Source: a virus
Lineage: Duplodnaviria > Caudoviricetes
Reading direction: 5' to 3' (one strand)
Length of the DNA stretch: 64,000 bases
IMG/VR virus record: IMGVR_UViG_3300028832_000146
Span: 440 to 64,439 of that record
Positions 1 through 64,000 of this stretch are shown one piece after another. Within the stretch, counting starts at the first letter, position 1. The number at the start of each line of letters is the position of its first letter. The notes beneath the pieces were generated by a model, which was not told where the DNA came from, searched no databases, and saw only the letters and a list, made by a program, of their open reading frames with translations. Position numbers and translations under genes: made by a program.

Positions 1-525
1 TATCTTTCATATTGCGATCATCGATTAAAAGAAGTAGTAAGATGTAAATATGTTATAAGATACATGGACGATATTGTTATTTTATGAAAAAGCAAAAAGC
101 GATTAAGATATGTTTTTCGCAGATTAAAATGATATTTGGACGGTTGCTTGAATTTAAGAATTAAACCAAATTATCAAATATTCCCAACTGGTGTGAGATG
201 AGTGGATTATGTTTGATACAGATATTTTTACGGTTATAAATTATTGAGAAAATCAACCGCACAGAAATTCAAAAAGAAAGCATTACACCTAAAAGAAAAA
301 CAAGAAATGTGAATTGTTTTTAATTTTAGAGAATGGTGTGCAATGAATAGTTATGTTGGACGAATGTTTCATTGTAATTCATACAGATTATTTGAAAAAT
401 ATATTGATCCAATAATTCCCAGCATGAACAGATATTATTATTACGAAATCGGAAATAAAAAGAAAAACAAGCTGAAAAAGTATTACAGAAAATTGATTCG
501 TAAGAAATACAAGTCAAGAAAATAA
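1..525 (+). CDS. DGR reverse transcriptase, C-terminal part (5' end outside window)
   Basis: Frame 1 reads YLSYCDHWLKE..RYMDD..NYQIFP..GVDYVGY..SYVGWMFHCNSY with TGA=Gly and CGA=Trp; paralog of 31385-31903. Confidence 0.95.
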
Positions 526-530
526 ATTTA

Positions 531-562
531 AAGCTTTGATATTTGACATTCGTGATTATATT
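531..562 (+). promoter_or_regulatory. Conserved late-promoter-like motif upstream of the lysis module
   Basis: AAGCTTTGATATTTGACATTCGTGATTATA(T/A)T, recurring at 15120, 31917 and 48732. Confidence 0.6.
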
Positions 563-598
563 ATACATGACAAAATTTTACTTTTTATGTAAAGCAAA

Positions 599-883
599 AT
601 GAAATTATCAGCAACAACAACCAGTTCATCAATAGTTGATTTAATTAATGATGATGAAGTATTAGCATTAATTGAAGCAAAAAGAAATGCAAATGAACCA
701 ATTGAAATTGAAATAAGTGTTTGATCATGAGATTCAGTTTTTGTTGAAACAATATCAGATGAAGCTTCAACAACAAATTCTTATGAAGTAACAAGCACAT
801 TCAGATTTAAAACATATCAATTGGATCAAGTTTTTGTAATTGCAAGTGATAGCACAGATTTTAACATTCAAATCGTTTGATAA
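599..883 (+). CDS. Conserved hypothetical protein, 94 aa
   Basis: Open with TGA=Gly; homolog at 31997-32278. Confidence 0.8.
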
Positions 884-884
884 A

Positions 885-1115
885 ATGGAAATTTCACCAG
901 ATACAAGTTTAATTATAAATCTTTGAACGCTTATTGCATGTGCATTCTTTCTTCGGAAATTGAGTGCAAATATTACAAAATTCAAAGAAAAAACTGAAAT
1001 GGAATTAAAAAGTCACAATGAAAGAATAAATGAAATTGAATCATTGGATTTGAAAGCAATATTGATGAAAATTCAAACGGATTTGGAACGAATAAAGGAA
1101 AATATGCACAAATAG
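885..1115 (+). CDS. Small membrane/coiled-coil protein of the lysis module (XhlA/holin-like)
   Basis: N-terminal TM segment then coiled coil; CGG here aligns with TGG in the B homolog. Confidence 0.6.
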
Positions 1116-1158
1116 AAATAAACGTTGCAGAAAATTTTTTACATTCAATACATACCTA

Positions 1159-1374
1159 ATGAAACGAATTACAAAACTTTCAGTTACAAAATTGGTTTTA
1201 TTATTGTTGGTATTAACATTAATTGTAATTGAATTATACAAAGTTTTTAAAGGTTCTGAATTAGATCAGATTTTTGTTGATACTGTATTAATGGTTATTT
1301 CTTTTTACTTTGGACAAAAAGGAATAAAATACGATAACGTGGATTCAATAATGGAAGAAGAAAACAAGGAATAA
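1159..1374 (+). CDS. Putative holin
   Basis: Two TM segments, SFYFG motif, charged C-terminus; next to the peptidase. Confidence 0.7.
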   Translation: MKRITKLSVTKLVLLLLVLTLIVIELYKVFKGSELDQIFVDTVLMVISFYFGQKGIKYDNVDSIMEEENKE

Positions 1375-1403
1375 TTCTTTTATTCCCTATTAAATACGAT
1401 GAA

Positions 1404-1772
1404 ATGAAAAATAATCATGATCGTATTGATCATATTGATAATTGTGACGGTGTGCAGTATAAATTGGTGCGTGTAATTGATAAAACAGCAACAGACATTC
1501 ACCATATAATGTGAAAATGCAACAAGCATAAATACAACACCAATATTGATGAAAACAAAGTAAGAATTTCAAGAAGATTACATGTTGCATTAAATGGATT
1601 TTTTGGAGACAAACAAAACCCAAGAGATCAATTAAAGCAAGTTTTCGAAATTGTGAAGCCAGTATTGAGTGAATGAGTAAAACAAGAACTTTATACAATA
1701 CTGTATGAAGCAGATGATGAATTGTTTTACATACCAGAATTATTGAAGAAATGAAAGAAAAAGAAAAAATAA
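1404..1772 (+). CDS. HNH-like (beta-beta-alpha-metal) protein
   Basis: DIHHIMG..N..RRLHVALN pattern; same slot as the HH-motif protein at 32958. Confidence 0.45.
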
Positions 1773-1915
1773 ACGATTATGAATACAAACATTTGAGAAT
1801 ATGCAAGCATAACATACAACGTGAAAGTTGCAGAAATTGTTTATTTGAAGTGCTTTGTAGATTAGAATGAAATGATATTCACGATCAAAAGAAGATTTCA
1901 GAGCAGAAATGATAA
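1751..1915 (+). CDS. Small Cys/His-rich protein, unit A only
   Basis: CKHNIQRESCRNC in a 54-aa ORF. Confidence 0.45.
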
Positions 1916-1944
1916 AGAAATTTTTAAATTATAACAATAAAAAC

Positions 1945-2811
1945 ATGGAAGAAGAAATTATTTATGGTTGTTTGTGAACTGGTGAAGAAGCAACCGATTA
2001 TGTTCTTTGTGACGGTGATATTGATATATTGCCAAAGCTTTATAAACAAGATGAAATCAGATTTGAATACAATCAAGCGAATCAAAGTTGGAGTAAAGTT
2101 TCATGCACAATATTCAGTGCAATGTGAATGCTTTCAGATTTGATGAATTATGAATTTTCACTTGATGAATTACAAGAAGTTGACGAATTATCATACACAA
2201 AATGAAGAATCCGTTGACATGGTTGGTATGTAAAGCAAGCCGTTGATCTTGTTTGTAAATGGTGGAACGAAAAACATGGTGATTTATGAAAAGTTGCATA
2301 TTACAGAGTTTCAAAATATTCAGATATGGTGGATCAGATACTTGAAAAATGATACACAATAAACGGTAATTTTTGCCCAACAGCAGAATACAGCCAAGAT
2401 TACAGAAAAGACGCAGTATTGGATTGAACAGAATTTTGAACAAATACCAATGGACATGCAATTGATATAATCTGGAATAATTGAAAAAGAAGCACAAAAG
2501 ATTCATACAAATGAAGAAAAACAAGTGATTGAAAAAAAGATTGCAACAGATACGAATTAAAGCATAAATTATCAGAATTATCAAATTATGGAATGTGGTA
2601 TTATGTATTTACAAAGGTTGCAGAAGATAACCTTGAAGAATTAAAAAGATTAAACGAAATTAAAGCAAAAATAAATGAAGTAATGCCAATAAATTCACAA
2701 TTGCGACATTTAACAAATTCAGAACCTTATAAAAATAAATTACATGAAGCAAATAATATGTTGCGTGAATGGTTGGATTATATCAATTGAGAAATAATAA
2801 ATCTTTCATAA
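1945..2811 (+). CDS. Papain-like cysteine peptidase, candidate endolysin
   Basis: YNQ..SCTIFSA (Gln/Cys), NGHAIDI (His), KDSY; follows the holin; homolog at 33261. Confidence 0.65.
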
Positions 2812-2866
2812 AAAAAGATTTTGCAATTTGTATGTTTTTTCGTAATATATCTTTGCAAATGTGTAG

Positions 2867-2897
2867 ACAGAACGCAAGTTCTGTTTTCTTTTTTTAT
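2867..2897 (+). terminator. Intrinsic terminator after the lysis module
   Basis: ACAGAAC-GCAA-GTTCTGT plus T tract; conserved at 34184-34212. Confidence 0.75.
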
Positions 2898-2937
2898 CTG
2901 AAAAATTAAATCAGACAAAGAAAATCTGAATTCAAGC

Positions 2938-2996
2938 TTGATTTTACTATTGACAAAAATTAAAATATATACATTGCATAAGTAATGCGTAGAGCC
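2938..2996 (+). promoter_or_regulatory. Recombinase promoter with operator-like motif
   Basis: TTGATT-17 bp-TAAAAT, then TTGCATAAGTAA at 2974-2985; conserved in B. Confidence 0.6.
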
Positions 2997-3025
2997 AAAT
3001 ATATTTATTTGTTTATTTTTTCAAA

Positions 3026-3952
3026 ATGAAAAATTTGCTTTATGACTTTTTGCAATATTCCAAAGATATCAATTACAGATCAAGCGACACATTGGTTCAT
3101 TATAAATACGATATGTTAAAATTTATTGAATTCATGAAATACAAAAAATGAAAATTCGAAATAAACGTTGAAGATGTAAAATTCGCAGATTGTATTGAAC
3201 GGCTTGAAACATACAAAGAAAACAGAAAAGTTTCAAGAAGCACACTTTCAACATTATCAAATTCTTTACGCCAATTTTTCAAATACAGTGCAATGATCTG
3301 AAAAAAATTACAATTTAACGTTGAACAATTACCAATTATTAAAAAAGAACGCAAACCATACGATATGATGAAAAAAGAAGAATATGAAATATTGGTTCAA
3401 GCACCATTAATTTATGAAGAATCACCAATACTTGCAGAAAGGAATCAATTATTAATCGAAATACCATACAGAACATGATTACGCCGTGCAGAAATATTAC
3501 GTTGCAAATTCGAACATTTCCACAATGAAAACCGCCAATTCCAGATATTATGAAAAGGCGGTTATCATGATCGAGTATTTTTTACCGAAGATTTAAGAAA
3601 TAAAGTTTTGCATTTTGAAGAAAGTATAAAAGAATTCACAAAAAAAAGACCATTCAAAATGGATTTTTTATTTGTTTGATTAGATAATAAAAATCGATGA
3701 AAGCCACTTGCACCAAAATATATTAATATTTTATTCCGTAAATATTCCGAACATCTTATAAATGAATGAAAGATTACAAGAGTATTACACCCGCACATGG
3801 AACGCCACGCATTCGCCACAAATTGCGTTTATGCTTGATTAAGCCAGCAAGCAACAACACGTTTAATGCGTCACCGTGATCCAAAAACCACTGAATGATA
3901 TTATCACATGAATGATACATGGTTAAAATCACAATTTGATAAAATATCATAA
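3026..3952 (+). CDS. Tyrosine recombinase (XerC/D-like, 308 aa)
   Basis: TGLRRAE, GKGG, HPHMERHAFAT, MRHRDPKTTEGYY catalytic motifs. Confidence 0.9.
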
Positions 3953-4074
3953 CATATTTTTTTCAAAAGTAAAATTTTTCGAGCTTTTCGGAAAAATCGA
4001 ATAGTTTAAAAATATAATTCATAACTGTAATTTTTTATTGCAGTAATTTTCTTATTAAAAAAGTGCAAAAAAAT

Positions 4075-4102
4075 TTGACAAATAAAAAATTTTTCTTATA
4101 CT
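4075..4102 (+). promoter_or_regulatory. Early promoter
   Basis: TTGACA-16 bp-TATACT; B has TTGCAT-16 bp-TATAAT at 35394-35421. Confidence 0.65.
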
Positions 4103-4248
4103 TGATATTGTCAAACAAGATATTAACACATTTGCTGAAATTTCTTGATCTTGTTATTCATTACTCTAATCGGTTGGATTGTTTCCACACACTCACCATA
4201 TAGAGAATATCAGTGTGTTGGAGTAAATGAATAAATATATAAGAAACC

Positions 4249-4279
4249 AAGCGGTGTGATAATATCACATCGCTTTTTC
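4249..4279 (+). terminator. Terminator inside the early leader
   Basis: AAGCGGTGTG/CACATCGCTT plus T tract; compensated equivalent at 35528-35560. Confidence 0.7.
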
Positions 4280-4342
4280 GTAATTACTTATGCAAAAGGT
4301 TCTACAATACAAAAAGCATGTAAGTTTGACAAAGAAAACAGA

Positions 4343-4426
4343 GCTTGCGTGCGTTTCAAAGCAACCATACGAATCAGTTGGGGAAATCAGCACGCAAGCG
4401 ATCCAACTGGTTCATATGGTTGTTTT
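4343..4426 (+). ncRNA. Structured leader RNA (long hairpin plus pseudoknot) upstream of the initiator
   Basis: ~23-bp stem 4358-4381/4403-4426; loop 4390-4399 complementary to 4343-4352; covaries with the B copy. Confidence 0.7.
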
Positions 4427-4498
4427 AATTTGTTTCAGTTCACATATGAGCCGTTGCACCACTACACACATTTTATTTTCTAAAACAAGGTTCTACAA

Positions 4499-5254
4499 AT
4501 GAATGAAGAATTAGAAAGAATTACGATTTTCAATTCTTATGTAAGAAGCATTGACCAGCTTGCAAGATGAGATATGCAACTTGCACAAGAGCTTTCTTAT
4601 TGGATCATTCAATTCTGAATTAAATGAATCGAGCCACCAGCAGATTCAAACCCGTTCATGCTTTCAGTATTCGAGCAAATCAAAGAGCCGTTAATGAATG
4701 GAAGAAAAAAATCAATGAACGGTAAAACAAAATCAAAATCAGATGAAGAAGAAATCAAAGAAGAAACGGAAATTGAAGAAAAAAAATCAAAACAAAATCA
4801 AAATGAAATCAAAACTGAATCAAAAGAAAATCAAAACGAAATCAAACCGTGACAAAATATAAAATATAAAAGAAAAAAGAAAAAAGAAGAAAATAATATT
4901 TCATTATCTAACGATAATGAAAGTGCAAGCACGGGAGATTATTGAGATTCAGAAATTAACGAATGTTTGGAAATTATTAAATCGTTTAATGGTTGAATAA
5001 TTGATTGAACACAAAAATCAAATCGTATTCGGTGAAAAAATTTAATTTGAAAACTTAAAAAATCGGAATTTGTGCAAAATCAGAATTACACACGGCAAAA
5101 CACTTTAACGGCGGTGTTGAACGTGGTTGCACAAAACAAGTTTTATGTGAGCAAGATTACATCACCAGAATTGATTTATAAAAATTTAGCAATTTTATTT
5201 CAAGTTTGCAGACAAGAATGAATGAATCAAACACCACAAATTGAAGTGCTTTAA
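4499..5254 (+). CDS. Putative replication initiator
   Basis: Conserved N-terminus, repetitive AAATCAAAA-rich centre, divergent C-terminus; first gene of the early operon. Confidence 0.6.
4725..4848 (+). repeat. Iteron-like AAATCAAAA repeats inside the initiator gene
   Basis: Several tandem aaatcaaaa/gaatcaaaa units; similar run at 36030-36085. Confidence 0.5.
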
Positions 5255-5565
5255 AGGTTTACAAAGAATTGACGTTTGTAATTACAAGGGACGGTGATGT
5301 TTATACAACAACAGCCACGCCAGATCAGATTTCAAAGCTTTGTGAAAAATCAAGGTTCTTGAAATTGTGAAGTGATTACATTGCAGTTGATAGAATTAAA
5401 AAGTTGACCGTAAAGCCAGCAGATGAAATTGACAATGCATTATTGCAGATTTCAGACAAAAATTTACGTGCAAGAGTTCAAGCAGAAGTTGACGAAAGAA
5501 GAAGAACATGATCACGCTTGAACATGGAAATTTATAAAAACATTTTAGATCGTTTCTCGAAATAA
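5218..5565 (+). CDS. Conserved hypothetical protein
   Basis: Homolog at 36506-36835. Confidence 0.75.
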
Positions 5566-5567
5566 AC

Positions 5568-5741
5568 ATGCCAAAAGAAGAAATCGAAAGACTTGAATGA
5601 AAAGTTGGGTTCAAGCTATTCATCAGACGTGTTGGTTTAAAAAACTTTGATGAATATATGCAGTTGTTCGGTAATGATCGAGCAAAAAGACAAACAGCGG
5701 TTGAGTGGTTTATTGAAGAATACCCAAACCAAGCAAATTAA
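5568..5741 (+). CDS. Conserved hypothetical protein, 57 aa
   Basis: Homolog at 36838-37014; CGA aligns with TGG. Confidence 0.75.
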
Positions 5742-5765
5742 TTTTATATCAGTTATTAAGCGAAA

Positions 5766-6377
5766 ATGACAGATAAAGAAACACCAAAATTAAATTTATT
5801 CATGAAAATTCAAACTGTAAAAAGCAAATTGCTTCAAGCGAATTTGAAGAAATCATGAGAGAATAAACATGCATGATTCAAGTATTATGAGCTTTGAGAC
5901 TTTTTACCAGCCATTGTTGAATTATGTAAAGATAACAGATTATACACACAAGTATTATTCGATAACGAAACAGCAACATTATTGATTATTGATTGTGATG
6001 ATCCAACACAAATTGTTCAATATACATCGCCAATGCGTGACGTTGATTTGAAATGATGTCAACCAATTCAAGCATTATGAGCGGTTGAAACCTACCAACG
6101 CAGATATTTATATTTAAATGCGTTTGATATAGTTGAGAATGATACACTTGACGCAGTTGCATGAGATGATAACAAGCAACCAAAGAAAGCAGAAGTAAAA
6201 AAATTCAGTAATGAAGATTTGGAAAGGTTGAAAGCAAAAACAGATTATTTGAAGAAATTTGCAACATCAGATGATTTGTTAAAGGACATTCAAAAGTTCT
6301 TTTCAGTAGATAAAGACATGAAAATGAAAATTGCAGATGTTCGAGCAGAAGTTCCAGAAGAAAAACCAGCAGAATAA
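5766..6377 (+). CDS. erf: ERF-family ssDNA-annealing protein
   Basis: KKSGENKHAGFKYYELGDFLP..GCQPIQALGAVETYQRRYLY..FDIVEND. Confidence 0.85.
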
Positions 6378-6400
6378 TTTACATCTTAAAAAACAAGGTA

Positions 6401-6862
6401 ATGACAAATCAAGATACAATTGAAGAATTCGATGTTGCAGAATTATTACAAAAGCAAGAAAACAACGCAAACGAAGTTGATGAATTAATATCAAAGCACG
6501 AAAAATTCAAAGCAAAGTGATTGAAATTAACAGATCAAGATATGTTTGATCGAGTTGCTTTATGGGAAAATATGAAAGATAAAATTACAGAATTAAAAAG
6601 CACCTATTATGAAGAAAAGCAACAAAACGACGTTAAAAAAGGTGCAAGAATGGTTGAATTAAAAGCAATGTTGAACGAGCAATGAAAAAAAGTTCATACA
6701 GATTCAACAGCAGACGCATTAATAAAGCAAGAATTCCAGCAACGTGATAATGAAATATCAATTCACAAATTGCAAGCAGAATTATTGCAGAATAAAGCAG
6801 ATTGCGTGCTTGAATATATCAACATCGTAAAAATCCACATTAAAAAAGATTTTAGCATGTAA
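6401..6862 (+). CDS. Conserved coiled-coil hypothetical protein
   Basis: Homolog at 37664-38119. Confidence 0.75.
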
Positions 6863-6871
6863 TTTACAAAC

Positions 6872-7099
6872 ATGATAACGTATACAAAAAATAAAATCAT
6901 TGCAGATAATAATTGAAAATCAAAATCAGTGGAAATCGACACGGTATTATGAGCCGTAAAATGAAAAAGCCGATTCCTTGCAAGGTTATGAATTGCAATG
7001 ATCCTTGCAGAAAAATTAGAAATATCATCAAAGCAAGCATTCACGGTTGCATGCACAATGAAAGATGATTTCGAAACCTTTTACAACTTAAACAAATAA
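6872..7099 (+). CDS. Conserved hypothetical protein
   Basis: Homolog at 38131-38355. Confidence 0.75.
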
Positions 7100-7100
7100 A

Positions 7101-7922
7101 ATGAAAAACAAAACAATAATTATTTATGCATTAATCGTTCTATTTATTCTTGTTATGTGATGAATCTTTGTCACATACGCAAGCAATAAACAAGAGCCAA
7201 TCCAAAAAATTTTAAATCAAATTGAAGCCAACGAATCAGAGTTGGAACAGCTTGAAATCAAACAAGCAGAATTAAATCAAGCCAATGAGCAAGCCAAAGA
7301 AGAATTATTGAATAAATATGGATTGCAACTTTCAGAAGAAAAAGAAGAAAAAAAAACAGATTTATCATCAATGCTTTATGATGATAATTGAAACTGTATT
7401 TGATGAATAGGTTGTGAACCTAACGAATGGACACCATGAAAATTAACAGAAAGTGGTGATCATCAAGAAATGCCAGAAATCAAAGCAACAGATGAACACG
7501 AAAGATTCAAAGAACTTGCAACAGCATATTGACTTGACGCAAGCACAATATGGAGTGTTGAAAACCATTATTGAATTAAAGAATGAGTTATTTTATGCAT
7601 AACAGTTGCAGAAACAAGCGGTTGAAATCGTGGTTATGGTGAAAAAAACATATGAAGTGTTTGAAGTAATGATCGTGGTGACCGCCCAACGTATGCTTTA
7701 ATGGAAGCTTGACTTGAAGCAATAGGTAAAACATTAAACAACCAATATTTATGAAGTAAAAAAACTCTTTGATGTTTAAGTAATGCTGGATCATGCAACG
7801 AATCCAACGATAATTGAAAAAGATACGCAACAAGTGAATCAAGCCGAGAAAAAAACATGGTTGCATGTTTATCAACAATTTATGGATCAGTAAACGCCAG
7901 CACGTTTGGTATTAGAAGATAA
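7101..7922 (+). CDS. Membrane-anchored lysozyme-fold (glucosaminidase-like) protein
   Basis: N-terminal TM, coiled coil, LCITVAETSGG..NIGSVG..YATS motifs; homolog at 38359. Confidence 0.55.
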
Positions 7923-7949
7923 TTTTTATTTCATTTATTATTTCAAAAC

Positions 7950-8366
7950 ATGGAAACACCAAAAAATCAAGGGGGGGGGGAGACTTTACAAACCTTTACT
8001 GTAAATCCAGCATTTCTTCTACAAGATATGCCAATTGATTTCTTTGACTTTCAATTCATCATGAATGCAGATTGAACATTAAAGGAAACAAAATTTAAAG
8101 ATCAGATTTTAGAACCAGCAATTTGAAGTTCATTATTCTTAATTAAAGAGAAATACTTCAAAAAGGTAAAACAACATAAAATTGACAAAAAGAAGATTGA
8201 AAGCCACAAACAAGAAAAAGAAAACATGCTGAACGCATGGAAAATTCAAAAAGAACATTATCAGTGACACATCAGATACCAAGAAAAAGCATTATGAGAA
8301 AAGAACAGATTATTAAAAGCAATATGATTAATTGCACACAATGTAGAAAAAGTAAATCAGAATTAA
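7950..8366 (+). CDS. Conserved hypothetical protein with a G10 tract at codons 8-11
   Basis: In frame through G7971-7980; homolog at 39149 also has G10. Confidence 0.8.
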
Positions 8367-8391
8367 TCTTTATTTCATAATTAAACAAAAC

Positions 8392-8994
8392 ATGTTTGAA
8401 CGAATTAAAAAATTATTCATGAGAAAATGAATAAGCAAGGTGGTTGTTGATACATTAAGAGAGCAAAACCACCGCTTAAAAGAAAGAGTTGCAGAATTAG
8501 AGCAAGCAACCGAAAAGAAATTTTGTTCACACTGTAAGGAACGAAAACCAATTACAGAATTTAATAAAAATTGTTCGAAAAGAGATTGATTACAAAGTCA
8601 GTGTAAAGAATGCCACAAAGCAATGATGAGCAGAACGCCAAAAAAAGAATTGCAAGAATGCAAGTTCACGCCGTTTGAAAAAGAATATTACGGCGGGCGT
8701 GTTGTTGTAAGTGAAAGATATTTCACATACGAAGTAAATGGAATTGTTTATGTATTAATTGATTCATTCAGATTTAATTATTTGTGCGAAAAATTCTGAA
8801 AAGAAATGGTGAAATTGAAAATCGAACAGATGATTAAATACAACAATAAAAACCACCTTTGGAAATCAAATTATGATTATTATTACAGATTAAAAGCACG
8901 ATGTCAGAAAGAACAGATATTACAAGATGAAAAACAGCAATTAAATTTATTTCAAAACCAAGATTTAGAATGAACGCACAATGTTCAATCGTAG
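8392..8994 (+). CDS. Zinc-finger protein
   Basis: CSHCKEWKPITEFNKN..DGLQSQCKEC; homolog at 39593. Confidence 0.7.
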
Positions 8995-9362
8995 ATTATT
9001 GGAAAGAACATTGATGATGAAGATATTGAAAAGTAAGTTACAGTTGCTTTTACGATAGGGTGAAGCATTGACGAAGTCGAGAAGAAGCAATCCAAAAACA
9101 AACAAGGAAATATTGCAACAGTGTTTACAAGCCAAAACAACATGCACAAACAAAAAACGAATTAAAGCCAGAATATTCATGAATTAATATCACATACAGC
9201 AAAGAAGAAGCAAAAGTTTTTAAAGAAGCATTTGAGAAAATCATCAATGATCTTTTAAAGAAATACGAATCAATAGAAGAACCGCAAGAAGCAAATAAAA
9301 TATTTGAAAAAATTGAAAAGGTGAAAGCAGATTATCAAATATTTTTACATCACAATTCATAA
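8970..9362 (+). CDS. Conserved hypothetical, possibly DNA-binding
   Basis: RVKHGWSWEEAI motif with CGA=Trp; homolog at 40148. Confidence 0.65.
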
Positions 9363-9366
9363 CAAA

Positions 9367-9639
9367 ATGAAAAATCCAATAGACAAAAAACTTTACATGA
9401 ACCAAATGAAACGAGATTCACAATTACAAAGATTGAATAAAGAAAAAGATATGAAGCAAGAAATTATGATATTAAAAAACGAAAAAGCAGAATTAAAAAA
9501 CGAAAACGCAGAATTGAAAAATCAAATCAGACAATTTGCAGATTGATTCCAATTGCTTGCAAAGAAATTAAAAGAAGCCAATAAAGAATTGGATCGTTAC
9601 AAAAAAACACAATCTTTTAAACCAGTAATAATAAAATAA
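9367..9639 (+). CDS. Coiled-coil hypothetical protein
   Basis: Homolog at 40526-40786. Confidence 0.7.
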
Positions 9640-9837
9640 TGCACATATTATTTTCAATATTAACAATATTTCGATCAGTGATTTATTTGATCACGTTAAA
9701 AGATACGAAATTAATAATTGCACTATTATTTGCAATACTTTCAATTGCATATTAAGAAATTCGGAATTTCCGAAAATAGCAGAAAAAACGGAAATTCCGA
9801 TTATTTAAACAATTTTACATCTTAAAAAATCCAGAGA

Positions 9838-10341
9838 ATGAAACGATTAATAATATCAGCAACTGTAATTATGATTTCAATGTATTTGGTTGTTGCACGG
9901 TATATTTGACAAATGCCACCAGATGAACCACAAATTATAACTTGCGATGAAAGATACATATGAGATTCTTATATATGAGTAATAAAATGGAAAGATTGAG
10001 ATTACATATATTTATCATGAATGCATGAATTAGATACGATATGCACACCATACGAAGAAGAAGTTGACGAAGAAACGCCATTATGTTGAACAAAAGTTCC
10101 GTTTGAATGACCATTAGATACAAGCAATATGAATTGTTATTATGATAATCCGAAAAGCAAATTAAAAGCTTTCAAAAAGCAAGCAGAAGCAGAAAAGAAA
10201 GAAGATGAAAGATATTATACGTGTAAAATAATAACATATGATGTTGTGCAAATGTATAATAGTTGTGAAACATCAAGTTGTGTGACAAATAGATTAAGAA
10301 CATATTTTCAAGAAAATTGCCCAAGAGCCAATATTGAATAA
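9838..10341 (+). CDS. Cys-rich exported or membrane protein, unit A only
   Basis: Hydrophobic N-terminus when CGA/CGG=Trp; open with TGA=Gly. Confidence 0.65.
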
Positions 10342-10368
10342 AATTTTACATATTGTTCATAAAACATC

Positions 10369-10629
10369 ATGGAAAATAAAACAGAACGATTTGTTATATA
10401 TGCAACAGAATCATGAGATTATGAAACCGCAGAATTTGAAGCAAAAGATTTATTTGATTTTGCAAGAGAAATGAACGAGCGGTTTTGATGAAGCATGAAA
10501 GAAATCGTTTTAATCGTAGACAAAGCATATATTGATCCATTTTTTCGGAATGAATATGAAAAAGCATTCTGAAACGGCGTAGAAACACAAATTTTATTAA
10601 AAAAACTTTTAGATTTTAAGTTACAATAA
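10369..10629 (+). CDS. Hypothetical protein, unit A only
   Basis: 86-aa ORF under the recoded table. Confidence 0.6.
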
Positions 10630-10633
10630 CAAA

Positions 10634-10843
10634 ATGCAACAAAGTTTATTATCAGATTGAAAAAAGCAATTCTTTTATGAAAGCTGGTTGAATAACAAAA
10701 CCGCAAGAGACCAGAAAGAAAAAGAAGTAAAAGCAAGATGATATAAAGAAATCCACAAATGACAATATAATTGTCAGGGGGGGGACAATTTATTTCTTAA
10801 CTTGGAGATAGCATGCCAAAAAAAGTATACCGCAAGGATTTAA
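10634..10843 (+). CDS. Hypothetical protein with a G9 tract, unit A only
   Basis: ORF crosses G10777-10785 and overlaps the next gene by 31 nt. Confidence 0.5.
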
Positions 10844-11178
10844 CCATAAAAAGCAATGATCCGCAATGGAAAAAATTTGTTGATTATTACAACCAACGGC
10901 GGGAAGAAAAATTCAAAGAAAAATGATATTTCAAATACACAATGAGATTTGATGATGTGCATATAATATCAAAGAAAATGTGATTCGTAAAACGGTTGTG
11001 TGATAATAATAAAATCACACGAACAGAAGTTTACACATTAGATAAAACACACCCAACATATTGATATACAACATCACCATATACAACGTGCAAAAGCATA
11101 AAATTGGAAAATACAATTACAATGATCTTATCAATTCAAGAAAACCCAATAACTTTTATTTTGTGAATTTTGGAATAA
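10813..11178 (+). CDS. Highly conserved hypothetical protein
   Basis: Near-identical homolog at 42064-42429; CGG and CGA interchange at one aligned site. Confidence 0.8.
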
Positions 11179-11193
11179 AAAAGTAAATAAGAT

Positions 11194-11260
11194 TTTGCAT
11201 TCTACGAGACAATAATTATATTTTGTGTATGCATAAGTAATTATTGTTTTGTAGAACCTT
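11194..11260 (+). promoter_or_regulatory. Promoter with operator-like motifs upstream of the NinG-like gene
   Basis: TTGCAT..TATATT, then ATGCATAAGTAA and TTGTAGAACCTT; conserved at 43069-43100. Confidence 0.55.
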
Positions 11261-11287
11261 TGATTTAATTCAAAGGTGTTTTCATTT

Positions 11288-11749
11288 ATGCCAAAGAAAG
11301 CCAAAAAACCAAAGATTGATAAAAAAAAGCTGAATGATGAAAATGTAGAAATTGCAAAATTAATTGCAAAAGCAAGAGATCATTATACATGCCAGCATTG
11401 TTGAAAAACAATCAAAGAAACAGCAATACATGCAAGCCACATAATTAATGAAGCAAGAGATCACAGACTTGCAAGTGATCCATACAACATAAAAGCATTA
11501 TGTTATAATTGCCACATAAATCGGCGACATAAAAACCCAATAGAAGCAAGTCAATGGTTTAACGAAAAGCGACCGTGAAGATATGAAGAATTGCAAGCCA
11601 AACATATCGAATACATGTGAAAGTGAAGCATTGATGTAATCCGAATGATTGAAAGAAATCAAGAGTTAAGGAAAACATGTGCAGAATTGAAAATCGATAT
11701 TTCAAAGTTCAAGTATGGTGCAAAAATTTATAATGATAAAGAGTGATAA
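11288..11749 (+). CDS. ninG: NinG/Rap-like HNH nuclease
   Basis: CQHCG..HASHII..NIKALCYNCHINWWHKNP (CGG CGA = WW). Confidence 0.75.
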
Positions 11750-11750
11750 A

Positions 11751-12230
11751 ATGCCAAAGCAAAAGCGAGATTATGAGAAAATAAAAATGGAATTCATGCT
11801 TTCTGATTTTGACGAAGTGAAATCATATATTACTCATAAATGAATCACATATAATGCAGAACGAACGAGACGCACAAAATGACGGTGAAAAGAAAAACAA
11901 GAACGGAAGAAAAAAATATACATGGAAGCATTAAAGAAGAAATGAAAAGAAGCAGTTGATGATGTTTCAAAAAAATTGGAACGTTACGAAATGCTTTGAG
12001 ATGAAATATTACAACGAATGGAAGAACAATTTAATCCAGTTGGTGAAGATTGAAAGCCAAGAAAGATAAACAGCAACGATATAATGAATATATGGAAAAT
12101 CAAAAGAACGGAAATGTGATTACCAACCAACATTTCAAAAACCGAAAACACAAACAAGGACGAAAGATCAGAATTAACAGATGATGAAAAAGAAGCATTA
12201 AAAGAAATATTGAAAAAGTCAAGCAAATAA
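11751..12230 (+). CDS. terS: Terminase small subunit (putative)
   Basis: Directly upstream of TerL; KWDY..KGWGKEK N-terminus; homolog at 45216. Confidence 0.65.
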
Positions 12231-12312
12231 AGAAAAAGCGGTGTTTATGAAAATCACACCGTAAGGGAAATGGAAAATACACCATATTGACAATTTACAA
12301 AATATAAAATAA

Positions 12313-13779
12313 ATGAAATACGAAGAAGCATTAAACATATTTAATAAAAGCCCATTATTAAGAAAAACGTATTTTTCAGACCATTTCTTCGACTTTTGCA
12401 AATTCTATTACAAGGAATATTACAGCTTTGACACGCCAGAATGTTTACAAAGATATTATGAAGCATTGGAATCATGAAAAAATGTTTATTTCAAGTGATT
12501 CCGTTGAAGTGCAAAAACAACCATTGCCCAAATGTATGTTTCATATTGCATTGCGTATAAAACACGCCGTAATATCATGTGGTATTCACAAACGATTGAT
12601 AATGCAGAAGAAAATTTAACATACATTGCCAACAGCTTTATAAATGATACAGATCAGTGAGAAAGATTTTGCAGAGATTATGGAAATTTGTATTACCCAG
12701 AATCAGTTATTAAACAGTGACAAAAGAAAATAAAAAGAATCGACAAATTCGTTACAGAAAATGATTGTTATGTGCGTGCAATGAGTTTGTGAACATCACC
12801 AAGATGAAAAAATTATACAGCACCAGATTGAAAATTCAGACCAGATTTATTGATATTTGATGATGTTGATACAATTGCAAGTTGCCAAAGCAGAAAGAAA
12901 ATTGACAAAAATTTTGAGTTCATGTTGAATGAAGTGTTGTGATGAACGACATGATCCACACAGATAATATTTTTATGAAATACGATATATGAAGATTGAA
13001 TCGTTCCGAGATTTGAAGAACACATCAAAAATGATTCAAGCCGAGTTATTATAAATTTGCCAATATACGATGAACATAAAAATATTGTTTGGAATAGATT
13101 TGTTGAAACAGATGAAGAAGCACAAAAATTGAATGAATGAATCCGTGAAGTTGCAAAAAGATATGTTTCACTTGAAACCGAACGCAAGAGACTTTGAAGC
13201 ATATCATTTAATCAGAATTACTTGTTAATTCCATATGCAAATTGACAGCACATAATCACAAGTGATATGATTCAAATTGACCATGAATGCAGAAGTTATA
13301 AATACGATTCAGTTGTAATTGGTGTTGATCCAGCAGTAAGTGAAAAAGAATGAACGGATCGTTTCGCAGTATGTGCAACATGAAGAATAAAAGATAAATA
13401 TTACATACTTGAAAGCGTTTGATTGGAGTGAGTGGAAAAGAACATAAAACGTGCAAGTGAAACAGTGAAAAATTTATACATCAAACGAAAAGCCAAACGT
13501 GTAATTGTTGAAACGGTTGCATATCAAGCAGTGTTGAAAACAGTATTTGCCAATATGTGACTTGCGGTTCAAGAGCAGAAAACAATCAAAGATAAAACAA
13601 CAAGATTATTGGAAAAGCAAGTATTATTTGAAGAAAAACGTGTGTATTTCGCACCATGAAATGATGATTTGATTTACGAATTAAAATCATTTCCAAACGC
13701 AGAACATGATGATCTTGTTGATTCGATGTTGTTTACAATGCAAGAAACAAGGAATAAGTTTTTTATTTCTTCATTCTAA
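12313..13779 (+). CDS. terL: Terminase large subunit
   Basis: GFRGSAKTT Walker A, LLIFDDVD Walker B, IGVDPA and HDDLVDS nuclease motifs. Confidence 0.92.
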
Positions 13780-13787
13780 AAGAAAAA

Positions 13788-14009
13788 ATGCAAAAAGCGA
13801 AAGATAAAAATAAACAAGAAAAACCACGAAATTCATTTCGCAGTGAATGATTGGAATTGCTTTGAGCGGAAAGACTTGTATTAGAATTTTTACACCATGA
13901 TACAACACACCATGAAACATGCAGACCAACAACAAAAATTACGCTTTATGAATTCCGAAAATACCTTGAAGAAAAAAAAGACAAACTCGACGAATACTTC
14001 GAAGAATAA
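13788..14009 (+). CDS. Conserved hypothetical protein
   Basis: Homolog at 47150-47377. Confidence 0.7.
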
Positions 14010-14121
14010 GAATTATTGCCGTGAATGTTGAAAACAAATACCAGCGAAATTCAAATGATCGCAAGCTTTATATTGTGATGAATGCAGAGATGAAATAAAC
14101 GAAGTATATTGATTTATTTAA
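13948..14121 (+). CDS. Small zinc-ribbon protein
   Basis: CRECGK..YCDECR; counterpart at 47393. Start uncertain. Confidence 0.5.
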
Positions 14122-14150
14122 AATGTTTTTAATTTATTAATTATATTATC

Positions 14151-14528
14151 ATGTCAAAAGAATTTAATGACAAACCACAGTTCACAAAAATGGAAGATTT
14201 ATGTGAAAACGGGTTCAAGGTTGAAAGAGACCAGCATTTGGAATCAAATATTGATCCAATGAAAAAATTCCAAGAACTTGCAAACATTATGAATGGAATT
14301 ATCAATGCAATTACGCAAGCAAAAAACATGCAATTATGAGTATTGCAAAACATCGCAGTTTATAATGCGTGGGTTGATATTATGAACGACGCAAAAAAAG
14401 AATTGTGATTAACTTATAAGGAATTGAAAAAGGTAAACGAAAAAGATTTTGAAAATATTGTTGATTGCGATATTGAGAAATTACCAAAAATTGATATTCA
14501 TAAAGAAGTTGAAAAAGAATCAGAATAA
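14151..14528 (+). CDS. Conserved hypothetical protein
   Basis: Homolog at 47597-47959. Confidence 0.7.
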
Positions 14529-14624
14529 TTTATTATTTTTTCACTTCGTATACATGAACGAACGGTTGCAATACGTAACCGTTTCTTTATTATAAAAGCA
14601 ATTTATATTTTAACACATTTGCCA

Positions 14625-15062
14625 ATGACAGAAAAACAAGAACAGCCAAAGAAATCAATTTTAAAGAAATGGTGGTTTCGGGTATTGATATTTTTCTTTT
14701 GTGTATTTCTTGCAAGCAACATGGATTGAACACCAGCAACAAATACACCACAGCAACAACAAGAAATTAAAAAAGATGTTGTTCAAGAAAGAATGGATCA
14801 TATCACAGAATTAATGAAAGCAGAAGTTCCAGAATTTGAGAAAGTAGAGAAAATCGAAGATAACGTTATTTGAATATTCTTTACAAGCACACCAGATTTG
14901 TGAATTGAAGATACTATTGATTCAACAACAAGATGACAAGCAAGAAACTTATCGCTTGATGTAAACGGTGTTGCGAGTGTGAAAACATTTGTTTGATGAA
15001 ATGCGGTGATGTATTGCACAGCAACGAAATGACAAGTGAATGATTGTATGGATTATAGGTAA
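14625..15062 (+). CDS. Membrane-anchored moron protein, unit A only
   Basis: KKWWFWVLIFF anchor (CGG=Trp); flanked by terminator-like hairpins. Confidence 0.7.
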
Positions 15063-15083
15063 TTCCAAATAAATCAAAAAACG

Positions 15084-15108
15084 AAAACGGCGAAAATGCC
15101 GTTTTTTT
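15084..15108 (+). terminator. Intrinsic terminator before the portal promoter
   Basis: AAAACGGC/GCCGTTTT plus T tract. Confidence 0.7.
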
Positions 15109-15119
15109 CTATATATTTA

Positions 15120-15151
15120 AAGCTTTGATATTTGACATTCGTGATTATAAT
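15120..15151 (+). promoter_or_regulatory. Late-promoter-like motif upstream of portal
   Basis: Near-identical to 531-562; ends in TATAAT. Confidence 0.65.
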
Positions 15152-15179
15152 GTGCGTGTTTAAATGAATATAAACATGC

Positions 15180-16406
15180 ATGCAATTATTCTGAATTAAT
15201 ATTTCAAGGGTAAAGAAAAAATCATATCAACAATCAAACTGAATAAACCTTTCACAATTATTCAGTAATGATGTTGTTTTTTCAAAACAAACATATTATG
15301 ATTTATACCAAAAAAACGGTGATATTCGCCAATGTGTAAGAAAAATCGCATGATCCACAGCAAGGAATGGAATATATTTGCAAGATAATGACCGCCAAAC
15401 GGTTGAAGATAATGTTGTTACAGATCAAGTTTTTGATTTATTCAAAGTTCCAACATTCGCAAAATTTAAAATCAAATTTTTCATGAATTATTTATGTTCA
15501 TGAGAATTATATGCAAAGCCAATTAAAAACGCATTCGGTGAAACAATCAGATTTGATATTATTGATTCAAGAGCAGTTTCAAAAATTATAAGTAATTGAG
15601 TGATTGTTTGATACAGTGTTATTGAAAATTGAACACACACCAGAAAATACAATGCAGATGAAATATGATATTTCAAGTTTGAAGATGACGTAAACAATAC
15701 TTTAAACTGAATGTGAATATTAACCAGTATATTATATGACGCAGTTCTTGATTTGGAAGCTTTAAAAACAAATTACAGCTTTTACAAGAACAGTGCAAGA
15801 CCAGATATGATGTTGCTATTGGACGGTAATTTAACCGAAGAAGAACAGCAAAACGCCGTTGATATGTTTAATGCACAATTCAAGTGAAGTGAGAACGCAC
15901 ATAAAACAATTGTTGCATGATGAATTGCAGATGTAAAGCAATTATCATTAACAGCAAAAGATATGGAAACCATATCACAAAGAAAAATGACCACAGATAA
16001 AATATGCAGTGCGTTTGGAGTTCCAAAAGCAATGTTATGATATGTTGAAGATGTGAATTATAATAATGGACAAAATCAAAAGGAAGAATTCCTTGAATGA
16101 ACAATAAAACCAATGGAAGCGGACTTTGACGCAATATTAAATAAATTGTTGCAGATGTTCAGACCAGATTTATTCGAAAAATATTGGATTAAATCAGATT
16201 CAGAACAATTAAAGGAAACGCAAGAATGGTTGAATGGACAAAGAGCAGATGTTCAAAATGGAATTATAACAATAAATGAAGCAAGAATAGATCGTTGACT
16301 TGAACCAGTAGAAGATGAAAACGCAAACAAATTGATATTAAACAGAAGCCAAGTGCTTCTTGAAGATTTAGCGTTGGACGCAACTTTACCATGAGATGAA
16401 TATTAA
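15180..16406 (+). CDS. Portal protein (HK97-like)
   Basis: 408 aa after TerL; LNGMGILT..YKNSARPDMML..FGVPKAMLG pattern. Confidence 0.88.
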
Positions 16407-16409
16407 AAC

Positions 16410-17237
16410 ATGTTATCACAAGATTACAGAAACTTATTACGTAAAGAAGCAAAAATATATTCGATTATTCAAAAATCTTTTAAGAAGCAAAGAAAATACC
16501 TTGAAGAACATGTAAAAGATTTATACGAAAACCACATATACATAATAAATATTGAATACAACTTATTACAAAATGAACACGTGCATTTATACCCAGAAGA
16601 AAAGAAAGATTGGACAAATGAAATACGGTGAGATGATCCAATGGAATGATTCCGAAGATCAATGTGAATATGAGCATTAATTGAAGAAATGCAATTACCA
16701 TTGGAAAAGGTGTTTGAACGTTGATACAAAACACAATACAGAAAATTCAGTAAATTATTAAGGGAAGAAAAAATTGATTATTACCCAAACAAGCCAAGTG
16801 AATATGCAAACCAACGATGAGAATTAAACCTTTCAAATTATAAGTGAAGCATATCACATACAACAAAACGAGATGTAATAAATACTTTAAAACAATGAAT
16901 TGATAATCATGAAAGCCGAGACGTAATACAATTAAAGATAAACGCAATTGATGATAAATTGTTTGGATTACCAAGAGCAAGAGCAATTGCAGTAACCGAA
17001 ACAACAAAGGCGTTTGAATATGGAAATTTACAGCCAATGCTTGCTTTACAAGAAGCGTGAATCCAAATGGAAAAGAAGCGGTTGACGGTTGGTGATGATC
17101 GTGTAAGACTTGAACACCAACAAGCCGAAGATGAATGACGGTGTGATTTAGATTATATTTACCCAAGTGTTTGAGTTGATATGCCACCGTGATGAGTGAA
17201 TTGTCGTTGCACAATGCAATACAGAAGAAAAAGGTAA
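16410..17237 (+). CDS. Head morphogenesis protein (SPP1 gp7/Mu F-like)
   Basis: RARAIAVTET..KKWLTVGDDRVR..H..PPGGVNCRC. Confidence 0.88.
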
Positions 17238-17262
17238 TTATTTATTTAATAATTTATATCAG

Positions 17263-18528
17263 ATGAAATTTAAACTTATCAAGGACAAAGAGTTCTTTCA
17301 AATCGTATGTGATCAGAAATCCGTTAAAGAAATAATTGACGGTGAAAACAAATCATACGAAATCGAATGATATGCGTCAACCAAAGATAAAGACCGCATG
17401 AATGATGTTGTTGAACCAACAGCATTTGAAGAAACTTTAAAGCAATACATGACAAATCCAATTGTATTGTTACAGCATGACATGGACAAACCAATTGGAA
17501 ATGTAATTGAAGCAAGTATTGACGATAAAGGATTATTCATAAAAGCCAAAATTACAGAAGATACAGATTGAGTATTTTCAAAATTAAAGAACGGTGTATT
17601 AAGAACATTCAGTATTTGATACAGCGTAAAAGATTATGAAACAATCGAAAACGTGGACGCTGAATGAAAATACAGTTACACAAACATTATTAAAGCTTTG
17701 GAGTTATTTGAAATTTCTCTTGTTTCAGTTCCAGCCAATCCATTTGCATTGGTAAAATCTTTTGATTCATGCTTTAAATCAGAAGAAGAAGTTGAAACAA
17801 AAGAAGATGAAGAACCAAAAGCAGAAGAAGTTAAAGAAGAAGTTGTTGAAGCAGATAATGAAGAATTATCAGAAGAAGAAAAAGAACCATTAAATGGTAA
17901 TGTTGAATTCCATAAAGAAAATGAAGAATGAGAAAACAAAGCAGTTGAAGAAGAAAACAACGAAGAAGAAATCGCCGATGATGACGATACTTCAAATAAT
18001 GAAGAAGAAGTTGTTGAAGATGAAGAAGAAATCCCAGCAACAGAAGAAGAAATTGAAGAAACAGTAAAAAGCATTGAAGAAGATATTGAAAATAAAGAAG
18101 AAAGTGAAGAAAAACCAGCAGATGAAAATTCTGAAATACCAGCAGAAAGCGATTGCGAAGATTCTGAAAATGATGTTGAAACTACATCAGACGAAGAAGC
18201 CGTTGATGAAACAAGCAACGAAGAAATCGTTGAAAACAGCAAATCAATTAAAGCTGAAATCAAATGAATTGAAAAAGCTGAATTTCAATCATTTGTAAAA
18301 TCATTCAATGAAAAATTGAGTGAAAAAGACGCAGAAATCAAATGATTAAAACAGCAATTATCAAATCATCAAGAATTGGTGAAATGAATAATTGAAGTTA
18401 TGATTCAATTAGATCATGCGGTAAAAAATACAGCGATTCAATCATGAAGTTCTTATCAAGCACCCGCAACAAAGAACACATGATATTGAAAAGTTGCAGA
18501 GCTTTTAAAGAAAATGCAACATAATTAA
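17263..18528 (+). CDS. HK97-family prohead protease with acidic linker and C-terminal coiled coil
   Basis: GYASTKDKDRMND..LLQHD..FSIGY..ELFEISLVSVPANP. Confidence 0.9.
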
Positions 18529-18555
18529 TCTTTTAAATCATTAATTTATTTAATC

Positions 18556-19632
18556 ATGGACCTAAAAGAATTAGCATTACAAGCAAAAAAACTTGCTTGA
18601 ATAGAAGTTAAAGAAGAAGTTGTTGAAGAAACAAAAGCCAATGAAGTAATGAATACTGGTGCTTCTGGATTCGGAACTGAACTTGTTCCAACAAACGTTG
18701 TTCTTGATCCAGCATTGGACATGCTTCCAAAATATTCTTCTTTGTTAAATTTACTTCCATGAAATCATGGAAATAATATGCCAATAAGTGCAAAAGTTCC
18801 AGTTATTGGTGAAGCAGATTTATTCGCTGGAAACAGTGAATGGACAACTGGTGCAGTAACTTTCACACCAGCAGATAATTGACCAGATACTGGTGCAGTT
18901 ACTATTTCACAGTGACAATTCATTCTCTATGTTGATATTTCAAAAAGAGAATTAAATTATTCAGTTGGTGATCTTGAAGCTTTGGTTAGAGATAGAATTA
19001 ATAAAGCAGCCGCAAGAACAATTGACGCTTCTTTCATAAATTCAGATAACACAGCTTCTGGTTCTGGAAACATCAACGGAACATATTCAGGAAGCCCATA
19101 TTTTACACAGCAAGCAACATGAGTTAGAAAGGTTGGAATTGCAAATACAGCAATTTCAGTTGGAACATTAACAAGTGCTTCAATTCTTGGTGTAAAATGA
19201 GTTATCGACGCATGATATCAAGCAGATTTGAATGATCTATTGATAATCGCACCTTCAAATGTTTACGATAAAATGCTTGCATTATCAGAAGTTATCACAA
19301 TGGACAAATTCTGACCAAATGCAACTGTTGTAAAGGGTGTATTAGCAAAAGCATTCGGAATCGATGTTTTGGTTGCAAGAGATTTCCCAGCATTAACAAA
19401 TACTTCTGGACTTGTTGACGCAACAGCCGCAAACAACACAAAAGGTTCTTTCGCAGTTGTTTACAAACCAGCAATTCAATATGGTTTCGGACAACCACTT
19501 GAAATTGAACTTGATCGTGTTGCTGGACATGGAATCAGATTAACAGCAACTTTCGAATTCGGTTTCGGAATTGCAAACAGCACAGCATGACTTGGAAAAA
19601 CAATCGGATTAGGAGTAAATGTAACTCTTTAA
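18556..19632 (+). CDS. Major capsid protein (HK97 fold)
   Basis: 358 aa after the protease; low TGA use, as expected for a highly expressed gene. Confidence 0.85.
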
Positions 19633-19647
19633 TTTGATTAAAAAATA

Positions 19648-19680
19648 TCTTGCACGGTTCTTTATTGAGCCGTGCGAGAA
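19648..19680 (+). terminator. Hairpin after the capsid gene
   Basis: TCTTGCACGGTTC/GAGCCGTGCGAGA. Confidence 0.6.
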
Positions 19681-19704
19681 TTTATAACATATAATATTAT
19701 AACC

Positions 19705-19908
19705 ATGACAAAGTTATTAAAAAATATTTCAAAGGAAACACAGCTTGTTGATTGAGAAGAAATTAAAGCATGAGCAACTTTTGAAACAAGGTGGCATGAT
19801 TCTATTTTAAGGAATTACCCACACCTTTTCGAAGAAGTAAAAGAAGAAGAAAAGAAAGAAGAAAAAGTTGTTGAAGAAAAACCAGCTAAAAAATCAACAA
19901 AGAAATAA
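19705..19908 (+). CDS. Small head-associated hypothetical protein
   Basis: Homolog at 53359-53559. Confidence 0.7.
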
Positions 19909-19930
19909 TTTATAAAATACCATAAAACCA

Positions 19931-20557
19931 ATGTATTCAAGTTTATCACAATTCAAAGCTTATTTATGAATCGATAGTGCAGATACAACAAAGGATTCAC
20001 AATTAACACTTGCATTAAACAGTGCATGTGAATTATTGAATCATCTTTGTGGTGTTGATAGCTTCGATCAATGAGAATATGAAGAACAGATTGATTTGAG
20101 AAAAGTGTATACAAATTCTTTTTGATACAACATATTTTTGAAAAATAAACCAGTTCAAAGTATTTTAAAAATCAATGGATCAGATTATTCATGAGTGAGA
20201 TGAACGGATTACATGGTTGCAAATCAAAGAAGAATTATTTTTAAATCGCTTGATACAAATTCAGATTTCGGATTTATCACAATTAAATACAGTGCATGAT
20301 ATGATCGTGCAAGAGTAGATTGACAAACAACGGTTGATGATTTACCAGACGATTTGAAATTAATGGAAATGATCCTTGCATGTTGAAAGTTATCAGATGA
20401 AATTAAATCTGAATTAAATATTTGAGTTTCATCATATAAATTATGAGATGAACAAATTGTTTACGGTTGAAAAACAACGGGGCAATCAATTGATGATATA
20501 TATTTCAGTTTTAAAATCATGCTTGATAAATTCAAAAATTTTACATTAGCAATATAA
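19931..20557 (+). CDS. Head-tail connector (gp6-like)
   Basis: MYSSLSQFKAYLGI..YSAGY..LPDDLK; position after the capsid gene. Confidence 0.75.
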
Positions 20558-20563
20558 ACATTC

Positions 20564-20866
20564 ATGATATTATATAATAAAACAGCAACAAGGTATTGAT
20601 ACACAAAAAACCAGTATTGAGTTTCATCATATGAGTCTGAATGAACAAGATTTGCTTGTAATGTGCAACCGCTGGATCAATCAGACGGATTTGATGAAGC
20701 AACGGTATATAAAATGAAAAAATTGTATTGCGAATATTCATGAAATGTTGTTTGAGATAAAATTGTTGTTGATTGAACAGCATATATTGTGAAATCAATA
20801 CAAAGCTGGGACGGAATCAAAAGAAAATTTTACAAAATTATAATGTTAGAAAGTGAATGAAATTAA
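20564..20866 (+). CDS. Head closure/stopper protein
   Basis: CNVQP..GDKIVVDGTAYIVK; synteny. Confidence 0.7.
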
Positions 20867-21207
20867 ACTTGCAATGAGACATACAAGAATTGATGTGATT
20901 GAACGATAAAGTAAATGCAGTTGTTCAAATTATATTGGTCGATGTATGAAATGAGATTACAAATAATGCAAAGGAAAACGCACCTTATTTAACATGATCA
21001 TTAAGAAAAAGTTTGAACCAAGATTTCAGTGCAATTAGTAAATGATTTGCGGTCGTTGGTTCACCTTTGGATTATGCAAGTTTAAGAGAATATTCAAACA
21101 GAAAGAATCCACAAACAACATTCTATTTGAAAAGAGCTTTCACAGAACATATGGACACAATACACAATATAATTTTGGAAGATTTACAAAGTAACATGAA
21201 AAAATAA
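20857..21207 (+). CDS. HK97 gp10-like neck protein
   Basis: AKENAPYLTGSLRKS..VGSPLDYA. Confidence 0.75.
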
Positions 21208-21659
21208 TGACAGATACAACAACATATTCATTCAAAGCAATATGAGACGCATTATATAATAAAATGCTTGAAATCGCAACGTGAGAAACGGCAAGAATTT
21301 GAGCAGTTTATAATCATGACATAAAGATTGAAGATTGAATAAATTTACCAGCAATTATCATTACCCCAGATAATGGAAATATCAGATATCTTGATTCTTG
21401 CAGTTATCAAACAGAATTGAATTACAAAATCAGATTAATTGATAGAATTCAGAAAAATTATAGTGCAGTTGAAGATAATTTAAGAATTGTCGCAGATATG
21501 GTAATTCAGAAATTAAAAGAAATTGAATCTATTGTTTGGAATAATGATGATTGATACACTGTAAAATGTGAATACGATTATAATTGGTGATTTGCAAATA
21601 CGCAAGAACCATTCAGAGTATTTGAAGTCAATTGTTCATTTACCGCAATGACAAAATAA
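21207..21659 (+). CDS. Tail terminator (putative)
   Basis: LPAIIITP motif; position before the tail tube gene. Confidence 0.65.
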
Positions 21660-21683
21660 TTTATATCTTTATACAAAACAATC

Positions 21684-21875
21684 ATGGCATGCAAATGATG
21701 TAAAGACAAAAAACCAGAAATCGAACAACACGTAAGTATTGTAAACGATAATGGTGTAAGGAAATATTCGTTTCCAAAATGGTGATTAATTATTGAATGA
21801 AAAACAATGCTTGAAGCATTAGAAAAAGCAAGGGAAATTATGAAGAAAAAATCTGAATGATCAGATGAAGAATAA
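21684..21875 (+). CDS. Small conserved protein starting MACKGCK
   Basis: Homolog at 55346-55540. Confidence 0.7.
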
Positions 21876-21905
21876 AAAATTTTTAGCATTTAATCAATTA
21901 AAAAA

Positions 21906-23048
21906 ATGGTATACATCGGAAGATTATCAGCAATTTGACTTGGTAAAGAAACAACAAGGTGAACAGCAGTTCAACCAACTGTTCGAATTGCAAAAGAAAG
22001 TGGTGTTTTAAACCCAACAACAGAATCTGTAAATGATGAATCATGATACGGAGTAATTGACGGAATTTATAATTCTTTTACAACAAAGAATTCATCAAAT
22101 TTAACAATTCAAGGAGTTGCAAAAGATTATTCAATGTGATTCTTTTTGCTTGGTGCTTTGTGAAAATACACAAAGGTTTATTGCGTAACTTGAACACCAA
22201 GTGGCGGAACACCAAAAAGATGAGATGTTTTAACATGAAATGGTGCAACATTAAAGAAAATAATAACAATCGGAACAACAACTTATTATTTCTTTGATAA
22301 ATCAACTTCATGATCTATTACAAACGGAACATGGTCAATGACAGCAACAGCCGTTTCAATTAATGCACATTTCTTTGAAGTATTACAAAATAATACGCAC
22401 CCAACATTTACACTTTACGATGATGATCCAGTAGCTGGAAGTTATGCACCATATTGTATGATAAACAACTTTGAATTATCATGTGAAGTTGCAGATTATG
22501 TAAAATTCAGTGCAGAATTTATGTGAAAGCAAATGCAAGCTATAAATGGAACAGTTACACCAGCATATGCAACTGAAAACGAATTTACAGCGAGCATGGC
22601 ATGAGTAAAATTTGCAAGTGATGAAAGCGGTTTGAATAGTGCAAGCGAACAATGTATGCAAAATTTCAGAATCGCAATAAATAAGAATTTAACAGATGTT
22701 CAATGTTTCGGTGATACAGATATTGCAGATATTTATAATCAACAATTCGGTATTGAATGAGATTTTGAAGCAGTATATGAATCAACAACATTACGTGATT
22801 ATGTATTAAATTCACAGAAAAAAGCCGTTAGGTTCTACGCAATAAATACAAATGCAACAGCTTTGGCAACATGAATTTACCCAGCAATTTATGTTGATTT
22901 AATGAAAGTTTGATTCAGTGAATGGACAAAAACAGATTCAAACGATGAAATCATTAAACAAACAATGTGATTTACTGGACAATACAGTAATGATGACGGA
23001 ACTTCAATTGAAGTATTGCTATTAAACAGCGATTCAAATTGATATTAA
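21906..23048 (+). CDS. Major tail tube protein
   Basis: GRLSAIGLGKETTRGT N-terminus; 380 aa; precedes the chaperone and TMP. Confidence 0.8.
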
Positions 23049-23054
23049 TATATC

Positions 23055-23133
23055 ACGTGCTTGCAGTTTTTCCTTGTTTATCTGTAAGCACGTATTTAAA
23101 ACAAGGATTCTTTAATTCTTAAACAAGGAAATC
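23055..23133 (+). promoter_or_regulatory. Conserved hairpin whose loop is complementary to the chaperone RBS
   Basis: Stem 23055-66/23082-93; loop TTTCCTTGTTT matches AAACAAGGAAA at 23121-31; same in B. Confidence 0.6.
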
Positions 23134-23424
23134 ATGAAAGTAACAATTAACGGTGCAGAAAAAGAAATCACCATTTCAAACGTTTATACAAGAAAAATTG
23201 ATCGTGAATACAATGATATTCTTCTCGATTGATTGAAAGCAACACCCCAGCAATTACAAGCTGGTGAAATTGAAATCGCAATTTCAAACGGACAAAAGGC
23301 AAACGATTATTTAATCGTTGCAATGACAAATTTAACGGCAGAAGAAGTTGATTGATTGACGGTTGAAGATTACGAAAAAGTTCTTGAAGCAGTAGAAAAG
23401 GCAAAAATACCCAGTAAAAAATAA
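23134..23424 (+). CDS. Tail assembly chaperone (gpG-like)
   Basis: 96 aa between the tube gene and TMP. Confidence 0.8.
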
Positions 23425-23659
23425 TGCTATTCTTGAACAATTCGCAAAAACATTACGTTCATGAAGTTGATTAACAAAAGAACACCGTGATTACATATTG
23501 ATTAAAGAATTATATCATTGCAAGCCGTCGGATTTAGACAATGAAAGTGAACATGTTCTTAATCTACACTTTGCAATGATCCAAGAAGAAAGAAAACGGG
23601 AACATATTCAAAGTGAAAGAGAAAAGCAAAAATCCAAAGTTTCATCACATAAAAAATAA
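23411..23659 (+). CDS. Chaperone extension (gpT-like), +1 frame, no own start codon
   Basis: Conserved ILIKELYHCKPSDLD in both units; stop-bounded just upstream; no early ATG. Confidence 0.75.
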
Positions 23660-23664
23660 TCCAC

Positions 23665-25686
23665 ATGGCAAGCACAGAATATAATTTAAAACTTAACATA
23701 TCGGCAAATAATCAAGCAAGCAAAGAGCTTGATAATGTTTCAAAATGAGTTTCGAAAATCGAAGAACAAGCAAGCAAATTGCAGAATTGATTTTCATGGT
23801 GAAAAAACACCGAAAAAACATTGAAACAAATCGGAGTAACAGCAACGGCAGTGGCTTGAAGTATGGCTTTGTTATGAAAAAGTTTTATTGACGCTTCAAT
23901 AGAAAACGAACCATTACAAAGATCATTTGAAAGATTATCACAAAGTGCATGAATTGCAAGTGATGAAATGTTAAAAGCAATGAGAAAAGCTTCAAAGTGA
24001 ACAGTTGCAGATACACAATTAATGGCACAAGCAAACAAAGCATATTCATTATGAGTTGTTTCAAACGTTGAAGATATGTCAACGATTATGGAAATTGCAC
24101 GTGTAAAAGGGCAAGCAATGTGAAGAACAATGGAAGAAGCTTTGGACGATATCGTAACATGATTATGAAGATGATCAGTTCAGATTTTGGACAATTTGTG
24201 AATCGTTATTAAACAAAGCGAAGCACAAGAAATGTATGCACAAATGCTTTGAAAAACTGTGGATCAATTAACAGAAGCAGAAAAAAAGCAAGCATTAACA
24301 AATGCAGTTGTTGCACAATGAAAAAAAGAGCTTGAAGAAGCTGGTGAAGTTCAAGAAACAATGCAAGAAAAATTGGCAAGAGTAAATGCACAACGGCAAA
24401 ATATGAAAAACACAATTTGAAATGCATTAATTCCAGTTGTTGATAAATTATTAAAGGCAGTTACACCAATTATTGAAAAGGTTGTCAATTGGATTGAAAA
24501 GAATCCAAAATTAACAGCAACAATAATGACCGTTGTTACAGCGGTTGCATGATTAATTGCGGTTGTTTCATGATTGGCTTTGGCTTTACCATGATTAATG
24601 ACGGCGTTTACAATGTTGAGTTGACCAATTGGGCGAATAATTGCATGAGTAACAGCATTATGAGTTGCATGGGCAACAAATTTTTGATGAATAAGAGAAA
24701 AAACGCAAGAAGTGGTTGATAAAATTTCGGAAATTGTAAAACCACGAATTGAAAAATTCCAAGCGTGGCGAAAAGAAAACGGCGAAACTGTAATTGAAAT
24801 ATTAAAAGTTTTACGGGACGCAGTTTGAAATATATTTAAAGCTTGACTTGATGTTATTGGTTGAATTCTTGAATGAGCATTCAAAACAATTGATATCATG
24901 ATGAAAATATTTTCATGAGATCGAGAATGAGCATGGAATGGAATTGTTGATTTAACAAAAAGCACACGGGAAACAATCCAAAAAGTAACGGAAGATTTAT
25001 TTTGACCATTGCTTGATTGGATCGCAGAAAAATTAACAAGTGCGTGGACATGGATTACTGAAAAGGTAACAGCAATTAAAGATTCCGTTGTTTGAATATT
25101 TACAGCATTATGGGAAGCTTTAAAATTGTGATTTGAATTCTGGATTGCTTTATTCACATGAGATTGGGAAAAAGTGGCAGAAATTTGAAACACAATGGCA
25201 CAGAATATTGATACAGCATTAACAAATGCATTCGGAACAATGCGGGAAAATATCAAAGGAAAATTCAGAGAATGAATTGATACGGTTCTTGGTTGGGTTG
25301 AAAGTTTTGTTGGTGCAATTGAATGAGTTGTTGAAAGAATCAAAAACGCATGGAATAACGTAAAAAGTGCGGCACAAAGTGTAGTTTCAAGTGCAAAATC
25401 AAAATATGATAGTGCGGTTGCTTCTTTGAAAAGTTTGGTTTCATGAAAAAAAGCTGGTTGATGACCAGTTGTAATGTGAAACACATATTTGGTTTGAGAA
25501 AAGTGACCAGAATTATTCGTTCCAAATACTTCATGAAAAATAATACCAAATAATGAAATTACAAACAACAATTGAATTACAATTAATATTTCATGAGTAA
25601 GTGTAAGAAATGACAATGATATTCAAGAATTAGCAAAAGAAATGATCAGACAAGTTAAACTCGAAAAGAATTTCTGAATTGCATAA
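23665..25686 (+). CDS. Tape measure protein, 673 aa
   Basis: Long helical ORF with Trp-periodic repeats; C-terminus shared with B. Confidence 0.88.
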
Positions 25687-25711
25687 AATTTATATCAAAG
25701 AATAAAATACA

Positions 25712-26545
25712 ATGGACAATATATTACTTAACAGCGGTTTATTATGAAGTTCACCATACAAGAAATCATGAAAAGGTGCAGATAGTGGAATGTTTATCTT
25801 TAATTGATACAACTTGCATAATTGAACAACAAGGCGTGTAATTAATTCAGATCATGATGATTTATGAAGCATTGCTTTTGAAACATACGATTACCCAAGA
25901 GCAGATTGATGAAACGCTTTGAGTAAATATTACAGAACAAAAACAATTACAATTACAATGAGTTTGTCAGCACCAACATGAGATTGATTAAACGATTTGA
26001 TTGATGAATTAAAATTCCAAACAAGCAAAACACAATGATATCTTGATATAATAATTAATTGACTTGTAAGAAGACGGGAAGCAACTTTAACATGATTGAG
26101 TTTCGGAAGACAAAATTATAATATAAATTTTTTGCAAGATGTAACATTAACGTTTAATTGCGTGAATCCATTGGCTTTCAATTTAACAAGTATTACTAAT
26201 ACATACCCATGAATCAGTGGTAATTATGCAACAGAAATTAATTACACGTGAAAAGTGAATTGTTACCCAACAATTTATTTAATCGTAAAAGCTGAAAGCG
26301 ATTTAAATTCATTCAGTATTGATATGAATTGATATGTTTTCACCGTTTCACAATCTTTATTACCATGAGATTTTATAATAATTGATTGAGAAACAAAACT
26401 TGTAAAATTGAACGGTAGCGTGATTCCATATAATTGACCATTCCCAGTAATTGAACCATGATTAAATCACATTGAAATAAATCTGAATTCATGAGCTTTG
26501 GCAAATTATGATATGACATTTATTTATAAAAAGTTCTTCTTGTAA
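25712..26545 (+). CDS. Distal tail protein (Dit-like)
   Basis: 277 aa after TMP; homolog at 59114. Confidence 0.7.
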
Positions 26546-27549
26546 TGAATAGATATGATATAAAAATTTACAGCAAAACATGAGTATATCAACAAACAAT
26601 TAATCCAAACGTTGTTATGAATGATATTTCTTTTTCAGAAAATACAAATTGATGACAATGACAATTGCAGTTAAACCTTGCATTGGCTTTTGGTGATACA
26701 ACATTTCATTGATGAGAATTAATCAAAGTGATCTTGTATAATGAAAGATACAAGCAAGGAAAACAAATTTATTTTTGATATGTAACGCAAATTTCAAGAA
26801 GATACGATGTGAATAAATGATATATTACGATTACATGTTTATGAATTGCAAGTTTATTAAATGCAGTTTTATTTACATGAAGTTATAATTGAACGGTTGA
26901 ATCAGTATTGAATGCAATAATTAGCGAATTCAACGATAATTATTCATGAAATTTAATTACAGTGTGACAAATTGATTCATATTCAGAAAATATAAGTGTT
27001 TCGTTTGATAATAATACAACATGTGCAAAAGCAATAAATACAGTAAATGATATTGCGAATTATTACTGGTTTATTGATTCTGAATGAAAGTTTAATTTCA
27101 GAGAAAAATTTACACAAACAAACCATATTGTTGCAAATCAACAAGTGGTTGAAAGTATGGATTTAAATTACGATATTGAACAAATTACAAATAGAATATA
27201 CGTTGAAAGAAAAGATTGAACCATAAAGGTTTATGAAAATACAGATTCACAAAACACATATTGAATCAAAGAAAGATATGATAAACAGCAAAACATAGTG
27301 GATCAAACAACGCAAGATGAATATTGAAATAATTATTTGGATCAATACGCAACACCAAAAAACGCAAGCACAATCGTAATAAATGCAGAATACGATATTG
27401 AATCAATAATTCCATGAGATACGATTACGGTGGTAAATACTGAATACAGTATAAAAAATTTGTTGATTGAAAAAATCAAATACACACCAACAAAAATTAC
27501 ATTAACACTTGAAGAAAGCGAAACATTGCGAAGTGTTATCAGTGATTAA
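26545..27549 (+). CDS. Tail hub protein (Tal-like, no lysin domain seen)
   Basis: 334 aa after Dit; homolog at 59947. Confidence 0.7.
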
Positions 27550-27580
27550 GTTGTTTTTTACTTTATATACATACAAAACA

Positions 27581-30010
27581 ATGACGTTTGTAAAATTCCA
27601 AAACAGTAATAATGCAAACAGCACCATGATTGCGGACATATCAGCAAGTGCAACAGCATTATTAATAAAAGATTGAGATCAATCTTTATTTCCAACCACA
27701 TTTCCATTTCTTTTAACACTTGAACATCTTGATTCAGATTGAAATGTAACTTTACGTGAAATCGTAAAAGCAACAGCAAGCAATCAGAATTCATATACAA
27801 TTGTTAGATGAGCTTGAACATGCGTTCAAGATGATACGGCTTCAAATAGAAGTCAAGATAATACAGCACACGCATTTTATGCTGGTGACAGAGTTTCACT
27901 TTATCGAACAGCAGAACAAGTAAAAGATATTCAAGATAAACTTGAAACAAGTGCAAATGATACAGCAATTGCAAGCGAATATGACAGCACAGCAACATAC
28001 GATGTTGATGATGTTGTTATGTATAAATGAGATCGTTATGTATGCAATACAGCCGTTTCGGTTGCAGAAGCTTTTGATTCAACAAAATGGACAAAAGTTT
28101 CAGTTCAATATGATCTTGATACAATGCAAACAGAAATTGACGATTTGGCAAGTCAAAGTGGTGCAAGTGATCATTTGGAAGATGAATGATTGGTTGGTTC
28201 TTATTATGAATTAACAGATACAATGTTTCGTCAATTAACAACAACATATGATAATGCAAGCGTTGACGCAAACGTTGGAGATGTAAACGCAAATACAGAA
28301 TTACATATTCAAAGGCAAGGTTCTTGAACAGCAAGCAACCAATTAAAATTAAAAGTAAAAATGTGATGATCACCAACAACAAGTTTAATTATTGAAGTAA
28401 GAAAATGAGTTTCAGTAATTAATACAAATAAAAAAACTTCATATTGGTATGGTGATTCAAATAATGTAATTGCAAGTGCAACATTACCATATACAACTTT
28501 TTCTTCAAGTTACCAAGAAATAACAGTTGCTTTGGACAATTCTTTTGGTTGAACTGAATGAGAATTGCTTGATATTGTGATTTATCAAGCAAATCACATC
28601 GTAAATGCAAGTAACTATTATGTTATTGCTTGCGATTCAACACAGCAATCAGACGCATTCCAATATTTGAAAATTGCAAATGATCTTGAAACAGTAAAAC
28701 AAAGTGGTGAAATTCCATATTGTGTTTCAGATTGATTCGCAAATATATTATTAACAAGAGTTACAACGGCTGGTGCGTATGCTTTACCAAGAAATTTAAA
28801 AACGCTTTGAGAAAAAGCAAAATTAACAACATTTTGAAGACATACGGATTGAGTTTGGCTTGATCATAAAGATGAATCAAACATCGAATATGTGCATGGT
28901 GGTTATAAAACATATACTGTTAAACGATCTGAAACTTCAACACCAACATCAGCATTCGTTGAATATGCAGATGACGCAGAATGATTAACACAATGAAGTT
29001 CAGATTTCGATACATTCTTTGGTTTCTCATGAGTAAGATTAACAGCTTCATGATTAGAATCATGAACAGTTGATTTAACAAGCATGAGTTCGCAAAGTGG
29101 TTTAACTTCATGAGATAACGTTATGGTAAAATTCCCAATACGTGGAATAAAAATGACAAAATCTTGAAGCACAGTTACACTTTCAATTACAAACAATCCA
29201 AATGCAGAAGATGAATGATTCCAATATTTCGCACATTCAAGATGAACATTATCAAATCCAATCAAGAAAAGTGCATTTTATCTTTGAGTTTATGAATGAA
29301 GTCTTTCAAGTTCAGTTTTAAAATCTCTTTCATGAGCAACCGTTGAAGCTTCACATACAATGCAAGAATTCATAAATTATGCACGTGCAAATGATAGCAA
29401 TGATTGAACGGCTTGATATGATATCGTTTGATTCTACCAAAGAATGTATATCAATGCATTATACATGATGAAATATTGTTCTTTGAATACACAATGAGTA
29501 ATTGGACAATGAATCGTTTCATGATCAAAGCAAGCTTCATGATGAAGTAATTCAATTGCATGAGTTACTGGTGGTGATACATCATGAACAACAAGTTACA
29601 TGAAATTATTCTGACTTGAAAACTGGTGGTGAAATGTTTCTGAATGGCTTGGTTGATTATGCACGGATTGAAGCAAGAATCTTTATACAGCTTTGAGTGG
29701 TTTTGTTGGAGATATTAAAACAACTTCACCATACGAAAACACTTGAACAACAATTTCACATTCATGATCATATTATTGTTTATCAAGTATTGCATGAAAT
29801 AATAAAGCAATGTTTGCACCGCTTGCAACAGTAAACAATTCAAATTACAACACATATTATAGCGATTATGCGCGTGTGGATGCTTTTTGTTTGGCTCATG
29901 CCGGTGGTAGTTATGGTGTTGGTGCTAATGCTGGTGCTTTCTATTTGACTGTGAATACTTCCGCTTCGAATTCGTATGCGAGTATCGGTTCTCGCTTAAT
30001 GTTCCTTTAA
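27581..30010 (+). CDS. Receptor-binding/tail fibre protein, DGR target, 809 aa
   Basis: Baseplate-anchor N-terminus, YDSTATYDVDDVVMYKG CBM-like motif, CLec-type LFGLENWWGNVSEW, C-terminal VR. Confidence 0.85.
29861..30010 (+). repeat. DGR variable repeat VR-A
   Basis: Aligns to 30406-30555 with 17 mismatches at TR adenines and 2 non-A mismatches before the IMH. Confidence 0.95.
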
Positions 30011-30036
30011 ACGAGCGATAGCGAAGTTCCCCTTTC

Positions 30037-30053
30037 CCGCCGTTTATCGGCGG
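30037..30053 (+). promoter_or_regulatory. GC-rich hairpin downstream of VR/IMH
   Basis: CCGCCG-TTTAT-CGGCGG; B has compensated CCGTCG/CGACGG at 63439-63454. Confidence 0.8.
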
Positions 30054-30104
30054 TCAACCACTTCAACTCTGCCGAAGGCTTTTACATCATGCAAATAAAA
30101 AAAT

Positions 30105-30284
30105 ATGAAAATAACGATCAATATTGAAAAAGAAGAAAAACAACCAATTGAATATGAATTGGATTGTTACGGTCAATGGAGTAAAACGGAATATTCGGAA
30201 GATGAAGTAATAATAAATATTCATGAAAAAGAAGAAGATAAACCAAAAACAAAATATGAAAACAAAAAAGGAATGGGGTATTAA
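30105..30284 (+). CDS. Small ORF between VR and TR (not Avd-like), 59 aa
   Basis: MKITINIEKEE..; positional counterpart at 63504. Confidence 0.55.
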   Translation: MKITINIEKEEKQPIEYELDCYGQWSKTEYSEDEVIINIHEKEEDKPKTKYENKKGMGY

Positions 30285-30405
30285 AGCCCCGTTCCTTTGG
30301 GTTATATGGTCGGAAGCGAGTATAAAATATAAACGTTTTCGCCTTTGTTGGCTATACAAAAAAGTGGACGAAACCATGTATAAGCTCAATGGGGTAAGTA
30401 ACAAA

Positions 30406-30555
30406 AGCGATAATGCGAATGTGAATGCTTCTCGTTTGGCTCATACCAGTGGTAATTATAGTAATGGTGCTAATGCTGGTGCTTTCTATTTGAATGTGAA
30501 TAATTCCACTTCGAATTCGAATACGAATATCGGTTCTCACTTAACGTTCTTTATA
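30406..30555 (+). repeat. DGR template repeat TR-A
   Basis: AAT-rich copy of VR-A, upstream of the RT. Confidence 0.95.
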
Positions 30556-30790
30556 AATTCCCTATTTTAATTCAAAACCTATGATGTGCTTGATTTTTCC
30601 CAAAAGGTGAAATCAAGATGTGTTAAATGATAGCTATATAACCCCGCCTCTTGGCGAAACATAAAATTACTGGGGAGATCGTATTGGTAATTATATTCAT
30701 ATAAACCACTTGGTATTAACAATGTTTATCACTAAATATAATGAATGTTCGATTGTAAAGGAACATTATAGGTAAAAAACAAAAGCATAA

Positions 30791-31903
30791 ATGAAAAGAT
30801 ACTGAAATATTTATGAAAAAATTTATGATCTTGATAATCTTAAAGAAGCACACAAACAAGCAAGAAAAGACAAACAATTATACAGAGAAGTGAAAATGGT
30901 AAATGCAAGCGAAGAATATTTCTTAAAGAAAATTCAAAAGCTTCTGAAAGAAAAGAAATATCATATTACAGCAAAAGATTATTCAGTTTCAATAATCCGA
31001 GACAAAACCAAATCAAGAGAATTACGAAAATTAAAATATTACCCGCACCGTATAATACAGCGGGCGATCATGCTTCAAATTGAAAAATACTTTATGCAAA
31101 TTTTCACAGATTTTACATGTGCAAGTATTAAATGAAGATGAATGAGCCACGTTATGGAATTAATGGATAAATACATGAGAGATGAAAAAGGAACGGCGTA
31201 TTGTTTGAAAATTGATATTTCCAAATTTTACCCGAACGTAAACCACAGAATTTTAAAGAAGTTATTAAGGAGAAAATTCAAAGATAAAGATTTATTGGAG
31301 CTTTTGGACATGATCATTGATTCTTTTCCATGAAAAAGGGGCTTGCCAATTTGAAGTTATTTATCCCAATTTCTCGCCAATTTTTATCTTTCATATTGCG
31401 ACCATTGGTTGAAGGAAAAAGTAAAATGCAAGTATGTTGTAAGGTATATGGACGACATTGTTATATTATGAAAAAGCAAAACATGGTTGAGATATGTTTT
31501 TCGTAGGTTAAAAGGTTATTTGGACGGTTGCTTGAATTTAAAAATAAAAGCCAATTATCAAATATTTCCAACTGGAGAAAGGGGTGTCGATTATGTTGGT
31601 TACAGATATTTTTACGGGTATAAATTATTGAGAAAGAGAACCGCCGAGAAATTCAAAAAGAAAGCATTGAAATTAAAAGAAAAACAAGACGCATGAATTA
31701 TGCGGAGTTATAGGGAATGGTGCAGTATGAACAGTTATATTTGACGAATGTGCCACTGTAATTCATACAGATTATACGAAAAATACATTGATCCAATAAT
31801 ACCGTCTTTGAATAGGTATTATTTTTATGAAATATGAAATGAAAACAAGAAAAAGACGAAAAAATATTACAAAAAATTAATAAAAAAGAAATGAATGGTG
31901 TAA
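30791..31903 (+). CDS. DGR reverse transcriptase, 370 aa
   Basis: RELWKLKYYPHRIIQWAIM, LKIDISKFY, GLPIGSYLSQ, RYMDD. Confidence 0.95.
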
Positions 31904-31916
31904 TACTTGCGAAAAC

Positions 31917-31948
31917 AAGCTTTGATATTTTGACATCGTGATTATATT
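31917..31948 (+). promoter_or_regulatory. Late-promoter-like motif, unit B lysis module
   Basis: Variant of 531-562. Confidence 0.6.
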
Positions 31949-31996
31949 ATATTTAAAGTTTGCTACAACTTATTTTAACCTTTTATGCATATGTAA

Positions 31997-32278
31997 ATGA
32001 AATTATCAGCAACAACAGAAAGCACATCAATTGCGGAATTAATAAACGATGACGCAGTGCTTGAAGCAATAGAAGCAAAGAGACAAGCCAACCAGCCAAT
32101 TGAAGTGGAAATTTCCGTTGGTTCGGGTGATTCAATATTTTTGGAAACAATAGACGATGAAGCTTCAACAACAGATTCTCTTGAAGTTACAAGTTCAATC
32201 AGATTTAAAACTTTTGATTTGTGACAAGTTTTCGTTATTGCTTCGGATTCAACAGACTTTTTTATTACACTTGTATAA
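31997..32278 (+). CDS. Conserved hypothetical protein
   Basis: Homolog of 599-883. Confidence 0.8.
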
Positions 32279-32287
32279 AATAAAAAT

Positions 32288-32524
32288 ATGGAAATTTGAG
32301 CAAATACAACTCTTTATGTAAGTTTATGAACAATTATCGCCGTTGCGTTTTTTCTTTGGAAATTATCCGCAAGTATTACCAAATTTCAAAAAGAAACAGA
32401 AATGCAACTTAAACAGCATGAAGAAAGATTGGATAAATTGGACAGCTTGGATTTGGACAGCAGATTAACGGAAATACAAACAAATTTAAAGCGAATAATG
32501 AAGAAAATGGAAGAAAGGAAATAA
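32288..32524 (+). CDS. XhlA/holin-like membrane protein
   Basis: Homolog of 885-1115. Confidence 0.6.
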
Positions 32525-32582
32525 AACGCCCGCATGGAATAAAAAACATTGCTAATTTTTATTTTGCTTCAATACTCACCTA

Positions 32583-32828
32583 ATGAAACGAATTACAAAA
32601 TTATCCGTCACCAAATTAACATTTTTAATAATTGTTTTGGAATTATGCTTTTTGGTTTCATATGCCGTTATTGTAAACGTGGAAAATGAAACATTGAAAA
32701 CAATATTAAATATATTCAGTTTTGCCGTAACTTCGATGATTTCTTTTTACTTTGGACAAAAAGTTGGAGAAATGAAGGAAGTGGACAGTTTAATAAAGGA
32801 AGAAACGGAAGAAGAAAACAAGATTTAA
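32583..32828 (+). CDS. Putative holin
   Basis: Two TM segments, SFYFG. Confidence 0.7.
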   Translation: MKRITKLSVTKLTFLIIVLELCFLVSYAVIVNVENETLKTILNIFSFAVTSMISFYFGQKVGEMKEVDSLIKEETEEENKI

Positions 32829-32957
32829 ACTTTACATATTAACATGTAAAGCATGAAAAAGTTTTGGATCATATTAATATTAATAATTGTTTTATGGCTT
32901 TTATTAACGTCAAAAGTGCGATAAAAACAAGGGTTTTTATCTCGCCAAAAAGAAAAT

Positions 32958-33236
32958 ATGAGCAAAAAAGAAATATTATATTCAAGACATCACCTTTTGC
33001 CAACAAGCCAGCATGGAGCAAATAACAGCACAAACGTTGAATTAATAAGGGATACCGCCCACAGAGCAATACATACATTATTTGAAAACAAAATGATTGC
33101 GGAACAATTAATAAGAACGGTTGAAATAAGCGAAAAAGCATTAAGGGAAGATGTAAAAGAACGGTTGCTTGAAACATTAACAAGCAAAAACATTTATGAT
33201 CCATACGAACGATATAAAGACAAAGTTATTCAGTAA
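32958..33236 (+). CDS. HNH-like protein
   Basis: SRHHLLPTS..NN..N..HRAIHTLF. Confidence 0.5.
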   Translation: MSKKEILYSRHHLLPTSQHGANNSTNVELIRDTAHRAIHTLFENKMIAEQLIRTVEISEKALREDVKERLLETLTSKNIYDPYERYKDKVIQ

Positions 33237-33260
33237 AATTTACTTTCTAATTATAAAAAC

Positions 33261-34124
33261 ATGGAAGAAATTATTTATGGTTGTTTGTGAATCGGTGAAG
33301 AAAACACTGATTATTTACTTTGTGACGGCGATATTGATTCATTGCCAAACCTTTATAAACAAAACGAAACAAGGTTTGAATACAACCAAGCAAATCAAAG
33401 CCGGAGTAAAGTTTCATGCACAATATTCAGTGCAATGGGTATGGTTTCAGATTTAATGGATTATGAATTTTCGCTTGATGAATTAAAAGAAGTTGACGAG
33501 CTTTCATATGGAAAATGAAGAATAAGGGGACAAGGTTGGTATGTTAAAAGTGCGGTTGATCTTGTTTGTAAATGGTGGAATGAAAAACACGGTGATTTAT
33601 GAAAAATTGCATATTACAGAATAAGCAAATTTTCAGAAAGGTTGGACGAAATATTGGAAAAGGGATATACAATAAACGGTAACTTTTGCCCAACTGGGGA
33701 ATATTCCGCAGATTACAGAAAAGACGCAATATTGGATTGATACGATTTCGGAACAAATAAAAACGGACACGCAATTGATATAATTTGGAACAATGGGAAA
33801 AGAAGCGTTAAAGATTCATACAAAGGAAGAAAAACGAGCGATTGAAAAAAAGATTGTAACAGATATGAATTAAAGCACAAAGTTTCAGAATTAACCAATT
33901 ATTGAACATGGTTTTATTTGTTTACAAAGGTTGCGGAAGATAACCTTGAAAGAGTAAAGGAATTAAACGAATTCAAAACATTAATATTACAAACAATTGA
34001 TAATAATAGCAAAATGCGACATTTAACGGAAGATACAACATATCAAAATAAATTACATACAATGAATGAAAGCAACCGTGCAAAACTGGAAGATATAAAC
34101 ATTCAATTAAAAAAGCTTTCATAA
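33261..34124 (+). CDS. Papain-like cysteine peptidase, candidate endolysin
   Basis: Homolog of 1945-2811 with the same Gln/Cys/His motifs. Confidence 0.65.
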
Positions 34125-34343
34125 AAAAATAAGATTTTGCATTTTGTAAGAAAAAAGATATATTACATGTGCAAGTGTGTAAGACAGAACCGCAAGTTCT
34201 GTTTTCTTTTTTATTCAAAAAATCAGTTGCACATCGTAAAATGTGCGATTTTATCTTGATTTCACTATTGACAAAAATTAAAATATATTTATTGCATAAG
34301 TAAAACGTAGAGCCAATATTATTTATTTGCTTTTATTTTTAAA

Positions 34344-35276
34344 ATGAAAAATTTAATATTCGACTTTTTACAATATGCAAAAGACATATATTATAGAACA
34401 AATGATGTTTTGAATCATTACAAATATGATCTATTAAATATGCACCAATATATATTATATAAAAAATGAGAATTCCAAATAAACGTTGAAAATATAACAA
34501 TGCAAGATTGCGTTTCATGGATTGAAACATACAAGGAAAATAGAAAAGTTTCAAGAAATACGATAGCATGAAAAGCAAATTCATTGCGTCAATTCTTCAA
34601 ATATTGTGCAACAATGGGTTATAAATTACAATTCAACGTGGAACAATTGCCAATAATAAAAAAAGAAAGGAAACCATACGATATGATGAATAAAGACGAA
34701 TACGAAATATTTTTAAAAGCACCAACGCTTTATGAAGAAATCCCAATAATTGCACAAAGGAACGAATTATTAATTGAAATACCATATAAAACATGATTAC
34801 GCCGTGCGGAAATATTACGTTGTAAATTCGAGCATTTTCATTCATGAAACAGACAATTCCAAATATTGTGAAAAGGTGGATATTATGATCGAGTGTTTTT
34901 TACTCCGGAATTATGAGAAAAAGTTTTACAATACGAAGCCAATTTAAAAGAATACACCAAAAAAAGACCGATAAAATCGGACTTTCTTTTTATTGGTTTG
35001 GACAATAAGAACCGATGAAGACAGCTTGCACCAAAATATATAAACCTTGTATTTAACAAATATTCGGAAAAATTAATTGAAGAATGAAAATTGAAAAGAA
35101 GATTACACCCGCACATGGAACGCCACGCATTCGCCACAAATTGCGTTTATGCATGATTGAGCCAACAAGCAACAACACGTTTAATGAGACACCGTGATCC
35201 AAAAACCACAGAATGATATTACCATATGAATGATACTTGGTTGAAATCACAATTTGATATGATAACACACACATAA
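34344..35276 (+). CDS. Tyrosine recombinase
   Basis: Same catalytic motifs as 3026-3952. Confidence 0.9.
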
Positions 35277-35625
35277 AAATTAAAATGTAAAGCGAATCAA
35301 ACATTTTAAGATTTTCGTAACATGCGAAAACCATAATTAAAAACAAGGTTTTCAATACCTTGTAATTTTCTCGTAAAAAAAGTGCCAAAAAATTTGCATT
35401 TTAAAAATTTTTGTATATAATAGACTTTGTTAAACAAGATACACATTTGCGAAATTTCTTATTCTTGTTATTCAATAACACTTATACATTCAATATGGTG
35501 AGTGTGGGGAAACAAGCCAACAGAAATAAAGCAATGTGTATACAGCCACATTGCTTTTTCATAATTACTTATGCATAAGGTTCTACAAGTGAAAAGCAAG
35601 GCGATTGTTTAACAAAGGAAACAGA

Positions 35626-35702
35626 GCTTGCGGATCACGAAAGCGACCATATGAGTCAACTGGGCGACCGCAAGCGTTTCAGTTGATTCATATGGTTGTT
35701 TT
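35626..35702 (+). ncRNA. Structured leader RNA, B copy
   Basis: Stem 35640-62/35680-702; loop CCGCAAGC pairs with GCTTGCGG at 35626-33. Confidence 0.7.
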
Positions 35703-35770
35703 AATTTGTGAAAATTCACATGTGAATCAACATTACTACACACCATTTTATTTTCAGAAACAAGGACACC

Positions 35771-36496
35771 ATGAATGATGAATTAGAGAGAATTACAATT
35801 TTCAATTCTTATGTAAGAAGCATTGACCAGCTTGCAAGATGAGATATGCAACTTGCACAAGAGCTTTCTTATTGGATCATTCAGTATTGAATTAAAGGGA
35901 TTGAACCGCCGGCAGATTCAAACCCATTCATGTTGAGTGTGTTCGAGCAAATCAAAGAACCATTAACAGCATGAAGAATGAAATCAAAGAATGCGAAAAA
36001 AGAAATCAAAGAAGAAACGGAAAAAGAAAACAAAAAATCAAAACAAAATCAAAATGAAATCAAAACGAAATCAAATGAAAATCAAACCGTGAGAAAAGAT
36101 AAAAGAGAAAAGATAAAAGAAAAAGAAAATAATATTTTATCTTCTATCGAAGATAAAAGTACAAGCACGGTTGAATATGGAAACGAAGAAGTGAACGAAT
36201 GTTTGAATTTAATTAAATCGTATAACAACGGAATATGTAATTGAACGGTTAAAAAATCAAGACAATATGCAACGCTTTTAATTGCGAAAATTAAGAAAAT
36301 CGACGGCGTGCAAAATTGAACAATTAAACGGCAAGAAGTTTTAAAAATGATATTGGAAGTTTGAAAAAACGACGAATACCACAGCACAAAAACAACATCG
36401 CCGGAATTAATATTTTACAACCTTGCAACATTAATGGAAGTATGCAGAAAGCAATTTAAAAAACAGCAAGGACAAAAAGTTTTTACCGCTTTATAA
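35771..36496 (+). CDS. Putative replication initiator
   Basis: Homolog of 4499-5254. Confidence 0.6.
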
Positions 36497-36505
36497 ACAA
36501 GGAAA

Positions 36506-36835
36506 ATGGAAAATTCAATAAAACTTTACAAAGAGCTTTCATACATTGAAACATTTGACGGCGAAGTAATCGCATTAACCGAAGACTTTGGAGCGGTTGC
36601 GGAAGAATTAAACAACGACAAAAGGTTCTTGAATGTATGAAATCAGATGATCGCCAAGAGTTCAATTAAACGTGCATTTGTAAAACAAACGGACGAAATC
36701 GACAATGCATTATTGCAGATTGCGGATAAAAATTTACGTGCAAGAATGCAAGCGGAAGTGGACGAACGCAGAAAATCTTGAAGCCGTTTAAACATGGAAA
36801 TTTACAAAAACATTTTAGATCGTTTATCAAAGTAA
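36506..36835 (+). CDS. Conserved hypothetical protein
   Basis: Homolog of 5218. Confidence 0.75.
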
Positions 36836-36837
36836 AC

Positions 36838-37014
36838 ATGAGCAAAGAAGAAATTGAAGCAATAGAAAGCAAGCCAGCATTCCATTTGTTTATAAGGCGT
36901 GTTGGTTGCAAAAACTTTGCAGATTATATGGATTTATTCCGTGAAGATTGGGAAAAAAGACAAACAGCTTGCGAGTGGTTTATTGAAACATACCCAAACC
37001 AAGCAAAAAATTAA
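36838..37014 (+). CDS. Conserved hypothetical protein
   Basis: Homolog of 5568. Confidence 0.75.
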   Translation: MSKEEIEAIESKPAFHLFIRRVGCKNFADYMDLFREDWEKRQTACEWFIETYPNQAKN

Positions 37015-37038
37015 TTTATTATTTAAACAATTATTCAA

Positions 37039-37644
37039 ATGTCAGAAAAAACAACAAACGTATATTCAAAAATTCAAGCCGTAAAATCAGAATTATTGGC
37101 GATGAATTTAAAGAAAAGTGGAGAAAATAAATATGCATGATTCAAATATTACGAATTAGCAGATATTCTCCCAGCAATTATTGATTTATGCACAAAGTAT
37201 GGATTATTTACACGCATTTCATTTGACAATGAGCATGCAACATTGGAAATTTCAAACGTTGAAAATTCCGAAGAATCAGTGTTTTATACATCACCAATGC
37301 GTGAGCTTGAATTAAAGGGTTGCAATCAGATTCAAGCATTGGGTGGGGTTGAAACATACCAAAGGAGATATTTATATTTAAATGCATTTGATTTGGTTGA
37401 AAACGACACATTCGACGCGGTTTCATGAGACGAAACAAAAGCCGAGAAAAAGCCAGCAACAGCAACAGCCAGTATGCAACCAACAGCACGATTCAACGAC
37501 AAAGAATTGGAACAATTAAAAGCAAATGTTGAATGGTTGCAAAGTTTCAAAACGAGCGACGAATTAATCAAATCAATTTCAACGAAATATAAGATTTCAA
37601 AGGACATGAAAATAAAAATTGCGGAAGTTCGAGCAAATGTTTAA
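37039..37644 (+). CDS. erf: ERF-family ssDNA-annealing protein
   Basis: GCNQIQALGGVETYQRRYLY. Confidence 0.85.
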
Positions 37645-37663
37645 TTCTTAACCAAAACAAGGA

Positions 37664-38119
37664 ATGAATGAAGAAATAAAAGAATTCGATGTTTGAGAAT
37701 TATTACAAATTCAAGAACAAAACGGAAAAGCCGTTGATGAATTAATTGCAAGACATGAGAAATTTAAAGCAAAGGGGTTGCAATTAACGGATCAAGATAT
37801 GTTTGACCGAATAAGGTTATGGGAAGAAATGAAAGACAAAATAACGGAATTGAAAAGCACATATTATGAAGAAAAACAAGAAATGGATAAAGACAAAGGA
37901 ATTAGACTTGTTGAATTAAAAGCAATGTTGGACGAAAAAGGAAAAAAACAACATACGGATTCAACAGCGGACGCAGTTATTCGCCAAGAATTCAGACAAA
38001 GGGAAAATGAGATTTCAATTCACAAATTACAAGCCGAGTTGTTAAATAACAAAGCGGAAACGGTGCAAGAATATATAAACATCGTAAAAATACACATGAA
38101 AAAAGATTTTAGCATTTAA
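37664..38119 (+). CDS. Conserved coiled-coil protein
   Basis: Homolog of 6401. Confidence 0.75.
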
Positions 38120-38130
38120 TACAAACAAAA

Positions 38131-38355
38131 ATGATAACATACACAAAAAACAAAATTATTTCCGATAATAGCGGAAAAACAAGGAGTGTGGAAATTGATG
38201 AAATATTATGATCTGTAAAAAGCAAAAGTTGGTTTATAGCAAGAATGAGAATCGCTTTATTGCTTTCAAAAAAATTGGAGCTTGAAGGAAAAGACGCTTT
38301 AATGGTTGCAAGTTCCATGCGTGCAGATTATGAAACTTTTTATTCTTTAATTTAA
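38131..38355 (+). CDS. Conserved hypothetical protein
   Basis: Homolog of 6872. Confidence 0.75.
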
Positions 38356-38358
38356 CAC

Positions 38359-39123
38359 ATGACAAATCAAAACTACAAGAATTTAATTAAATATGCAATT
38401 GCGTTTATAGTGGTAATTTTATTATGAGTATTGGTGGTTGTATACGCAAGCAACAAACAAGAGCCAATCCAAAAAATATTAAATCAGATTTCAGAAAATG
38501 AAAACCAATTACAATTATTGGAAGAAAAACAAGCGGAATTAAACAAAGCAAATGATGAAGCAAAAGCAAAATTATTGAATGAATATGGTTTACAATTAAC
38601 AAATTCGGAAATTCCGAATAATGAAGAATGGACACCATGACAATTAAACGAAAGCGGAGACGCACAGCAAATGCCAGTTATTGAATCAACAACGGAACAT
38701 GAAAGGTTTAAAGAATTAGCAAATGCATATGGTTTGAATCCGTCAACCATATGGGAAGTTGAAAACCATTATTGAATCAAGGAAGGTGTTATTTTATGCA
38801 TAACGGTTGCGGAAACAAGCGGTTGAAATCGTGGTTACGGTTGAAAAAACATCGGAAGTGTTGGAAGTAACGACAGATGAGACCGCCCAACATATGCATT
38901 AATGGAAGCTTGACTTGAAGCAATTGGAAAAACATTGAATAACCAATATTTGGGAAGCAAAAAAACTCTTGGTTGTTTATCAAATGCCGGAAGTTGTAAA
39001 GAAAATAACGACAACGGTAAAAGATACGCAACAAGTGAATCAAGCCGAGAAAAAAACATGGTTGCATGTTTGAGCACAATTTATTGATCTATTAATGCCA
39101 GCGACTTTGGTATTAGAAGATAA
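38359..39123 (+). CDS. Membrane-anchored lysozyme-fold protein
   Basis: Homolog of 7101. Confidence 0.55.
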
Positions 39124-39148
39124 CCTTTTATATTGTTATTTCAGAAAC

Positions 39149-39565
39149 ATGGAAACACCAAAAAATCAAGGGGGGGGGGACGAATTAAACGAATTCACAG
39201 TAAACCCAACGTTTTTATTACAAGACATGCCAGTGGATTTCTTCGATTTCCAATTCATAATGAATGCAGATTGAACATTGAAGGAAACAAGGTTTAATGA
39301 CCAAGTTCTTGATCCAGCAATTTGAAGCAGTTTATTCATTATTAAAGAGAAATATTTCAAGAAAATTAAACAGCATAAAATGGATAAAAAGAAACTTGAA
39401 AGCCACAAAGAAGAAAAACAAAGAATGATTGACGCATGGAAACAAAAAGAGCACAATTATCAAGGACATATAAGGTATACAGAAAAAGCATGCGGTGAGC
39501 AAAAACGTTTATTATTAGCAATTGGAATGATTGCACACAATACAAAGAAAAGCCAAGAAATTTAA
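39149..39565 (+). CDS. Conserved hypothetical protein with G10 tract
   Basis: G39170-39179 in frame; homolog of 7950. Confidence 0.8.
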
Positions 39566-39592
39566 ACCATTTATTCTTTAACAAAAAATAAC

Positions 39593-40144
39593 ATGTTTGA
39601 ACGAATTAAAAGCTTCTTCATGAGAAGAAAAATTGACAAAGCGGTGGTTGAATCTTTAAAGGAACAAAACCAAAGCTTGAAAAACAGAATTGATATTTTG
39701 GAAAACAACACACCAAAGAAACGTTGCCCAAAATGTAAACAATACAAGTTATATTCAGATTTCAACAAGAACAAAACCAAAAAAGACGGTTTACAAACAG
39801 AATGTAAAGATTGCCACAGATTAATGTTAAAAAGGAACAATCCAAACCGCTTTACACCGGACAGAAAAGAATTTTACGGGTGATATTTAATAACAAATGA
39901 AAGATATATCAGCTATGAAATAAACAACACCGTTTACACAATAATTGATATATTCAGATTCAATTATTTATGCAACCATTATTGAAAAGATATGGTTCGG
40001 GGAAAAGTAATGCAATTAATTAAATGGTTGAATAAAAACAATATGCGACATACAGACGAAGATTATTTTTACAGATTAAGAGCATGGTTGAATAAACAAC
40101 AAATCATGGATAACGAAAAACAAGGGAAAACTTTATTTCAATAA
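39593..40144 (+). CDS. Zinc-finger protein
   Basis: CPKCKQYK..DGLQTECKDC. Confidence 0.7.
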
Positions 40145-40147
40145 CAC

Positions 40148-40519
40148 TTGCAAATGAAATATATGCAATTTTACAGAGAACACCAAGACATAAACCAAGG
40201 AATTTCATATAATGCATTTGTTTCAAGGGTAAATTGTGGACGAGATCCATTTGAAGCGATTCAAACGCCAGCGAATAAATACAAAACAAAAAGAATATAC
40301 GAACCAAAAAGAGAAATAAAACAGCCAGCAAGAACAGTAATTGACATAAAATACAGCCGAGAAGAAGCAATTGTTTTTGCCAGTGCGTATGAAGATTTGA
40401 TTAAAGACTTGCAAGCCAAATATGATGAATGCGAAGAACCGCAAGAAGCAAATGAAATATTGGAAAAGAAGCGTCAAGTTGAAAAGGAATATGAAATATT
40501 TTTAGATCATAATATTTAA
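40148..40519 (+). CDS. Conserved hypothetical protein
   Basis: Homolog of 8970; TTG start uncertain. Confidence 0.6.
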   Translation: MQMKYMQFYREHQDINQGISYNAFVSRVNCGRDPFEAIQTPANKYKTKRIYEPKREIKQPARTVIDIKYSREEAIVFASAYEDLIKDLQAKYDECEEPQEANEILEKKRQVEKEYEIFLDHNI

Positions 40520-40525
40520 CAAAAA

Positions 40526-40786
40526 ATGAAACCGGAAGACACAAAAAGGTTTTTGGAGCAAGAATTAATGCACCGCAGATTTCAAGATAATATTGGAAAT
40601 AAAGAAAAGCAAATGGAACGTGAAATTATGATGTTAAAAAAAGAAAATTCAGAATTAAAAGACGGAATAAAGCAATTTTCAAACGGATTCAATATACTTG
40701 CAAGAAAATTCAAAGAAGTAAACAAAGAAAACGAAATGTTGAAGAAAAAGAAGTTTACAGAAACCATTTATATAAATCAAAATTAA
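40526..40786 (+). CDS. Coiled-coil hypothetical protein
   Basis: Homolog of 9367. Confidence 0.7.
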   Translation: MKPEDTKRFLEQELMHRRFQDNIGNKEKQMEREIMMLKKENSELKDGIKQFSNGFNILARKFKEVNKENEMLKKKKFTETIYINQN

Positions 40787-40791
40787 AAAAT

Positions 40792-41010
40792 ATGGTAAAA
40801 ATTCAAGTTTATGAAGATTGATCTCGATGTTTAGAGACATCAAGTTGAGCTTTAATTTCAAATACGTCTTTGGTTGACGGGTTCAAAACATTATGCACCG
40901 ACACAGATTTTGAAAGGGTTATGTATTTATTGCAAGAATGATATTCAAAAGAAGACGCAAAAGAAATTTTAGATCGATATAAGAACAATTACAAGGAGTT
41001 TATTATTTAA
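40792..41010 (+). CDS. Hypothetical protein, unit B only
   Basis: 72-aa ORF under the recoded table. Confidence 0.6.
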
Positions 41011-41020
41011 TAAAGAAAAC

Positions 41021-41410
41021 ATGAAAAAACGGATACGAATTCCAATTGGAATTATATTACGATATATCTTTATGATAGCGTTTTGTAAACGATACGAAGA
41101 TACACACCGAAAATGAAAACAAGCAATGTGCGACATTTGAGTTGGTGATCCAATGCGTGGTTTGGTGGTTGCGGAAAATAAAGACATGATTTACATTAAA
41201 GGACAATTCCAATGTTTAATGTATTGTTTGGATAATCCACGGGTTGAATATACGGAAGAAGAAATAAAAGAAATGAATATTACGCATAAATACGAAGAAC
41301 GATACGACGGCGACGATGTAAAATTTAAATCGGAATGTTACAGAGTTTGAAACAATGAAGATAAAATGGAAGCAATTATAAATTGGTATGGTTGGGAACA
41401 TGAAGAATAA
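41021..41410 (+). CDS. Membrane-anchored protein, unit B only
   Basis: MKKWIWIPIGIILWYIFMIAFC is a clean TM segment only with CGA/CGG=Trp. Confidence 0.7.
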
Positions 41411-41435
41411 CTTTTTATTTCAATAAAATTAAAAA

Positions 41436-42047
41436 ATGTTTAACGAAAAAATTTTAAAAGTTGCGAAAAGAATTTTAGACAAAAAGAATCTTAAATGGAT
41501 AACTGGAAGTATGCATTATAATATTGAAAAGAATTTATTATCAATAACAGATTCTTTTATTTTGGCGGAAATACAAATGCCAGAAAAATATAAAGAAATG
41601 TTTAAAGATTTGGGGGTAAATGAAGTAATAATTGATTATTACACGGCTTGTTGATTGCTCGGTATGATTGAAAACGCCGACGCATTACGAGAGTTTTCAA
41701 CAATATCATTATGAAATGCGACAGTTCAAGATTATATTGAATACGAATATATCGATTTAAAAAGCAATAGACATTGAATTAAAGTAAGATTGCCAATAAT
41801 TGAGGCAGATAAAATGCCAGCATATAAAGAAGAAAGCTTGTTTTGAACATGAGAAGATTCAACAAAACAGATCGCAATTACACGCAGTTTTGAAAAATTT
41901 CAAGATGTATGTAATTTATTGTGTGATTCAGACATGCCAGTAATAAAGGTTTGGGATCAGACATATATCGCGGAATGAAAATTTGAATATATGATGAGCG
42001 AAGATTTATCAATAAAAATATGTGTAAGAAGGGTAAAAGATTTATAA
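41436..42047 (+). CDS. Hypothetical protein, weakly sliding-clamp-like, unit B only
   Basis: 203 aa; SITDSFILAEI recalls the beta-clamp ATD motif. Function weakly supported. Confidence 0.35.
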
Positions 42048-42063
42048 TTTAAAGTATTAAACC

Positions 42064-42429
42064 ATGCCAAAAAAAGCATATCCAAAAGATTTAACAATAA
42101 AAAGCAACAATCCGCAATGGAGAAAATTTGTTGATTATTACAATCAACGGCGGGAAGAAAAGTTTAAAGAAAAATGATATTTTAAATACACAATGCGTTT
42201 TGATGATGTGCATATTATATCAAAGAAAATGTGATTCATAAAACGATTGTGTGACAATGATAAAATCACACGAACGGAAGTTTGGAGTTTATGAAAAACA
42301 ATGCCAACATATTGATATACAACATCACCATATACAACATGCAAAAGTATAAAGTTGGAAAACACAATCATAATGATTTTATCAATACAAGAAAATCCAA
42401 TCAGTTTTATTTTATGAATTTTGGAATAA
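42064..42429 (+). CDS. Highly conserved hypothetical protein
   Basis: Homolog of 10813. Confidence 0.8.
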
Positions 42430-42803
42430 TGGAATACTTAGTAAACTTGTTAAATGAATATGAAATACAATCCAATCTTATTTTAAAAATATGGAAATAT
42501 GAAGGGACGTTGTATTATTCAAATTATAAAGATGAAAACGTTTTTGATAATGTTTATTTTGAAGTTATATCAAAGAATTATTGATTTATTAATTGGCTTG
42601 TAAAATGCGACAAAGTAAATCTCGATAAATTAAAAGAAGATACGCAATTTACCATGATTATGCATGTTGCTTGATTTGGTTATACGTGGGATACAGCGAA
42701 GGAATGAGAAGATATTTTAAAGGAAATATGAGCAAATGCGTTGGTTATGAAATTATCAATTCAAAATAAACCAATAGAATATTTACTTTCTATATTAAAA
42801 TAA
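42429..42803 (+). CDS. Hypothetical protein, unit B only
   Basis: TAATG-coupled ORF, 124 aa. Confidence 0.6.
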
Positions 42804-42961
42804 TGCAAAGATCAGAAATTATTGAAGATTACGTAAACGAAAAAATGGACAAATTGGAAGGTAACAAAAAAGAAAAATTTGAAGGTTGCCGGTGATGTTT
42901 GGAGTTCCTATTGGATATTTTAGCAATATGTGCGGTATTAAAACTTCTTTTCTTCATGTAA
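42803..42961 (+). CDS. Small protein with C-terminal TM segment, unit B only
   Basis: TAATG-coupled ORF, 52 aa. Confidence 0.55.
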
Positions 42962-43128
42962 AAGAAAGCCAAAAATTTTAACATGAAATAATGAATATGT
43001 TAAAAAATTTAACATGAAAAGAAAAAATAAGATTTTGAAAACAGCAAGGATTTAATTATATTATTTGTATGCATAAGTAATTAAATTCTTGTAGAACCTT
43101 TGATTTATATTCAAAGGTGTTTTCATTT

Positions 43129-43578
43129 ATGCTAAAAAAAGCCAAAAAACCAAAAATTGATAAAAAAAAATTGAATGATGAAAATGTGGAAATTGCCAAA
43201 TTAATTGCAAAGGTAAGGGATAAATACACATGCCAGCATTGTGGAAAAACAGCCAAAGAAACAGCAATTCATGCAAGCCACATAATAAATGAAGCAAGAG
43301 ATCATAGACTTGCCAGCGATCCGGAAAACATAAAAGCGTTATGTTATAATTGCCACATAAATTGGCGACATAAAAGCCCGATTGAAGCAAGCGAATGGTT
43401 TAATAAAAAGCGACCATGAAGATATGATAAATTGCAAGAAAAACACGTTGAATATATGGGTAAATGAAGCATTGACGTAATACGAATAATTGAAAGGAAT
43501 AAATGGTTAAGGGAAATTTGCGAAGAAATGAAAATTGATATTTCAAAATTCAAGTATGGTGCAAAAATTGATTTATAA
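43129..43578 (+). CDS. ninG: NinG/Rap-like HNH nuclease
   Basis: Homolog of 11288; TGG CGA = WW. Confidence 0.75.
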
Positions 43579-43594
43579 TTAAACAAGGGAAACA

Positions 43595-44212
43595 ATGGAA
43601 ATAATAAATAAAAAAATCGATGAATTAATACCGTATGAATACAACAATAAAAAACATGATGAAACGCAAGTAAACAGAATCGCAAATTCAATAAAGGAAT
43701 TTGGATTTACGCAACCGGTGGTAATTGATAAAAATAACGTGGTAATTATTGGACACGGAAGATTGGAAGCGAGCAAAAAATTATGATTAAAAGAAATTCC
43801 ATGTGTAAAAATGGAAGATTTAACGGAAATACAAGTAAAGAAATTAAGAATATTGGATAATAAATTGAATGAATCAGAATGGGATTTGGAAAACTTGCAA
43901 TACGATTTGGCGACAATTCCGGATTTCAATATTGGGGAATTGGAAATAAATGTTGATGATCTATTCGATGATTTGTTTCCAGTTGATCCGGACGAATTGG
44001 ACGATAACTTTTCATTGCCAAGCGGAGAAAAAGCACCATTTGGACAAATAACGTTTACGCTTGCCGACGAACAGAAAAAAGAAATTGAAGAAGCAATAAA
44101 GAAGGTAAAGGAAACAGATTTGTATAAAAGCCAAATGAATTATGGAAACGAAAACAGCAATTGAAACGCTTTATATTGTATTGTGAGCCAATGGATAGCG
44201 TTAAATCAATAA
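43595..44212 (+). CDS. ParB-like nuclease (ParBc) domain protein, unit B only
   Basis: IPYEYNNKKH..SIKEFGFTQPVVID..IIGHGRLEA..LRILDNKLNE. Confidence 0.85.
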
Positions 44213-44857
44213 TTGTAAAAGTGATTCCAAGTAAAATTGCAAATGAATTCGTAAAAAAGCACCATTATTCATGAAAGGTTGTGCCAAATTCACAGTTGCA
44301 TTTCGGGTGCTTTTTAAACTGAATCTTGGGGGGGGGTTCTCTCTTATTGACCAAGCACAGATAAAAGCAAATTAATTGGGTTGGTGGAGTGAACCGAACG
44401 AAACGAATTTATCGAATTAAACCGCATGGCTTTCAGTGATGTGTTGCCAAGAAATAGCGAATCAAGGTGCATTGCAATAACAATAAGAATGATAAAAAAG
44501 CAAGCACCACAAATAAAACGAATAATAAGCTTTGCGGACGGTTGCCAATGTGGAGATTGAACAATATATCGTGCAAGTGGGTTTGAATTAACACAAATAA
44601 ACCAAAACAGATGATTAAGGGTTGATGAAAATGGTAAAGTTTACAGCCAAGTAACATTCTCCGCACATAAACCAAACGAAATGGATAAATTCAGAAAAAT
44701 GGAAAAAATTGACGGCTTCATGTTGAGATATATAAAATTATTAAAACCAAACTTAAAAAGAAATTATGAAATAATCCCATATTCAGAAATAGACAATTAT
44801 GGTGCGTGAATGTATAAAGGGGAAAAGGTAACAAGAAAAGAAAGACACACAAAATAA
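44191..44857 (+). pseudogene. mom: Mom-like adenine-modification enzyme, frameshifted at a G9 tract (G8 restores a 221-aa ORF)
   Basis: FVKKHHYSGKVV..HFGCF / GVLSYG..IELNRMAFSD..PRNSESR..KWIISFADG.QCGDGTIYRASGF; ATG-to-TAA span is 667 nt (3n+1). Confidence 0.8.
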
Positions 44858-44873
44858 AAAAAGTGTGTGTTAT

Positions 44874-44947
44874 GCGTGCGTGGTGTAATGGTTGCATGTT
44901 CACATTCCAGTGGAAGGAGAAAGTTCAAATCTTATCCGCACGCTCCA
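44874..44947 (+). tRNA. Atypical tRNA-Gly(TCC)-like gene directly after the Mom-like gene
   Basis: Acceptor GCGTGCG/CGCACGC, U73, encoded CCA, TTCAAAT T-loop, TCC at 44906-8; imperfect anticodon and T stems. Confidence 0.75.
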
Positions 44948-44973
44948 TTTAATAATTTAATTCAAAAAGAAAC

Positions 44974-45195
44974 ATGGACAAACAGCAAATGGAAAAAGAA
45001 ATTAAAAGGTTGAATAAATTGGTGTGCCAACAAGAAATTGAATATCACCAATTATTGAGAACCGCAAAAAGAGTTGAGAAAAATTACGAAAATTTGGAAT
45101 GGATCGTAAAGGTTGCAATAAACATGGCGTATGATAAAGACGAAAACGAAGCAATCGATTTCTTAACCAAACAATTTACAAGACATAAAATTTAA
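44974..45195 (+). CDS. Coiled-coil hypothetical protein, unit B only
   Basis: 73-aa ORF between the tRNA and TerS. Confidence 0.65.
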   Translation: MDKQQMEKEIKRLNKLVCQQEIEYHQLLRTAKRVEKNYENLEWIVKVAINMAYDKDENEAIDFLTKQFTRHKI

Positions 45196-45215
45196 TTGGT
45201 AACGCATAAATAAAA

Positions 45216-45674
45216 ATGCCAAAGCAAAAGCGAGATTGGAACAAGGTAAAATTGGAGTTTATTCAATCAGATTTCGACGAAGTGAAACAATTTATGCAAG
45301 ATAAATACAATATTTATAATTGAGAAATTGCAAAAAATACAAAGGGGCGGACAAAAGACAAAGTGGAACGGAAGAAAAAGATATTGGAAAAGGCGTTGGA
45401 GAAAAGTGCGAAAAAACAAGCGGATTCGTTGGAATTAACAATTGAATTCTTGAAGAAAGCAAAAAAGAACGCATTAATTAAAATTGCAAAACAAATAACA
45501 ACAAATGATTTAATGAGCGTAAAGGATTTGGTAAGGTGATTGTGAACAATAAAAACGGAATTGTGAGAACCAACGAAAATTACGAAAAATGAAAACATGA
45601 ATAAAGAAGAAAATGTGAGTTTAACGGACGAAGAATTGGAAGCTTTAAAAATTATATTAAAGAAAAACAAATAA
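45216..45674 (+). CDS. terS: Terminase small subunit (putative)
   Basis: Abuts TerL; homolog of 11751. Confidence 0.65.
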
Positions 45675-47141
45675 ATGGATTACAACGAAGCAATAAACAT
45701 ATTCAAGAAAAGCCCATTATTAAGAAAAACATATTTTTCAACCAATTTCTTTGACTTTTGTAAATTCTATTTCATGGAATATTACAACTTTGAAACGCCA
45801 AAGTGTTTGGAGAAATATTACAACGCATTGGAATCATGAAAAAATGTTTATTTCAAGTGATTCCGTGGAAGTGCAAAAACAACCATTGCCCAAATGTATG
45901 TTTCATATTGCATTGCATATAAAACACGCCGTAATATCATGTGGTATTCACAAACAATTGATAACGCCGAAGAAAATTTAACATACATTGCCAACAGCTT
46001 TATAAATGATACGGACGCATGAGAAAGATTTTGCAGAGATTATGGAAACTTGTATTATCCGGAAACAGTTATTAAACAGGGACAAAAGAAAATAAAAAGA
46101 ATTGATAAATTCGTAACAGAAAACAATTGTTATGTAAGAGCGATGTCACTTTGAACAAGCCCACGTGGTAAGAATTACACAGCACCGGACGGAAAATTCA
46201 GACCGGATTTGTTGGTGTTTGATGATGTGGATACGGTGCAAAGTTGCCAAAGCCGTAAGAAAATTGACAAAAACTTTGAATTCATGTTAAACGAAGTATT
46301 GGGTGGAACAACGGGAGCAACACAGATAATATTTTTATGAAATACGATATATGAAGATTGAATCGTGCCAAGGTTTGAAGAACATATAAAGAACGATCCA
46401 ACACGGGAAATTATAAATTTGCCAATATACGATGAACATAAAAATATTGTTTGGAATAGATTTGTGGAAACGGACGCAGAAGCAGAAAAATTGAATAAAT
46501 GAATACGTGAAATTGCGAAAAAATATGTTTCATTGGAAACGGAACGCAGAAGACTTGGAAGCATAAGTTTCAATCAGAATTATTTATTAATTCCATATAT
46601 GAATTGACAACATATAATAACAAGGGATATGATACAGCGGGATCATAATTGCAAGGGTTACAAATATGATTCAATTGTAATTGGTGTTGATCCAGCAGTA
46701 AGTGAAAAAGAAGGAACAGACAAATTCGCAATATGTGTAACATGAAAATTACAAGACAGATATTACGTATTAGAAAGTGTGGGATTAGAAGGAATGGAAA
46801 AGAATATTTGAAGGGCGAGCGAAACAGTGAAAAACTTATATAATAAACGAAAAGCAAAAAGGGTGATTGTTGAAACCGTTGCATATCAGCAAGTATTAAA
46901 AACAGTATTTGCGAACATGTGAATGGCGGTGCAAGAGCAAAAAACAATAAAAGATAAAACAACAAGATTAATGGAAAAGCAAATATTATTTGAAGAATGA
47001 CGTGTTTATTTCGCACCATGAAACGACGAATTAATTGACGAATTATTAATGTTTCCAAATGCGGAACATGACGATATGGTGGATTCAATGTTATTTACAA
47101 TGCAAGAAACAAGGAACAAGTTTTTTATTGCTTCATTCTAA
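45675..47141 (+). CDS. terL: Terminase large subunit
   Basis: Same motifs and length as 12313-13779. Confidence 0.92.
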
Positions 47142-47149
47142 AAAACCAA

Positions 47150-47377
47150 ATGCAAAAAAATAAAGATTATAATAAACAAGAGAAACCATGGGATTCATTC
47201 CGCAGTGCGGGGTTGGAGCTATTGGGTGCGGAAAGGTTGGTGTTGGAATTTTTGCACCATAACACCATGCAAGACGAGCAAATACGCCCAACGACAAAAA
47301 TAACATTGTATGAATTCCGGAAATATCTTGAAGAAAAAAAAGACACATTGGACGAATACTTTGAAGACCAGCTTTAA
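47150..47377 (+). CDS. Conserved hypothetical protein
   Basis: Homolog of 13788. Confidence 0.7.
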   Translation: MQKNKDYNKQEKPWDSFRSAGLELLGAERLVLEFLHHNTMQDEQIRPTTKITLYEFRKYLEEKKDTLDEYFEDQL

Positions 47378-47392
47378 AAATTAAACATATAA

Positions 47393-47578
47393 ATGGAAGA
47401 AAAAGAAATTCAAAACAAATGCCGTGCATGTTGAAAGTATATCAGAAAAGAAAATTTATGGTGTATGGAATGCAGAGAAAAGGTGGATAAAGATTTCATG
47501 AAAGAGACGGATTACGGGTTCGATTATCATTTCAGATATTACCAACAGCACAAAGAAGAATACAAAAAATGTTTTTAA
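47393..47578 (+). CDS. Small zinc-ribbon protein
   Basis: CRACGK..WCMECR. Confidence 0.55.
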
Positions 47579-47596
47579 TTCTTAATCATATATATT

Positions 47597-47959
47597 ATGA
47601 CAGAAAAAAGAGAATTCAACGGTGAAACACAATTTACGAAATTGTGAGACAACCAATTCAAGGTTGAAAAAGACACGCATGCCGTTTCAGAAATAAATGC
47701 GTTGGATCAGTTAAAATTGCTTGCAGACGCAATGAATAAAATCAAAAGCATGATACAGCAAGCAAAAACAATGCAAGATTCAGTAAAACAACACGTTGAT
47801 TGGTATAATACACGGGTTGAAATATTGAATAAAGCAAAAAAGGAGTGCGGATTCGATTATAAAGATTTGGTTGCAATTGACATGAAAGACCTTGAAAATC
47901 TTATAACATGCGATCCAACAAAATTGCCAAAAATAGACCTTGAAAAGGAAGAAAAATAA
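47597..47959 (+). CDS. Conserved hypothetical protein
   Basis: Homolog of 14151. Confidence 0.7.
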
Positions 47960-48085
47960 ATTATTAATTAATTACCAATACGAGCTTGTGCCTCTTAACA
48001 ATGCAAAAAGAAAGCTCGTTTTTTTATTTGAAAAAATTCTCATATTATATATAAGAGAATCAATTTACTTATTAACACTTGCAAC

Positions 48086-48667
48086 ATGAAAAAAACAAGT
48101 TTATTATTAATTGCAATTTTCGTAATGACATTATGCGGTTGCCAAAGTGAACCAGTACAACAATTAACAACAGAAAACGAAACATTAAAAGAAGTAACCA
48201 CGGAAAAACAAGAAGCAAAAGAGCAAAAAGAAGAAATTGTTTATTTGGACGACGAAAACGCCGGATTTGTTCAAGGTGATATTGTTCGAGCACCAATGAG
48301 CGTTGAAGAAGCGGACACGTTGAAAAGTAAAAATAAACATTCGGAAGATTTGGTTGCTTGAAATTTCTCAAAATATTTAATTGTTGAAATTGCCGTTGTA
48401 AATCAAGGAACAGAAAAAGCAATGTGGTTTTCGAGCGATGTTTCGGAAGTTATAGATTCCAAAGGAAGAAAATATAACGTATTGAGCGAAGCAACAAGCG
48501 AAATATATTTGGACGATTTAATAACATTTGTTGATTTAAAACCTTCAATTCCAGTTGTTTGAAAAGTTGTTTATGAAGTTGCCAAAGATTCCGAAGGGTT
48601 TTATTATGAAACGGAAGATAAAACATTCAAAGTTATGTTACAAAACCGCAATGAAAATAACGAATAA
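48086..48667 (+). CDS. Lipoprotein moron, DUF4352-like, unit B only
   Basis: Lipobox LCGC; DSKGRKY..LKPSIPVVGKVVYEV. Confidence 0.7.
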
Positions 48668-48694
48668 AATTTAATAAATTTTTGTAAATTATAA

Positions 48695-48722
48695 AAGCAC
48701 CGTTTAAAAGCGGTGTTTTTTG
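48695..48722 (+). terminator. Intrinsic terminator
   Basis: AAAAGCACCG/CGGTGTTTT plus T tract. Confidence 0.7.
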
Positions 48723-48731
48723 CTTAATTTC

Positions 48732-48763
48732 AAGCTTTGATATTTTACATTCGTGATTATAAT
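48732..48763 (+). promoter_or_regulatory. Late-promoter-like motif upstream of portal
   Basis: Variant of 15120-15151. Confidence 0.65.
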
Positions 48764-48792
48764 GCATTGTGTTTAAATGGAAATAATCATGC

Positions 48793-50022
48793 ATGAAAAT
48801 TTTCAACCGGAATATTTCAAGAATCAATAAAAAGAGCATTGCAAAGAATTATTGATTGGATTTGTCTTTGTTATTCAATAACGATGTTGTTTTTTCAAAA
48901 CAAACATTTTATGATCTATATGCAAAAAACGGTGATATTCGCCAAGCCGTAAAGAAAATTGCCGGAAGCGTTGCGAGAAATTGAATATATTTACAAGACA
49001 ACGACAGACAAACCGTTGACGATAATGTTTTAACGGATCAAGTTTCAGATTTGTTTAAAGCTCCAACATTTGCAAAGTTCAAAATTGATTTATACAGAAA
49101 TTATTTAATTTCATGAGAATTATATATTAAACCATTGAAGAATGCTTTTGATGAAACAATCAGATTTGACGTTATAGATTCAAGGGCGGTTACAAAAATA
49201 ATTAGTAATGGTGTTATTACATGATACAGAGTGGTTGAAAAAGACGGCGTAAAAATTCAAGAATATAAAGCCGATGAAATCGCATATTTCAAATATGAAA
49301 ACGATATAAACAATTCGTTAAATGGAATGTGAATTTTAACAAGCGTATTATATGACGCAGTGTTGGATTTGGAAGCATTGAAAACGAATTACAGTTTATA
49401 CAAGAACAGTGCAAGACCAGATATGTTATTATTGCTTGACGGAAATTTAAGCGAAGAAGAACAGCAAATCGCAACGGATAAATTCAGAGCACAATTTACA
49501 TGAAGCAACAACGCACATAAAGTTATTGTTGGGGGTGGAATTCAAGACATTAAAACACTTTCATTGACCGCAAGGGATATGGAAACAATAAGCCAAAGGA
49601 AATTAACAACGGAAAAAATAAGTGCAACGTTTGGAGTTCCAAAAGCGATGTTATGATATGTTGAAGATGTAAATTATAATAATGGACAAAACCAAAAGGA
49701 AGAGTTTTTGGAAGGAACAATAAAACCATTCGAGCAAGATTTCGACGCAATATTGAATAAATTATTGCAAATGTTCAAGCCGGATATATTCAACAAATAT
49801 TGGATAAAATCAGATTCCGAACAATTAAAGGAAACGCAAGAATGGTTGAATGGACAAAGGGCGGACGTGTTGGCGTGAATAATAACAATAAACGAAGCAA
49901 GGGTTGACAGATGATTGGAAAAGGTGGAAGATGAAAACGCCGACAAATTAATTACTTCAAGAAATCAAGTATTATTGGAAGATATAGCATTGGACGCAGT
50001 TTTACCATGAGATGAAATATAA
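48793..50022 (+). CDS. Portal protein
   Basis: Homolog of 15180. Confidence 0.88.
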
Positions 50023-50025
50023 AAA

Positions 50026-50847
50026 ATGCTTTCGCAAGATTACAGAAATTTATTACGCAAGGAATCGAAAATATACACGATTATTCAAAAATCGTTTAAG
50101 AAGCAAAGAAAGTATTTGGAAGAACATGTTCAAGACTTATACGAAAACCACATATACTTGATAGCAACAGAATATAATGTGTTACAAAATGAAAATGTGA
50201 ATTTATATCCGAAAAAAGACCGACAAAATGAAATACGGGGCGACGAACCATTAAGCGGATTTTGGAGAGCAATGGGAATAATGGATTTAATAAACGATTT
50301 GGAATTACCTTTGGAGAAAGTATTCGAGCGTGGTTATAAAACATCATACAGAAAATTTGCAAGGTTATTAAGTGAAAATGCAATCGAATATTATCCAAAT
50401 TTGCCAAGTGAATATGCAAATAAATGGTGAGATTTACAGCTTTCAAATTATAAAGGAACAATAAGTTATACAACGAAATGGGACGTAATAAACATATTGA
50501 AGAATGGAATTGATAATCATGAATCATGGGGAACAATACAACGCCAAATATTCGCGTTGGACGACAAATTGTTTGGGTTACCACGTGCAAGAGCAATCGC
50601 AGTAACGGAAACAGCCAAGGCGTATGAATACGGAAACAGACAACCAATTCAAGCATTACAAGACGCATGAATTGAAATGGAAAAGAAATGGTTGACCGTA
50701 TGAGACGAACGTGTAAGACCGGAACATATGGAATGTGAAGAAGAAGGGCGAGTTCCAATTGATTACGAATATCCAAGTGTTTGAGTTGATATGCCACCAT
50801 GATGAGTCAATTGCCGTTGCACCTTGCAATACCAAAGAAAGAGATAA
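50026..50847 (+). CDS. Head morphogenesis protein
   Basis: KKWLTVGDERVRPEH..GGVNCRC. Confidence 0.88.
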
Positions 50848-50871
50848 ATTTTATTCATTAATATTTACCAA

Positions 50872-52137
50872 ATGAAATTTAAACTTATCAAGGACAAAGA
50901 GTTCTTTCAAATCGTATGTGATCAGAAATCAGTAAAAGAAATCACAGACGGAGAAACCAAAGCATATGAAATAGAATGATATGCTTCAACAAAAGACAAG
51001 GATCGTATGAATGATGTTGTTGAACCAACAGCATTTGAAGAAACTTTAAAGCAATACATGACAAATCCAATTGTTTTGTTGCAACATGATATGGACAAAC
51101 CAATTGGAACAGTTACGGAAGCAAGTATTGACGAAAAAGGGTTATTCATCAAAGCCAAAATAACGGAAGATACGGACGGCGTATTTTCAAAATTGAAAAA
51201 TGGTGTATTAAGAACATTTTCAATCGGTTATTCAGTAAAAGATTATGAAACAATCGAAAATGTGGATTCCGAAGGAAATTACAGTTACACAAATATTATT
51301 AAAATGCTTGAGTTGTTTGAAATTTCTCTTGTTTCAGTTCCAGCAAATCCATTCGCATTGGTAAAAAGTTTTGATTCATGCTTTAAAGCGGAGGAAGAAA
51401 TTGAAGCCAAGGAAGAAGAAAAGGGAGAAAACGTTGAAGAAACACCAGTTGAGAATGAAGGGGAAAATGAAACAAGCGAAGTTGAAGAAGAAAACCAAGA
51501 GAATGTTCAAGAAGAAGAAAAAACGGAAGAAAACGAAAACGTTGAAGCCGACGAAAAGGTGGAAGATGAAGAAAAAGAAGAAATTGAAGAAGAAGTAAAG
51601 GAAGAAAGCGAAGAAGAAACAAAGGAAATTGAAGAAAAAACGGAAGAAATCCCAAACGAAGAAGTGGAAACGCAAGAGACTTGCGAAGAAGAAGCCGAGA
51701 AAGTGGAAGATAACGAAAAAGCAGATGAAAATTCTGAAATATCAACGGATTGCGATTGCGACAATTCTGAAAATGTTGCTGAAAATGTAACAGACGATGA
51801 AAACGTTGGTGAAACAAACAACGAAGAAGTTGTTGAAGCGAGCAAATCAATAAATGTTGAAACAAAAGGTTTGGAAATTGCTGAATTCAAATCTTTTGTT
51901 AAATCAACCAATGATAAATTGGCTGAAAAAGACGAGCAAATCAAGAAATTACAACAACAATTAAACGATCATCAAGAATTGATGAAAAGTGCAATTGAAG
52001 TTATGGTTCAACTTGACCACGCCGTAAAAAATACAGCAATTCAATCATGAAGTTCTTATCAAGCACCAGCAACAAAGAACGCATGACCATATGGAAAAGT
52101 TGCAGATTTAATTAAAAAAGTGCAACAATCCAAATAA
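50872..52137 (+). CDS. Prohead protease with acidic linker
   Basis: Homolog of 17263; same total length. Confidence 0.9.
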
Positions 52138-52166
52138 TTATTTTTAATCATTAATATTTTACAAAC

Positions 52167-53243
52167 ATGAATATTAAAGAATTAGTTTTGAAAGCAAAAG
52201 AGCTTTCATGAATCGAAGTTAAAGAAGAAGTTGTGGAAGAAACAAAAGCCAATGAAGTAATGCATACAACAAACACTTGATTTGGTGCTGAATTAATCCC
52301 AACAAATGTGGTTCTTGATCCAGCTTTGGATTTATTACCAAAATATTCTTCTTTATTAAACTTGTTACCATGAAATCATGGAAACAATATGCCAGTAAGT
52401 GCAAAAGTTCCAGTAATTGGAGAAGCTGATTTATTCAGTGGAAACAGCGAATGGACAACTGGTGCATATTCTGTTACACCAGCTAAAAACTGACCAGCAA
52501 CTGGTGATGTAACAATTACACAATGACAATTCATATTCGACATTGCTCTTTCTTATAGAGAAGTTGAATATTCTGTTGTTGATGTTGAAGCTATAATTAG
52601 AGATAGAATCAACAGAGCAGCCGCAAGAACAATCGACGCAGTTATTATTAACGCCGACGATACAGCTTCTTGAAGCGGAAACGTAAACGGAACATATTCA
52701 GGAAATCCATATTTCACACAGCAAGACAACTGAATAAGAATGGTTGGAATTGCAAATACTGGTGTTTCTGTTGGAACATTTACAAGTGCTTCATTGCTTG
52801 CAGTTAAAAACGTAATTGACGCATGATACCAAGCAGATTTATCAAATCTTTTGTATATCATGCCAGCCAACGTTTACAACAAGACACTTGCATTAAGCGA
52901 AGTTATCACAATGGATAAATTCGGACCAAATGCAACTGTTGTAACTGGTGTATTAGCAAAAGCATTCGGAATTGATGTTTTGGTTGCAAGAGATCGACCA
53001 GCATTAACAAATACAAGTGGACTTGTTGACGCTACAAGTGCAAATAACACAAAAGGATCATTCGCTTGTATTTATAAACCAGCAGTTCAATATGGATTTG
53101 GACAACCATTAAAGCTTTACTTAACTGAATGTCCTTGAAAGTGATATATAATCACAGCAACAATGGAGTTCGGTTTCGCAATTGCTGACGGTGTTGCATG
53201 ACTTGGAAATACTGTTGGAATCTGAATTAACATGACAATATAA
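52167..53243 (+). CDS. Major capsid protein
   Basis: Homolog of 18556. Confidence 0.85.
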
Positions 53244-53358
53244 TTTGTTATTAGAGATTCAAAATAAATTCTTCACATCATGAAGGGGGGCGGTTGTCGG
53301 TTATAACGATGAACCGTCTCCTATGTGGAGAGCTTTATAACTTTATTATGCAATAATC

Positions 53359-53559
53359 ATGACAAAGAAATTAAAAAATATTTCAAAAGAAACACAGCTT
53401 GTTGACGGGGAAGAAATAAAAGCATGAGCAACTTTTGAAACAGTGCATTATGCAAGCATATTAAGAAATTATCCAAATTTATTCGAGTTGGTGGAAGAAA
53501 AGGAAGAAGTAAAGGAAGAAAAAGAAGAAAAACCAGCAAAGAAAACAACCAAAAAATAA
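53359..53559 (+). CDS. Small head-associated protein
   Basis: Homolog of 19705. Confidence 0.7.
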
Positions 53560-53586
53560 TCAATTTACCAAATATACTGAAAAACA

Positions 53587-54204
53587 ATGTATTCAAGTTT
53601 ATCACAATTTAAAGATTATATCGGAATTGCACAAAGTGATACAAGCCAAGATGAAATGTTGACTTTGTTATTAAACAGTGCATGCGAACAAATAAACCAT
53701 TTATGCGGTGTTGATTCTTTTGATCAAGACACGTATGAAGAACAAATTGACGCAAGAAAAATTTATGTAAATTCATTTTGATATAATATTTTTGTGAAAA
53801 ATAAGCCAGTTTCATCAATTGATGAAATAGACGGCGAAACATACAGCGGAGTAAAAGGGGTTGATTATATGGTTGCAAGCCAAAGGAGAATAATTTTTAA
53901 AGAGTTCGATTCAGATTGTAAATTCGGTTTCGTAACAATTAAATATACAGCTTGATACGATAGAGCAAAACCTATTGAATGAAGCGACCAAACCGAAGAT
54001 ACTTTACCGGACGATTTGAAATTAATGGAAATGATGTTGGCGAGTGGAAGATACCAGCAAAAATGAAACGAAGGAATATCAAGTTATAGGTTGGGTGACG
54101 AGCAAATCGTTTTTGGTGGAAGAAATGGAGAAAGTGCGGACGATATGTTTTTTTCATTCAGAATTATGCTTGATAAATATAAAAACTTTAATTTAGCAAT
54201 ATAA
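53587..54204 (+). CDS. Head-tail connector
   Basis: Homolog of 19931. Confidence 0.75.
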
Positions 54205-54213
54205 AAGGTTGTA

Positions 54214-54528
54214 ATGATTTTATATAACAAAACGGCGACAAAATACGGATATACAAGGGGAAGCAACGGAATATCAACATATGGAGAAACCGGTGTTTCG
54301 TTTCCATGTAATGTGCAACCATTAACAACACAAGAATTCATATCCGCATGATTCGACAGTTCAATGGTATATAAAGTATACAGATTATATTGCGAATATT
54401 CGGGGGTTGTTGTTGGTGATAAATTAAGCATTGATTGAACCACATATATTGTAAAATCCGTTCAAAGGTGGGACGGTTTGAAAAGAAAATTTTACAAATT
54501 AACGATTTCAGAAAGCGAATGAGCGTAA
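54214..54528 (+). CDS. Head closure protein
   Basis: Homolog of 20564. Confidence 0.7.
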
Positions 54529-54869
54529 CATGGGGCGGTGATATAGAAAAATTAATGGAAGTGGACGAAAGATTAAACGCCACAATTCAGATAATTTTAA
54601 CAGATGTTGCATTGGAAATTTCAAACAATGCGAAGGAAAACGCACCATATTTGACATGAGCTTTAAGAAGAAGTATTGCACCGGATTTCAATTCAATAAA
54701 AAAATGATTTTCGGTTGTATGATCACCTTTGAAATATGCAAGTGTAAGGGAATTTGTGAATTATAAAAATCCACAAACAAGATATTATTTGGAAAGGGCT
54801 TTTACGGAGCACGAATGAGAAATTACAAATATTATTTTGGAAGATTTAAACATTAATTTGAAAAAATAA
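54519..54869 (+). CDS. HK97 gp10-like neck protein
   Basis: Homolog of 20857. Confidence 0.75.
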
Positions 54870-55321
54870 TGACAGAAACAACCACATATTCATTTAAGCA
54901 AATCGGGGATACAATATATAATAAAATGCTTGAAATTACAACATGAGAAAATGCAAGAATTTGAGCAGTTTATAACCATGACATAAAAATTGAAAATTGA
55001 ATAAGTTTTCCGGCAATTATCATTACTCCGGACAATGGAAACATAAGATATCTTGATTCTTGCAGTTACGAATCAGAAATTAATTTTACAGTAAGATTAA
55101 TTGACAGAATTCAAGACAGCATTTCAACCGTGGAAGAAAACATGAGAGCGGTTGCAGATATAATGATCCAAAAATTAAAAGAAATTGAATCTATTGTGTG
55201 GAATAATGACGATTGATACACTGTAAAATGTATGTTTACATATAACTGGTGATTTGCAGATACGCAAGAACCAATGAGAGTGTTTAATGTAAATTGTGCA
55301 TTTACCAGTGTTTCAAAATAA
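54869..55321 (+). CDS. Tail terminator (putative)
   Basis: Homolog of 21207. Confidence 0.65.
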
Positions 55322-55345
55322 TTTATCTCTTTATACAATACAAAC

Positions 55346-55540
55346 ATGGCATGCAAATGATGTAAAGAAAAAAAACCGGAAATCGAACAACACGTAAATA
55401 TTGTGATCGATAACGGTGTAAGAAAATATTCATTTCCAAAGTGGGGTTTAATTGTGGAATGAAAAACAATGCTTGAAGCATTAGAGAAAGCAAGGGAAAT
55501 CATGAAGAATAGAGAAAATTCTGAATGAGAAAAAGAATAA
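55346..55540 (+). CDS. Small conserved MACKGCK protein
   Basis: Homolog of 21684. Confidence 0.7.
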
Positions 55541-55568
55541 TTATTTTAATTCATTACCAATTTAAAAA

Positions 55569-56711
55569 ATGGCATACATTGGAAGATTATCAGCAATTTG
55601 ACTTGGAAAAGAAACAACAAGGGGGACAGCAGTTCAACCAGTTGTTTGGATTCCAAAAGAAAGCGGGGTTTTAAATCCAAGCCTTGAAAGTGCAACAGAC
55701 GAATCATGATATGGTGTAATTGACGGGGTTTACGATTCATTTACAACCAAAAATTCTTCAAACTTATCTTTGAGCGGTGTTGCAAGGGATAATTCACTTT
55801 GATATTTATTTCTTGGTGCTTTGTGAAAATACACAAAATTATATTGTGTAACTGGAACGCCAAGCGGTGGAACACCAGCAAGGGGCGACATACTTTCTTG
55901 AACGGGTGCGGTATTAAAGAAAATAATTGTTATTGGAACAACAACTTATTATTTCTTTGATAAAGCAACAAGCGGAAGTATTGGAAACGGAACATGGACA
56001 ATGACAGCAACGGTCGTTTCAATAAATGCACATTTCTTTGAAGTATTACAAAGCAATTCACACCCAACATTTACACTTTACGATGATGATCCAGTTGCTT
56101 GAAGTTATGCTCCATATTGTATGATTAATTCGTTTGAATTATCATGCGAAGTTGCGGATTATGTAAAATTCACAGCCGAGTTTATGTGAAAGCAAATGCA
56201 AGCAATACAAGGAAGCGTAACGCCAGCATATGCAACAGAAAACGCATTTACAGCAAGCATGGCGGGTGTAAGGTTCGCAAGTGATGAAAGCGGTTTGAAT
56301 GGTGCAAGTGAACAATGCATGCAAAATTTCAGACTTTCAATTAATAAGAATTTAACAGATATTCAGTGCTTTGGTGACACAGATGTTGCAGATATATACA
56401 ACCAACAATTCGGAATCGAAGGAGATTTTGAAGCCGTTTATGAATCAACAACATTGCGTGATTACGTGTTAAATTCACAGAAAAAAGCAATGAGATTTTA
56501 TGCAGTAAATGGAAATGCAACAGCATTGGCAACATGAATTTATCCTTCAATCTATATTGATTTAATGAAGGTTGGAATGAATGAATGGAGCAAATCAGAC
56601 GGAAACGATGAAATAATCAAACAAACAATGGGATATACTGGACAATACAACAATGATGACGGTTGCTCAATCGAAATCTTGTTATTAAATAACAATTCAA
56701 CTGGATATTAA
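55569..56711 (+). CDS. Major tail tube protein
   Basis: Homolog of 21906. Confidence 0.8.
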
Positions 56712-56797
56712 TATATCCACGTGCTTGCAGTTTTTCCTTGTTTCTCTGTAAGCACGTATTTCAAAACAAGGAATTTTAACTTATAAACAAGGAAAAC

Positions 56798-57088
56798 ATG
56801 AAAGTTACAATTAATGGAAACGAAAAAGAAGTTATCGTTTCAACAACTTATACAAGAAAAATTGACCGTGGTTACAACGACATAATTCTTGAATGAGTAA
56901 AAGCGAATCCGTCGCAATTAGAAAACATGAATATTGAAATTGATGTTACAAGAGCACAAAAAGCAAATGATTTTTTGATTACAGAAATGACAAATTTAAC
57001 AGCGGAAGAATTGGAAAATATGAATATGGAAGATTACAACGCAGTATTGCAAGAAGTGCTAAAAGTAAAAATACCCAGTGAAAAATAA
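56798..57088 (+). CDS. Tail assembly chaperone (gpG-like)
   Basis: Homolog of 23134; ends ATA CCC AGT GAA AAA TAA. Confidence 0.8.
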
Positions 57089-57329
57089 TTTAATACTGGA
57101 ACAATTTTGAAAAACTTTGAGAACATGACACGGATTAACAAAAGAACACCGCGATTATATTCTCATTAAAGAATTATATCATTGCAAGCCGTCGGATTTG
57201 GACAATGAAGACGAGCACATATTGGATTTACATTTTGCAATGATCCAAGAAGAAAGGAAACGGGAGCATATCCAAAATAAGAGAATGGAACAAAAAACAA
57301 GGGTTGTTTCATCACATAATAAGCAATAA
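57075..57329 (+). CDS. Chaperone extension (gpT-like), +1 frame
   Basis: Homolog of 23411-23659. Confidence 0.75.
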
Positions 57330-57331
57330 AC

Positions 57332-59086
57332 ATGGCATGAGTTGAATATGATTTGAAATTAAAAATCACGGCGGAAAACCAAGCAACCGCCGAGCTTCAA
57401 AAAATGAATTCGCAAATTACAAACATTGGTAAAGTTATTTGATGACGGGCAGTTTGAAAAACTTTATTAAAGGGTGTAAAAAATGTTGCGGACGAAGTTT
57501 TAACGTTATGATGAAATTTGGAACAAGCGGAAGTTGCTTTTACAACCATGCTTTGAAGTGGGGAAGAAGCAACCAAAATGTTAAAAGATTTAACAAATTT
57601 TGCGAAGAAAACACCATTTGAATTGACTTGAATTAGGGATAATGCGAAACAATTATTGTGAATGTGAATTGAAGCGGAAAAAATAATTCCAACATTAAAA
57701 AGTTTGGGTGACGTTTCCGCATGATTAAGTATTGATTTAAGCCGTGTTGCTTTGAATTACGGACAAGTAAGAAGCCAAGGAAAATTGACTTGAAGGGAAT
57801 TAAGGGATTTTATGATTCAATGAGTTCCTTTATTGGACGAATTATCAAAAAACCTTGGGAAAACAACAACTGAAATTCAAGACATGATCAGTAAAGGATT
57901 AATCACATTTCCAATGGTTGAAGAAGCTTTTAAAACCATGACAAGCGAAGGTGGAAGATTCGCAGATTTAATGGATAAACAAAGCCAAACATATCAAGGA
58001 ATGGTTTCAAACTTGCATGACAGCTTCACATCAATTAAAGAATCAATTTGACGTGCAATATTACCAATTCTTGAAAGAATATTACCAATAATTGCAAATA
58101 TTGTGGAAAAAATCGCCGATTGGGTTGAAGCAAATCCAGAATTAGCGTCAACATTAACCGTTATTGTTGCGGGTGCGGTTGCGTTGGTTGGTGTTTTGTC
58201 TTGACTTGGTGCAATTATTCCAATTGTGAGTGCTTGAATGTCAGTTTTAACTTGACCAATTGGGCTTGTTGCGGGTGCGATTGCATTATTAGCAACAGCA
58301 TGGATTAATGATTGGGGTGGAATAAGGGAGACAACGGCGGAAGTTACGGAAAAAATAAGTGCGATACTTTGACCATGGTTTGAAAAGTTGCATAATTGGT
58401 GGGTTGAACATGGAGAAACTGTAATGATCTATGTGGAAGAAATAATGGGTGCAATTGCAGATACAATCGGAACATGTCTTGAAATTATCGCAGTTACAAT
58501 CGCCGGAACACTGGAAACAATCCAAGCATGAATTGCAATTTTCAAAGCAATTTGGAATGGTGATTGGGAAGAAGTAAATAATATTGCGGTTGGTTGGGCT
58601 CAAAACATCGACGCATTATTAACCGAAGCTTTTGGTGATTTATGGACAAACATAAAAAATGCTTTTAGAGAATGAATTGACACGGTTTTGGGTTGGGTTG
58701 AAAGTTTTGTTGGTGCAATTGAAGGTGTTGTTGAAAGGATCAGAAATGCATGGAACAACGTAAAAAGTGCGGCTCAAAGTGTTGTTTCAAGTGCAAAAAG
58801 CAAATACGACAGTGCGGTTGCTTCATTAAAAAGTTTGGTTTCATGAAAAAAAGCCGGTGGTTGACCAGTTGTAATGTGAAACACATATTTGGTTTGAGAA
58901 AAGTGACCGGAGCTTTTTGTTCCGAACCAAAGCGGAAAAATAATCCCAAATAATGAAATTACCAACAATAATTGAATTACAATAAATATTTCATGAGTAA
59001 GCGTGAGAAATGATAACGATATTACAGCTATTGCAAATGAAATGATCAGACAAATAAAGTTGGAAAAACAATTTAATATTGCATAA
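57332..59086 (+). CDS. Tape measure protein, 584 aa
   Basis: EQAEVAFTTMLGS..FAKKTPFEL tape-measure domain. Confidence 0.9.
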
Positions 59087-59113
59087 AACATTTATTACAT
59101 ATAACAATTAAAA

Positions 59114-59947
59114 ATGGACAACATACTACTTAACAGCGGTTTATTATGAAATGCACCAAAGGGGAAGAAAAGCACATTTTTGGAAAGTGGTATGTTTATT
59201 TTTAATTGATACAATTTGCATAATTGAAAAACAAGAAGGGTGCTTGAATCAAACCATGATGACCTTGGAAATGTTGCATATGAAACATACGATTATTCAA
59301 GGGCGGATTGATGAAATGCATTGAGTAAATATTACAGAACAAAAACAATTACATTAACCATGTGTTTGAGTGCGGACGATGAAAACGGCTTGAATGACTT
59401 AATTGATGAATTGAAGTTTCAAACAAGTAAAATGCAAGGTTATTTGGATATAATTATTAATTGACTTGTTAGAAGGTGGGAAGCAACATTGACAAGCTTG
59501 CAGTTCGGAAGAAAAGGTTATAATATTAATTTCTTGCAAAATGTGGTTTTAACTTTTGAATGCGTGAATCCGTCAGCTTTCAATTTAACAAGTATTACAA
59601 ACAGATATTCGGGATTATCCGGAAATTATGCGACAGAATTAAATTATTCTTGAAAAGTGAATTGTTACCCAACAATTTATATTGTGGTGCAAAATGAAAC
59701 AAATTTGACATGATTTCAAATTGACATGAATGGTTATAAATTCCAAATTTCGGGGGAATATCAAGCCGGAGATTTTATAATAATTGACGGAGAAACAAAG
59801 CTTGTAAAAGTAAATGGAACAACAACGGCGTATACATGACCATTTCCAGTTATTGAACCATGATTAAACCACATTGAAATTAGCATTAATTCGGGAGCAA
59901 TTGCGAATTACGACATGATTTTTATTTATAAGAAATTATTCTTGTAA
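59114..59947 (+). CDS. Distal tail protein (Dit-like)
   Basis: Homolog of 25712. Confidence 0.7.
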
Positions 59948-60951
59948 TGATCAGATACGATATAAAAGCATATACAAAAGAAGGAACATATATTACAACC
60001 ATTAATCCAAATGTTGTTATGAATGACATATCTTTTTCTTCAAACGTAAACGGGGGGCTTGGACAATTGAATTTAAACCTTGCGTTGAGTTTTGGGGATA
60101 CAACGTTTCATGGTGGGGAAATAATAAAAGTAATATTGTATAATGAAAGATACAAGCAAGGAAAACAGATTTATATGTGATTTGTTTCGCAAATTTCAAG
60201 GGTGTATGATACAAACAAAGGATATATAAAACTGGTTTGTTTGTGAATTGCGAGTTTATTAACAAGCGTATTGTTTACATGATCATATAACGGAACAGCG
60301 GAAACAATATTGAATGCAATTATTGCAGAATTCAACAGCAATTACGCTTGAAGTTTAATTTCAGTTGGTGGAATTGATGAATACGAAGAAAATATAAATG
60401 TGGAATTTAAAGATTGAACCAGTTGCCAAAAAGCAATCGAGCAAGTAAACGAAATCGCCAATTATTACCGGTTTATAAATGCAGAGTGAAAGTTCTATTT
60501 CAGAAAAAAGGGAACACAAACCGAGCATATCATGGCGAATAAACAAGAAGTTGAAAGCATGAATTTAAATTACAGCATTGAATCAATTGTAAACAGAATA
60601 TTTGTTTCAAGAAAAGACGGAACAGTAAAAATGTATGAAGATAATATTTCGCAAGGTTTATATGGAATAAAAGAAGAATACAGCAACCAGCAAAGCATAG
60701 TGGACGAAACAACGCAAGACGAATTTGGAAATAATTATATTGCCCAATATTCAAATCCAAAGAACGCAAGCACGGTGGTTGTAAATAGCGAATATGATAT
60801 TGAAAAAATTGAACCGTGAGACACAATAACAATTGTAAATTCAGAATATGAAATAAAGGATTTAACAATTGAAAAAATCAATTATTCTCCAAGTAAAGTT
60901 ACGTTGACTTTGGAAGAAAACGAAAGTTTATGGAGTGTAATTAGCGAATAA
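59947..60951 (+). CDS. Tail hub protein (Tal-like)
   Basis: Homolog of 26545. Confidence 0.7.
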
Positions 60952-60986
60952 AAGCCAAATTATTTTATATCTTATTATATTATATC

Positions 60987-63413
60987 ATGGTATTTGTGAA
61001 ATTCAGAAACACCAATAATGCAAGTTCAACACTTATTGCCGATATATCAGTAAGTGCAACAGCATTATTAATTAAAGATTGAGATCAATCTTTATTTCCA
61101 ACCAATTTTCCATTTCTTTTGACTTTGGAACATTTGGATTCAGAAGAAAATGTTATTTTAAGGGAAATCGTAAAAGTAACATGAAGTAACCAAAATTCAT
61201 TTACAGTTGAAAGAAGTGCGGGGGTTTGTGTTCAAGACGACACAGCTTCAAATAGAAGCCAAGACAACACAGCACATGCATTTTATTCATGAGATAGGGT
61301 TTCGCTTTATTGGACAGCCGAACAAGTAAGGGATATTCAAGAAAGATTGGAAACAAGCGTAAATGATCCAGCAATTGCGGACGAATACGATAATACAGCA
61401 ACATATGCAGTTTGAGATATTGTAATGTATAAGGGGGACAGATATTCATGCTCAACAGCCGTTTCAACACCGGAAGATTTTGACAGCACGAAATGGACAA
61501 AAATTTCGGTTGAATATAATCTCGATTCGCTTCAAACTCAAATTGACGATCTCGCAAGTCAAAGCGGTGCGAGTGACCATTTGGAAGATGAATGACTCGT
61601 TTGATCTTATTATGAAATAACTGATCCAATGTTCAGACAGTTGACAACAACTTATGACAACGCTTCAGTTGACGCGAACGTTTGAGATACAAACGCAAGC
61701 ACGGAAATTCATATTCAAAGACAAGGAAGCGGAACGGCAAGCAATCAATTAAAATTAAAAGTTAAAATGGCTTGATCACCAACAACAAGTTTGGTTGTCG
61801 AAGTAAGGAAATGAATTTCAGTTATAAATACGAATAAAAAAAGTTCTTATTGGTATTGAGACTCGAATAATGTTATTGCAACGGCTACTTTGCCATATAC
61901 AACATTTTCAAGTTCTTATCAAGAAATAACAGTTGCTTTAAATGAATCTTTTGGTTGAACTGAATGAGAATTATTGGACGTTGTTATTTATCAAGCAAGC
62001 CATATAGTAAACGCCAGCAATTATTATGTTGTCGCTTGCGATTCAACGCAACAATCCGACGCATTCCAATATTTAAAAATGGCGAACGATTACGAAACTA
62101 TAAAACAAACAGCGAATATTCCATATTGTGTTTCAGATTGATTCGCGAATATTTTATTGACAAGAGTTTCAACGACTGGTGCTTATGCGTTGCCAAGAAA
62201 TTTGAAAACATTATGAGAAAAAGCGAAGTTGACAACTTTGGGAAGACATACGGACGGGGTTTGGTTGGATCATAAATCCGAAGACACTATTGATTATATT
62301 CATTGATGATACAGCACATGGACGATTAAATGGTCTGAAACTTCAACGCCAGCGAGTGCTTTTGTAGATTACGAAGACGACGCAGAATGAATGACGCAAG
62401 GAAGTTCAGACTGGGACGCAATTTTCGGTTTTGAGTGAGTAAGATTAAACACTTCTTGAGTTGAAACTTGAAGCGTAGATTTAACAAATATGTCGAGTGA
62501 ATCATGATTGACTTCATGAGATAATGTTATGGTAAAATTTCCTATTCGTTGAATTAAAATGACAAAAAGTGGTTCAACTTGCACTTTATCAATAACAAAT
62601 AATCCAAACGCCGAAGACGAATGATTTCAATATTATGCACATTCTCGTTGAACTTTATCAAGCCCAGTAAAGAAAAACGCCTTTTATTTATGAGTTTATG
62701 AATGAAGTCTTTCAAGTTCGGTTTTGAAATCTTTATCGGGTGCGACAGTCGAATCAAATCACACAATGTGAGATTTTATAGGTTATGCAAGGGCGAACGA
62801 TTGAAATTCTTGAAATGGTGGTTATGACATAGTTTGATTCTATCAAAGAATGTATATAAACGCTTTATATATGATGAAATATTGAAATATTGATTCTCAA
62901 TGAACTATCGGACAATGAATCGTTTCATGATCAAAACAAGCGTCATGATGAAGTAATTCAATTGCGGGTGCTACTGGTTGAAATACTTGAAATCAAACAA
63001 GCTACATGAAATTATTCGGACTTGAAAACTGGTGGTGAAATGTTTCTGAATGGCTTGGTTGAATTTGCACAGATTGAAGCAAAAATTTATGGACAGCACT
63101 TCAAGGATTCGCCGGAGATATAACAACAAGTTCGCCATACGAAAATACTTGAGTGACTATAACGACAACAAGTTGAAACGATCTTTCAAGTATATCATGA
63201 GATAATAAAGCTATGTTTGCACCGCTTTGAACGGTAAATAATTCAAGCTACAATACTTATTATTGCGATTATGTGTATGTGAGTGCTTCTTGTTTGGCTC
63301 GTGCCGGTGGTTATTATAGTATTGGTGCGCTTGCTGGAGCTTTCTTTTTGGATGTGAAGTATTCCGCTTCGAGTTCGAATACGGATATCGGTTCTCGCTT
63401 AATGTTCCTTTAG
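60987..63413 (+). CDS. Receptor-binding protein, DGR target, 808 aa
   Basis: Homolog of 27581 with C-terminal VR. Confidence 0.85.
63264..63413 (+). repeat. DGR variable repeat VR-B
   Basis: 18 mismatches at TR-B adenines and 2 non-A mismatches before the IMH. Confidence 0.95.
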
Positions 63414-63503
63414 CGAAGCGTAAGCGAAGCCCCCCTTTCCGTCGCTTGCGACGGTCAACCACTTCAACTCTGCCGAAGGCTTTTTACTTCACGCGATCAA
63501 AAA

Positions 63504-63695
63504 ATGAAAATAAATATTCAAATTGAAACAAACGACAAAAATCAAGAATATACTTTGTGACCTTATGGGGAGTGGGAACTCCCCAAAGAGTCCGAAGTAA
63601 ATATAATAATAAAAAATAATCCGTCCGAAGATGACATAAATCAAGAAGTCGAAAGAAGAATAAGGGAAAAGAAAATCAAGGAAATAAAAATATAA
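63504..63695 (+). CDS. Small ORF between VR and TR, 63 aa
   Basis: MKINIQIETND..; positional counterpart of 30105. Confidence 0.55.
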
Positions 63696-63805
63696 AAAAT
63701 TTTTGGGTTATATGGTCGAAGACGAGTTAAAAATTACGTTTTCGCCTTTGTTGGCTATACGACTGTAAACAAACCATGTATAAGCTCAATGGGGATTGTA
63801 AAAAT

Positions 63806-63955
63806 TGCGATAATGTGAATGTGAATGCTTCTCGTTTGGCTCATACCAGTGGTAATTATAGTAATGGTGCGAATGCTGGAACTTTCTATTTGAATGTGAA
63901 TAATTCCACTTCGAATTCGAATACGAATATCGGTTCTCACTTAACGTTCTTTATA
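63806..63955 (+). repeat. DGR template repeat TR-B
   Basis: Differs from TR-A at 5 positions. Confidence 0.95.
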
Positions 63956-64000
63956 AATTCCCTATTTTAATTCAAAACCTATGATGTGCTTGATTTTTCC

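What the first reader, a model, noticed from the sequence alone, without database searches (positions are those of the whole stretch)
1..64000. Phage genomes with three reassigned codons: TGA=Gly, CGA=Trp, CGG=Trp
Seen: TGA aligns with GGN between paralogs (e.g. TMP GAA-TGA-GTT vs GAA-GGT-GTT). CGA/CGG repeatedly align with TGG in the other unit: RT DH[CGA]L at 19-21 vs TGG; head protein KK[CGG]LTVGD vs TGG; tail tube V[CGA]I; fibre Y[CGA]TAE. They also fill family Trp positions (RT HRIIQ-W-AIM, NinG-like N-WW-HKNP, moron KKWWF-W-V). The catalytic Arg codons I checked (recombinase, TerL, RT) are CGT/CGC/AGR. Established: UGA=Gly in SR1/Gracilibacteria; CGA/CGG=Trp reported for Absconditabacterales (Codetta screen). 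Inference: these are Absconditabacterales phages fully adapted to the host code genome-wide, with no matching tRNA of their own. Code-25 annotation would mistranslate many Trp residues as Arg.
Basis: partly seen in the sequence, partly recalled or inferred. Interest (0 to 1): 0.8.

Follow-up and report, generated by a model that had tools for sequence, protein, structure and literature searches.

The report
Phages using host's three-codon code change
The window holds two related ruminant-gut phage genomes that read TGA as glycine and CGA/CGG as tryptophan, the code already predicted for their likely Absconditabacterales hosts, so standard pipelines mistranslate about 4% of their residues.

Summary

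**Codon evidence**
- TGA occurs 639 times in frame.
- Between the two ~32-kb units, CGA/CGG pair with TGG 22 times and never with CGT/CGC/AGA/AGG.
- Across 41 related phage loci, 48 of 71 CGA columns and 32 of 43 CGG columns also hold TGG. Two of each hold an Arg codon.
- A Codetta-like likelihood against outside homologs (RT, TerL, MuF, integrase) gives CGA=W, CGG=W, TGA=G and CGT/CGC/AGR=R.

**tRNAs and host**
- The phages carry no tRNA for the three codons.
- A relative is integrated beside tRNA-Gly in a 1.1-Mb patescibacterial MAG. That MAG has a Gly-type tRNA(UCA) and Trp-type tRNA(UCG)/tRNA(CCG).
- Host genes of that order also swap CGA/CGG with TGG.
- No CRISPR spacer match or junction was found for this phage itself.

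**Novelty and practical point**
- The host code is published (Shulgina & Eddy 2021), and code-25 use by Absconditabacteria phages is published (Liu 2023).
- I found no paper reporting CGA/CGG=Trp in phages, so this is a new member of a known kind.
- The public translation of the window's integrase is wrong at 12 of 308 residues.

**Contig structure**
- Read depth suggests the 64-kb record is two co-occurring genomes joined by the assembler.

The parts
1..30629 (+). Unit A: one ~32-kb temperate tailed-phage genome, all genes on +. It starts inside its RT gene, which begins in the 439 bases before the window.
   Evidence: Repeat map, Pfam. Depth differs from unit B in three runs, and the X1 contig leaves the window at 30629.
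30630..64000 (+). Unit B: a second, related phage genome, 75-90% nucleotide identity to A. It runs from the RT gene to the DGR template repeat.
   Evidence: By depth the A-to-B switch lies between 30629 and 31331.
22..24 (+). CGA in RT of unit A (CDH-W-LKE). Unit B has TGG at 31406-31408.
   Evidence: The homolog column has W in 108 of 116 sequences.
31061..31063 (+). CGG in RT of unit B, position 91 (RIIQ-W-AIM).
   Evidence: W in 104 of 116 homologs. The 12 with R all come from TGA-recoded genes read with code 4.
31745..31747 (+). CGA in RT of unit B, position 319.
   Evidence: W in 114 of 116 homologs.
13042..13044 (+). CGA in TerL of unit A, position 244. Unit B has CGG at 46404-46406.
   Evidence: Clade column: TGG 19, CGA 17, CGG 2. 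Outside homologs: W in 67-68 of 110.
16410..17237 (+). MuF-like head morphogenesis gene of unit A (B copy at 50026-50844). All 8 Trp positions line up, 6 of them as CGR against TGG.
   Evidence: Outside MuF homologs have W in 29 of 30 and 29 of 29 at two of these columns. Pfam PF04233.
27905..27907 (+). CGA in the tail fibre (SLY-W-TAE). Unit B has TGG at 61311-61313.
21984..21986 (+). CGA in the tail tube protein. Unit B has TGG at 55647-55649.
3026..3949 (+). Tyrosine integrase of unit A, with 9 TGA and 3 CGR codons. The B copy is at 34344-35273.
   Evidence: Pfam PF00589. The public translation P0121 has W at all 9 TGA and R at all 3 CGR.
12313..13776 (+). Large terminase of unit A (B copy at 45675-47138).
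   Evidence: Pfam Terminase_6C. 34 related viral loci and 5 MAG contigs.
15180..19629 (+). Portal, MuF-like protein, prohead protease and major capsid protein of unit A.
   Evidence: Pfam PF04860, PF04233, PF04586, PF05065.
21906..30007 (+). Tail tube, tape measure, distal tail proteins and the 809-aa fibre. The fibre's 3' end is the DGR variable repeat.
   Evidence: Pfam PF18906. TR/VR alignment.
30371..30600 (+). DGR template repeat of unit A. The B copy at 63771-64000 is 96% identical.
30791..31900 (+). DGR reverse transcriptase (complete copy).
   Evidence: Pfam RVT_1. PDB 8ub7, E = 6.7e-29.
44874..44943 (+). Degenerate tRNA-Gly(UCC)-like element. It is not a decoder of TGA, CGA or CGG.
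   Evidence: Rfam tRNA 23.5 bits, below the 29-bit cut-off. Fold. Not called by ARAGORN.

Best explanation
The window holds two related, temperate, DGR-bearing tailed-phage genomes from ruminant gut. Their genes are written throughout in the code TGA=Gly, CGA=Trp, CGG=Trp, with TAA/TAG as the only stops and CGT/CGC/AGA/AGG still Arg.

The phages encode no tRNA for these codons. Translation must therefore rely on the host's tRNA-Gly(UCA) and Trp-type tRNA(UCG)/tRNA(CCG), and on a host that lacks UGA termination. That restricts them to Absconditabacterales-type hosts.

Shown here: the codon meanings, the absence of phage tRNAs, the tRNA set and codon behaviour of the candidate host order, and integration of a relative in such a genome. 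Inferred: that this particular phage infects a member of that order, and that the tRNAs are charged as their identity elements suggest.
For: 1. In frame: TGA 639, CGA 91, CGG 44 and TGG 145 times. Coding density is 91% with TAA/TAG as the only stops.

2. A versus B codon pairs:
- CGR-TGG 14 at well-flanked columns; 16 over all aligned CGR positions, plus 6 in MuF.
- CGR with an Arg codon: 0.
- CGT/CGC with AGR: 20.
- TGA with GGN: 117.
- The CGR-TGG pairs run from 954 to 28925, through early, packaging and tail genes.

3. 41 related loci, 31 gene families, 6700 columns:
- CGA columns: 48 of 71 also hold TGG, 2 hold Arg codons.
- CGG columns: 32 of 43 hold TGG, 2 hold Arg codons.
- CGT columns: 80 of 96 hold other Arg codons, 0 hold CGR.

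4. Likelihood against outside homologs:
- CGA is best read as W, with R worse by 21-24 nats.
- CGG is best read as W, with R worse by 18 nats.
- TGA=G, and CGT/CGC/AGA/AGG=R.
- Invariant Arg columns of RT and TerL never hold CGR.

5. Among 120 RT homologs, R at Trp-conserved columns occurs in 19. All 19 also show W at Gly-conserved columns, meaning TGA read by code 4. None of the 98 others shows it. p = 2.6e-19.

6. No tRNA in the window. No UCA, UCG or CCG tRNA in the 44 related loci scanned.

7. Host evidence:
- MAG G001 has tRNA(UCA) with G1:C72, C2:G71, G3:C70 and U73.
- It has tRNA(CCG) and tRNA(UCG) with G73, A/G1:U72 and no A20.
- Its Arg tRNAs (GCG, UCU, CCU) have A20 and A73.
- Its contig C50 reads tRNA-Gly(UCC), integrase, then TerS and a TerL 66% identical to the window's.
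- The same prophage in L024 has diverged host flanks that include a thioredoxin-reductase-like gene.
- PepF orthologs of 17 genomes of that order swap CGA/CGG with TGG, for example columns {CGA 9, TGG 7} and {CGA 4, TGG 13}.
- GC and codon usage match: host TGA 421, CGA 36 and CGG 4 per 10,000 codons; window 330, 31 and 16.

8. Published: CGA/CGG to Trp plus UGA to Gly in Absconditabacteria (PMC8629427).
Against: - There is no protein-level evidence. All of it is comparative.
- Several CGR codons sit at variable columns where outside homologs have N, M, I, L, K or Y rather than W. Examples are RT 70, 79 and 305, and integrase 183 and 224. These neither support Trp nor Arg.
- Host assignment rests on relatives at 64-70% TerL identity.
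- No CRISPR spacer or attachment-site match was found for this phage.
- 3 of the 5 MAG contigs with close TerL relatives lie in bins labelled as other taxa. These are probably mis-binned whole-phage contigs.
Calling it Absconditabacterales is inferred from its code.
Confidence: 0.93

Rival explanations
1. CGA/CGG are still Arg (plain code 25), and the CGR-TGG pairings are chance or alignment artefacts.
For: Database proteins show R at these positions, but those are translations, not observations. A few CGR columns align with K/R-rich columns, such as integrase 224.
Against: There are 0 CGR pairings with CGY/AGR against 22 with TGG between the units. The clade-wide statistics and the likelihood favour W by 18-24 nats. 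Alignments were made with CGR masked as X, so they cannot be biased towards W.
Confidence: 0.02
2. The code call is right, but the host is a UGA=Gly lineage outside Absconditabacterales, such as BD1-5/Gracilibacteria. Some of those were predicted to read CGG as Trp.
For: Shulgina & Eddy note CGG=Trp predictions in some Gracilibacteria. No direct spacer or junction was found for this phage.
Against: CGA is the commoner of the two reassigned codons in the phage, and CGA=Trp was reported only for Absconditabacteria. The order that holds prophage relatives uses CGA as Trp.
Confidence: 0.07
3. The phage is only partly adapted: CGA/CGG are read ambiguously (Arg/Trp), or the new meaning applies only to some gene classes.
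For: The portal, protease, capsid and connector genes of unit A hold no CGR codon. Shulgina & Eddy say ambiguous decoding cannot be excluded without experiment.
Against: Those genes hold only 5 TGG codons, so 0 CGR is not significant. CGR-TGG exchanges occur in early, packaging, tail and fibre genes. CGR makes up 39-41% of Trp codons in the phages, which is hard to sustain under ambiguous reading.
Confidence: 0.05

Closest known systems
Absconditabacteria (SR1) genetic code: UGA=Gly plus CGA/CGG=Trp (Shulgina & Eddy 2021, eLife, PMC8629427)
   Same: The same three reassignments, low GC (about 31%) and AGA as the main Arg codon. In the candidate host the decoding tRNAs carry the identity elements that paper used.
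   Different: That paper analysed the cellular genomes, not their phages. CGG is commoner in the phage (16-23 per 10,000 codons) than the under-7 per 10,000 reported for all but one host. CGR makes up about 40% of phage Trp codons, against 29% in G001.
Phages of Absconditabacteria/Gracilibacteria using code 25 (Liu et al. 2023, mBio, PMC10746230)
   Same: Phages and prophages with dense in-frame TGA, matched to the host's code.
   Different: That work compared only codes 11 and 25 by coding density. The text never mentions CGA, CGG or arginine. Its code-25 proteins would carry Arg at every CGR Trp codon.
Phages predicted to read AGG as Met alongside AGG=Met Bacilli (Shulgina & Eddy 2021)
   Same: Phage follows a host sense-codon (Arg) reassignment without carrying the tRNA.
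   Different: There it is one codon and another amino acid, in two assemblies, inferred with Codetta only. Here it is two sense codons plus a stop codon, in a clade of at least 40 contigs.
Stop-codon-recoded gut phages (TAG=Gln, TGA=Trp; Borges et al. 2022; Peters et al. 2022)
   Same: Phage genomes with a non-standard code.
   Different: By my knowledge, and as summarised in PMC10746230, those phages differ from their standard-code hosts and often carry suppressor tRNAs, release factors or tRNA synthetases. Here the phage copies the host code and carries no such machinery.

Membership tests
Absconditabacterales-type genetic code (table 25 plus CGA/CGG=Trp) | UGA is a sense codon read as Gly | tested here: met
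   639 in-frame TGA. TGA pairs with GGN 117 times between units. Likelihood gives G, with the next residue worse by 176-195 nats.
Absconditabacterales-type genetic code (table 25 plus CGA/CGG=Trp) | CGA read as Trp | tested here: met
   48 of 71 clade columns with CGA also hold TGG, and 2 hold Arg codons. Likelihood favours W over R by 21-24 nats.
Absconditabacterales-type genetic code (table 25 plus CGA/CGG=Trp) | CGG read as Trp | tested here: met
   32 of 43 clade columns with CGG also hold TGG, and 2 hold Arg codons. Likelihood favours W over R by 18 nats.
Absconditabacterales-type genetic code (table 25 plus CGA/CGG=Trp) | CGU/CGC/AGA/AGG remain Arg; UAA/UAG remain stops | tested here: met
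   Likelihood gives R for all four codons. Gene ends are 95 TAA and 5 TAG.
Absconditabacterales-type genetic code (table 25 plus CGA/CGG=Trp) | Decoding tRNAs: a Gly-type tRNA(UCA), and tRNA(UCG)/tRNA(CCG) with Trp identity (G73, no A20) | tested here: met
   Absent from the phage. Present with these identity elements in MAG G001, which carries a related prophage. Charging was not tested.
Absconditabacterales-type genetic code (table 25 plus CGA/CGG=Trp) | No release factor 2 in the translating cell | not tested
   No prfB search was run on the candidate host genomes.
Phage of Absconditabacterales (host assignment) | Integrated copy flanked by host genes, or CRISPR spacer match | tested here: inconclusive
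   A relative (TerL 64-66% identical) is integrated beside tRNA-Gly, with host flanks. TerL relatives occur in 5 of 141 genomes of that order. For this phage itself no spacer was found: 7 short matches checked, none in an array. No attachment-site match to G001 tRNAs was found either.
Temperate tailed phage (Caudoviricetes, HK97-type head) | Terminase, portal, prohead protease, HK97-family capsid, tail tube, integrase | tested here: met
   Pfam hits PF17289, PF04860, PF04586, PF05065, PF18906 and PF00589.
Diversity-generating retroelement | RT plus a template/variable repeat pair that differs at template adenines | tested here: met
   RT matches PDB 8ub7 at 6.7e-29. TR/VR differences fall at TR adenines in both units. 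An avd gene was not looked for.

The most novel reading that the evidence does not exclude
The three-codon code acts as a hard host-range lock and a usable host marker. A whole clade of ruminant-gut phages (at least 40 contigs here) is confined to Absconditabacterales. They use the reassigned Trp codons even more than their hosts do, so the sense-codon reassignments gave the hosts no lasting escape from phages. Such phages could give the first protein-level proof of CGA/CGG=Trp through virion or metaproteome peptides.
Probability: 0.55. Interest if true: 0.6.

Novelty: new member of a known kind. Interest (0 to 1): 0.55.

Why it matters
1. It gives independent, phage-side support for the CGA/CGG=Trp reassignment, which so far rests on computation in the hosts only.

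2. It shows that phages have fully followed two sense-codon changes plus a stop-codon change. This bears on the idea that code changes protect cells from viruses.

3. It has a practical side. Viral pipelines that test only codes 4, 11 and 15 (as VIRE does through geNomad), or that use code 25, mistranslate these genomes. The public integrase of this very contig is wrong at 12 of 308 residues, and about 4% of all codons in the window are affected.

4. Co-occurrence of in-frame TGA at Gly positions and CGR at Trp positions is a simple host marker for orphan viral contigs.

Tried and rejected
The long contigs carrying integrase homologs P0139-P0145 could not be inspected.
- **CRISPR spacers.** Short near-perfect matches of window 1-20000 to genomes of the host order were checked at 7 places. 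None lies in a repeat array, so they are chance or low-complexity matches. Only the first 20 kb of the window was searched this way.
- **Attachment site.** No 3'-tRNA-like core matching G001 tRNAs was found in the window.
- **The 57-nt hot spot at 4057-4113** is not a tRNA fragment. It is a promoter-like sequence.
- **Naming the order of G001.** NCBI lists it as an unclassified Patescibacteria group bacterium, and no paper mentions UBA3291.
- **PDB alignment of the RT alone.** Only 2 of 5 CGR positions align with W in the Bordetella-phage RT, which is too few sequences. It was replaced by the 116-homolog alignment.
- **Physical dimer.** The idea that the two units are a physical dimer or tandem prophages is disfavoured by depth but not excluded.


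Full report
**What is in the window.**

The window is nearly all of a 64,439-base virus record. It consists of two head-to-tail units of about 32 kb that share 75-90% nucleotide identity, with all genes on the + strand and GC of about 31%.

Pfam identifies a temperate tailed phage. The genes found are a tyrosine integrase, HNH endonuclease, large terminase, portal, MuF-like protein, prohead protease, HK97-type capsid, tail tube, tape measure, a fibre and a reverse transcriptase.

Each unit ends in a diversity-generating retroelement. The 3' end of the fibre gene and a template repeat differ at template adenines, and the reverse transcriptase (RT) follows.

**Check of the observation inside the window.**

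With TAA/TAG as the only stops, ORFs cover 91% of the window. They hold 639 TGA, 91 CGA, 44 CGG and 145 TGG codons.

I aligned the orthologs of the two units with CGA/CGG masked as X, so the alignment cannot favour any residue, and then read off the codon pairs.
- TGA pairs with GGN 117 times.
- CGA and CGG each pair with TGG 7 times at well-flanked columns.
- CGA/CGG never pair with CGT, CGC, AGA or AGG.
- CGT/CGC pair with AGA/AGG 20 times.

Listing all 43 aligned CGR positions gives 16 TGG partners, 13 CGR partners, 11 hydrophobic or aromatic partners, 3 AAA in badly aligned spots, and no Arg codon. The MuF-like gene was dropped by my gene caller. It adds 6 more CGR-TGG pairs, and all eight of its Trp positions line up between the units. 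Fisher's test of TGG against Arg partners for CGR compared with CGY gives p = 2.6e-10.

The pairs lie between 954 and 28925, in early, packaging, tail and fibre genes, so the usage is genome-wide.

One coordinate is off by a codon: the CGA is at 22-24, not 19-21.

**Relatives.**

The terminase finds 34 loci in IMG/VR and 5 contigs in MAGs. Several are about 32 kb long, which matches one unit.

I aligned 31 gene families (6700 columns) across 41 genomes or fragments.

| Codon | Columns holding it | Also hold TGG | Also hold Arg codons (CGY/AGR) | Also hold CGR |
|---|---|---|---|---|
| CGA | 71 | 48 | 2 | 30 |
| CGG | 43 | 32 | 2 | 30 |
| CGT | 96 | 2 | 80 | 0 |
| CGC | 35 | 1 | 28 | 0 |
| TGG | 113 | not applicable | 3 | 56 |

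In this clade CGA, CGG and TGG are synonyms, and they are separate from the Arg codons.

**Outside homologs (a Codetta-like test).**

I collected homologs of the RT, terminase, MuF-like protein and integrase. I aligned them to the phage sequences with CGR and TGA masked, and summed log-likelihoods over columns.

| Codon(s) | Best residue | Margin |
|---|---|---|
| CGA | W | R worse by 21-24 nats |
| CGG | W | R worse by 18 nats |
| TGA | G | next residue worse by 176-195 nats |
| CGT, CGC, AGA, AGG | R | clear in every case |
| TGG | W | control |

Single columns are telling.
- RT position 91 (CGG): W in 104 of 116 homologs.
- RT position 319 (CGA): W in 114 of 116.
- The TerL column holding the window's codon 244: W in 67-68 of 110.
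- Two MuF columns: W in 29 of 30 and 29 of 29.

Invariant Arg columns of RT and TerL are encoded by AGA, AGG or CGT in the window's RT and across the TerL clade, and never by CGR. Some CGR codons lie at variable columns (N, M, I, L, K, Y) and carry no information.

The residual 'R' at Trp columns among database RTs is itself evidence. All 19 such proteins also show W at Gly-conserved columns, meaning they are TGA-containing genes translated with code 4. None of the 98 other homologs has R there (p = 2.6e-19).

**tRNAs.**

ARAGORN finds no tRNA in the window. Rfam finds nothing at gathering score. A degenerate tRNA-Gly(UCC)-like element at 44874-44943 scores below threshold and would not read any of the three codons. 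The 44 related loci scanned hold no UCA, UCG or CCG tRNA. The phage therefore depends on the host for decoding.

**Host.**

One MAG with a relative is G001, 1.1 Mb, titled 'Patescibacteria group bacterium UBA3291'. Its tRNA set is as follows.
- tRNA(UCA) with the Gly identity set: G1:C72, C2:G71, G3:C70 and U73.
- tRNA(CCG) and tRNA(UCG) with G73, A/G1:U72 and no A20. These are the criteria Shulgina & Eddy used for Trp identity.
- Arg tRNAs (GCG, UCU, CCU) with A20 and A73.

Its 25.9-kb contig reads tRNA-Gly(UCC), integrase, ParB-like protein, C5 methylase, radical SAM protein, small terminase, then a terminase 66% identical to the window's.

An IMG/VR contig (L024) carries the same prophage at almost 100% identity up to a tRNA-like core. 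Its tRNA-Gly is only about 95% identical, and its flank is diverged and encodes a thioredoxin-reductase-like gene with recoded codons. This is an integrated prophage in two different host backgrounds.

G003, another MAG with a relative, belongs to the same order. TerL relatives, all with in-frame TGA, occur in 5 of the 141 genomes of that order. In 17 genomes of the order, PepF orthologs swap CGA/CGG with TGG, for example columns {CGA 9, TGG 7} and {CGA 4, TGG 13}.

GC and codon usage agree between host and phage.

| Source | GC | TGA per 10,000 | CGA per 10,000 | CGG per 10,000 | CGR share of Trp codons |
|---|---|---|---|---|---|
| G001 (299 kb) | 30% | 421 | 36 | 4 | 29% |
| Window | 31% | 330 | 31 | 16 | 39% |
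| Related phage loci | 31% | 347 | 37 | 11 | 41% |

The DNA is found in bovine, sheep and goat gut metagenomes of many studies.

The weak points are these.
- No spacer or attachment-site match was found for this phage.
- Three MAG hits lie in bins labelled otherwise.
- The order's name is inferred from its code.

**Literature.**

Shulgina & Eddy 2021 predicted CGA/CGG=Trp plus UGA=Gly in Absconditabacteria. They showed phage adaptation only for the AGG=Met clade. Liu et al. 2023 showed that most Absconditabacteria phages and prophages use code 25, but never mention CGA, CGG or arginine. VIRE reports 'code 4' for some Patescibacteria viruses, taken from geNomad. Full-text searches found no paper reporting CGA/CGG=Trp in phages.

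The finding is therefore an expected but apparently undocumented extension of a known code to a phage clade.

**Structure of the record.**

Depth over unit A (27.5-31.0 kb) and unit B (31.3-35.5 kb) differs within runs and reverses between runs.

| Run | Unit A depth | Unit B depth |
|---|---|---|
| X2 | 44-63x | 9-21x |
| X1 | about 18x (dips to 1-10x across 29.6-30.7 kb) | about 0-2x |
| X5 | 1-8x | 19-30x |

The X1 contig leaves the window at 30629 for a sequence that is absent from the window. The record also starts and ends in the near-identical RT and template-repeat region.

The simplest reading is two co-occurring genomes joined by the assembler. This does not affect the code inference. 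It makes A against B a comparison of two genomes.

**Verdict.**

It is a new member of a known kind. It is of moderate interest to specialists, and has clear practical value for annotation and host prediction.

Noticed in passing
window 27500-35500 (junction near 30629-31331): Units A and B have different depths that vary independently between samples, and one sample's contig leaves the window at 30629. The 64-kb record is probably two phage genomes joined by the assembler in the near-identical DGR template-repeat/RT region.
   Followed up: partly
window 29826-31900 and 63229-64000: Each unit carries a DGR: a variable repeat at the 3' end of the fibre gene, a template repeat and an RT. Template/variable differences fall at template adenines.
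   Followed up: partly
window 4057-4113: A sigma-70-like promoter (TTGACA, 17 nt, ATACTT, with an A-rich upstream part) downstream of the integrase. It matches dozens of places in genomes of the candidate host order at 80-94% identity over about 57 nt, often several per genome. It may be a shared strong-promoter architecture.
   Followed up: partly
window 44874-44943: A degenerate tRNA-Gly(UCC)-like element (Rfam 23.5 bits, below cut-off) with an intact Gly-type acceptor stem and CCA but a distorted anticodon arm. Relatives L024 and L038 sit beside a host tRNA-Gly(UCC), so it may be a relic of integration-site sequence.
   Followed up: partly
L024:1850-2450 and L038:1-560: The same prophage in two host backgrounds. 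Identity jumps to about 100% at a 3'-tRNA-like core (TGGGCGTGGCTGGGCTCGAACC...) about 75 nt from a host tRNA-Gly(UCC). This marks the likely attachment site of that relative.
   Followed up: partly
L027:3366-3796 and L028:5619-5707: More distant relatives (TerL 64% identical, contigs of 47-52 kb) carry tRNA genes (Pro, Asn, Ile, Gln, Ser), none for the reassigned codons. Whether they are phage-encoded or host flank was not examined.
   Followed up: no
window 3026-3949 (protein P0121): The public database translation of this contig's integrase uses TGA=W and CGR=R, so 12 of 308 residues differ from the inferred protein.
   Followed up: yes
window 15180-21656: The portal, protease, capsid and connector genes of unit A contain no CGA/CGG. 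They hold only 5 TGG codons, so this is not significant.
   Followed up: partly

Follow-up and report, generated by a model that had tools for sequence, protein, structure and literature searches.

Plasmids and the satellite P4 are known to restrain an early operon chiefly through riboregulated termination, a mode of control that, to our knowledge, has not been established for an ordinary tailed temperate phage. In the IncI-alpha and IncB plasmids, the partner of a hairpin loop lies downstream, beside the rep ribosome-binding site (RBS), and the resulting pseudoknot turns on translation, which is coupled to a leader peptide. In pCF10, Qs acts back on prgX. The immunity RNA of P4 is cut out of the leader transcript by RNase P together with further nucleases. 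The attenuator of pT181 is a leader with a two-way fold, one of the two forms being an intrinsic terminator, and a small antisense hairpin RNA favours the terminator (PMC3753616). In pCF10, Anti-Q biases the nascent prgQ leader towards its terminator (PMC3181467). The CI RNA of P4 turns the early operon off by premature termination, through RNA pairing on the same strand within the leader (PMC4825925, PMC10111431).

The locus described here belongs to the virus record IMGVR_UViG_3300028832_000146, a 64.4-kb IMG/VR entry. The stretch analysed, hereafter the window, is 64,000 nucleotides long and covers nearly all of it; coordinates are counted from its first letter. Translation table 11 breaks up every gene, whereas code 25 opens all of them on the + strand. 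Since a TGA codon stands at the conserved glycine of the recombinase TGLR motif, the host most likely reads TGA as glycine, and is thus most likely of the Gracilibacteria/Absconditabacteria type. We know of nothing published on gene regulation in the phages of bacteria with this code, whose hosts are unculturable. The record holds two diverged units of ~31 kb, A and B, arranged in tandem, head to tail, which could represent a tandem double lysogen, a heterodimeric circle or an assembly chimera. It starts inside a gene for a DGR-type reverse transcriptase (PHROG 1423, 4.2e-27; window 1-525 and 30791-31903).

Each unit exhibits the same order: a lysis-side gene, the integrase, a gap of ~550 nt that contains the RNA element, and the early genes. 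In unit A, the lysis-side gene is the last one before the integrase and has its stop at 2811, the integrase occupies 3026-3952 (+ strand; Pfam Phage_integrase, 2.6e-19), the first early gene 4499-5254 (+ strand; 251 aa under code 25), and an Erf-like recombinase (5766-6377) is found 3' of the latter. The first early gene had been taken for a replication gene in the original prediction. This assignment does not hold: the only match of the gene is PHROG 15768, of unknown function, a Pfam search gave no match, and relatives carry a different gene at this place. The same leader indeed precedes different first genes in relatives (4499-5254 versus L130:3930-4661, as well as L007 and L134), which makes the leader a module recombining independently of its gene. 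Among the 20 ORFs tested in 1-12230, no HTH or repressor family was recognised, in agreement with the earlier statement that no CI-like repressor is discernible, although many ORFs have no annotation.

Both units possess a near-consensus early promoter of the sigma-70 type in a promoter scan. In unit A it spans 4075-4102 on the + strand (TTGACA, 16-nt spacer, TATACT; 11/12 matches), and its hexamer positions are almost all invariant among 12 leaders. From the predicted transcription start near 4109 to the ATG at 4499, the leader is ~390 nt long, as had been proposed; ~320 nt of it make up a structured RNA that ends with the element described below. The 5' domain of this RNA (4109-4331, + strand) is closed by a long-range helix of 8 bp, P0, between UGUCAAAC (4109-4116) and GUUUGACA (4324-4331), and encloses the hairpins H1 and H2, the terminator-like hairpin T1 and two invariant boxes. 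P0 is 100% paired according to RNAalifold and pair counts, one of its pairs being doubly changed, from C-G to U-A, in leaders of the B type, and three other leaders having a U.G wobble. T1 (4249-4279, + strand) folds at -17.5 kcal/mol with a z of -6.1 and covaries across leaders, which confirms the intrinsic terminator previously reported at this place as a terminator-like hairpin.

Two further features of this domain were observed. The H2 hairpin is inverted between lineages (4156-4233 versus 35460-35539): leaders of the A, L131 and L134 types have it one way, those of the B and L007 types the opposite way, as seen from an nhmmer match on the opposite strand, and the flipped form spans whole lineages. 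CA/UG-rich boxes recur in H2 and T1. Coding readings of the leader were rejected: the ORFs that might encode a leader peptide are unconserved (70 aa in A versus 13 aa in B) with indels that are not multiples of three, and a minus-strand ORF at 4166-4471 is missing from unit B. A minus-strand promoter at 4332-4304 was discarded as the source of a countertranscript, its -10 being unconserved, and no promoter-like site was found on the minus strand 3' of the element in A, B or L131. Finally, neither the 3' arm of H1 nor a copy of the second box, both considered as partners of the early RBS, covaries with it.

The element itself comprises a long hairpin, S2, and a complementarity, S1, between the loop of S2 and a segment upstream of it. 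In unit A, S2 occupies 4358-4426 on the + strand (5' arm 4358-4381, apical loop 4382-4402, 3' arm 4403-4426); in unit B, it occupies 35640-35702, also on the + strand, with arms 35640-35664 and 35678-35702. The 5' arm of S1 is located at 4343-4352 in unit A (+ strand; GCTTGCGTGC, or GCUUGCGUGC as RNA) and its 3' arm, inside the S2 loop, at 4390-4399 (GCACGCAAGC). The corresponding + strand arms of unit B are GCTTGCGG (RNA GCUUGCGG, 35626-35633) and CCGCAAGC (35668-35675). Motif scans and integrase-anchored scans retrieved the same leader from about 20 contigs, found in IMG/VR, in rumen and goat-gut metagenomes and among mis-binned MAG contigs. Four MAG matches were found to be the same phage contigs, mis-binned. 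These contigs yield 11 distinct variants of the element, 10 of which have S2 unflipped. The metagenome scan was anchored on flanks outside S1 and the S2 apex, and the sample is therefore unbiased by them. Scans of viral and genome contigs with 14-mer and 17-mer motifs gave almost only chance matches, a search with the lower-stem pattern gave one chance match, in coding DNA, and GenBank phages gave none. A covariance model of the element, R1, gives family members 84-112 bits, whereas its scores do not exceed 23 bits over 886 kb of DNA from unrelated phages, where no further member was found.

Because the MAFFT and Infernal alignments misplace gaps at the S2 apex and at S1, the pairs of both helices were indexed from fixed anchors. 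Counted from its base, S2 is a bulge-free helix of 24-26 bp in every variant. It folds at -36.4 kcal/mol in A and -37.0 kcal/mol in B (z of -5.1 and -5.9), and the reverse strand folds worse. Over the 10 unflipped variants, the bases pair in 97.9% of the cells, as compared to 31-48% with slid partners. Double changes occur at six positions (position 20, for example, is G-C, A-T or T-A), and the covariation score, 0.368 against a shuffle mean of 0.23, is reached by none of 2000 shuffles. Pair counts on the alignment of 12 leaders again give 97.9% paired, with a covariation score that none of 500 shuffles reaches. G.U pairs, 1-5 of them per variant, are seen exclusively on the + strand, and in L130 two basal G.U pairs are changed to G-C. 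The loop is invariant and the apical stem drifts. The long stem with compensatory changes in both units, on which the original prediction was built, is thereby confirmed: S2 is a strand-specific, covarying + strand RNA helix under selection.

S2 ends in a U-rich tail, UUUUAAUUUG (4423-4432, + strand), the first four U of which pair with the AAAG of the stem base; from TTTAATTTG / UUUAAUUUG onward, this tail is invariant in all variants. In L131, the homologue of S2 together with its tail was flagged as a + strand intrinsic terminator by a terminator scan. S2 of unit A was not flagged, its loop length alone placing it outside the rule of that scan. By these features, S2 and UUUUAAUUUG constitute a predicted intrinsic terminator upstream of the early genes.

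S1 joins the invariant CGCAAGC of the S2 loop to an invariant GCUUGCG located ~5 nt upstream of the stem base. It is 8-13 bp long, with a perfect match of 8-11 nt, and an equal complementarity arises in 2-88 of 20000 loop shuffles (at most 0.44%). Pairs 1-7 are invariant, pair 8 changes from T-A to G-C and pair 11 from T-A to A-T. The pairing of the loop with an upstream segment was thus rightly recognised as a complementarity, whereas the covariation claimed for it, with two double-change pairs, is thin. Other copies of GCTTGCG and CGCAAGC were considered as additional loop targets and rejected: they fall within coding sequence, and the window contains comparable 7-mers, alike in composition, just as often.

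The two helices appear to compete. Each lineage has its own extension of S1, which overlaps the S2 apex in five variants; the extension of the L131/L134 type, CAUC/GAUG, takes nucleotides of that apex. In the five variants, the S2 loop has 8 nt on a 26-bp helix, the 5' arm of S1 lies 5 nt from the helix base, and the connector following the 3' arm of S1 measures 0-3 nt. Since a loop of 8 nt would not bridge a helix of ~70 Å, S1 and the complete S2 should exclude each other. This geometric inference argues for two competing folds and against the hairpin plus pseudoknot, both helices standing, that had been proposed. Folding points to a succession of the same two states: when the transcript is folded up to the 3' arm of S1, the minimum free energy structure is S1 in 10/10 unflipped variants (-17 to -25 kcal/mol), while at full length it is S2 (-31 to -41.5 kcal/mol). 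The modelled layout is attenuator-like, with the peculiarity that the partner of the anti-terminator would be the terminator's own loop. In the long-loop variants, a partial pseudoknot made of S1 and the lower stem of S2 could perhaps form, in which case S1 may not block termination.

The flipped variant, L133 (contig IMGVR_UViG_3300037455_000524), carries the apical 34 nt of S2 as an exact inversion of those of L134 (L133:3005-3040 versus L134:3800-3835), bounded by CATATG palindromes in both arms of S2. In this variant, A.C mismatches take the place of three G.U pairs, and the loop, now GCUUGCGG, cannot form S1. As L133 is the only flipped variant among the 11 and its inversion is uncompensated, the event seems to be recent and probably disfavoured.

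A search for the complement of the leader block GAAAACAGAGCUUGCG uncovered a site between the lysis-side gene and the integrase promoter, at which we predict a small RNA of ~40 nt, sRNA-X (2855-2896, + strand). It would consist of a 5' tail with an invariant GUGUGUA, a 9-bp hairpin (2865-2886) with the apex AACGCAAGU, and a U-tract. Its promoter is predicted at 2821-2848 on the + strand (TTGCAA at 2821-2826, a 16-nt spacer, TAATAT at 2843-2848). The promoter scan flagged the equivalent in unit B (34136-34164) and left unit A, with 8/12 matches, unflagged; among 14 relatives the -35 and -10 are conserved and the spacer drifts. In both units, the terminator scan flagged the hairpin, located at 34181-34205 (+ strand) in unit B, on the + strand; sRNA-X folds at -10.5 kcal/mol.

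The part of sRNA-X formed by its loop, 3' arm and U-tract (2872-2891) is antisense to the leader segment AAAGAAAACAGAGCUUGCGU (4331-4350, + strand), at the 3' side of which the S1 5' arm begins. In 11/11 lineages checked, the two form 18-20 contiguous base pairs, always with a wobble between a leader G and an sRNA-X U. The cognate duplexes reach -33.4 (A) and -36.8 kcal/mol (B), values attained by none of 500 shuffles (-12 +/- 3). The cross-allele duplexes, at -29.3 and -31.0 kcal/mol, are only 4-6 kcal/mol weaker than the cognate ones, and the co-resident units A and B differ at one core-pairing position only. The leader columns GAAAACAGAGCTTGCG are almost all invariant among the 11 variants, and the block GAAAACAGAGCUUGCG is almost wholly so, beyond what S1 needs; its pairing with sRNA-X would account for this constancy. 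The S2 loop in cis and sRNA-X in trans consequently compete as partners for the segment 4331-4350, and the likeliest trans-acting RNA is the predicted sRNA-X rather than the S2 hairpin.

The three sites vary together. An S1 arm ending in GCG-U goes with an S2 loop A-CGCAAGC and an sRNA-X A-CGCAAG, and in the alternative allele an S1 arm ending in GCG-G goes with C-CGCAAGC and C-CGCAAG. This U/A/A or G/C/C rule has no exception in the genomes with data, including L007 and L292, whose flanks are mosaic. As the family is narrow and holds two S1 alleles, the three-way covariation represents perhaps two or three independent events.

The surroundings of sRNA-X provide two further observations. A -35 block, (A)AAGATTTTGCA(T), is common to the sRNA-X promoter and to the putative late promoter of the HNH/terminase block (2812-2826 and 11186-11200 in unit A; 34128-34141 and 43026-43040 in unit B), and the two promoters may form one co-regulated class. 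The GUGUGUA tail of sRNA-X (2858-2866) is complementary over 7 bp to an invariant CUACACAC at 4468-4477, ~20 nt upstream of the Shine-Dalgarno sequence of the early gene, a match that could be either a second contact or a low-complexity coincidence.

The leader carries other sequences that are potentially antisense to transcripts of the phage. Between T1 and the 3' strand of P0 lie the invariant + strand boxes 1, AATTACTTATGCA (4282-4294), and 2, AAGGTTCTAC (4296-4305). They are the reverse complements of the predicted first 12 nt, and of the adjacent 8-16 nt, of two transcripts, that of the integrase (2975-2996) and that of the HNH/terminase block (11230-11262), both located at predicted 5' ends. 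In unit B the boxes occupy 35564-35586 and their complements 34293-34314 and 43070-43102. Box 2 covaries with its targets across lineages, the differences giving G.U pairs; in the L134 type, it consists of 16 perfectly matched nt of a different sequence, and the cognate duplexes are the best in every row. The two boxes do not follow each other in the order that one continuous duplex would require. In the HNH/terminase transcript, a hairpin CCUUUGA/UCAAAGG followed by GUUUUCAUUU (11257-11290) buries the Shine-Dalgarno sequence of the first gene of the block (ATG at 11288), and its 5' arm overlaps the segment complementary to box 2. The 12-mer in the boxes being quasi-palindromic, a protein operator is possible as well; the boxes at 4282-4305 would therefore serve either antisense control by the early leader RNA or binding of a protein at TGCATAAGTAAT.

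We propose that the element is the decision point of a transcription attenuator controlled by antisense RNA in the leader of the early operon, a reading to which we would give an even chance. In the growing transcript, the S1 helix (8-13 bp plus the lineage-specific extensions) would form first and would block or delay the complete S2, so that the polymerase reads through into the early genes. When sRNA-X occupies 4331-4350, S1 would be barred, S2 would fold beside its U-tract, and transcription would end before the early genes. The outcome would be prophage immunity or early shut-off. The in silico evidence consists of three RNA elements that are complementary and covary jointly, together with the features of a terminator; from it we infer the folding order, the direction of the effect and its biological role. 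L133 counts against this attenuator model: it keeps sRNA-X and its target and yet cannot form S1, so that its early operon would be locked off. Further points against it are the narrowness of the family, the 8/12 match of the sRNA-X promoter in unit A, and the single core-pairing position by which the co-resident units differ. More generally, the phage probably switches its early genes by RNA pairing, without a repressor protein. The undescribed RNA control of the early operon envisaged at the outset is in its core supported and strengthened by a strand-specific covarying RNA and by sRNA-X, whereas the static pseudoknot gives way to two competing folds, and sRNA-X is likelier than the hairpin to act in trans.

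Alternatively, sRNA-X could be a late product, transcribed from a promoter of the late type or left as the 3' end of the lysis-side transcript, and could shut the early operon during lytic growth and not in lysogeny. Its promoter has the -35 block of the putative late promoter that precedes the HNH/terminase block, and a late-phase role fits this better than immunity does. The sRNA-X hairpin also lies directly 3' of the last gene before the integrase, where the terminator of the lysis-side gene would be expected, a position that counts against the attenuator reading. Nevertheless, we find this timing unlikely, as sRNA-X belongs to the lysogeny module, beside the integrase, and no repressor protein was recognised that might keep the strong early promoter silent in lysogeny.

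In a scheme modelled on the CI RNA of P4, S2 itself, left as the 3' end of stopped leaders, would be a stable immunity RNA that acts in trans, its loop pairing with the S1 arm of other nascent leaders and thereby enforcing termination. A long, imperfect and stable hairpin with a GC-rich loop of 8-19 nt, on the same strand as its target, corresponds to the layout of P4 CI and seqA (PMC4825925, PMC10111431), and an invariant loop on a drifting apical stem would agree with such a function. On the other hand, the Rfam families of C4 and isrK remain unmatched at E<=10, no second target of the seqC kind occurs within 900 nt, the S2 loop offers 8-13 bp as against the 18-20 bp of sRNA-X, and its effect in cis would oppose its effect in trans. 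We regard this scheme as distinctly unlikely.

S2 might also be an ordinary terminator or attenuator, and the GCTTGCG/CGCAAGC repeats might act at the DNA level, as operators or as tracts homogenised by recombination, with no role for RNA pairing. Such a view would explain why S1 pairs 1-7 never vary and how L133 can exist without S1, and the neighbouring 12-mer motif, quasi-palindromic, does resemble an operator. It is nonetheless very unlikely in our opinion: mismatches between sRNA-X and the leader copy always give G.U on the transcribed strand, the sites lie within a transcribed, structured non-coding RNA in which the G.U pairs of S2 are strand-specific, the three-way covariation is kept across mosaic genomes, and the search recognised no DNA-binding regulator. 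An H-type pseudoknot of the static kind, in which S1 and S2 stand together in a cis fold like that of the IncI/IncB rep leaders, would suit the interleaved a-b-a'-b' order and the conservation of both complementarities, but is highly improbable given the geometric argument from the five tight variants (8-nt loop on 26 bp, connectors of 0-3 nt and 5 nt), the S2 apex nucleotides used by S1 extensions in those same variants, the distance of the partner from the RBS and the lack of a conserved leader ORF.

If the attenuator reading is extended to the boxes, the whole decision between lysis and lysogeny could be taken on RNA, without a repressor: sRNA-X would force termination at S2, and the ~320 nt leader would act back on the integrase and late mRNAs. 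We put this forward tentatively, as a possibility that we would not call probable. If true, it would represent a reciprocal all-RNA switch in a complete temperate phage of code-25 hosts, of the Gracilibacteria/Absconditabacteria type. The locus is best read as an undescribed RNA device of narrow distribution, which would provide a new architecture of antisense-controlled transcription attenuation. Its predicted design is unusual in that the loop of the terminator is also the partner of the anti-terminator, and in that the trans-acting RNA mimics this loop. The system is compact and fully specified: it comprises a 320-nt leader behind a strong promoter of the sigma-70 type, a 40-nt RNA, and alleles of two natural kinds, and it could be rebuilt in a laboratory host; it might offer a new orthogonal RNA attenuator for synthetic biology. 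The three covarying sites, moreover, give a sequence signature for finding similar circuits.

The original prediction placed the element beside P4 CI, P1 C4 and the IncI/IncB pseudoknots, a likeness that does not extend to kinship, as by any membership test the element is unrelated to them. A cmscan of the whole window against Rfam at the gathering score gave 0 matches, and both leaders searched at E<=10 gave generic hairpin noise only, C4 (RF01695) and isrK (RF01394) being absent; the novelty expected of the element is to that extent upheld. With repZ/repA of IncI-alpha/IncB, it shares a hairpin loop that pairs with a distant leader segment and an antisense RNA that competes for this pairing. 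Here, however, the partner is upstream, with ~150 nt between it and the ATG at 4499, conserved leader ORFs are lacking, and the helices would be mutually exclusive. With P4 (CI, seqA/seqC) and C4 of P1/P7, it shares the pairing of RNAs from the same strand, predicted premature termination and the absence of a classical protein repressor. Unlike P4, with its seqA and seqC, there is one target here and not two: no conserved second target of the seqC kind was found within 900 nt downstream in 10 variants, apart from an isolated 9/11 match in L134. The best antisense partner, furthermore, would be transcribed outside the early transcript, from a promoter and up to a terminator of its own, whereas the P4 RNA is processed from that transcript.

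RNA-OUT and RNA-IN of IS10 provide a parallel for the contact itself: pairing starts between a GC-rich loop, borne by a long imperfect hairpin, and an unstructured target, and then extends down one arm (PMC3753616). RNA-OUT, in contrast to sRNA-X, is a countertranscript that blocks translation, whereas the target described here is separated from the RBS by ~150 nt and its occupation would probably lead to termination. The comparison with pT181, pIP501 and pCF10 concerns the leader as a whole. Their sequences show no homology to this locus, the setting here is a phage, sRNA-X is encoded on the same strand as its target, ~1.45 kb upstream and with 18-20 nt of complementarity, unlike their countertranscripts, and the competing helix uses the loop of the terminator and not one of its arms. 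The principle would nevertheless be common to all: mutually exclusive leader folds, here predicted in silico, that include an intrinsic terminator upstream of the gene, and a small RNA complementary to the segment required for read-through, as is sRNA-X to the S1 5' arm in 11 lineages. Like Qs of pCF10, finally, the terminated leader of this phage would carry sequences antisense to the mRNAs of other operons.

Follow-up and report, generated by a model that had tools for sequence, protein, structure and literature searches.

Organization of the insert locus

The window analysed here, a stretch of 64,000 nt, is nearly the whole of a 64,439-nt IMG/VR virus record and comprises a pair of phage genomes in tandem, collinear with each other and 77-89% identical: A (about 1-31384) and B (about 31385-64000). 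Gut metagenome bins, some of them labelled Patescibacteria, contain close relatives as single contigs of about 32 kb, and the region described below has been found in bovine-gut and faecal metagenomes from 16 studies. The two genomes part company between an HNH endonuclease gene and the probable terS, in intergenic DNA where alignment of A against B by blastn, together with the junction sequences, reveals 1,643 extra bases in B (43570-45212) at a point where A has 19; the flanks are collinear, with A 11213-11728 aligning to B 43053-43569 and A 11748-11822 aligning to B 45213-45287. The insert is present at 98.7% identity in relative L210 and absent from relative L211. An initial annotation of this DNA had described a B-only insert between ninG and terS; the restriction to B is borne out, while the left neighbor is an HNH endonuclease gene with only a weaker NinG/Rap match (Table 1).

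The gene order across this part of B is ParB-like gene, Mom-family gene, tRNA-Gly-like RNA, a 73-aa ORF, terS and terL. No Pfam or PHROG family matched either the 73-aa ORF or the probable terS. TGA is read as glycine in this genome, whose ORFs are long under translation table 25, and the TGA codons of the ParB-like and Mom genes coincide with conserved glycines in homolog alignments (for example in KLG-KE, HHYSGK, FGPS, CGDGTIY and GAGMYKG); one of these conserved-glycine TGA codons is GGA in relative L004. Taken as a whole, the insert is best explained as a mobile cassette for DNA hypermodification, of the ParB-terminase locus type.

Table 1. Features of the insert in phage genome B and of its borders (window coordinates)
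Feature	Position	Strand	Evidence
HNH endonuclease gene, left border of insert, common to phage A	43117..43578	+	PF01844 5.8e-6; phrog_589 8e-11; weaker NinG/Rap phrog_5034 2.1e-6
B-only insert (cassette)	43570..45212	+	blastn A vs B, junctions
ParB-like gene (ParB_N plus conserved C-terminal region; TGA=Gly)	43595..44212	+	PF02195 5.5e-8; phrog_620 5.5e-43
Mom-family gene, frameshift-split	44191..44857	+	PF25680; phrog_1384 1.1e-30; PDB 8bv8 1.4e-11
G9 homopolymer in Mom codons 46-49 (Leu-Gly-Gly-Val in G8 form), candidate phase switch	44328..44336	+	
74-nt tRNA-Gly-like RNA	44874..44947	+	model R1 63.8 bits, E 4.6e-13, full length (partly by construction, as a seed); relaxed ARAGORN; family covariation
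73-aa ORF, last gene of insert	44974..45195	+	ORF list
Probable small terminase subunit (position only), right border of insert	45216..45674	+	directly 5' of terL; start aligns to A 11748-11822
Large terminase subunit	45675..47141	+	PF17289 1.6e-8; phrog_38 3.1e-59

A Mom-family enzyme interrupted by a G tract

The enzyme gene of the insert, recognised at the outset as Mom-like, proved on HMM searching to belong to the Mom family by PF25680, phrog_1384 and PDB 8bv8, with the C-terminal part of the split gene scoring 108.6 bits (4.3e-31) and the N-terminal part 36.5 bits (5.2e-9) against a PF25680 cut-off of 27.1. Over the core the protein is 34% identical to Mu Mom, and it keeps R111 and S124, the catalytic residues essential to the Mu enzyme; the motifs ELNR and NSES align residue for residue and are invariant in 25 homologs. 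Mu Mom moves glycine from Gly-tRNAGly to the N6 position of adenine in dsDNA, accepts all three tRNAGly isoacceptors and rejects Gly-tRNAAla (Silva et al., Nat Commun 2026, PMC13219725); this is the work on a Gly-tRNA(Gly) donor to which the initial annotation had referred. As a member of the same PF25680 family, the Mom of the window presumably carries out the same glycyl transfer.

The Mom reading frame is not intact in the window. The N-terminal part runs in frame 1 from 44191 to a premature stop (44362-44364) and the C-terminal part in frame 2 from 44336 to the TAA at 44855-44857, with a run of nine G residues shifting the frame between them; a run of eight would restore it, and apart from this tract the gene bears no other lesion. 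Where a G8 allele had been assumed for this DNA, the tract at 44328-44336 is G9 and Mom is frameshifted. Relative L003, which does carry G8, encodes an intact 231-aa Mom with all invariant motifs, and L002 is likewise intact. In all, the tract is G8 and in frame in L002, L003 and run X3, G7 and out of frame in L004 and run X12, and G9 and out of frame in the window and L210, these alleles coming from independent assemblies of near-identical genomes. A G9 run in a genome of 31% G+C, placed at a Gly-Gly motif and found in three lengths, has the look of a slipped-strand phase switch, although homopolymer errors in contig assembly could produce the same picture. With Mom out of frame, the copy in the window is presumably off.

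A ParB-like gene paired with Mom

For comparison we fetched 80 viral contigs carrying the nearest Mom homologs (38-97% identity), reading L002-L004 by code 25 and the other Mom loci by table 11. The ParB-like ORF of the window scores 33.2 bits against PF02195 (cut-off 26.3), and the Mom start overlaps its end by 22 nt. By tblastn, 68 of the 80 loci have a ParB-like homolog immediately 5' of Mom, and among 27 loci checked most show an overlap of 7-33 nt between the two ORFs. In the L047 group the slot upstream of Mom is occupied by a diverged ORF with a sub-threshold ParB_N match, and three further loci lacking a ParB-like homolog are truncated by contig ends.

This conserved, overlapping gene pair fits the early suggestion that the ParB-like protein is a partner of Mom, as does the recent demonstration that a ParB-like protein activates a phage DNA dioxygenase whose substrate is dsDNA (O'Toole et al., PNAS 2026, PMC13229309), and the protein is probably Mom's activator or targeting partner. 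The arrangement is that of the ParB-Tls loci of phages, in which a ParB-like gene and then a DNA-modifying enzyme gene stand just 5' of the terminase genes (Iyer, Zhang and Aravind, BioEssays 2015, PMC4738411), and it shares with the ParB-dependent T-dioxygenases (PMC13229309) the pairing of a ParB-like gene with a DNA-modifying enzyme. In those systems the enzymes are methyltransferases or Fe/2OG dioxygenases, whereas here the enzyme is Mom, and its probable pairing with ParB is seen in conserved, overlapping synteny.

A deformed tRNA-Gly-like RNA downstream of Mom

The RNA begins 16 nt past the Mom TAA, and the glycine identity elements attributed to it from the first (G1-C72, C2-G71, G3-C70, U73 and UCC) are all present at 44874-44947. 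Its acceptor stem is a perfect helix of 7 bp, CCA is encoded, A37 follows the anticodon, and the D arm contains GG. The anticodon arm consists of a 5-bp stem and a 6-nt loop, AUUCCA, and the T arm of a UUCAAAU loop on a 5-bp stem with one extra, bulged A in its 3' strand. The initial annotation had seen mismatches or bulges in both the anticodon and T stems; the bulge of the T stem is real, whereas the supposed random mismatches resolve into a 5-bp anticodon stem with a loop of 6 nt. The RNA accordingly lacks both the 7-nt anticodon loop and the uninterrupted 5-bp T stem of a canonical tRNA. At the level of sequence marks, it nevertheless contains the full bacterial GlyRS identity set of G1-C72, C2-G71, U73, C35 and C36 (PMC7826273).

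Annotation tools see this RNA poorly. ARAGORN at default settings reported no tRNA in the 64 kb, and at relaxed settings returned exactly 44874-44947, as a tRNA-??? with a 6-nt anticodon loop; Rfam at E<=10 gave no match at the site or anywhere in the record. It is the sole tRNA-like gene in the 64 kb. When folded as a single sequence, a rod of -20.9 kcal/mol is preferred over the cloverleaf at -15.6 kcal/mol (z-score -1.44). Promoter and terminator scans around the RNA did no better than on shuffled sequences, and metatranscriptome contigs, for which DNA carry-over is possible, cover only 43991-44292 and 44458-44657 of the locus, none of them reaching the RNA.

Such features might suggest that the window holds a decaying remnant, with Mom broken and the tRNA a functionless pseudogene. 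The G9 frameshift, the silence of default ARAGORN and Rfam, the non-cloverleaf energy minimum and the fact that phage A and relative L211 manage without the insert all point in that direction. We nevertheless regard decay as distinctly unlikely, given that the same RNA, base for base, adjoins the in-frame G8 Mom of both L002 and L003, that the tract is the only lesion in Mom, and that the apparent defects of the RNA, namely the bulged A and the odd anticodon loop, are conserved hallmarks of a family in which the pairs of the T stem are kept by compensation, as described below.

An RNA family tied to Mom

Among the 80 Mom loci, ARAGORN called a tRNA-Gly or tRNA-??? directly after Mom in 14, and inspection by eye with a stem search found a GCG...CGC-UCCA element at the same place in about 60. 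We aligned 43 distinct Mom-adjacent RNAs, with that of the window among the seeds; the acceptor stem had been used for their selection, and the D, anticodon and T helices had not. Cloverleaf pairing is present in 94.4% of cells across the 43 sequences, against 36-43% with partners slid, and both sides have changed in 19 of the 21 pairs. The helices that played no part in selection are paired at 92% (D), 85% (anticodon) and 98% (T), and in the AT-rich T stem all five pairs are kept through compensatory changes.

Model R1, the covariance model made from this alignment, recognises the window RNA over its full length, and it gives the same score to the identical RNA in L210, which is not a seed locus. 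At E<1e-6 it matches 66 of the 80 Mom loci in addition to the window, with no match in the other 14. The match adjoins Mom in 65 of them, on the same strand in 63 and on the opposite strand in two (L026 and L080), and in L049 it lies about 750 nt downstream of Mom. Ordinary tRNAs of these loci are left out by the model, save for one weak tRNA-Leu match (E 0.037). Searching in the opposite direction, we scanned the viral collection with a Mom-blind pattern of the T arm and 3' end, which yielded 71 testable places. Mom ends shortly before the RNA in 37 of these and begins shortly after it in 23, which puts about 60 of the 71 next to Mom; at one more, Mom lies about 1.3 kb upstream, and at the remaining ten tblastn detected no Mom. 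The co-occurrence of Mom homologs with such RNAs, which the initial annotation had put forward as a check, holds in both directions.

A quickly built Mom tree puts the RNA-less loci at four or more separate points among those that bear it, and has Mu and L077 on long branches. This provisional tree suggests that the association of the RNA with Mom is old and has been lost repeatedly. No such RNA was found with Mom in Mu, JD024, PX29 or PAN70. We also considered whether the element is the relic of an attP or tRNA integration site and rejected this origin, in that it is full length, internal to the phage and located beside Mom in many backbones.

The RNA lies either after the Mom stop codon, as in the window, or within the last 60-130 nt of the Mom ORF, and it overlaps the coding region in about 40 distinct loci. 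These embedded copies pose a processing problem, in that excision of the RNA would cut the Mom mRNA. The protein tails encoded by embedded RNAs lie past the conserved Mom core, which ends at GAGMYKG, so that, judged from these alignments, it is the RNA that is conserved at such sites. On the same grounds, and on the covariation of the helices, we rejected constraint on the protein as the source of the shared 3' sequence.

Conserved and drifting positions

Across 48 distinct family members, the positions that would be read by a glycyl-tRNA synthetase are nearly invariant. G1, C2, G71 and C72 are present in all 48, C35 and C36 in 47 each, U73 in 44 and an encoded CCA in 41; the bulged A of the T stem is likewise found in 48 of 48. 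The GlyRS determinants listed in PMC7826273 fall among these conserved positions. Other parts of the molecule have drifted: base 34 is U in 25 members, A in 13 and C in 10, the anticodon loop has 6 or 8 nt in nine, position 55 is G in 34, and many members are without most of the D arm. U33, which is nearly universal in decoding tRNAs, survives in 20 of the 48. This pattern is as expected under selection for recognition by GlyRS, and perhaps by Mom, and not for decoding. None of these oddities is seen in a canonical tRNA-Gly(UCC) from a related Patescibacteria contig, which scores only 33 bits with R1.

The drift bears directly on whether the RNA is an ordinary phage tRNA-Gly(UCC) that aids translation of phage genes. 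A cloverleaf, the UCC anticodon, A37 and CCA are all present, and about a dozen family members are called as tRNA-Gly by ARAGORN at default settings. We nonetheless consider a decoding role extremely unlikely: the window RNA has a 6-nt anticodon loop, gives no Rfam tRNA match and is the lone tRNA-like gene in 64 kb; most members of its family are without U33, base 34 is variable, the T stem is bulged and in many cases the D arm is missing; and the canonical Patescibacteria tRNA-Gly(UCC) is quite unlike it.

A different possibility is that the RNA acts in cis, as a tRNA mimic on the mom-terS transcript that recruits RNase P or RNase Z and so fixes mRNA ends, stabilises the message or limits toxic Mom, with no donor role. 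Its fixed place at or within the 3' end of Mom would suit such an element, as would its overlap with coding sequence in some 40 loci, where processing would truncate the mRNA, and the lack of any promoter or terminator that stands out around it; Mu mom is, moreover, known for tight control of expression (PMC13219725). Processing mimics need only an acceptor and T domain, however, and here hardly any member departs from the synthetase marks C35, C36, U73 and G1-C72/C2-G71. Some copies, moreover, precede Mom, lie on the opposite strand or come in tandem pairs, as fits a trans-acting RNA, and we hold a purely cis-acting role to be unlikely.

Phages are known to counter host attacks on tRNA with tRNAs of their own, and the RNA might in the same spirit be a decoy or regulator, mimicking tRNA-Gly so as to bind Mom, GlyRS or a host defence that targets tRNA while delivering no glycine. 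Its tight linkage to Mom and its conserved recognition marks are compatible with this role. Against it, the conserved U73 and the CCA encoded in 41 of 48 members are in keeping with a chargeable 3' end, there is no sign of a defence against tRNA-Gly in these hosts, and Mom requires the charged form (PMC13219725); we give the decoy little credence.

A proposed glycine donor for DNA modification

Taken together, these comparisons lead us to favor, with moderate confidence, a reading in which the RNA is a glycine donor for Mom that is charged by GlyRS and unfit for the ribosome. Mom, a GNAT enzyme, would be made from the ORF that overlaps the end of the ParB-like gene, and the 74-nt tRNA-Gly derivative would be expressed with it and cut out of the transcript. 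Once excised, it could be glycylated by host GlyRS, and Mom would then take the glycyl group from the charged RNA. The 6-nt anticodon loop would keep the RNA off the ribosome, and the bulge in the T stem, situated where EF-Tu reads the helix, may by its position and by analogy allow evasion of EF-Tu; DNA modification would then not draw on the Gly-tRNA needed for translation. A slippage-prone on/off switch would be added by the G tract in Mom, with the window representing the off (G9) form.

The notion of a dedicated, non-ribosomal glycine donor was already part of the initial annotation, and it now has comparative backing, through linkage to Mom, retention of GlyRS marks and loss of decoding features. 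Two of its companions fare less well. A special usefulness in hosts where Gly tRNAs decode TGA is not needed to account for the RNA, as three cultured hosts (Escherichia, Psychrobacter and Pseudomonas) use the standard code, and the cassette would not be self-contained, as host GlyRS and RNA processing would still be required. The RNA is, moreover, at most accessory to Mom activity, because Mu Mom and two mined homologs function in E. coli on host tRNA alone (PMC13219725) and because 14 of the 80 loci, along with Mu, JD024, PX29 and PAN70, are without it.

Extended beyond this locus, the proposal is that a widespread clade of phage and island Mom enzymes may carry its own co-substrate gene, a GlyRS-chargeable tRNA-Gly derivative marked by a bulged T stem, G55, loss of U33 and shortened loops or a missing D arm, which would escape EF-Tu and the ribosome and serve solely as glycyl donor for DNA hypermodification, often from within the coding sequence of the enzyme itself. 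A ParB-like activator would complete the system, with a poly-G phase switch in this Patescibacteria phage lineage. Drawn as it is from sequence comparison, this broader proposition strikes us as evenly poised between acceptance and rejection.

Relation to known systems

Mu itself differs from the window in relying on host tRNAs, with no linked RNA and with com as the partner gene, whereas the window combines a linked RNA, a ParB-like gene, a candidate G-tract switch and TGA read as glycine; Silva et al. (PMC13219725) make no mention of linked tRNA genes or of ParB. The closest precedent for the RNA lies in the ssrA islands of Dehalococcoides, which combine a ParBc-domain protein (about 210 aa) with a Mom homolog whose gene is overlapped by a conserved 76-bp tRNA-Gly-like "pseudo-tRNA" (McMurdie et al., BMC Genomics 2011, PMC3146451). 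By its description, this pseudo-tRNA probably belongs to the same RNA family. The Dehalococcoides case concerns bacterial integrative islands and an RNA inside the gene, for which no function was proposed at a time when the tRNA dependence of Mom was not yet known, whereas the window is from a phage and its RNA follows the stop codon. An RNA accompanying ParB and mom has thus been on record since 2011 without a function (PMC3146451), and what is new here is the proposed donor role in viral DNA hypermodification; our literature search, which included papers on the Mom mechanism, found no link of such RNAs to Mom chemistry.

A working model for how such a donor could operate is offered by the NP1-NP3 tRNAGly of S. 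aureus, which keep their GlyRS marks, bind EF-Tu weakly and are preferred by Fem transferases through features of the D arm and T arm (Rietmeyer et al., NAR 2021, PMC7826273). Those tRNAs are cellular, serve peptidoglycan synthesis and have normal loop sizes and unbulged stems, whereas those of the phages depart further from the usual tRNA shape, are linked to the gene of their enzyme and would serve DNA modification.

If the donor reading is correct, viruses encode dedicated aminoacyl-donor RNAs for nucleic-acid chemistry, and the partitioning of tRNA pools known from staphylococcal cell-wall synthesis would extend to phage counter-defence. To our knowledge, Mom is the only known enzyme that uses a charged tRNA to modify DNA, an activity shown only in 2026, and the cassette would supply a natural, compact and possibly orthogonal tRNA-enzyme pair. 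The same reading would explain a class of "pseudo-tRNAs" that annotation pipelines have missed or dismissed, and the ParB-Mom pairing and the candidate G-tract switch represent added layers of control that are themselves testable. The cassette also occurs in a cultured phage, Psychrobacter phage vB_PmaS_Y8A (OQ059336), which makes the idea directly testable; there the gene order is antiterminator Q, a hypothetical gene, a ParB/sulfiredoxin protein, a Mom homolog with 49.7% identity, two tandem copies of the RNA at L086:3018-3085 and 3090-3158, terS and terL.

Placement and orientation of the Mom-linked RNA

The Mom-linked RNA, a tRNA-Gly-like family, has no fixed orientation or side relative to the Mom gene. 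In two Mom loci it lies directly after Mom on the opposite strand, in one locus it is displaced ~750 nt downstream, and a Mom-blind scan, a pattern search for the RNA that ignores Mom, placed 23 copies directly upstream of Mom; both its orientation and its side are therefore variable. Two tandem, D-arm-poor copies flanked by a Mom homolog and terS are present in the cultured Psychrobacter phage vB_PmaS_Y8A, whose record (OQ059336) annotates neither the Mom homolog nor the RNA copies. Directly before the window copy stands an inverted repeat, ACACAC...GTGTGT, whose 12-nt A-rich loop contains the Mom stop codon, and this repeat is retained with a G-U pair in L002, one of the contigs compared.

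Contigs of a 2025 bovine-gut metatranscriptome partly cover the ParB-like and Mom genes (43991-44292 and 44458-44657) at a word depth of ~50, with DNA carry-over possible and with an interruption ahead of the Mom G tract.

Genome layout and G tracts

The window comprises two collinear phage genomes in tandem, A (1-31384) and B (31385-64000), at 77-89% identity. The relatives L210-L212 are single contigs of ~32 kb each, which leaves two readings of the record: a double prophage in tandem, or two strains merged by assembly. A and B share 11-nt-period arrays at homologous sites, and close to the end of each genome lies a 230-nt repeat pair with a spacing of ~545 nt.

Several G tracts of variable length seem to be used by this phage lineage. 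The tract within the gene beginning METPKNQGGG is G10 in both A and B versus G9 in L210, and that upstream of the MPKK... gene is G8 in A, G9 in L210 and missing from B.

The Patescibacteria contig DETJ01000053.1, which bears a related phage, has a canonical tRNA-Gly(UCC) at its end, adjoining a 320-aa ORF with 14 in-frame TGA codons; the locus may represent a site of integration.

Coordinates of RNA, repeat and G-tract features
Feature	Location	Strand	Context
Mom-linked RNA	L026:3624-3697	-	after Mom
Mom-linked RNA	L080:3540-3614	-	after Mom
Mom-linked RNA	L049:4249-4323		downstream of Mom
Mom-linked RNA, two copies	L086:3018-3085, 3090-3158		vB_PmaS_Y8A
Inverted repeat	44845-44868		before RNA
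11-nt-period arrays	4770-4906 (A), 35999-36135 (B)		
230-nt repeat pairs	29826-30600 (A), 63229-64000 (B)		
G10 tract	7971-7980 (A), 39170-39179 (B)		codons 7-10, METPKNQGGG gene
G8 tract	10777-10784 (A)		follows inverted repeat
Poly-G tracts	L210:427, L210:2755		
tRNA-Gly(UCC)	L213:20-96	-	DETJ01000053.1

Follow-up and report, generated by a model that had tools for sequence, protein, structure and literature searches.

Whether a gene interrupted by a single additional nucleotide in a homopolymer represents a sequencing error, a dying gene or a switch is a question raised by a Mom-like gene of an uncultured phage, which is split into two reading frames by a run of nine G residues. The gene lies in IMG/VR virus record IMGVR_UViG_3300028832_000146, a 64,439-nt contig whose positions 440 to 64,439 were analyzed here (64,000 nt, hereafter the window; coordinates refer to it, and all features described lie on the plus strand). 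The initial annotation, made from the letters of the sequence, had proposed phase-variable genome modification. On the basis of the present results, neither an error nor a dead gene is the most likely explanation of the tract, but a mutational switch that can be reversed.

A poly-G tract interrupts the Mom gene

The G9 tract is located at positions 44328–44336, where it codes for Leu46 (TTG)-Gly47-Gly48-Val49 of Mom. When TGA is read as glycine (genetic code 25), the upstream frame begins at ATG 44191, passes through the tract and ends at a TAA (44362–44364) situated 26 nt past the run, close to the ~25 nt given in the initial annotation. In the N-terminal part of the G9 allele (44191–44364), the first 48 residues (44191–44334) belong to the family and contain the HHY motif (Mu H58/Y59); nine out-of-frame codons and the stop codon come after them. 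The C-terminal part (44336–44857) is read in another frame from the last G of the run (VLSYGPSTDK...) to a TAA at 44855–44857, and its 173 amino acids contain the equivalents of Mu R111 (ELNRM), S124 (PRNSES), D149 (SFAD) and Y159. With one G less, the 48 and 173 residues are joined into a protein of 221 aa; the frame is kept by G8 and would also be kept by G5 or G11. Such an allele exists in a close relative (L001), whose G8 gene encodes an intact 221-aa Mom that is identical to the N-terminal part of the window (48 aa) and 99.4% identical to the C-terminal part (one V-to-I change).

The two halves matched the Pfam Mom family (PF25680; cut-off 27.1 bits) at profile positions 2–42 (E 5e-9, 36.5 bits) and 44–200 (E 4e-31, 108.6 bits), and apart from the frame break at about profile position 43 no other lesion was found in Mom. 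The earlier proposal that one extra G switches off a gene with two intact halves was confirmed in each of these respects. Runs of at least eight G were strongly over-represented in the window (four observed versus 0.02 expected under a first-order Markov model), and the distribution of G-run lengths was bimodal, with seven G5, two G6, no G7 and four G8–G10 runs. No C run of seven or more was present in the window.

Genetic code and organization of the phage

The window is AT-rich (G+C content 31%), all of its long open reading frames (ORFs) are located on the plus strand, and 81% of it is covered by intact ORFs of at least 100 aa. The long ORFs are open only if TGA is a sense codon, and those of up to 833 aa contain 45–47 in-frame TGAs. 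TGA accounted for 54.6% of the codons at glycine positions in 52 long ORFs, and the TGA at position 44320 of the window is replaced by GGA in one strain (L003). Taken together, these observations fit code 25 (TGA = Gly, Gracilibacteria/SR1). Such a reading of TGA points to a probable host among the Gracilibacteria or Absconditabacteria.

The contig consists of two phage-like units in tandem, each complete but diverged from the other, unit A (1–30945) and unit B (30946–64000), which share 71–88% nucleotide identity. No terminal overlap of the contig was found and it is not circular; relatives of the units are single units of 32–37 kb. The two units may be truly linked in this way, or two co-occurring phages may have been fused during assembly. 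The phage is a siphovirus-like rumen phage of ~32 kb, in which DGR-like repeats (VR/TR-type) are also present. Strong avoidance of palindromes, with one difference between the units, was also observed: the counts in units A and B were 0/0 for CTAG, 0/0 for GGCC, 0/2 for GTAC, 1/1 for GCGC and 1/7 for CGCG, and CCGG occurred once in unit A versus 36 times in unit B.

Identity of the Mom-like protein

The designation of the gene as Mom-like was upheld by Pfam, PHROG, a sequence match in PDB and the predicted fold, all of which agreed. In addition to the Pfam matches given above, the C-terminal part matched phrog_1384 ('Mom-like DNA modification protein'; E 1e-30). Alignment to Mu Mom (PDB 8bv8) by phmmer gave an E-value of 1e-11 for the C-terminal part and a weak match for the N-terminal part; identity to Mu Mom was only ~28%. 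A fold model of the G8 allele from L001 had a pLDDT of 87.4 and a pTM of 0.82, and its best Foldseek matches were the two chains 8bv8_B and 8bv8_A (E 2e-18 and 4e-17; TM 0.71–0.77), followed at E 4e-7 by the next GNAT protein.

Residues whose roles in Mu Mom have been described (Silva et al. 2026, PMC13219725) were examined in the phmmer alignment to 8bv8. The equivalents of Mu R111, S124, D149, H58, Y59 and Y159 are conserved and are invariant in an alignment of 22 sequences; the conserved stretches include ELNR-M, PRNSE-S, SFA-D, IY-RAS and HH-Y. The H58/Y59 equivalents are located upstream of the run and those of R111, S124, D149 and Y159 downstream. Neither fragment could act alone. The essential R151 of Mu falls opposite a Q, across a gap (ADE-RCG in Mu versus ADGCQCG here). 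The GCQCG motif did not vary among the 79 sequences that could be read (the window and 78 relatives), a sample that is biased in that FADGCQCG served as one search pattern. Given the Q aligned with the essential R151, the chemistry of this subfamily may differ from that of Mu.

Tract length varies among near-identical phages

Five distinct strains with ~98.8% nucleotide identity carry three different tract lengths. G9 (OFF) was found in the window, as well as in two sequencing runs of its source sample (X1 and X2), and in a MAG contig from another project (L166). G8 (ON), the commonest allele, was found in L001, in L002 (the same as L086) and in runs X3 and X5 from other samples; it should be noted that X3 and X5 may overlap with IMG samples, the SNP pattern of X5 being that of L001/L002. 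G7 (OFF) was found in L003. In a 2.5-kb alignment of the five strains, the only internal indels were located in the G run and in an intergenic A run, the former being the only coding site of length difference. The two G9 strains are separated by 30 SNPs, and neither is closer to the other than it is to the G8 strains. The occurrence of G9 in two non-sister strains thus indicates that tract length has changed repeatedly.

The substitutions among these strains also bear on the state of the gene. Variants in Mom comprised 14 synonymous and one nonsynonymous change, a conservative V to I, and those in the adjacent ParB-like gene 17 synonymous and one nonsynonymous. The ratio in Mom deviates strongly from the 19% synonymous fraction expected under neutrality (p about 1e-9), and the private changes of the OFF lineages were all synonymous. 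Both halves of Mom are under purifying selection, and the 14:1 ratio together with the exclusively synonymous private changes indicates that the OFF states are young.

Reproducibility of the tract in independent assemblies

All alleles considered here were derived from short-read metagenome assemblies, in which long G runs are error-prone, so it is necessary to ask whether G9 could be a homopolymer sequencing or assembly error that masks a true G8 and an intact gene. Illumina chemistry and PCR-based libraries are error-prone at long G runs, and in three of four runs Logan contigs start or stop next to or inside another tract, the G10 at 39170. The initial annotation had named a consensus error as the main alternative and held that it would be revealed by accurate data giving G8. 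The opposite was observed: Logan's separate assemblies of two runs of the source sample (X1 and X2; bovine gut) both gave G9 and not G8, at depths of 24 and 8.8. The corresponding contigs matched positions 42309–45500 and 42893–45500 with no differences and no gaps. No contig with a minor allele was seen in X1 or X2, an absence that is no evidence either way since contigs drop rare variants. Other homopolymers of the window do not disrupt genes, as all 37 in-gene A/T runs of at least 7 nt (36 A runs and one T run) were frame-intact and both G10 runs were also in frame. The agreement across assemblers and data sets speaks against error.

A separate length difference was seen in an A9 run (43162–43170) within an HNH/NinG-like gene, for which one low-depth contig of run X3 had A8.

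The tract in diverged Mom genes

Runs at the same codons (TTG/CTG-GGG-GGG-GTA) were also identified in more distant Mom genes that use the standard code, namely G8 in L005, G9 (OFF) in L006 and G8 in L045/L049, which are 68, 58 and 49% identical, respectively. Most Mom genes of the subfamily have LHGV or LEGA at the position of the tract, and some encode LGGV without a run. In a phylogenetic tree obtained by a quick IQ-TREE maximum likelihood search, at least three gains or losses of the run were needed. GGG makes up 4.3% of the glycine codons in this phage. Frame breaks between the two halves were present in four of nine distinct tract-bearing Mom genes versus none of 66–159 run-free genes (Fisher p 1e-4 to 4e-6).

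Comparison of these sequences shows that the tract has been kept, or has arisen again, at the same codons of diverged Mom genes. Conservation of the G run in homologs, a check put forward in the initial annotation, is borne out at both distances: lengths of 7, 8 and 9 occur among the ~98.8%-identical phages, and G8 or G9 in Mom genes of 49–68% identity. The alternative raised there, that homologs lack the run and the gene is simply a recent pseudogene, is contradicted by the presence of the run in homologs and by the predominance of synonymous changes.

Other poly-G sites in the phage

Two of the remaining long runs are located within copies of one gene. In unit B, a G10 tract (39170–39179) forms codons 8–10 of a 138-aa ORF (39149–39565) and is in frame, and a homologous 138-aa ORF in unit A (7950–8366) contains an in-frame G10 at 7971–7980. 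The run is kept at G10 in both units though they are only ~71% identical in this region. No family match in PHROG or Pfam was found for the 138-aa ORF or its neighbours. Among its relatives, G10 was present in L081, L083 and L084, A+G9 in frame in the phage of L166, and G14 out of frame (OFF) in L082; no run was present in L085. In a complete 37-kb relative, the only two runs of seven or more G were a G10 in the 138-aa ORF and a G7 in Mom.

An additional, intergenic G8 run (10777–10784) is flanked by the inverted repeat ATTGTC/GACAAT and lies 28 nt upstream of an ATG at 10813. The homologous intergenic site in the phage of L166 contains G9 (L201, about 3589–3597) and precedes a different gene. 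A promoter or leader that is portable and contains a run of variable length may be located at this site.

Mom is part of an accessory cassette

Directly upstream of Mom, a gene encoding a ParB_N-domain protein of 205 aa (43595–44212; code 25) overlaps the start of Mom by 22 nt, and in 67 of 80 related loci Mom is likewise preceded directly by such a gene. On the other side, 16 nt past the Mom stop, lies a degenerate tRNA-like element (44874–44943) with a UCC (Gly) anticodon loop. Against the Rfam tRNA family it scored 23.5 bits, short of the 29 bits required for gathering; ARAGORN detected no tRNA in the window, and Rfam gave nothing at the gathering threshold. Directly after Mom, a tRNA-Gly was detected by ARAGORN in two other loci (L016 and L071) and a tRNA-like element by Rfam in a third (L011). 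The position of a tRNA-Gly-like element next to Mom deserves attention because Mom uses Gly-tRNA(Gly).

The ParB-like gene, Mom, the tRNA-like element and a 73-aa ORF form a cassette (43572–45213), an insert of ~1.6 kb that is present in unit B only and absent from the corresponding place in unit A (11731–11748). A contig of run X5 joins 43569 to 45213 with 19 other letters between them and represents a relative without the cassette. The boundaries of this cassette-free contig are the same as those seen between units A and B, and the ParB-Mom-tRNA-like module thus has the behaviour of an accessory insert that is mobile. A scan for promoters and terminators around the cassette gave results no better than shuffled sequences. 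In another phage contig, a sequence ~1.3 kb downstream of a Mom gene matched the type-P1 twister ribozyme below threshold (L008:4766–4817; 45.5 bits, gathering score 67.2, E 7e-7).

A probable switch and its alternatives

From the comparative data, we consider it likely (a probability of roughly 70%) that the G run is a hypermutable contingency locus, that is, a simple-sequence repeat in a predicted anti-restriction gene of the Mom family, whose slippage would switch Mom ON and OFF. Slipped-strand mispairing during replication would add or remove one G. With G8 the full 221-aa enzyme would be produced (ON); with G7 or G9, a stump of ~57 aa without the catalytic Arg, Ser and Asp would be made (OFF). 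Judged by its homology to Mu Mom, the full-length enzyme would transfer glycine from Gly-tRNA(Gly) onto N6 of adenine in phage DNA (PMC13219725) and in this way blunt host restriction. Switching would then lead to mixed progeny, in which modified genomes would survive classical restriction and unmodified ones would be spared the cost or toxicity of the enzyme as well as modification-dependent defence. Mis-expression of mom is toxic in the case of Mu, where several levels of repression act on the gene (PMC3378877). We infer that switching may take place within one population and that its benefit would be bet-hedging against restriction.

The alternative that fares best, though it appears unlikely, is that the run is hypermutable without being adaptive, a hotspot that knocks out an accessory gene, with the OFF alleles representing load, either deleterious or neutral, or a first step of loss. 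The cassette is indeed dispensable, being missing from unit A and from the relative in X5, and four of the nine tract-bearing genes are OFF. However, a purely harmful run should have been erased by synonymous change, whereas it is found at the same codons in genes down to 49% identity and persists in spite of the low share of GGG among glycine codons, when sister genes show that LGGV can be encoded without it. Moreover, no further lesions are found in the OFF alleles, their private changes are all synonymous, and the clade retains two further poly-G sites.

A second alternative, which we regard as improbable, is that G9 is not truly OFF and that transcriptional slippage or a +1 ribosomal shift on G-GGG-GGG provides some full-length Mom at a deliberately low level. 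Homopolymers of ~9 nt are known sites of RNA polymerase slippage, and re-pairing of tRNA-Gly is possible on GGG_G. Low expression would suit an enzyme whose Mu counterpart kills when mis-expressed and is kept under strong repression (PMC3378877; Kahmann 1985, cited in PMC13219725). On the other hand, G8 is the commonest allele, and the sequence after the run contains neither a stimulatory element nor a slow codon. A programmed frameshift ranks low because both G7 and G9 alleles exist and would need shifts in opposite directions.

Finally, the homopolymer error discussed above is very improbable, since G9 was reproduced by the Logan assemblies in a contig whose other homopolymers are clean, and it is further opposed by the G9 of an independent strain from another project and by the restriction of coding length differences among the five strains to this one tract.

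A broader extension of the contingency-locus reading can be offered tentatively, and we would place it somewhat below even odds. The LGGV poly-G run may be a selected, recurrent switch of one Mom subfamily in phages whose hosts use different genetic codes, and it may belong to a portable three-part module (the ParB_N-domain partner, the GCQCG-variant Mom and a private tRNA-Gly-like RNA) that would make tRNA-dependent hypermodification both self-contained and stochastically switchable, in a clade with at least three poly-G contingency loci. If true, phages of candidate-phyla-radiation bacteria would thereby gain their first described example of multi-locus phase variation.

Comparison with known systems

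Switching of DNA modification by simple-sequence repeats is well known from bacterial phasevarions, such as the repeat-switched Type III mod and Type I hsd methyltransferases of Haemophilus, Neisseria and Helicobacter. In these systems, as proposed here, a frameshift within the repeat turns a DNA-modifying enzyme ON or OFF. In contrast, phasevarions are based on chromosomal genes that rewire the expression of the host, whereas the gene described here is a predicted phage counter-defence gene with no regulon implied.

The closest relative in terms of the enzyme is Mu Mom (PDB 8bv8; Silva et al. 2026, PMC13219725; Karambelkar et al. 2020, PMC7261163), which belongs to the same Pfam family and has the GNAT fold with a Mom-specific insertion. 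In both phages, Mom is an accessory, late or packaging-proximal gene presumably directed against restriction, and a costly enzyme appears to be tightly limited. The two differ in residues, as R151 of Mu aligns across a gap with Q in GCQCG and the Mu dimer residue W48 corresponds to Ile, and in gene context, as Mu lacks the ParB_N-domain partner found here and the tRNA-Gly-like element that often accompanies it. They also differ in control: Mu relies on Dam/OxyR, C, Fis and Com, whereas a mutational poly-G frameshift would take this role in the present phage, in which the activity of Mom is predicted.

With respect to the switch, close counterparts are the contingency loci T2 agt and T4 rIIA (Gomez, Barrick and Waters, bioRxiv 10.1101/2025.10.21.683753), in which a homopolymer within the gene causes a reversible frameshift by polymerase slippage. 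T2 agt is also a DNA-hypermodification gene, and the mixed progeny that arise from such loci serve as a hedge against host defence. These loci have been demonstrated experimentally in coliphages, whereas comparative evidence alone supports the G7–9 tract of Mom, in a rumen phage that is uncultured and uses code 25. In Campylobacter phages of the genus Fletchervirus, polyG tracts of G7–G11 occur on the coding strand at several loci per phage, and their lengths vary between and within stocks, with genes ON or OFF (Sorensen et al. 2021, Cell Rep 35:109214); these tracts are reported to lie in genes for receptor-binding proteins, so that host recognition is altered and not DNA modification. Another parallel is Bordetella phage BPP-1 (Liu et al. 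2004), a temperate DGR phage with a poly-G in a DNA-modification gene, which recalls the DGR-like repeats of the present phage. The enzyme of BPP-1 is reported to be a methyltransferase and not Mom, and its tract to have been noted but not studied.

Thus, homopolymer switches are already known as a mechanism in phages (Fletchervirus, T2 agt, T4 rIIA and BPP-1), and a literature search for phase-variable Mom yielded no such report. Mom-type hypermodification is a broad anti-restriction device whose chemistry was solved only recently. Compared with the layered regulation of Mu, which reflects the harm done by mis-expression, a slippery G run that would switch heritably and stochastically is a much simpler natural solution, and the tract is documented among phages in the wild as well as in diverged Mom genes, where it occupies the same codons. 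It offers a concrete, testable case of bet-hedging in which restriction evasion is set against the cost of DNA modification. For annotation, frameshifted Mom genes of this kind should not be named pseudogenes or 'corrected' as errors. More generally, our analysis extends the range of phage contingency loci from coliphages and Campylobacter phages to uncultured phages with an alternative genetic code.
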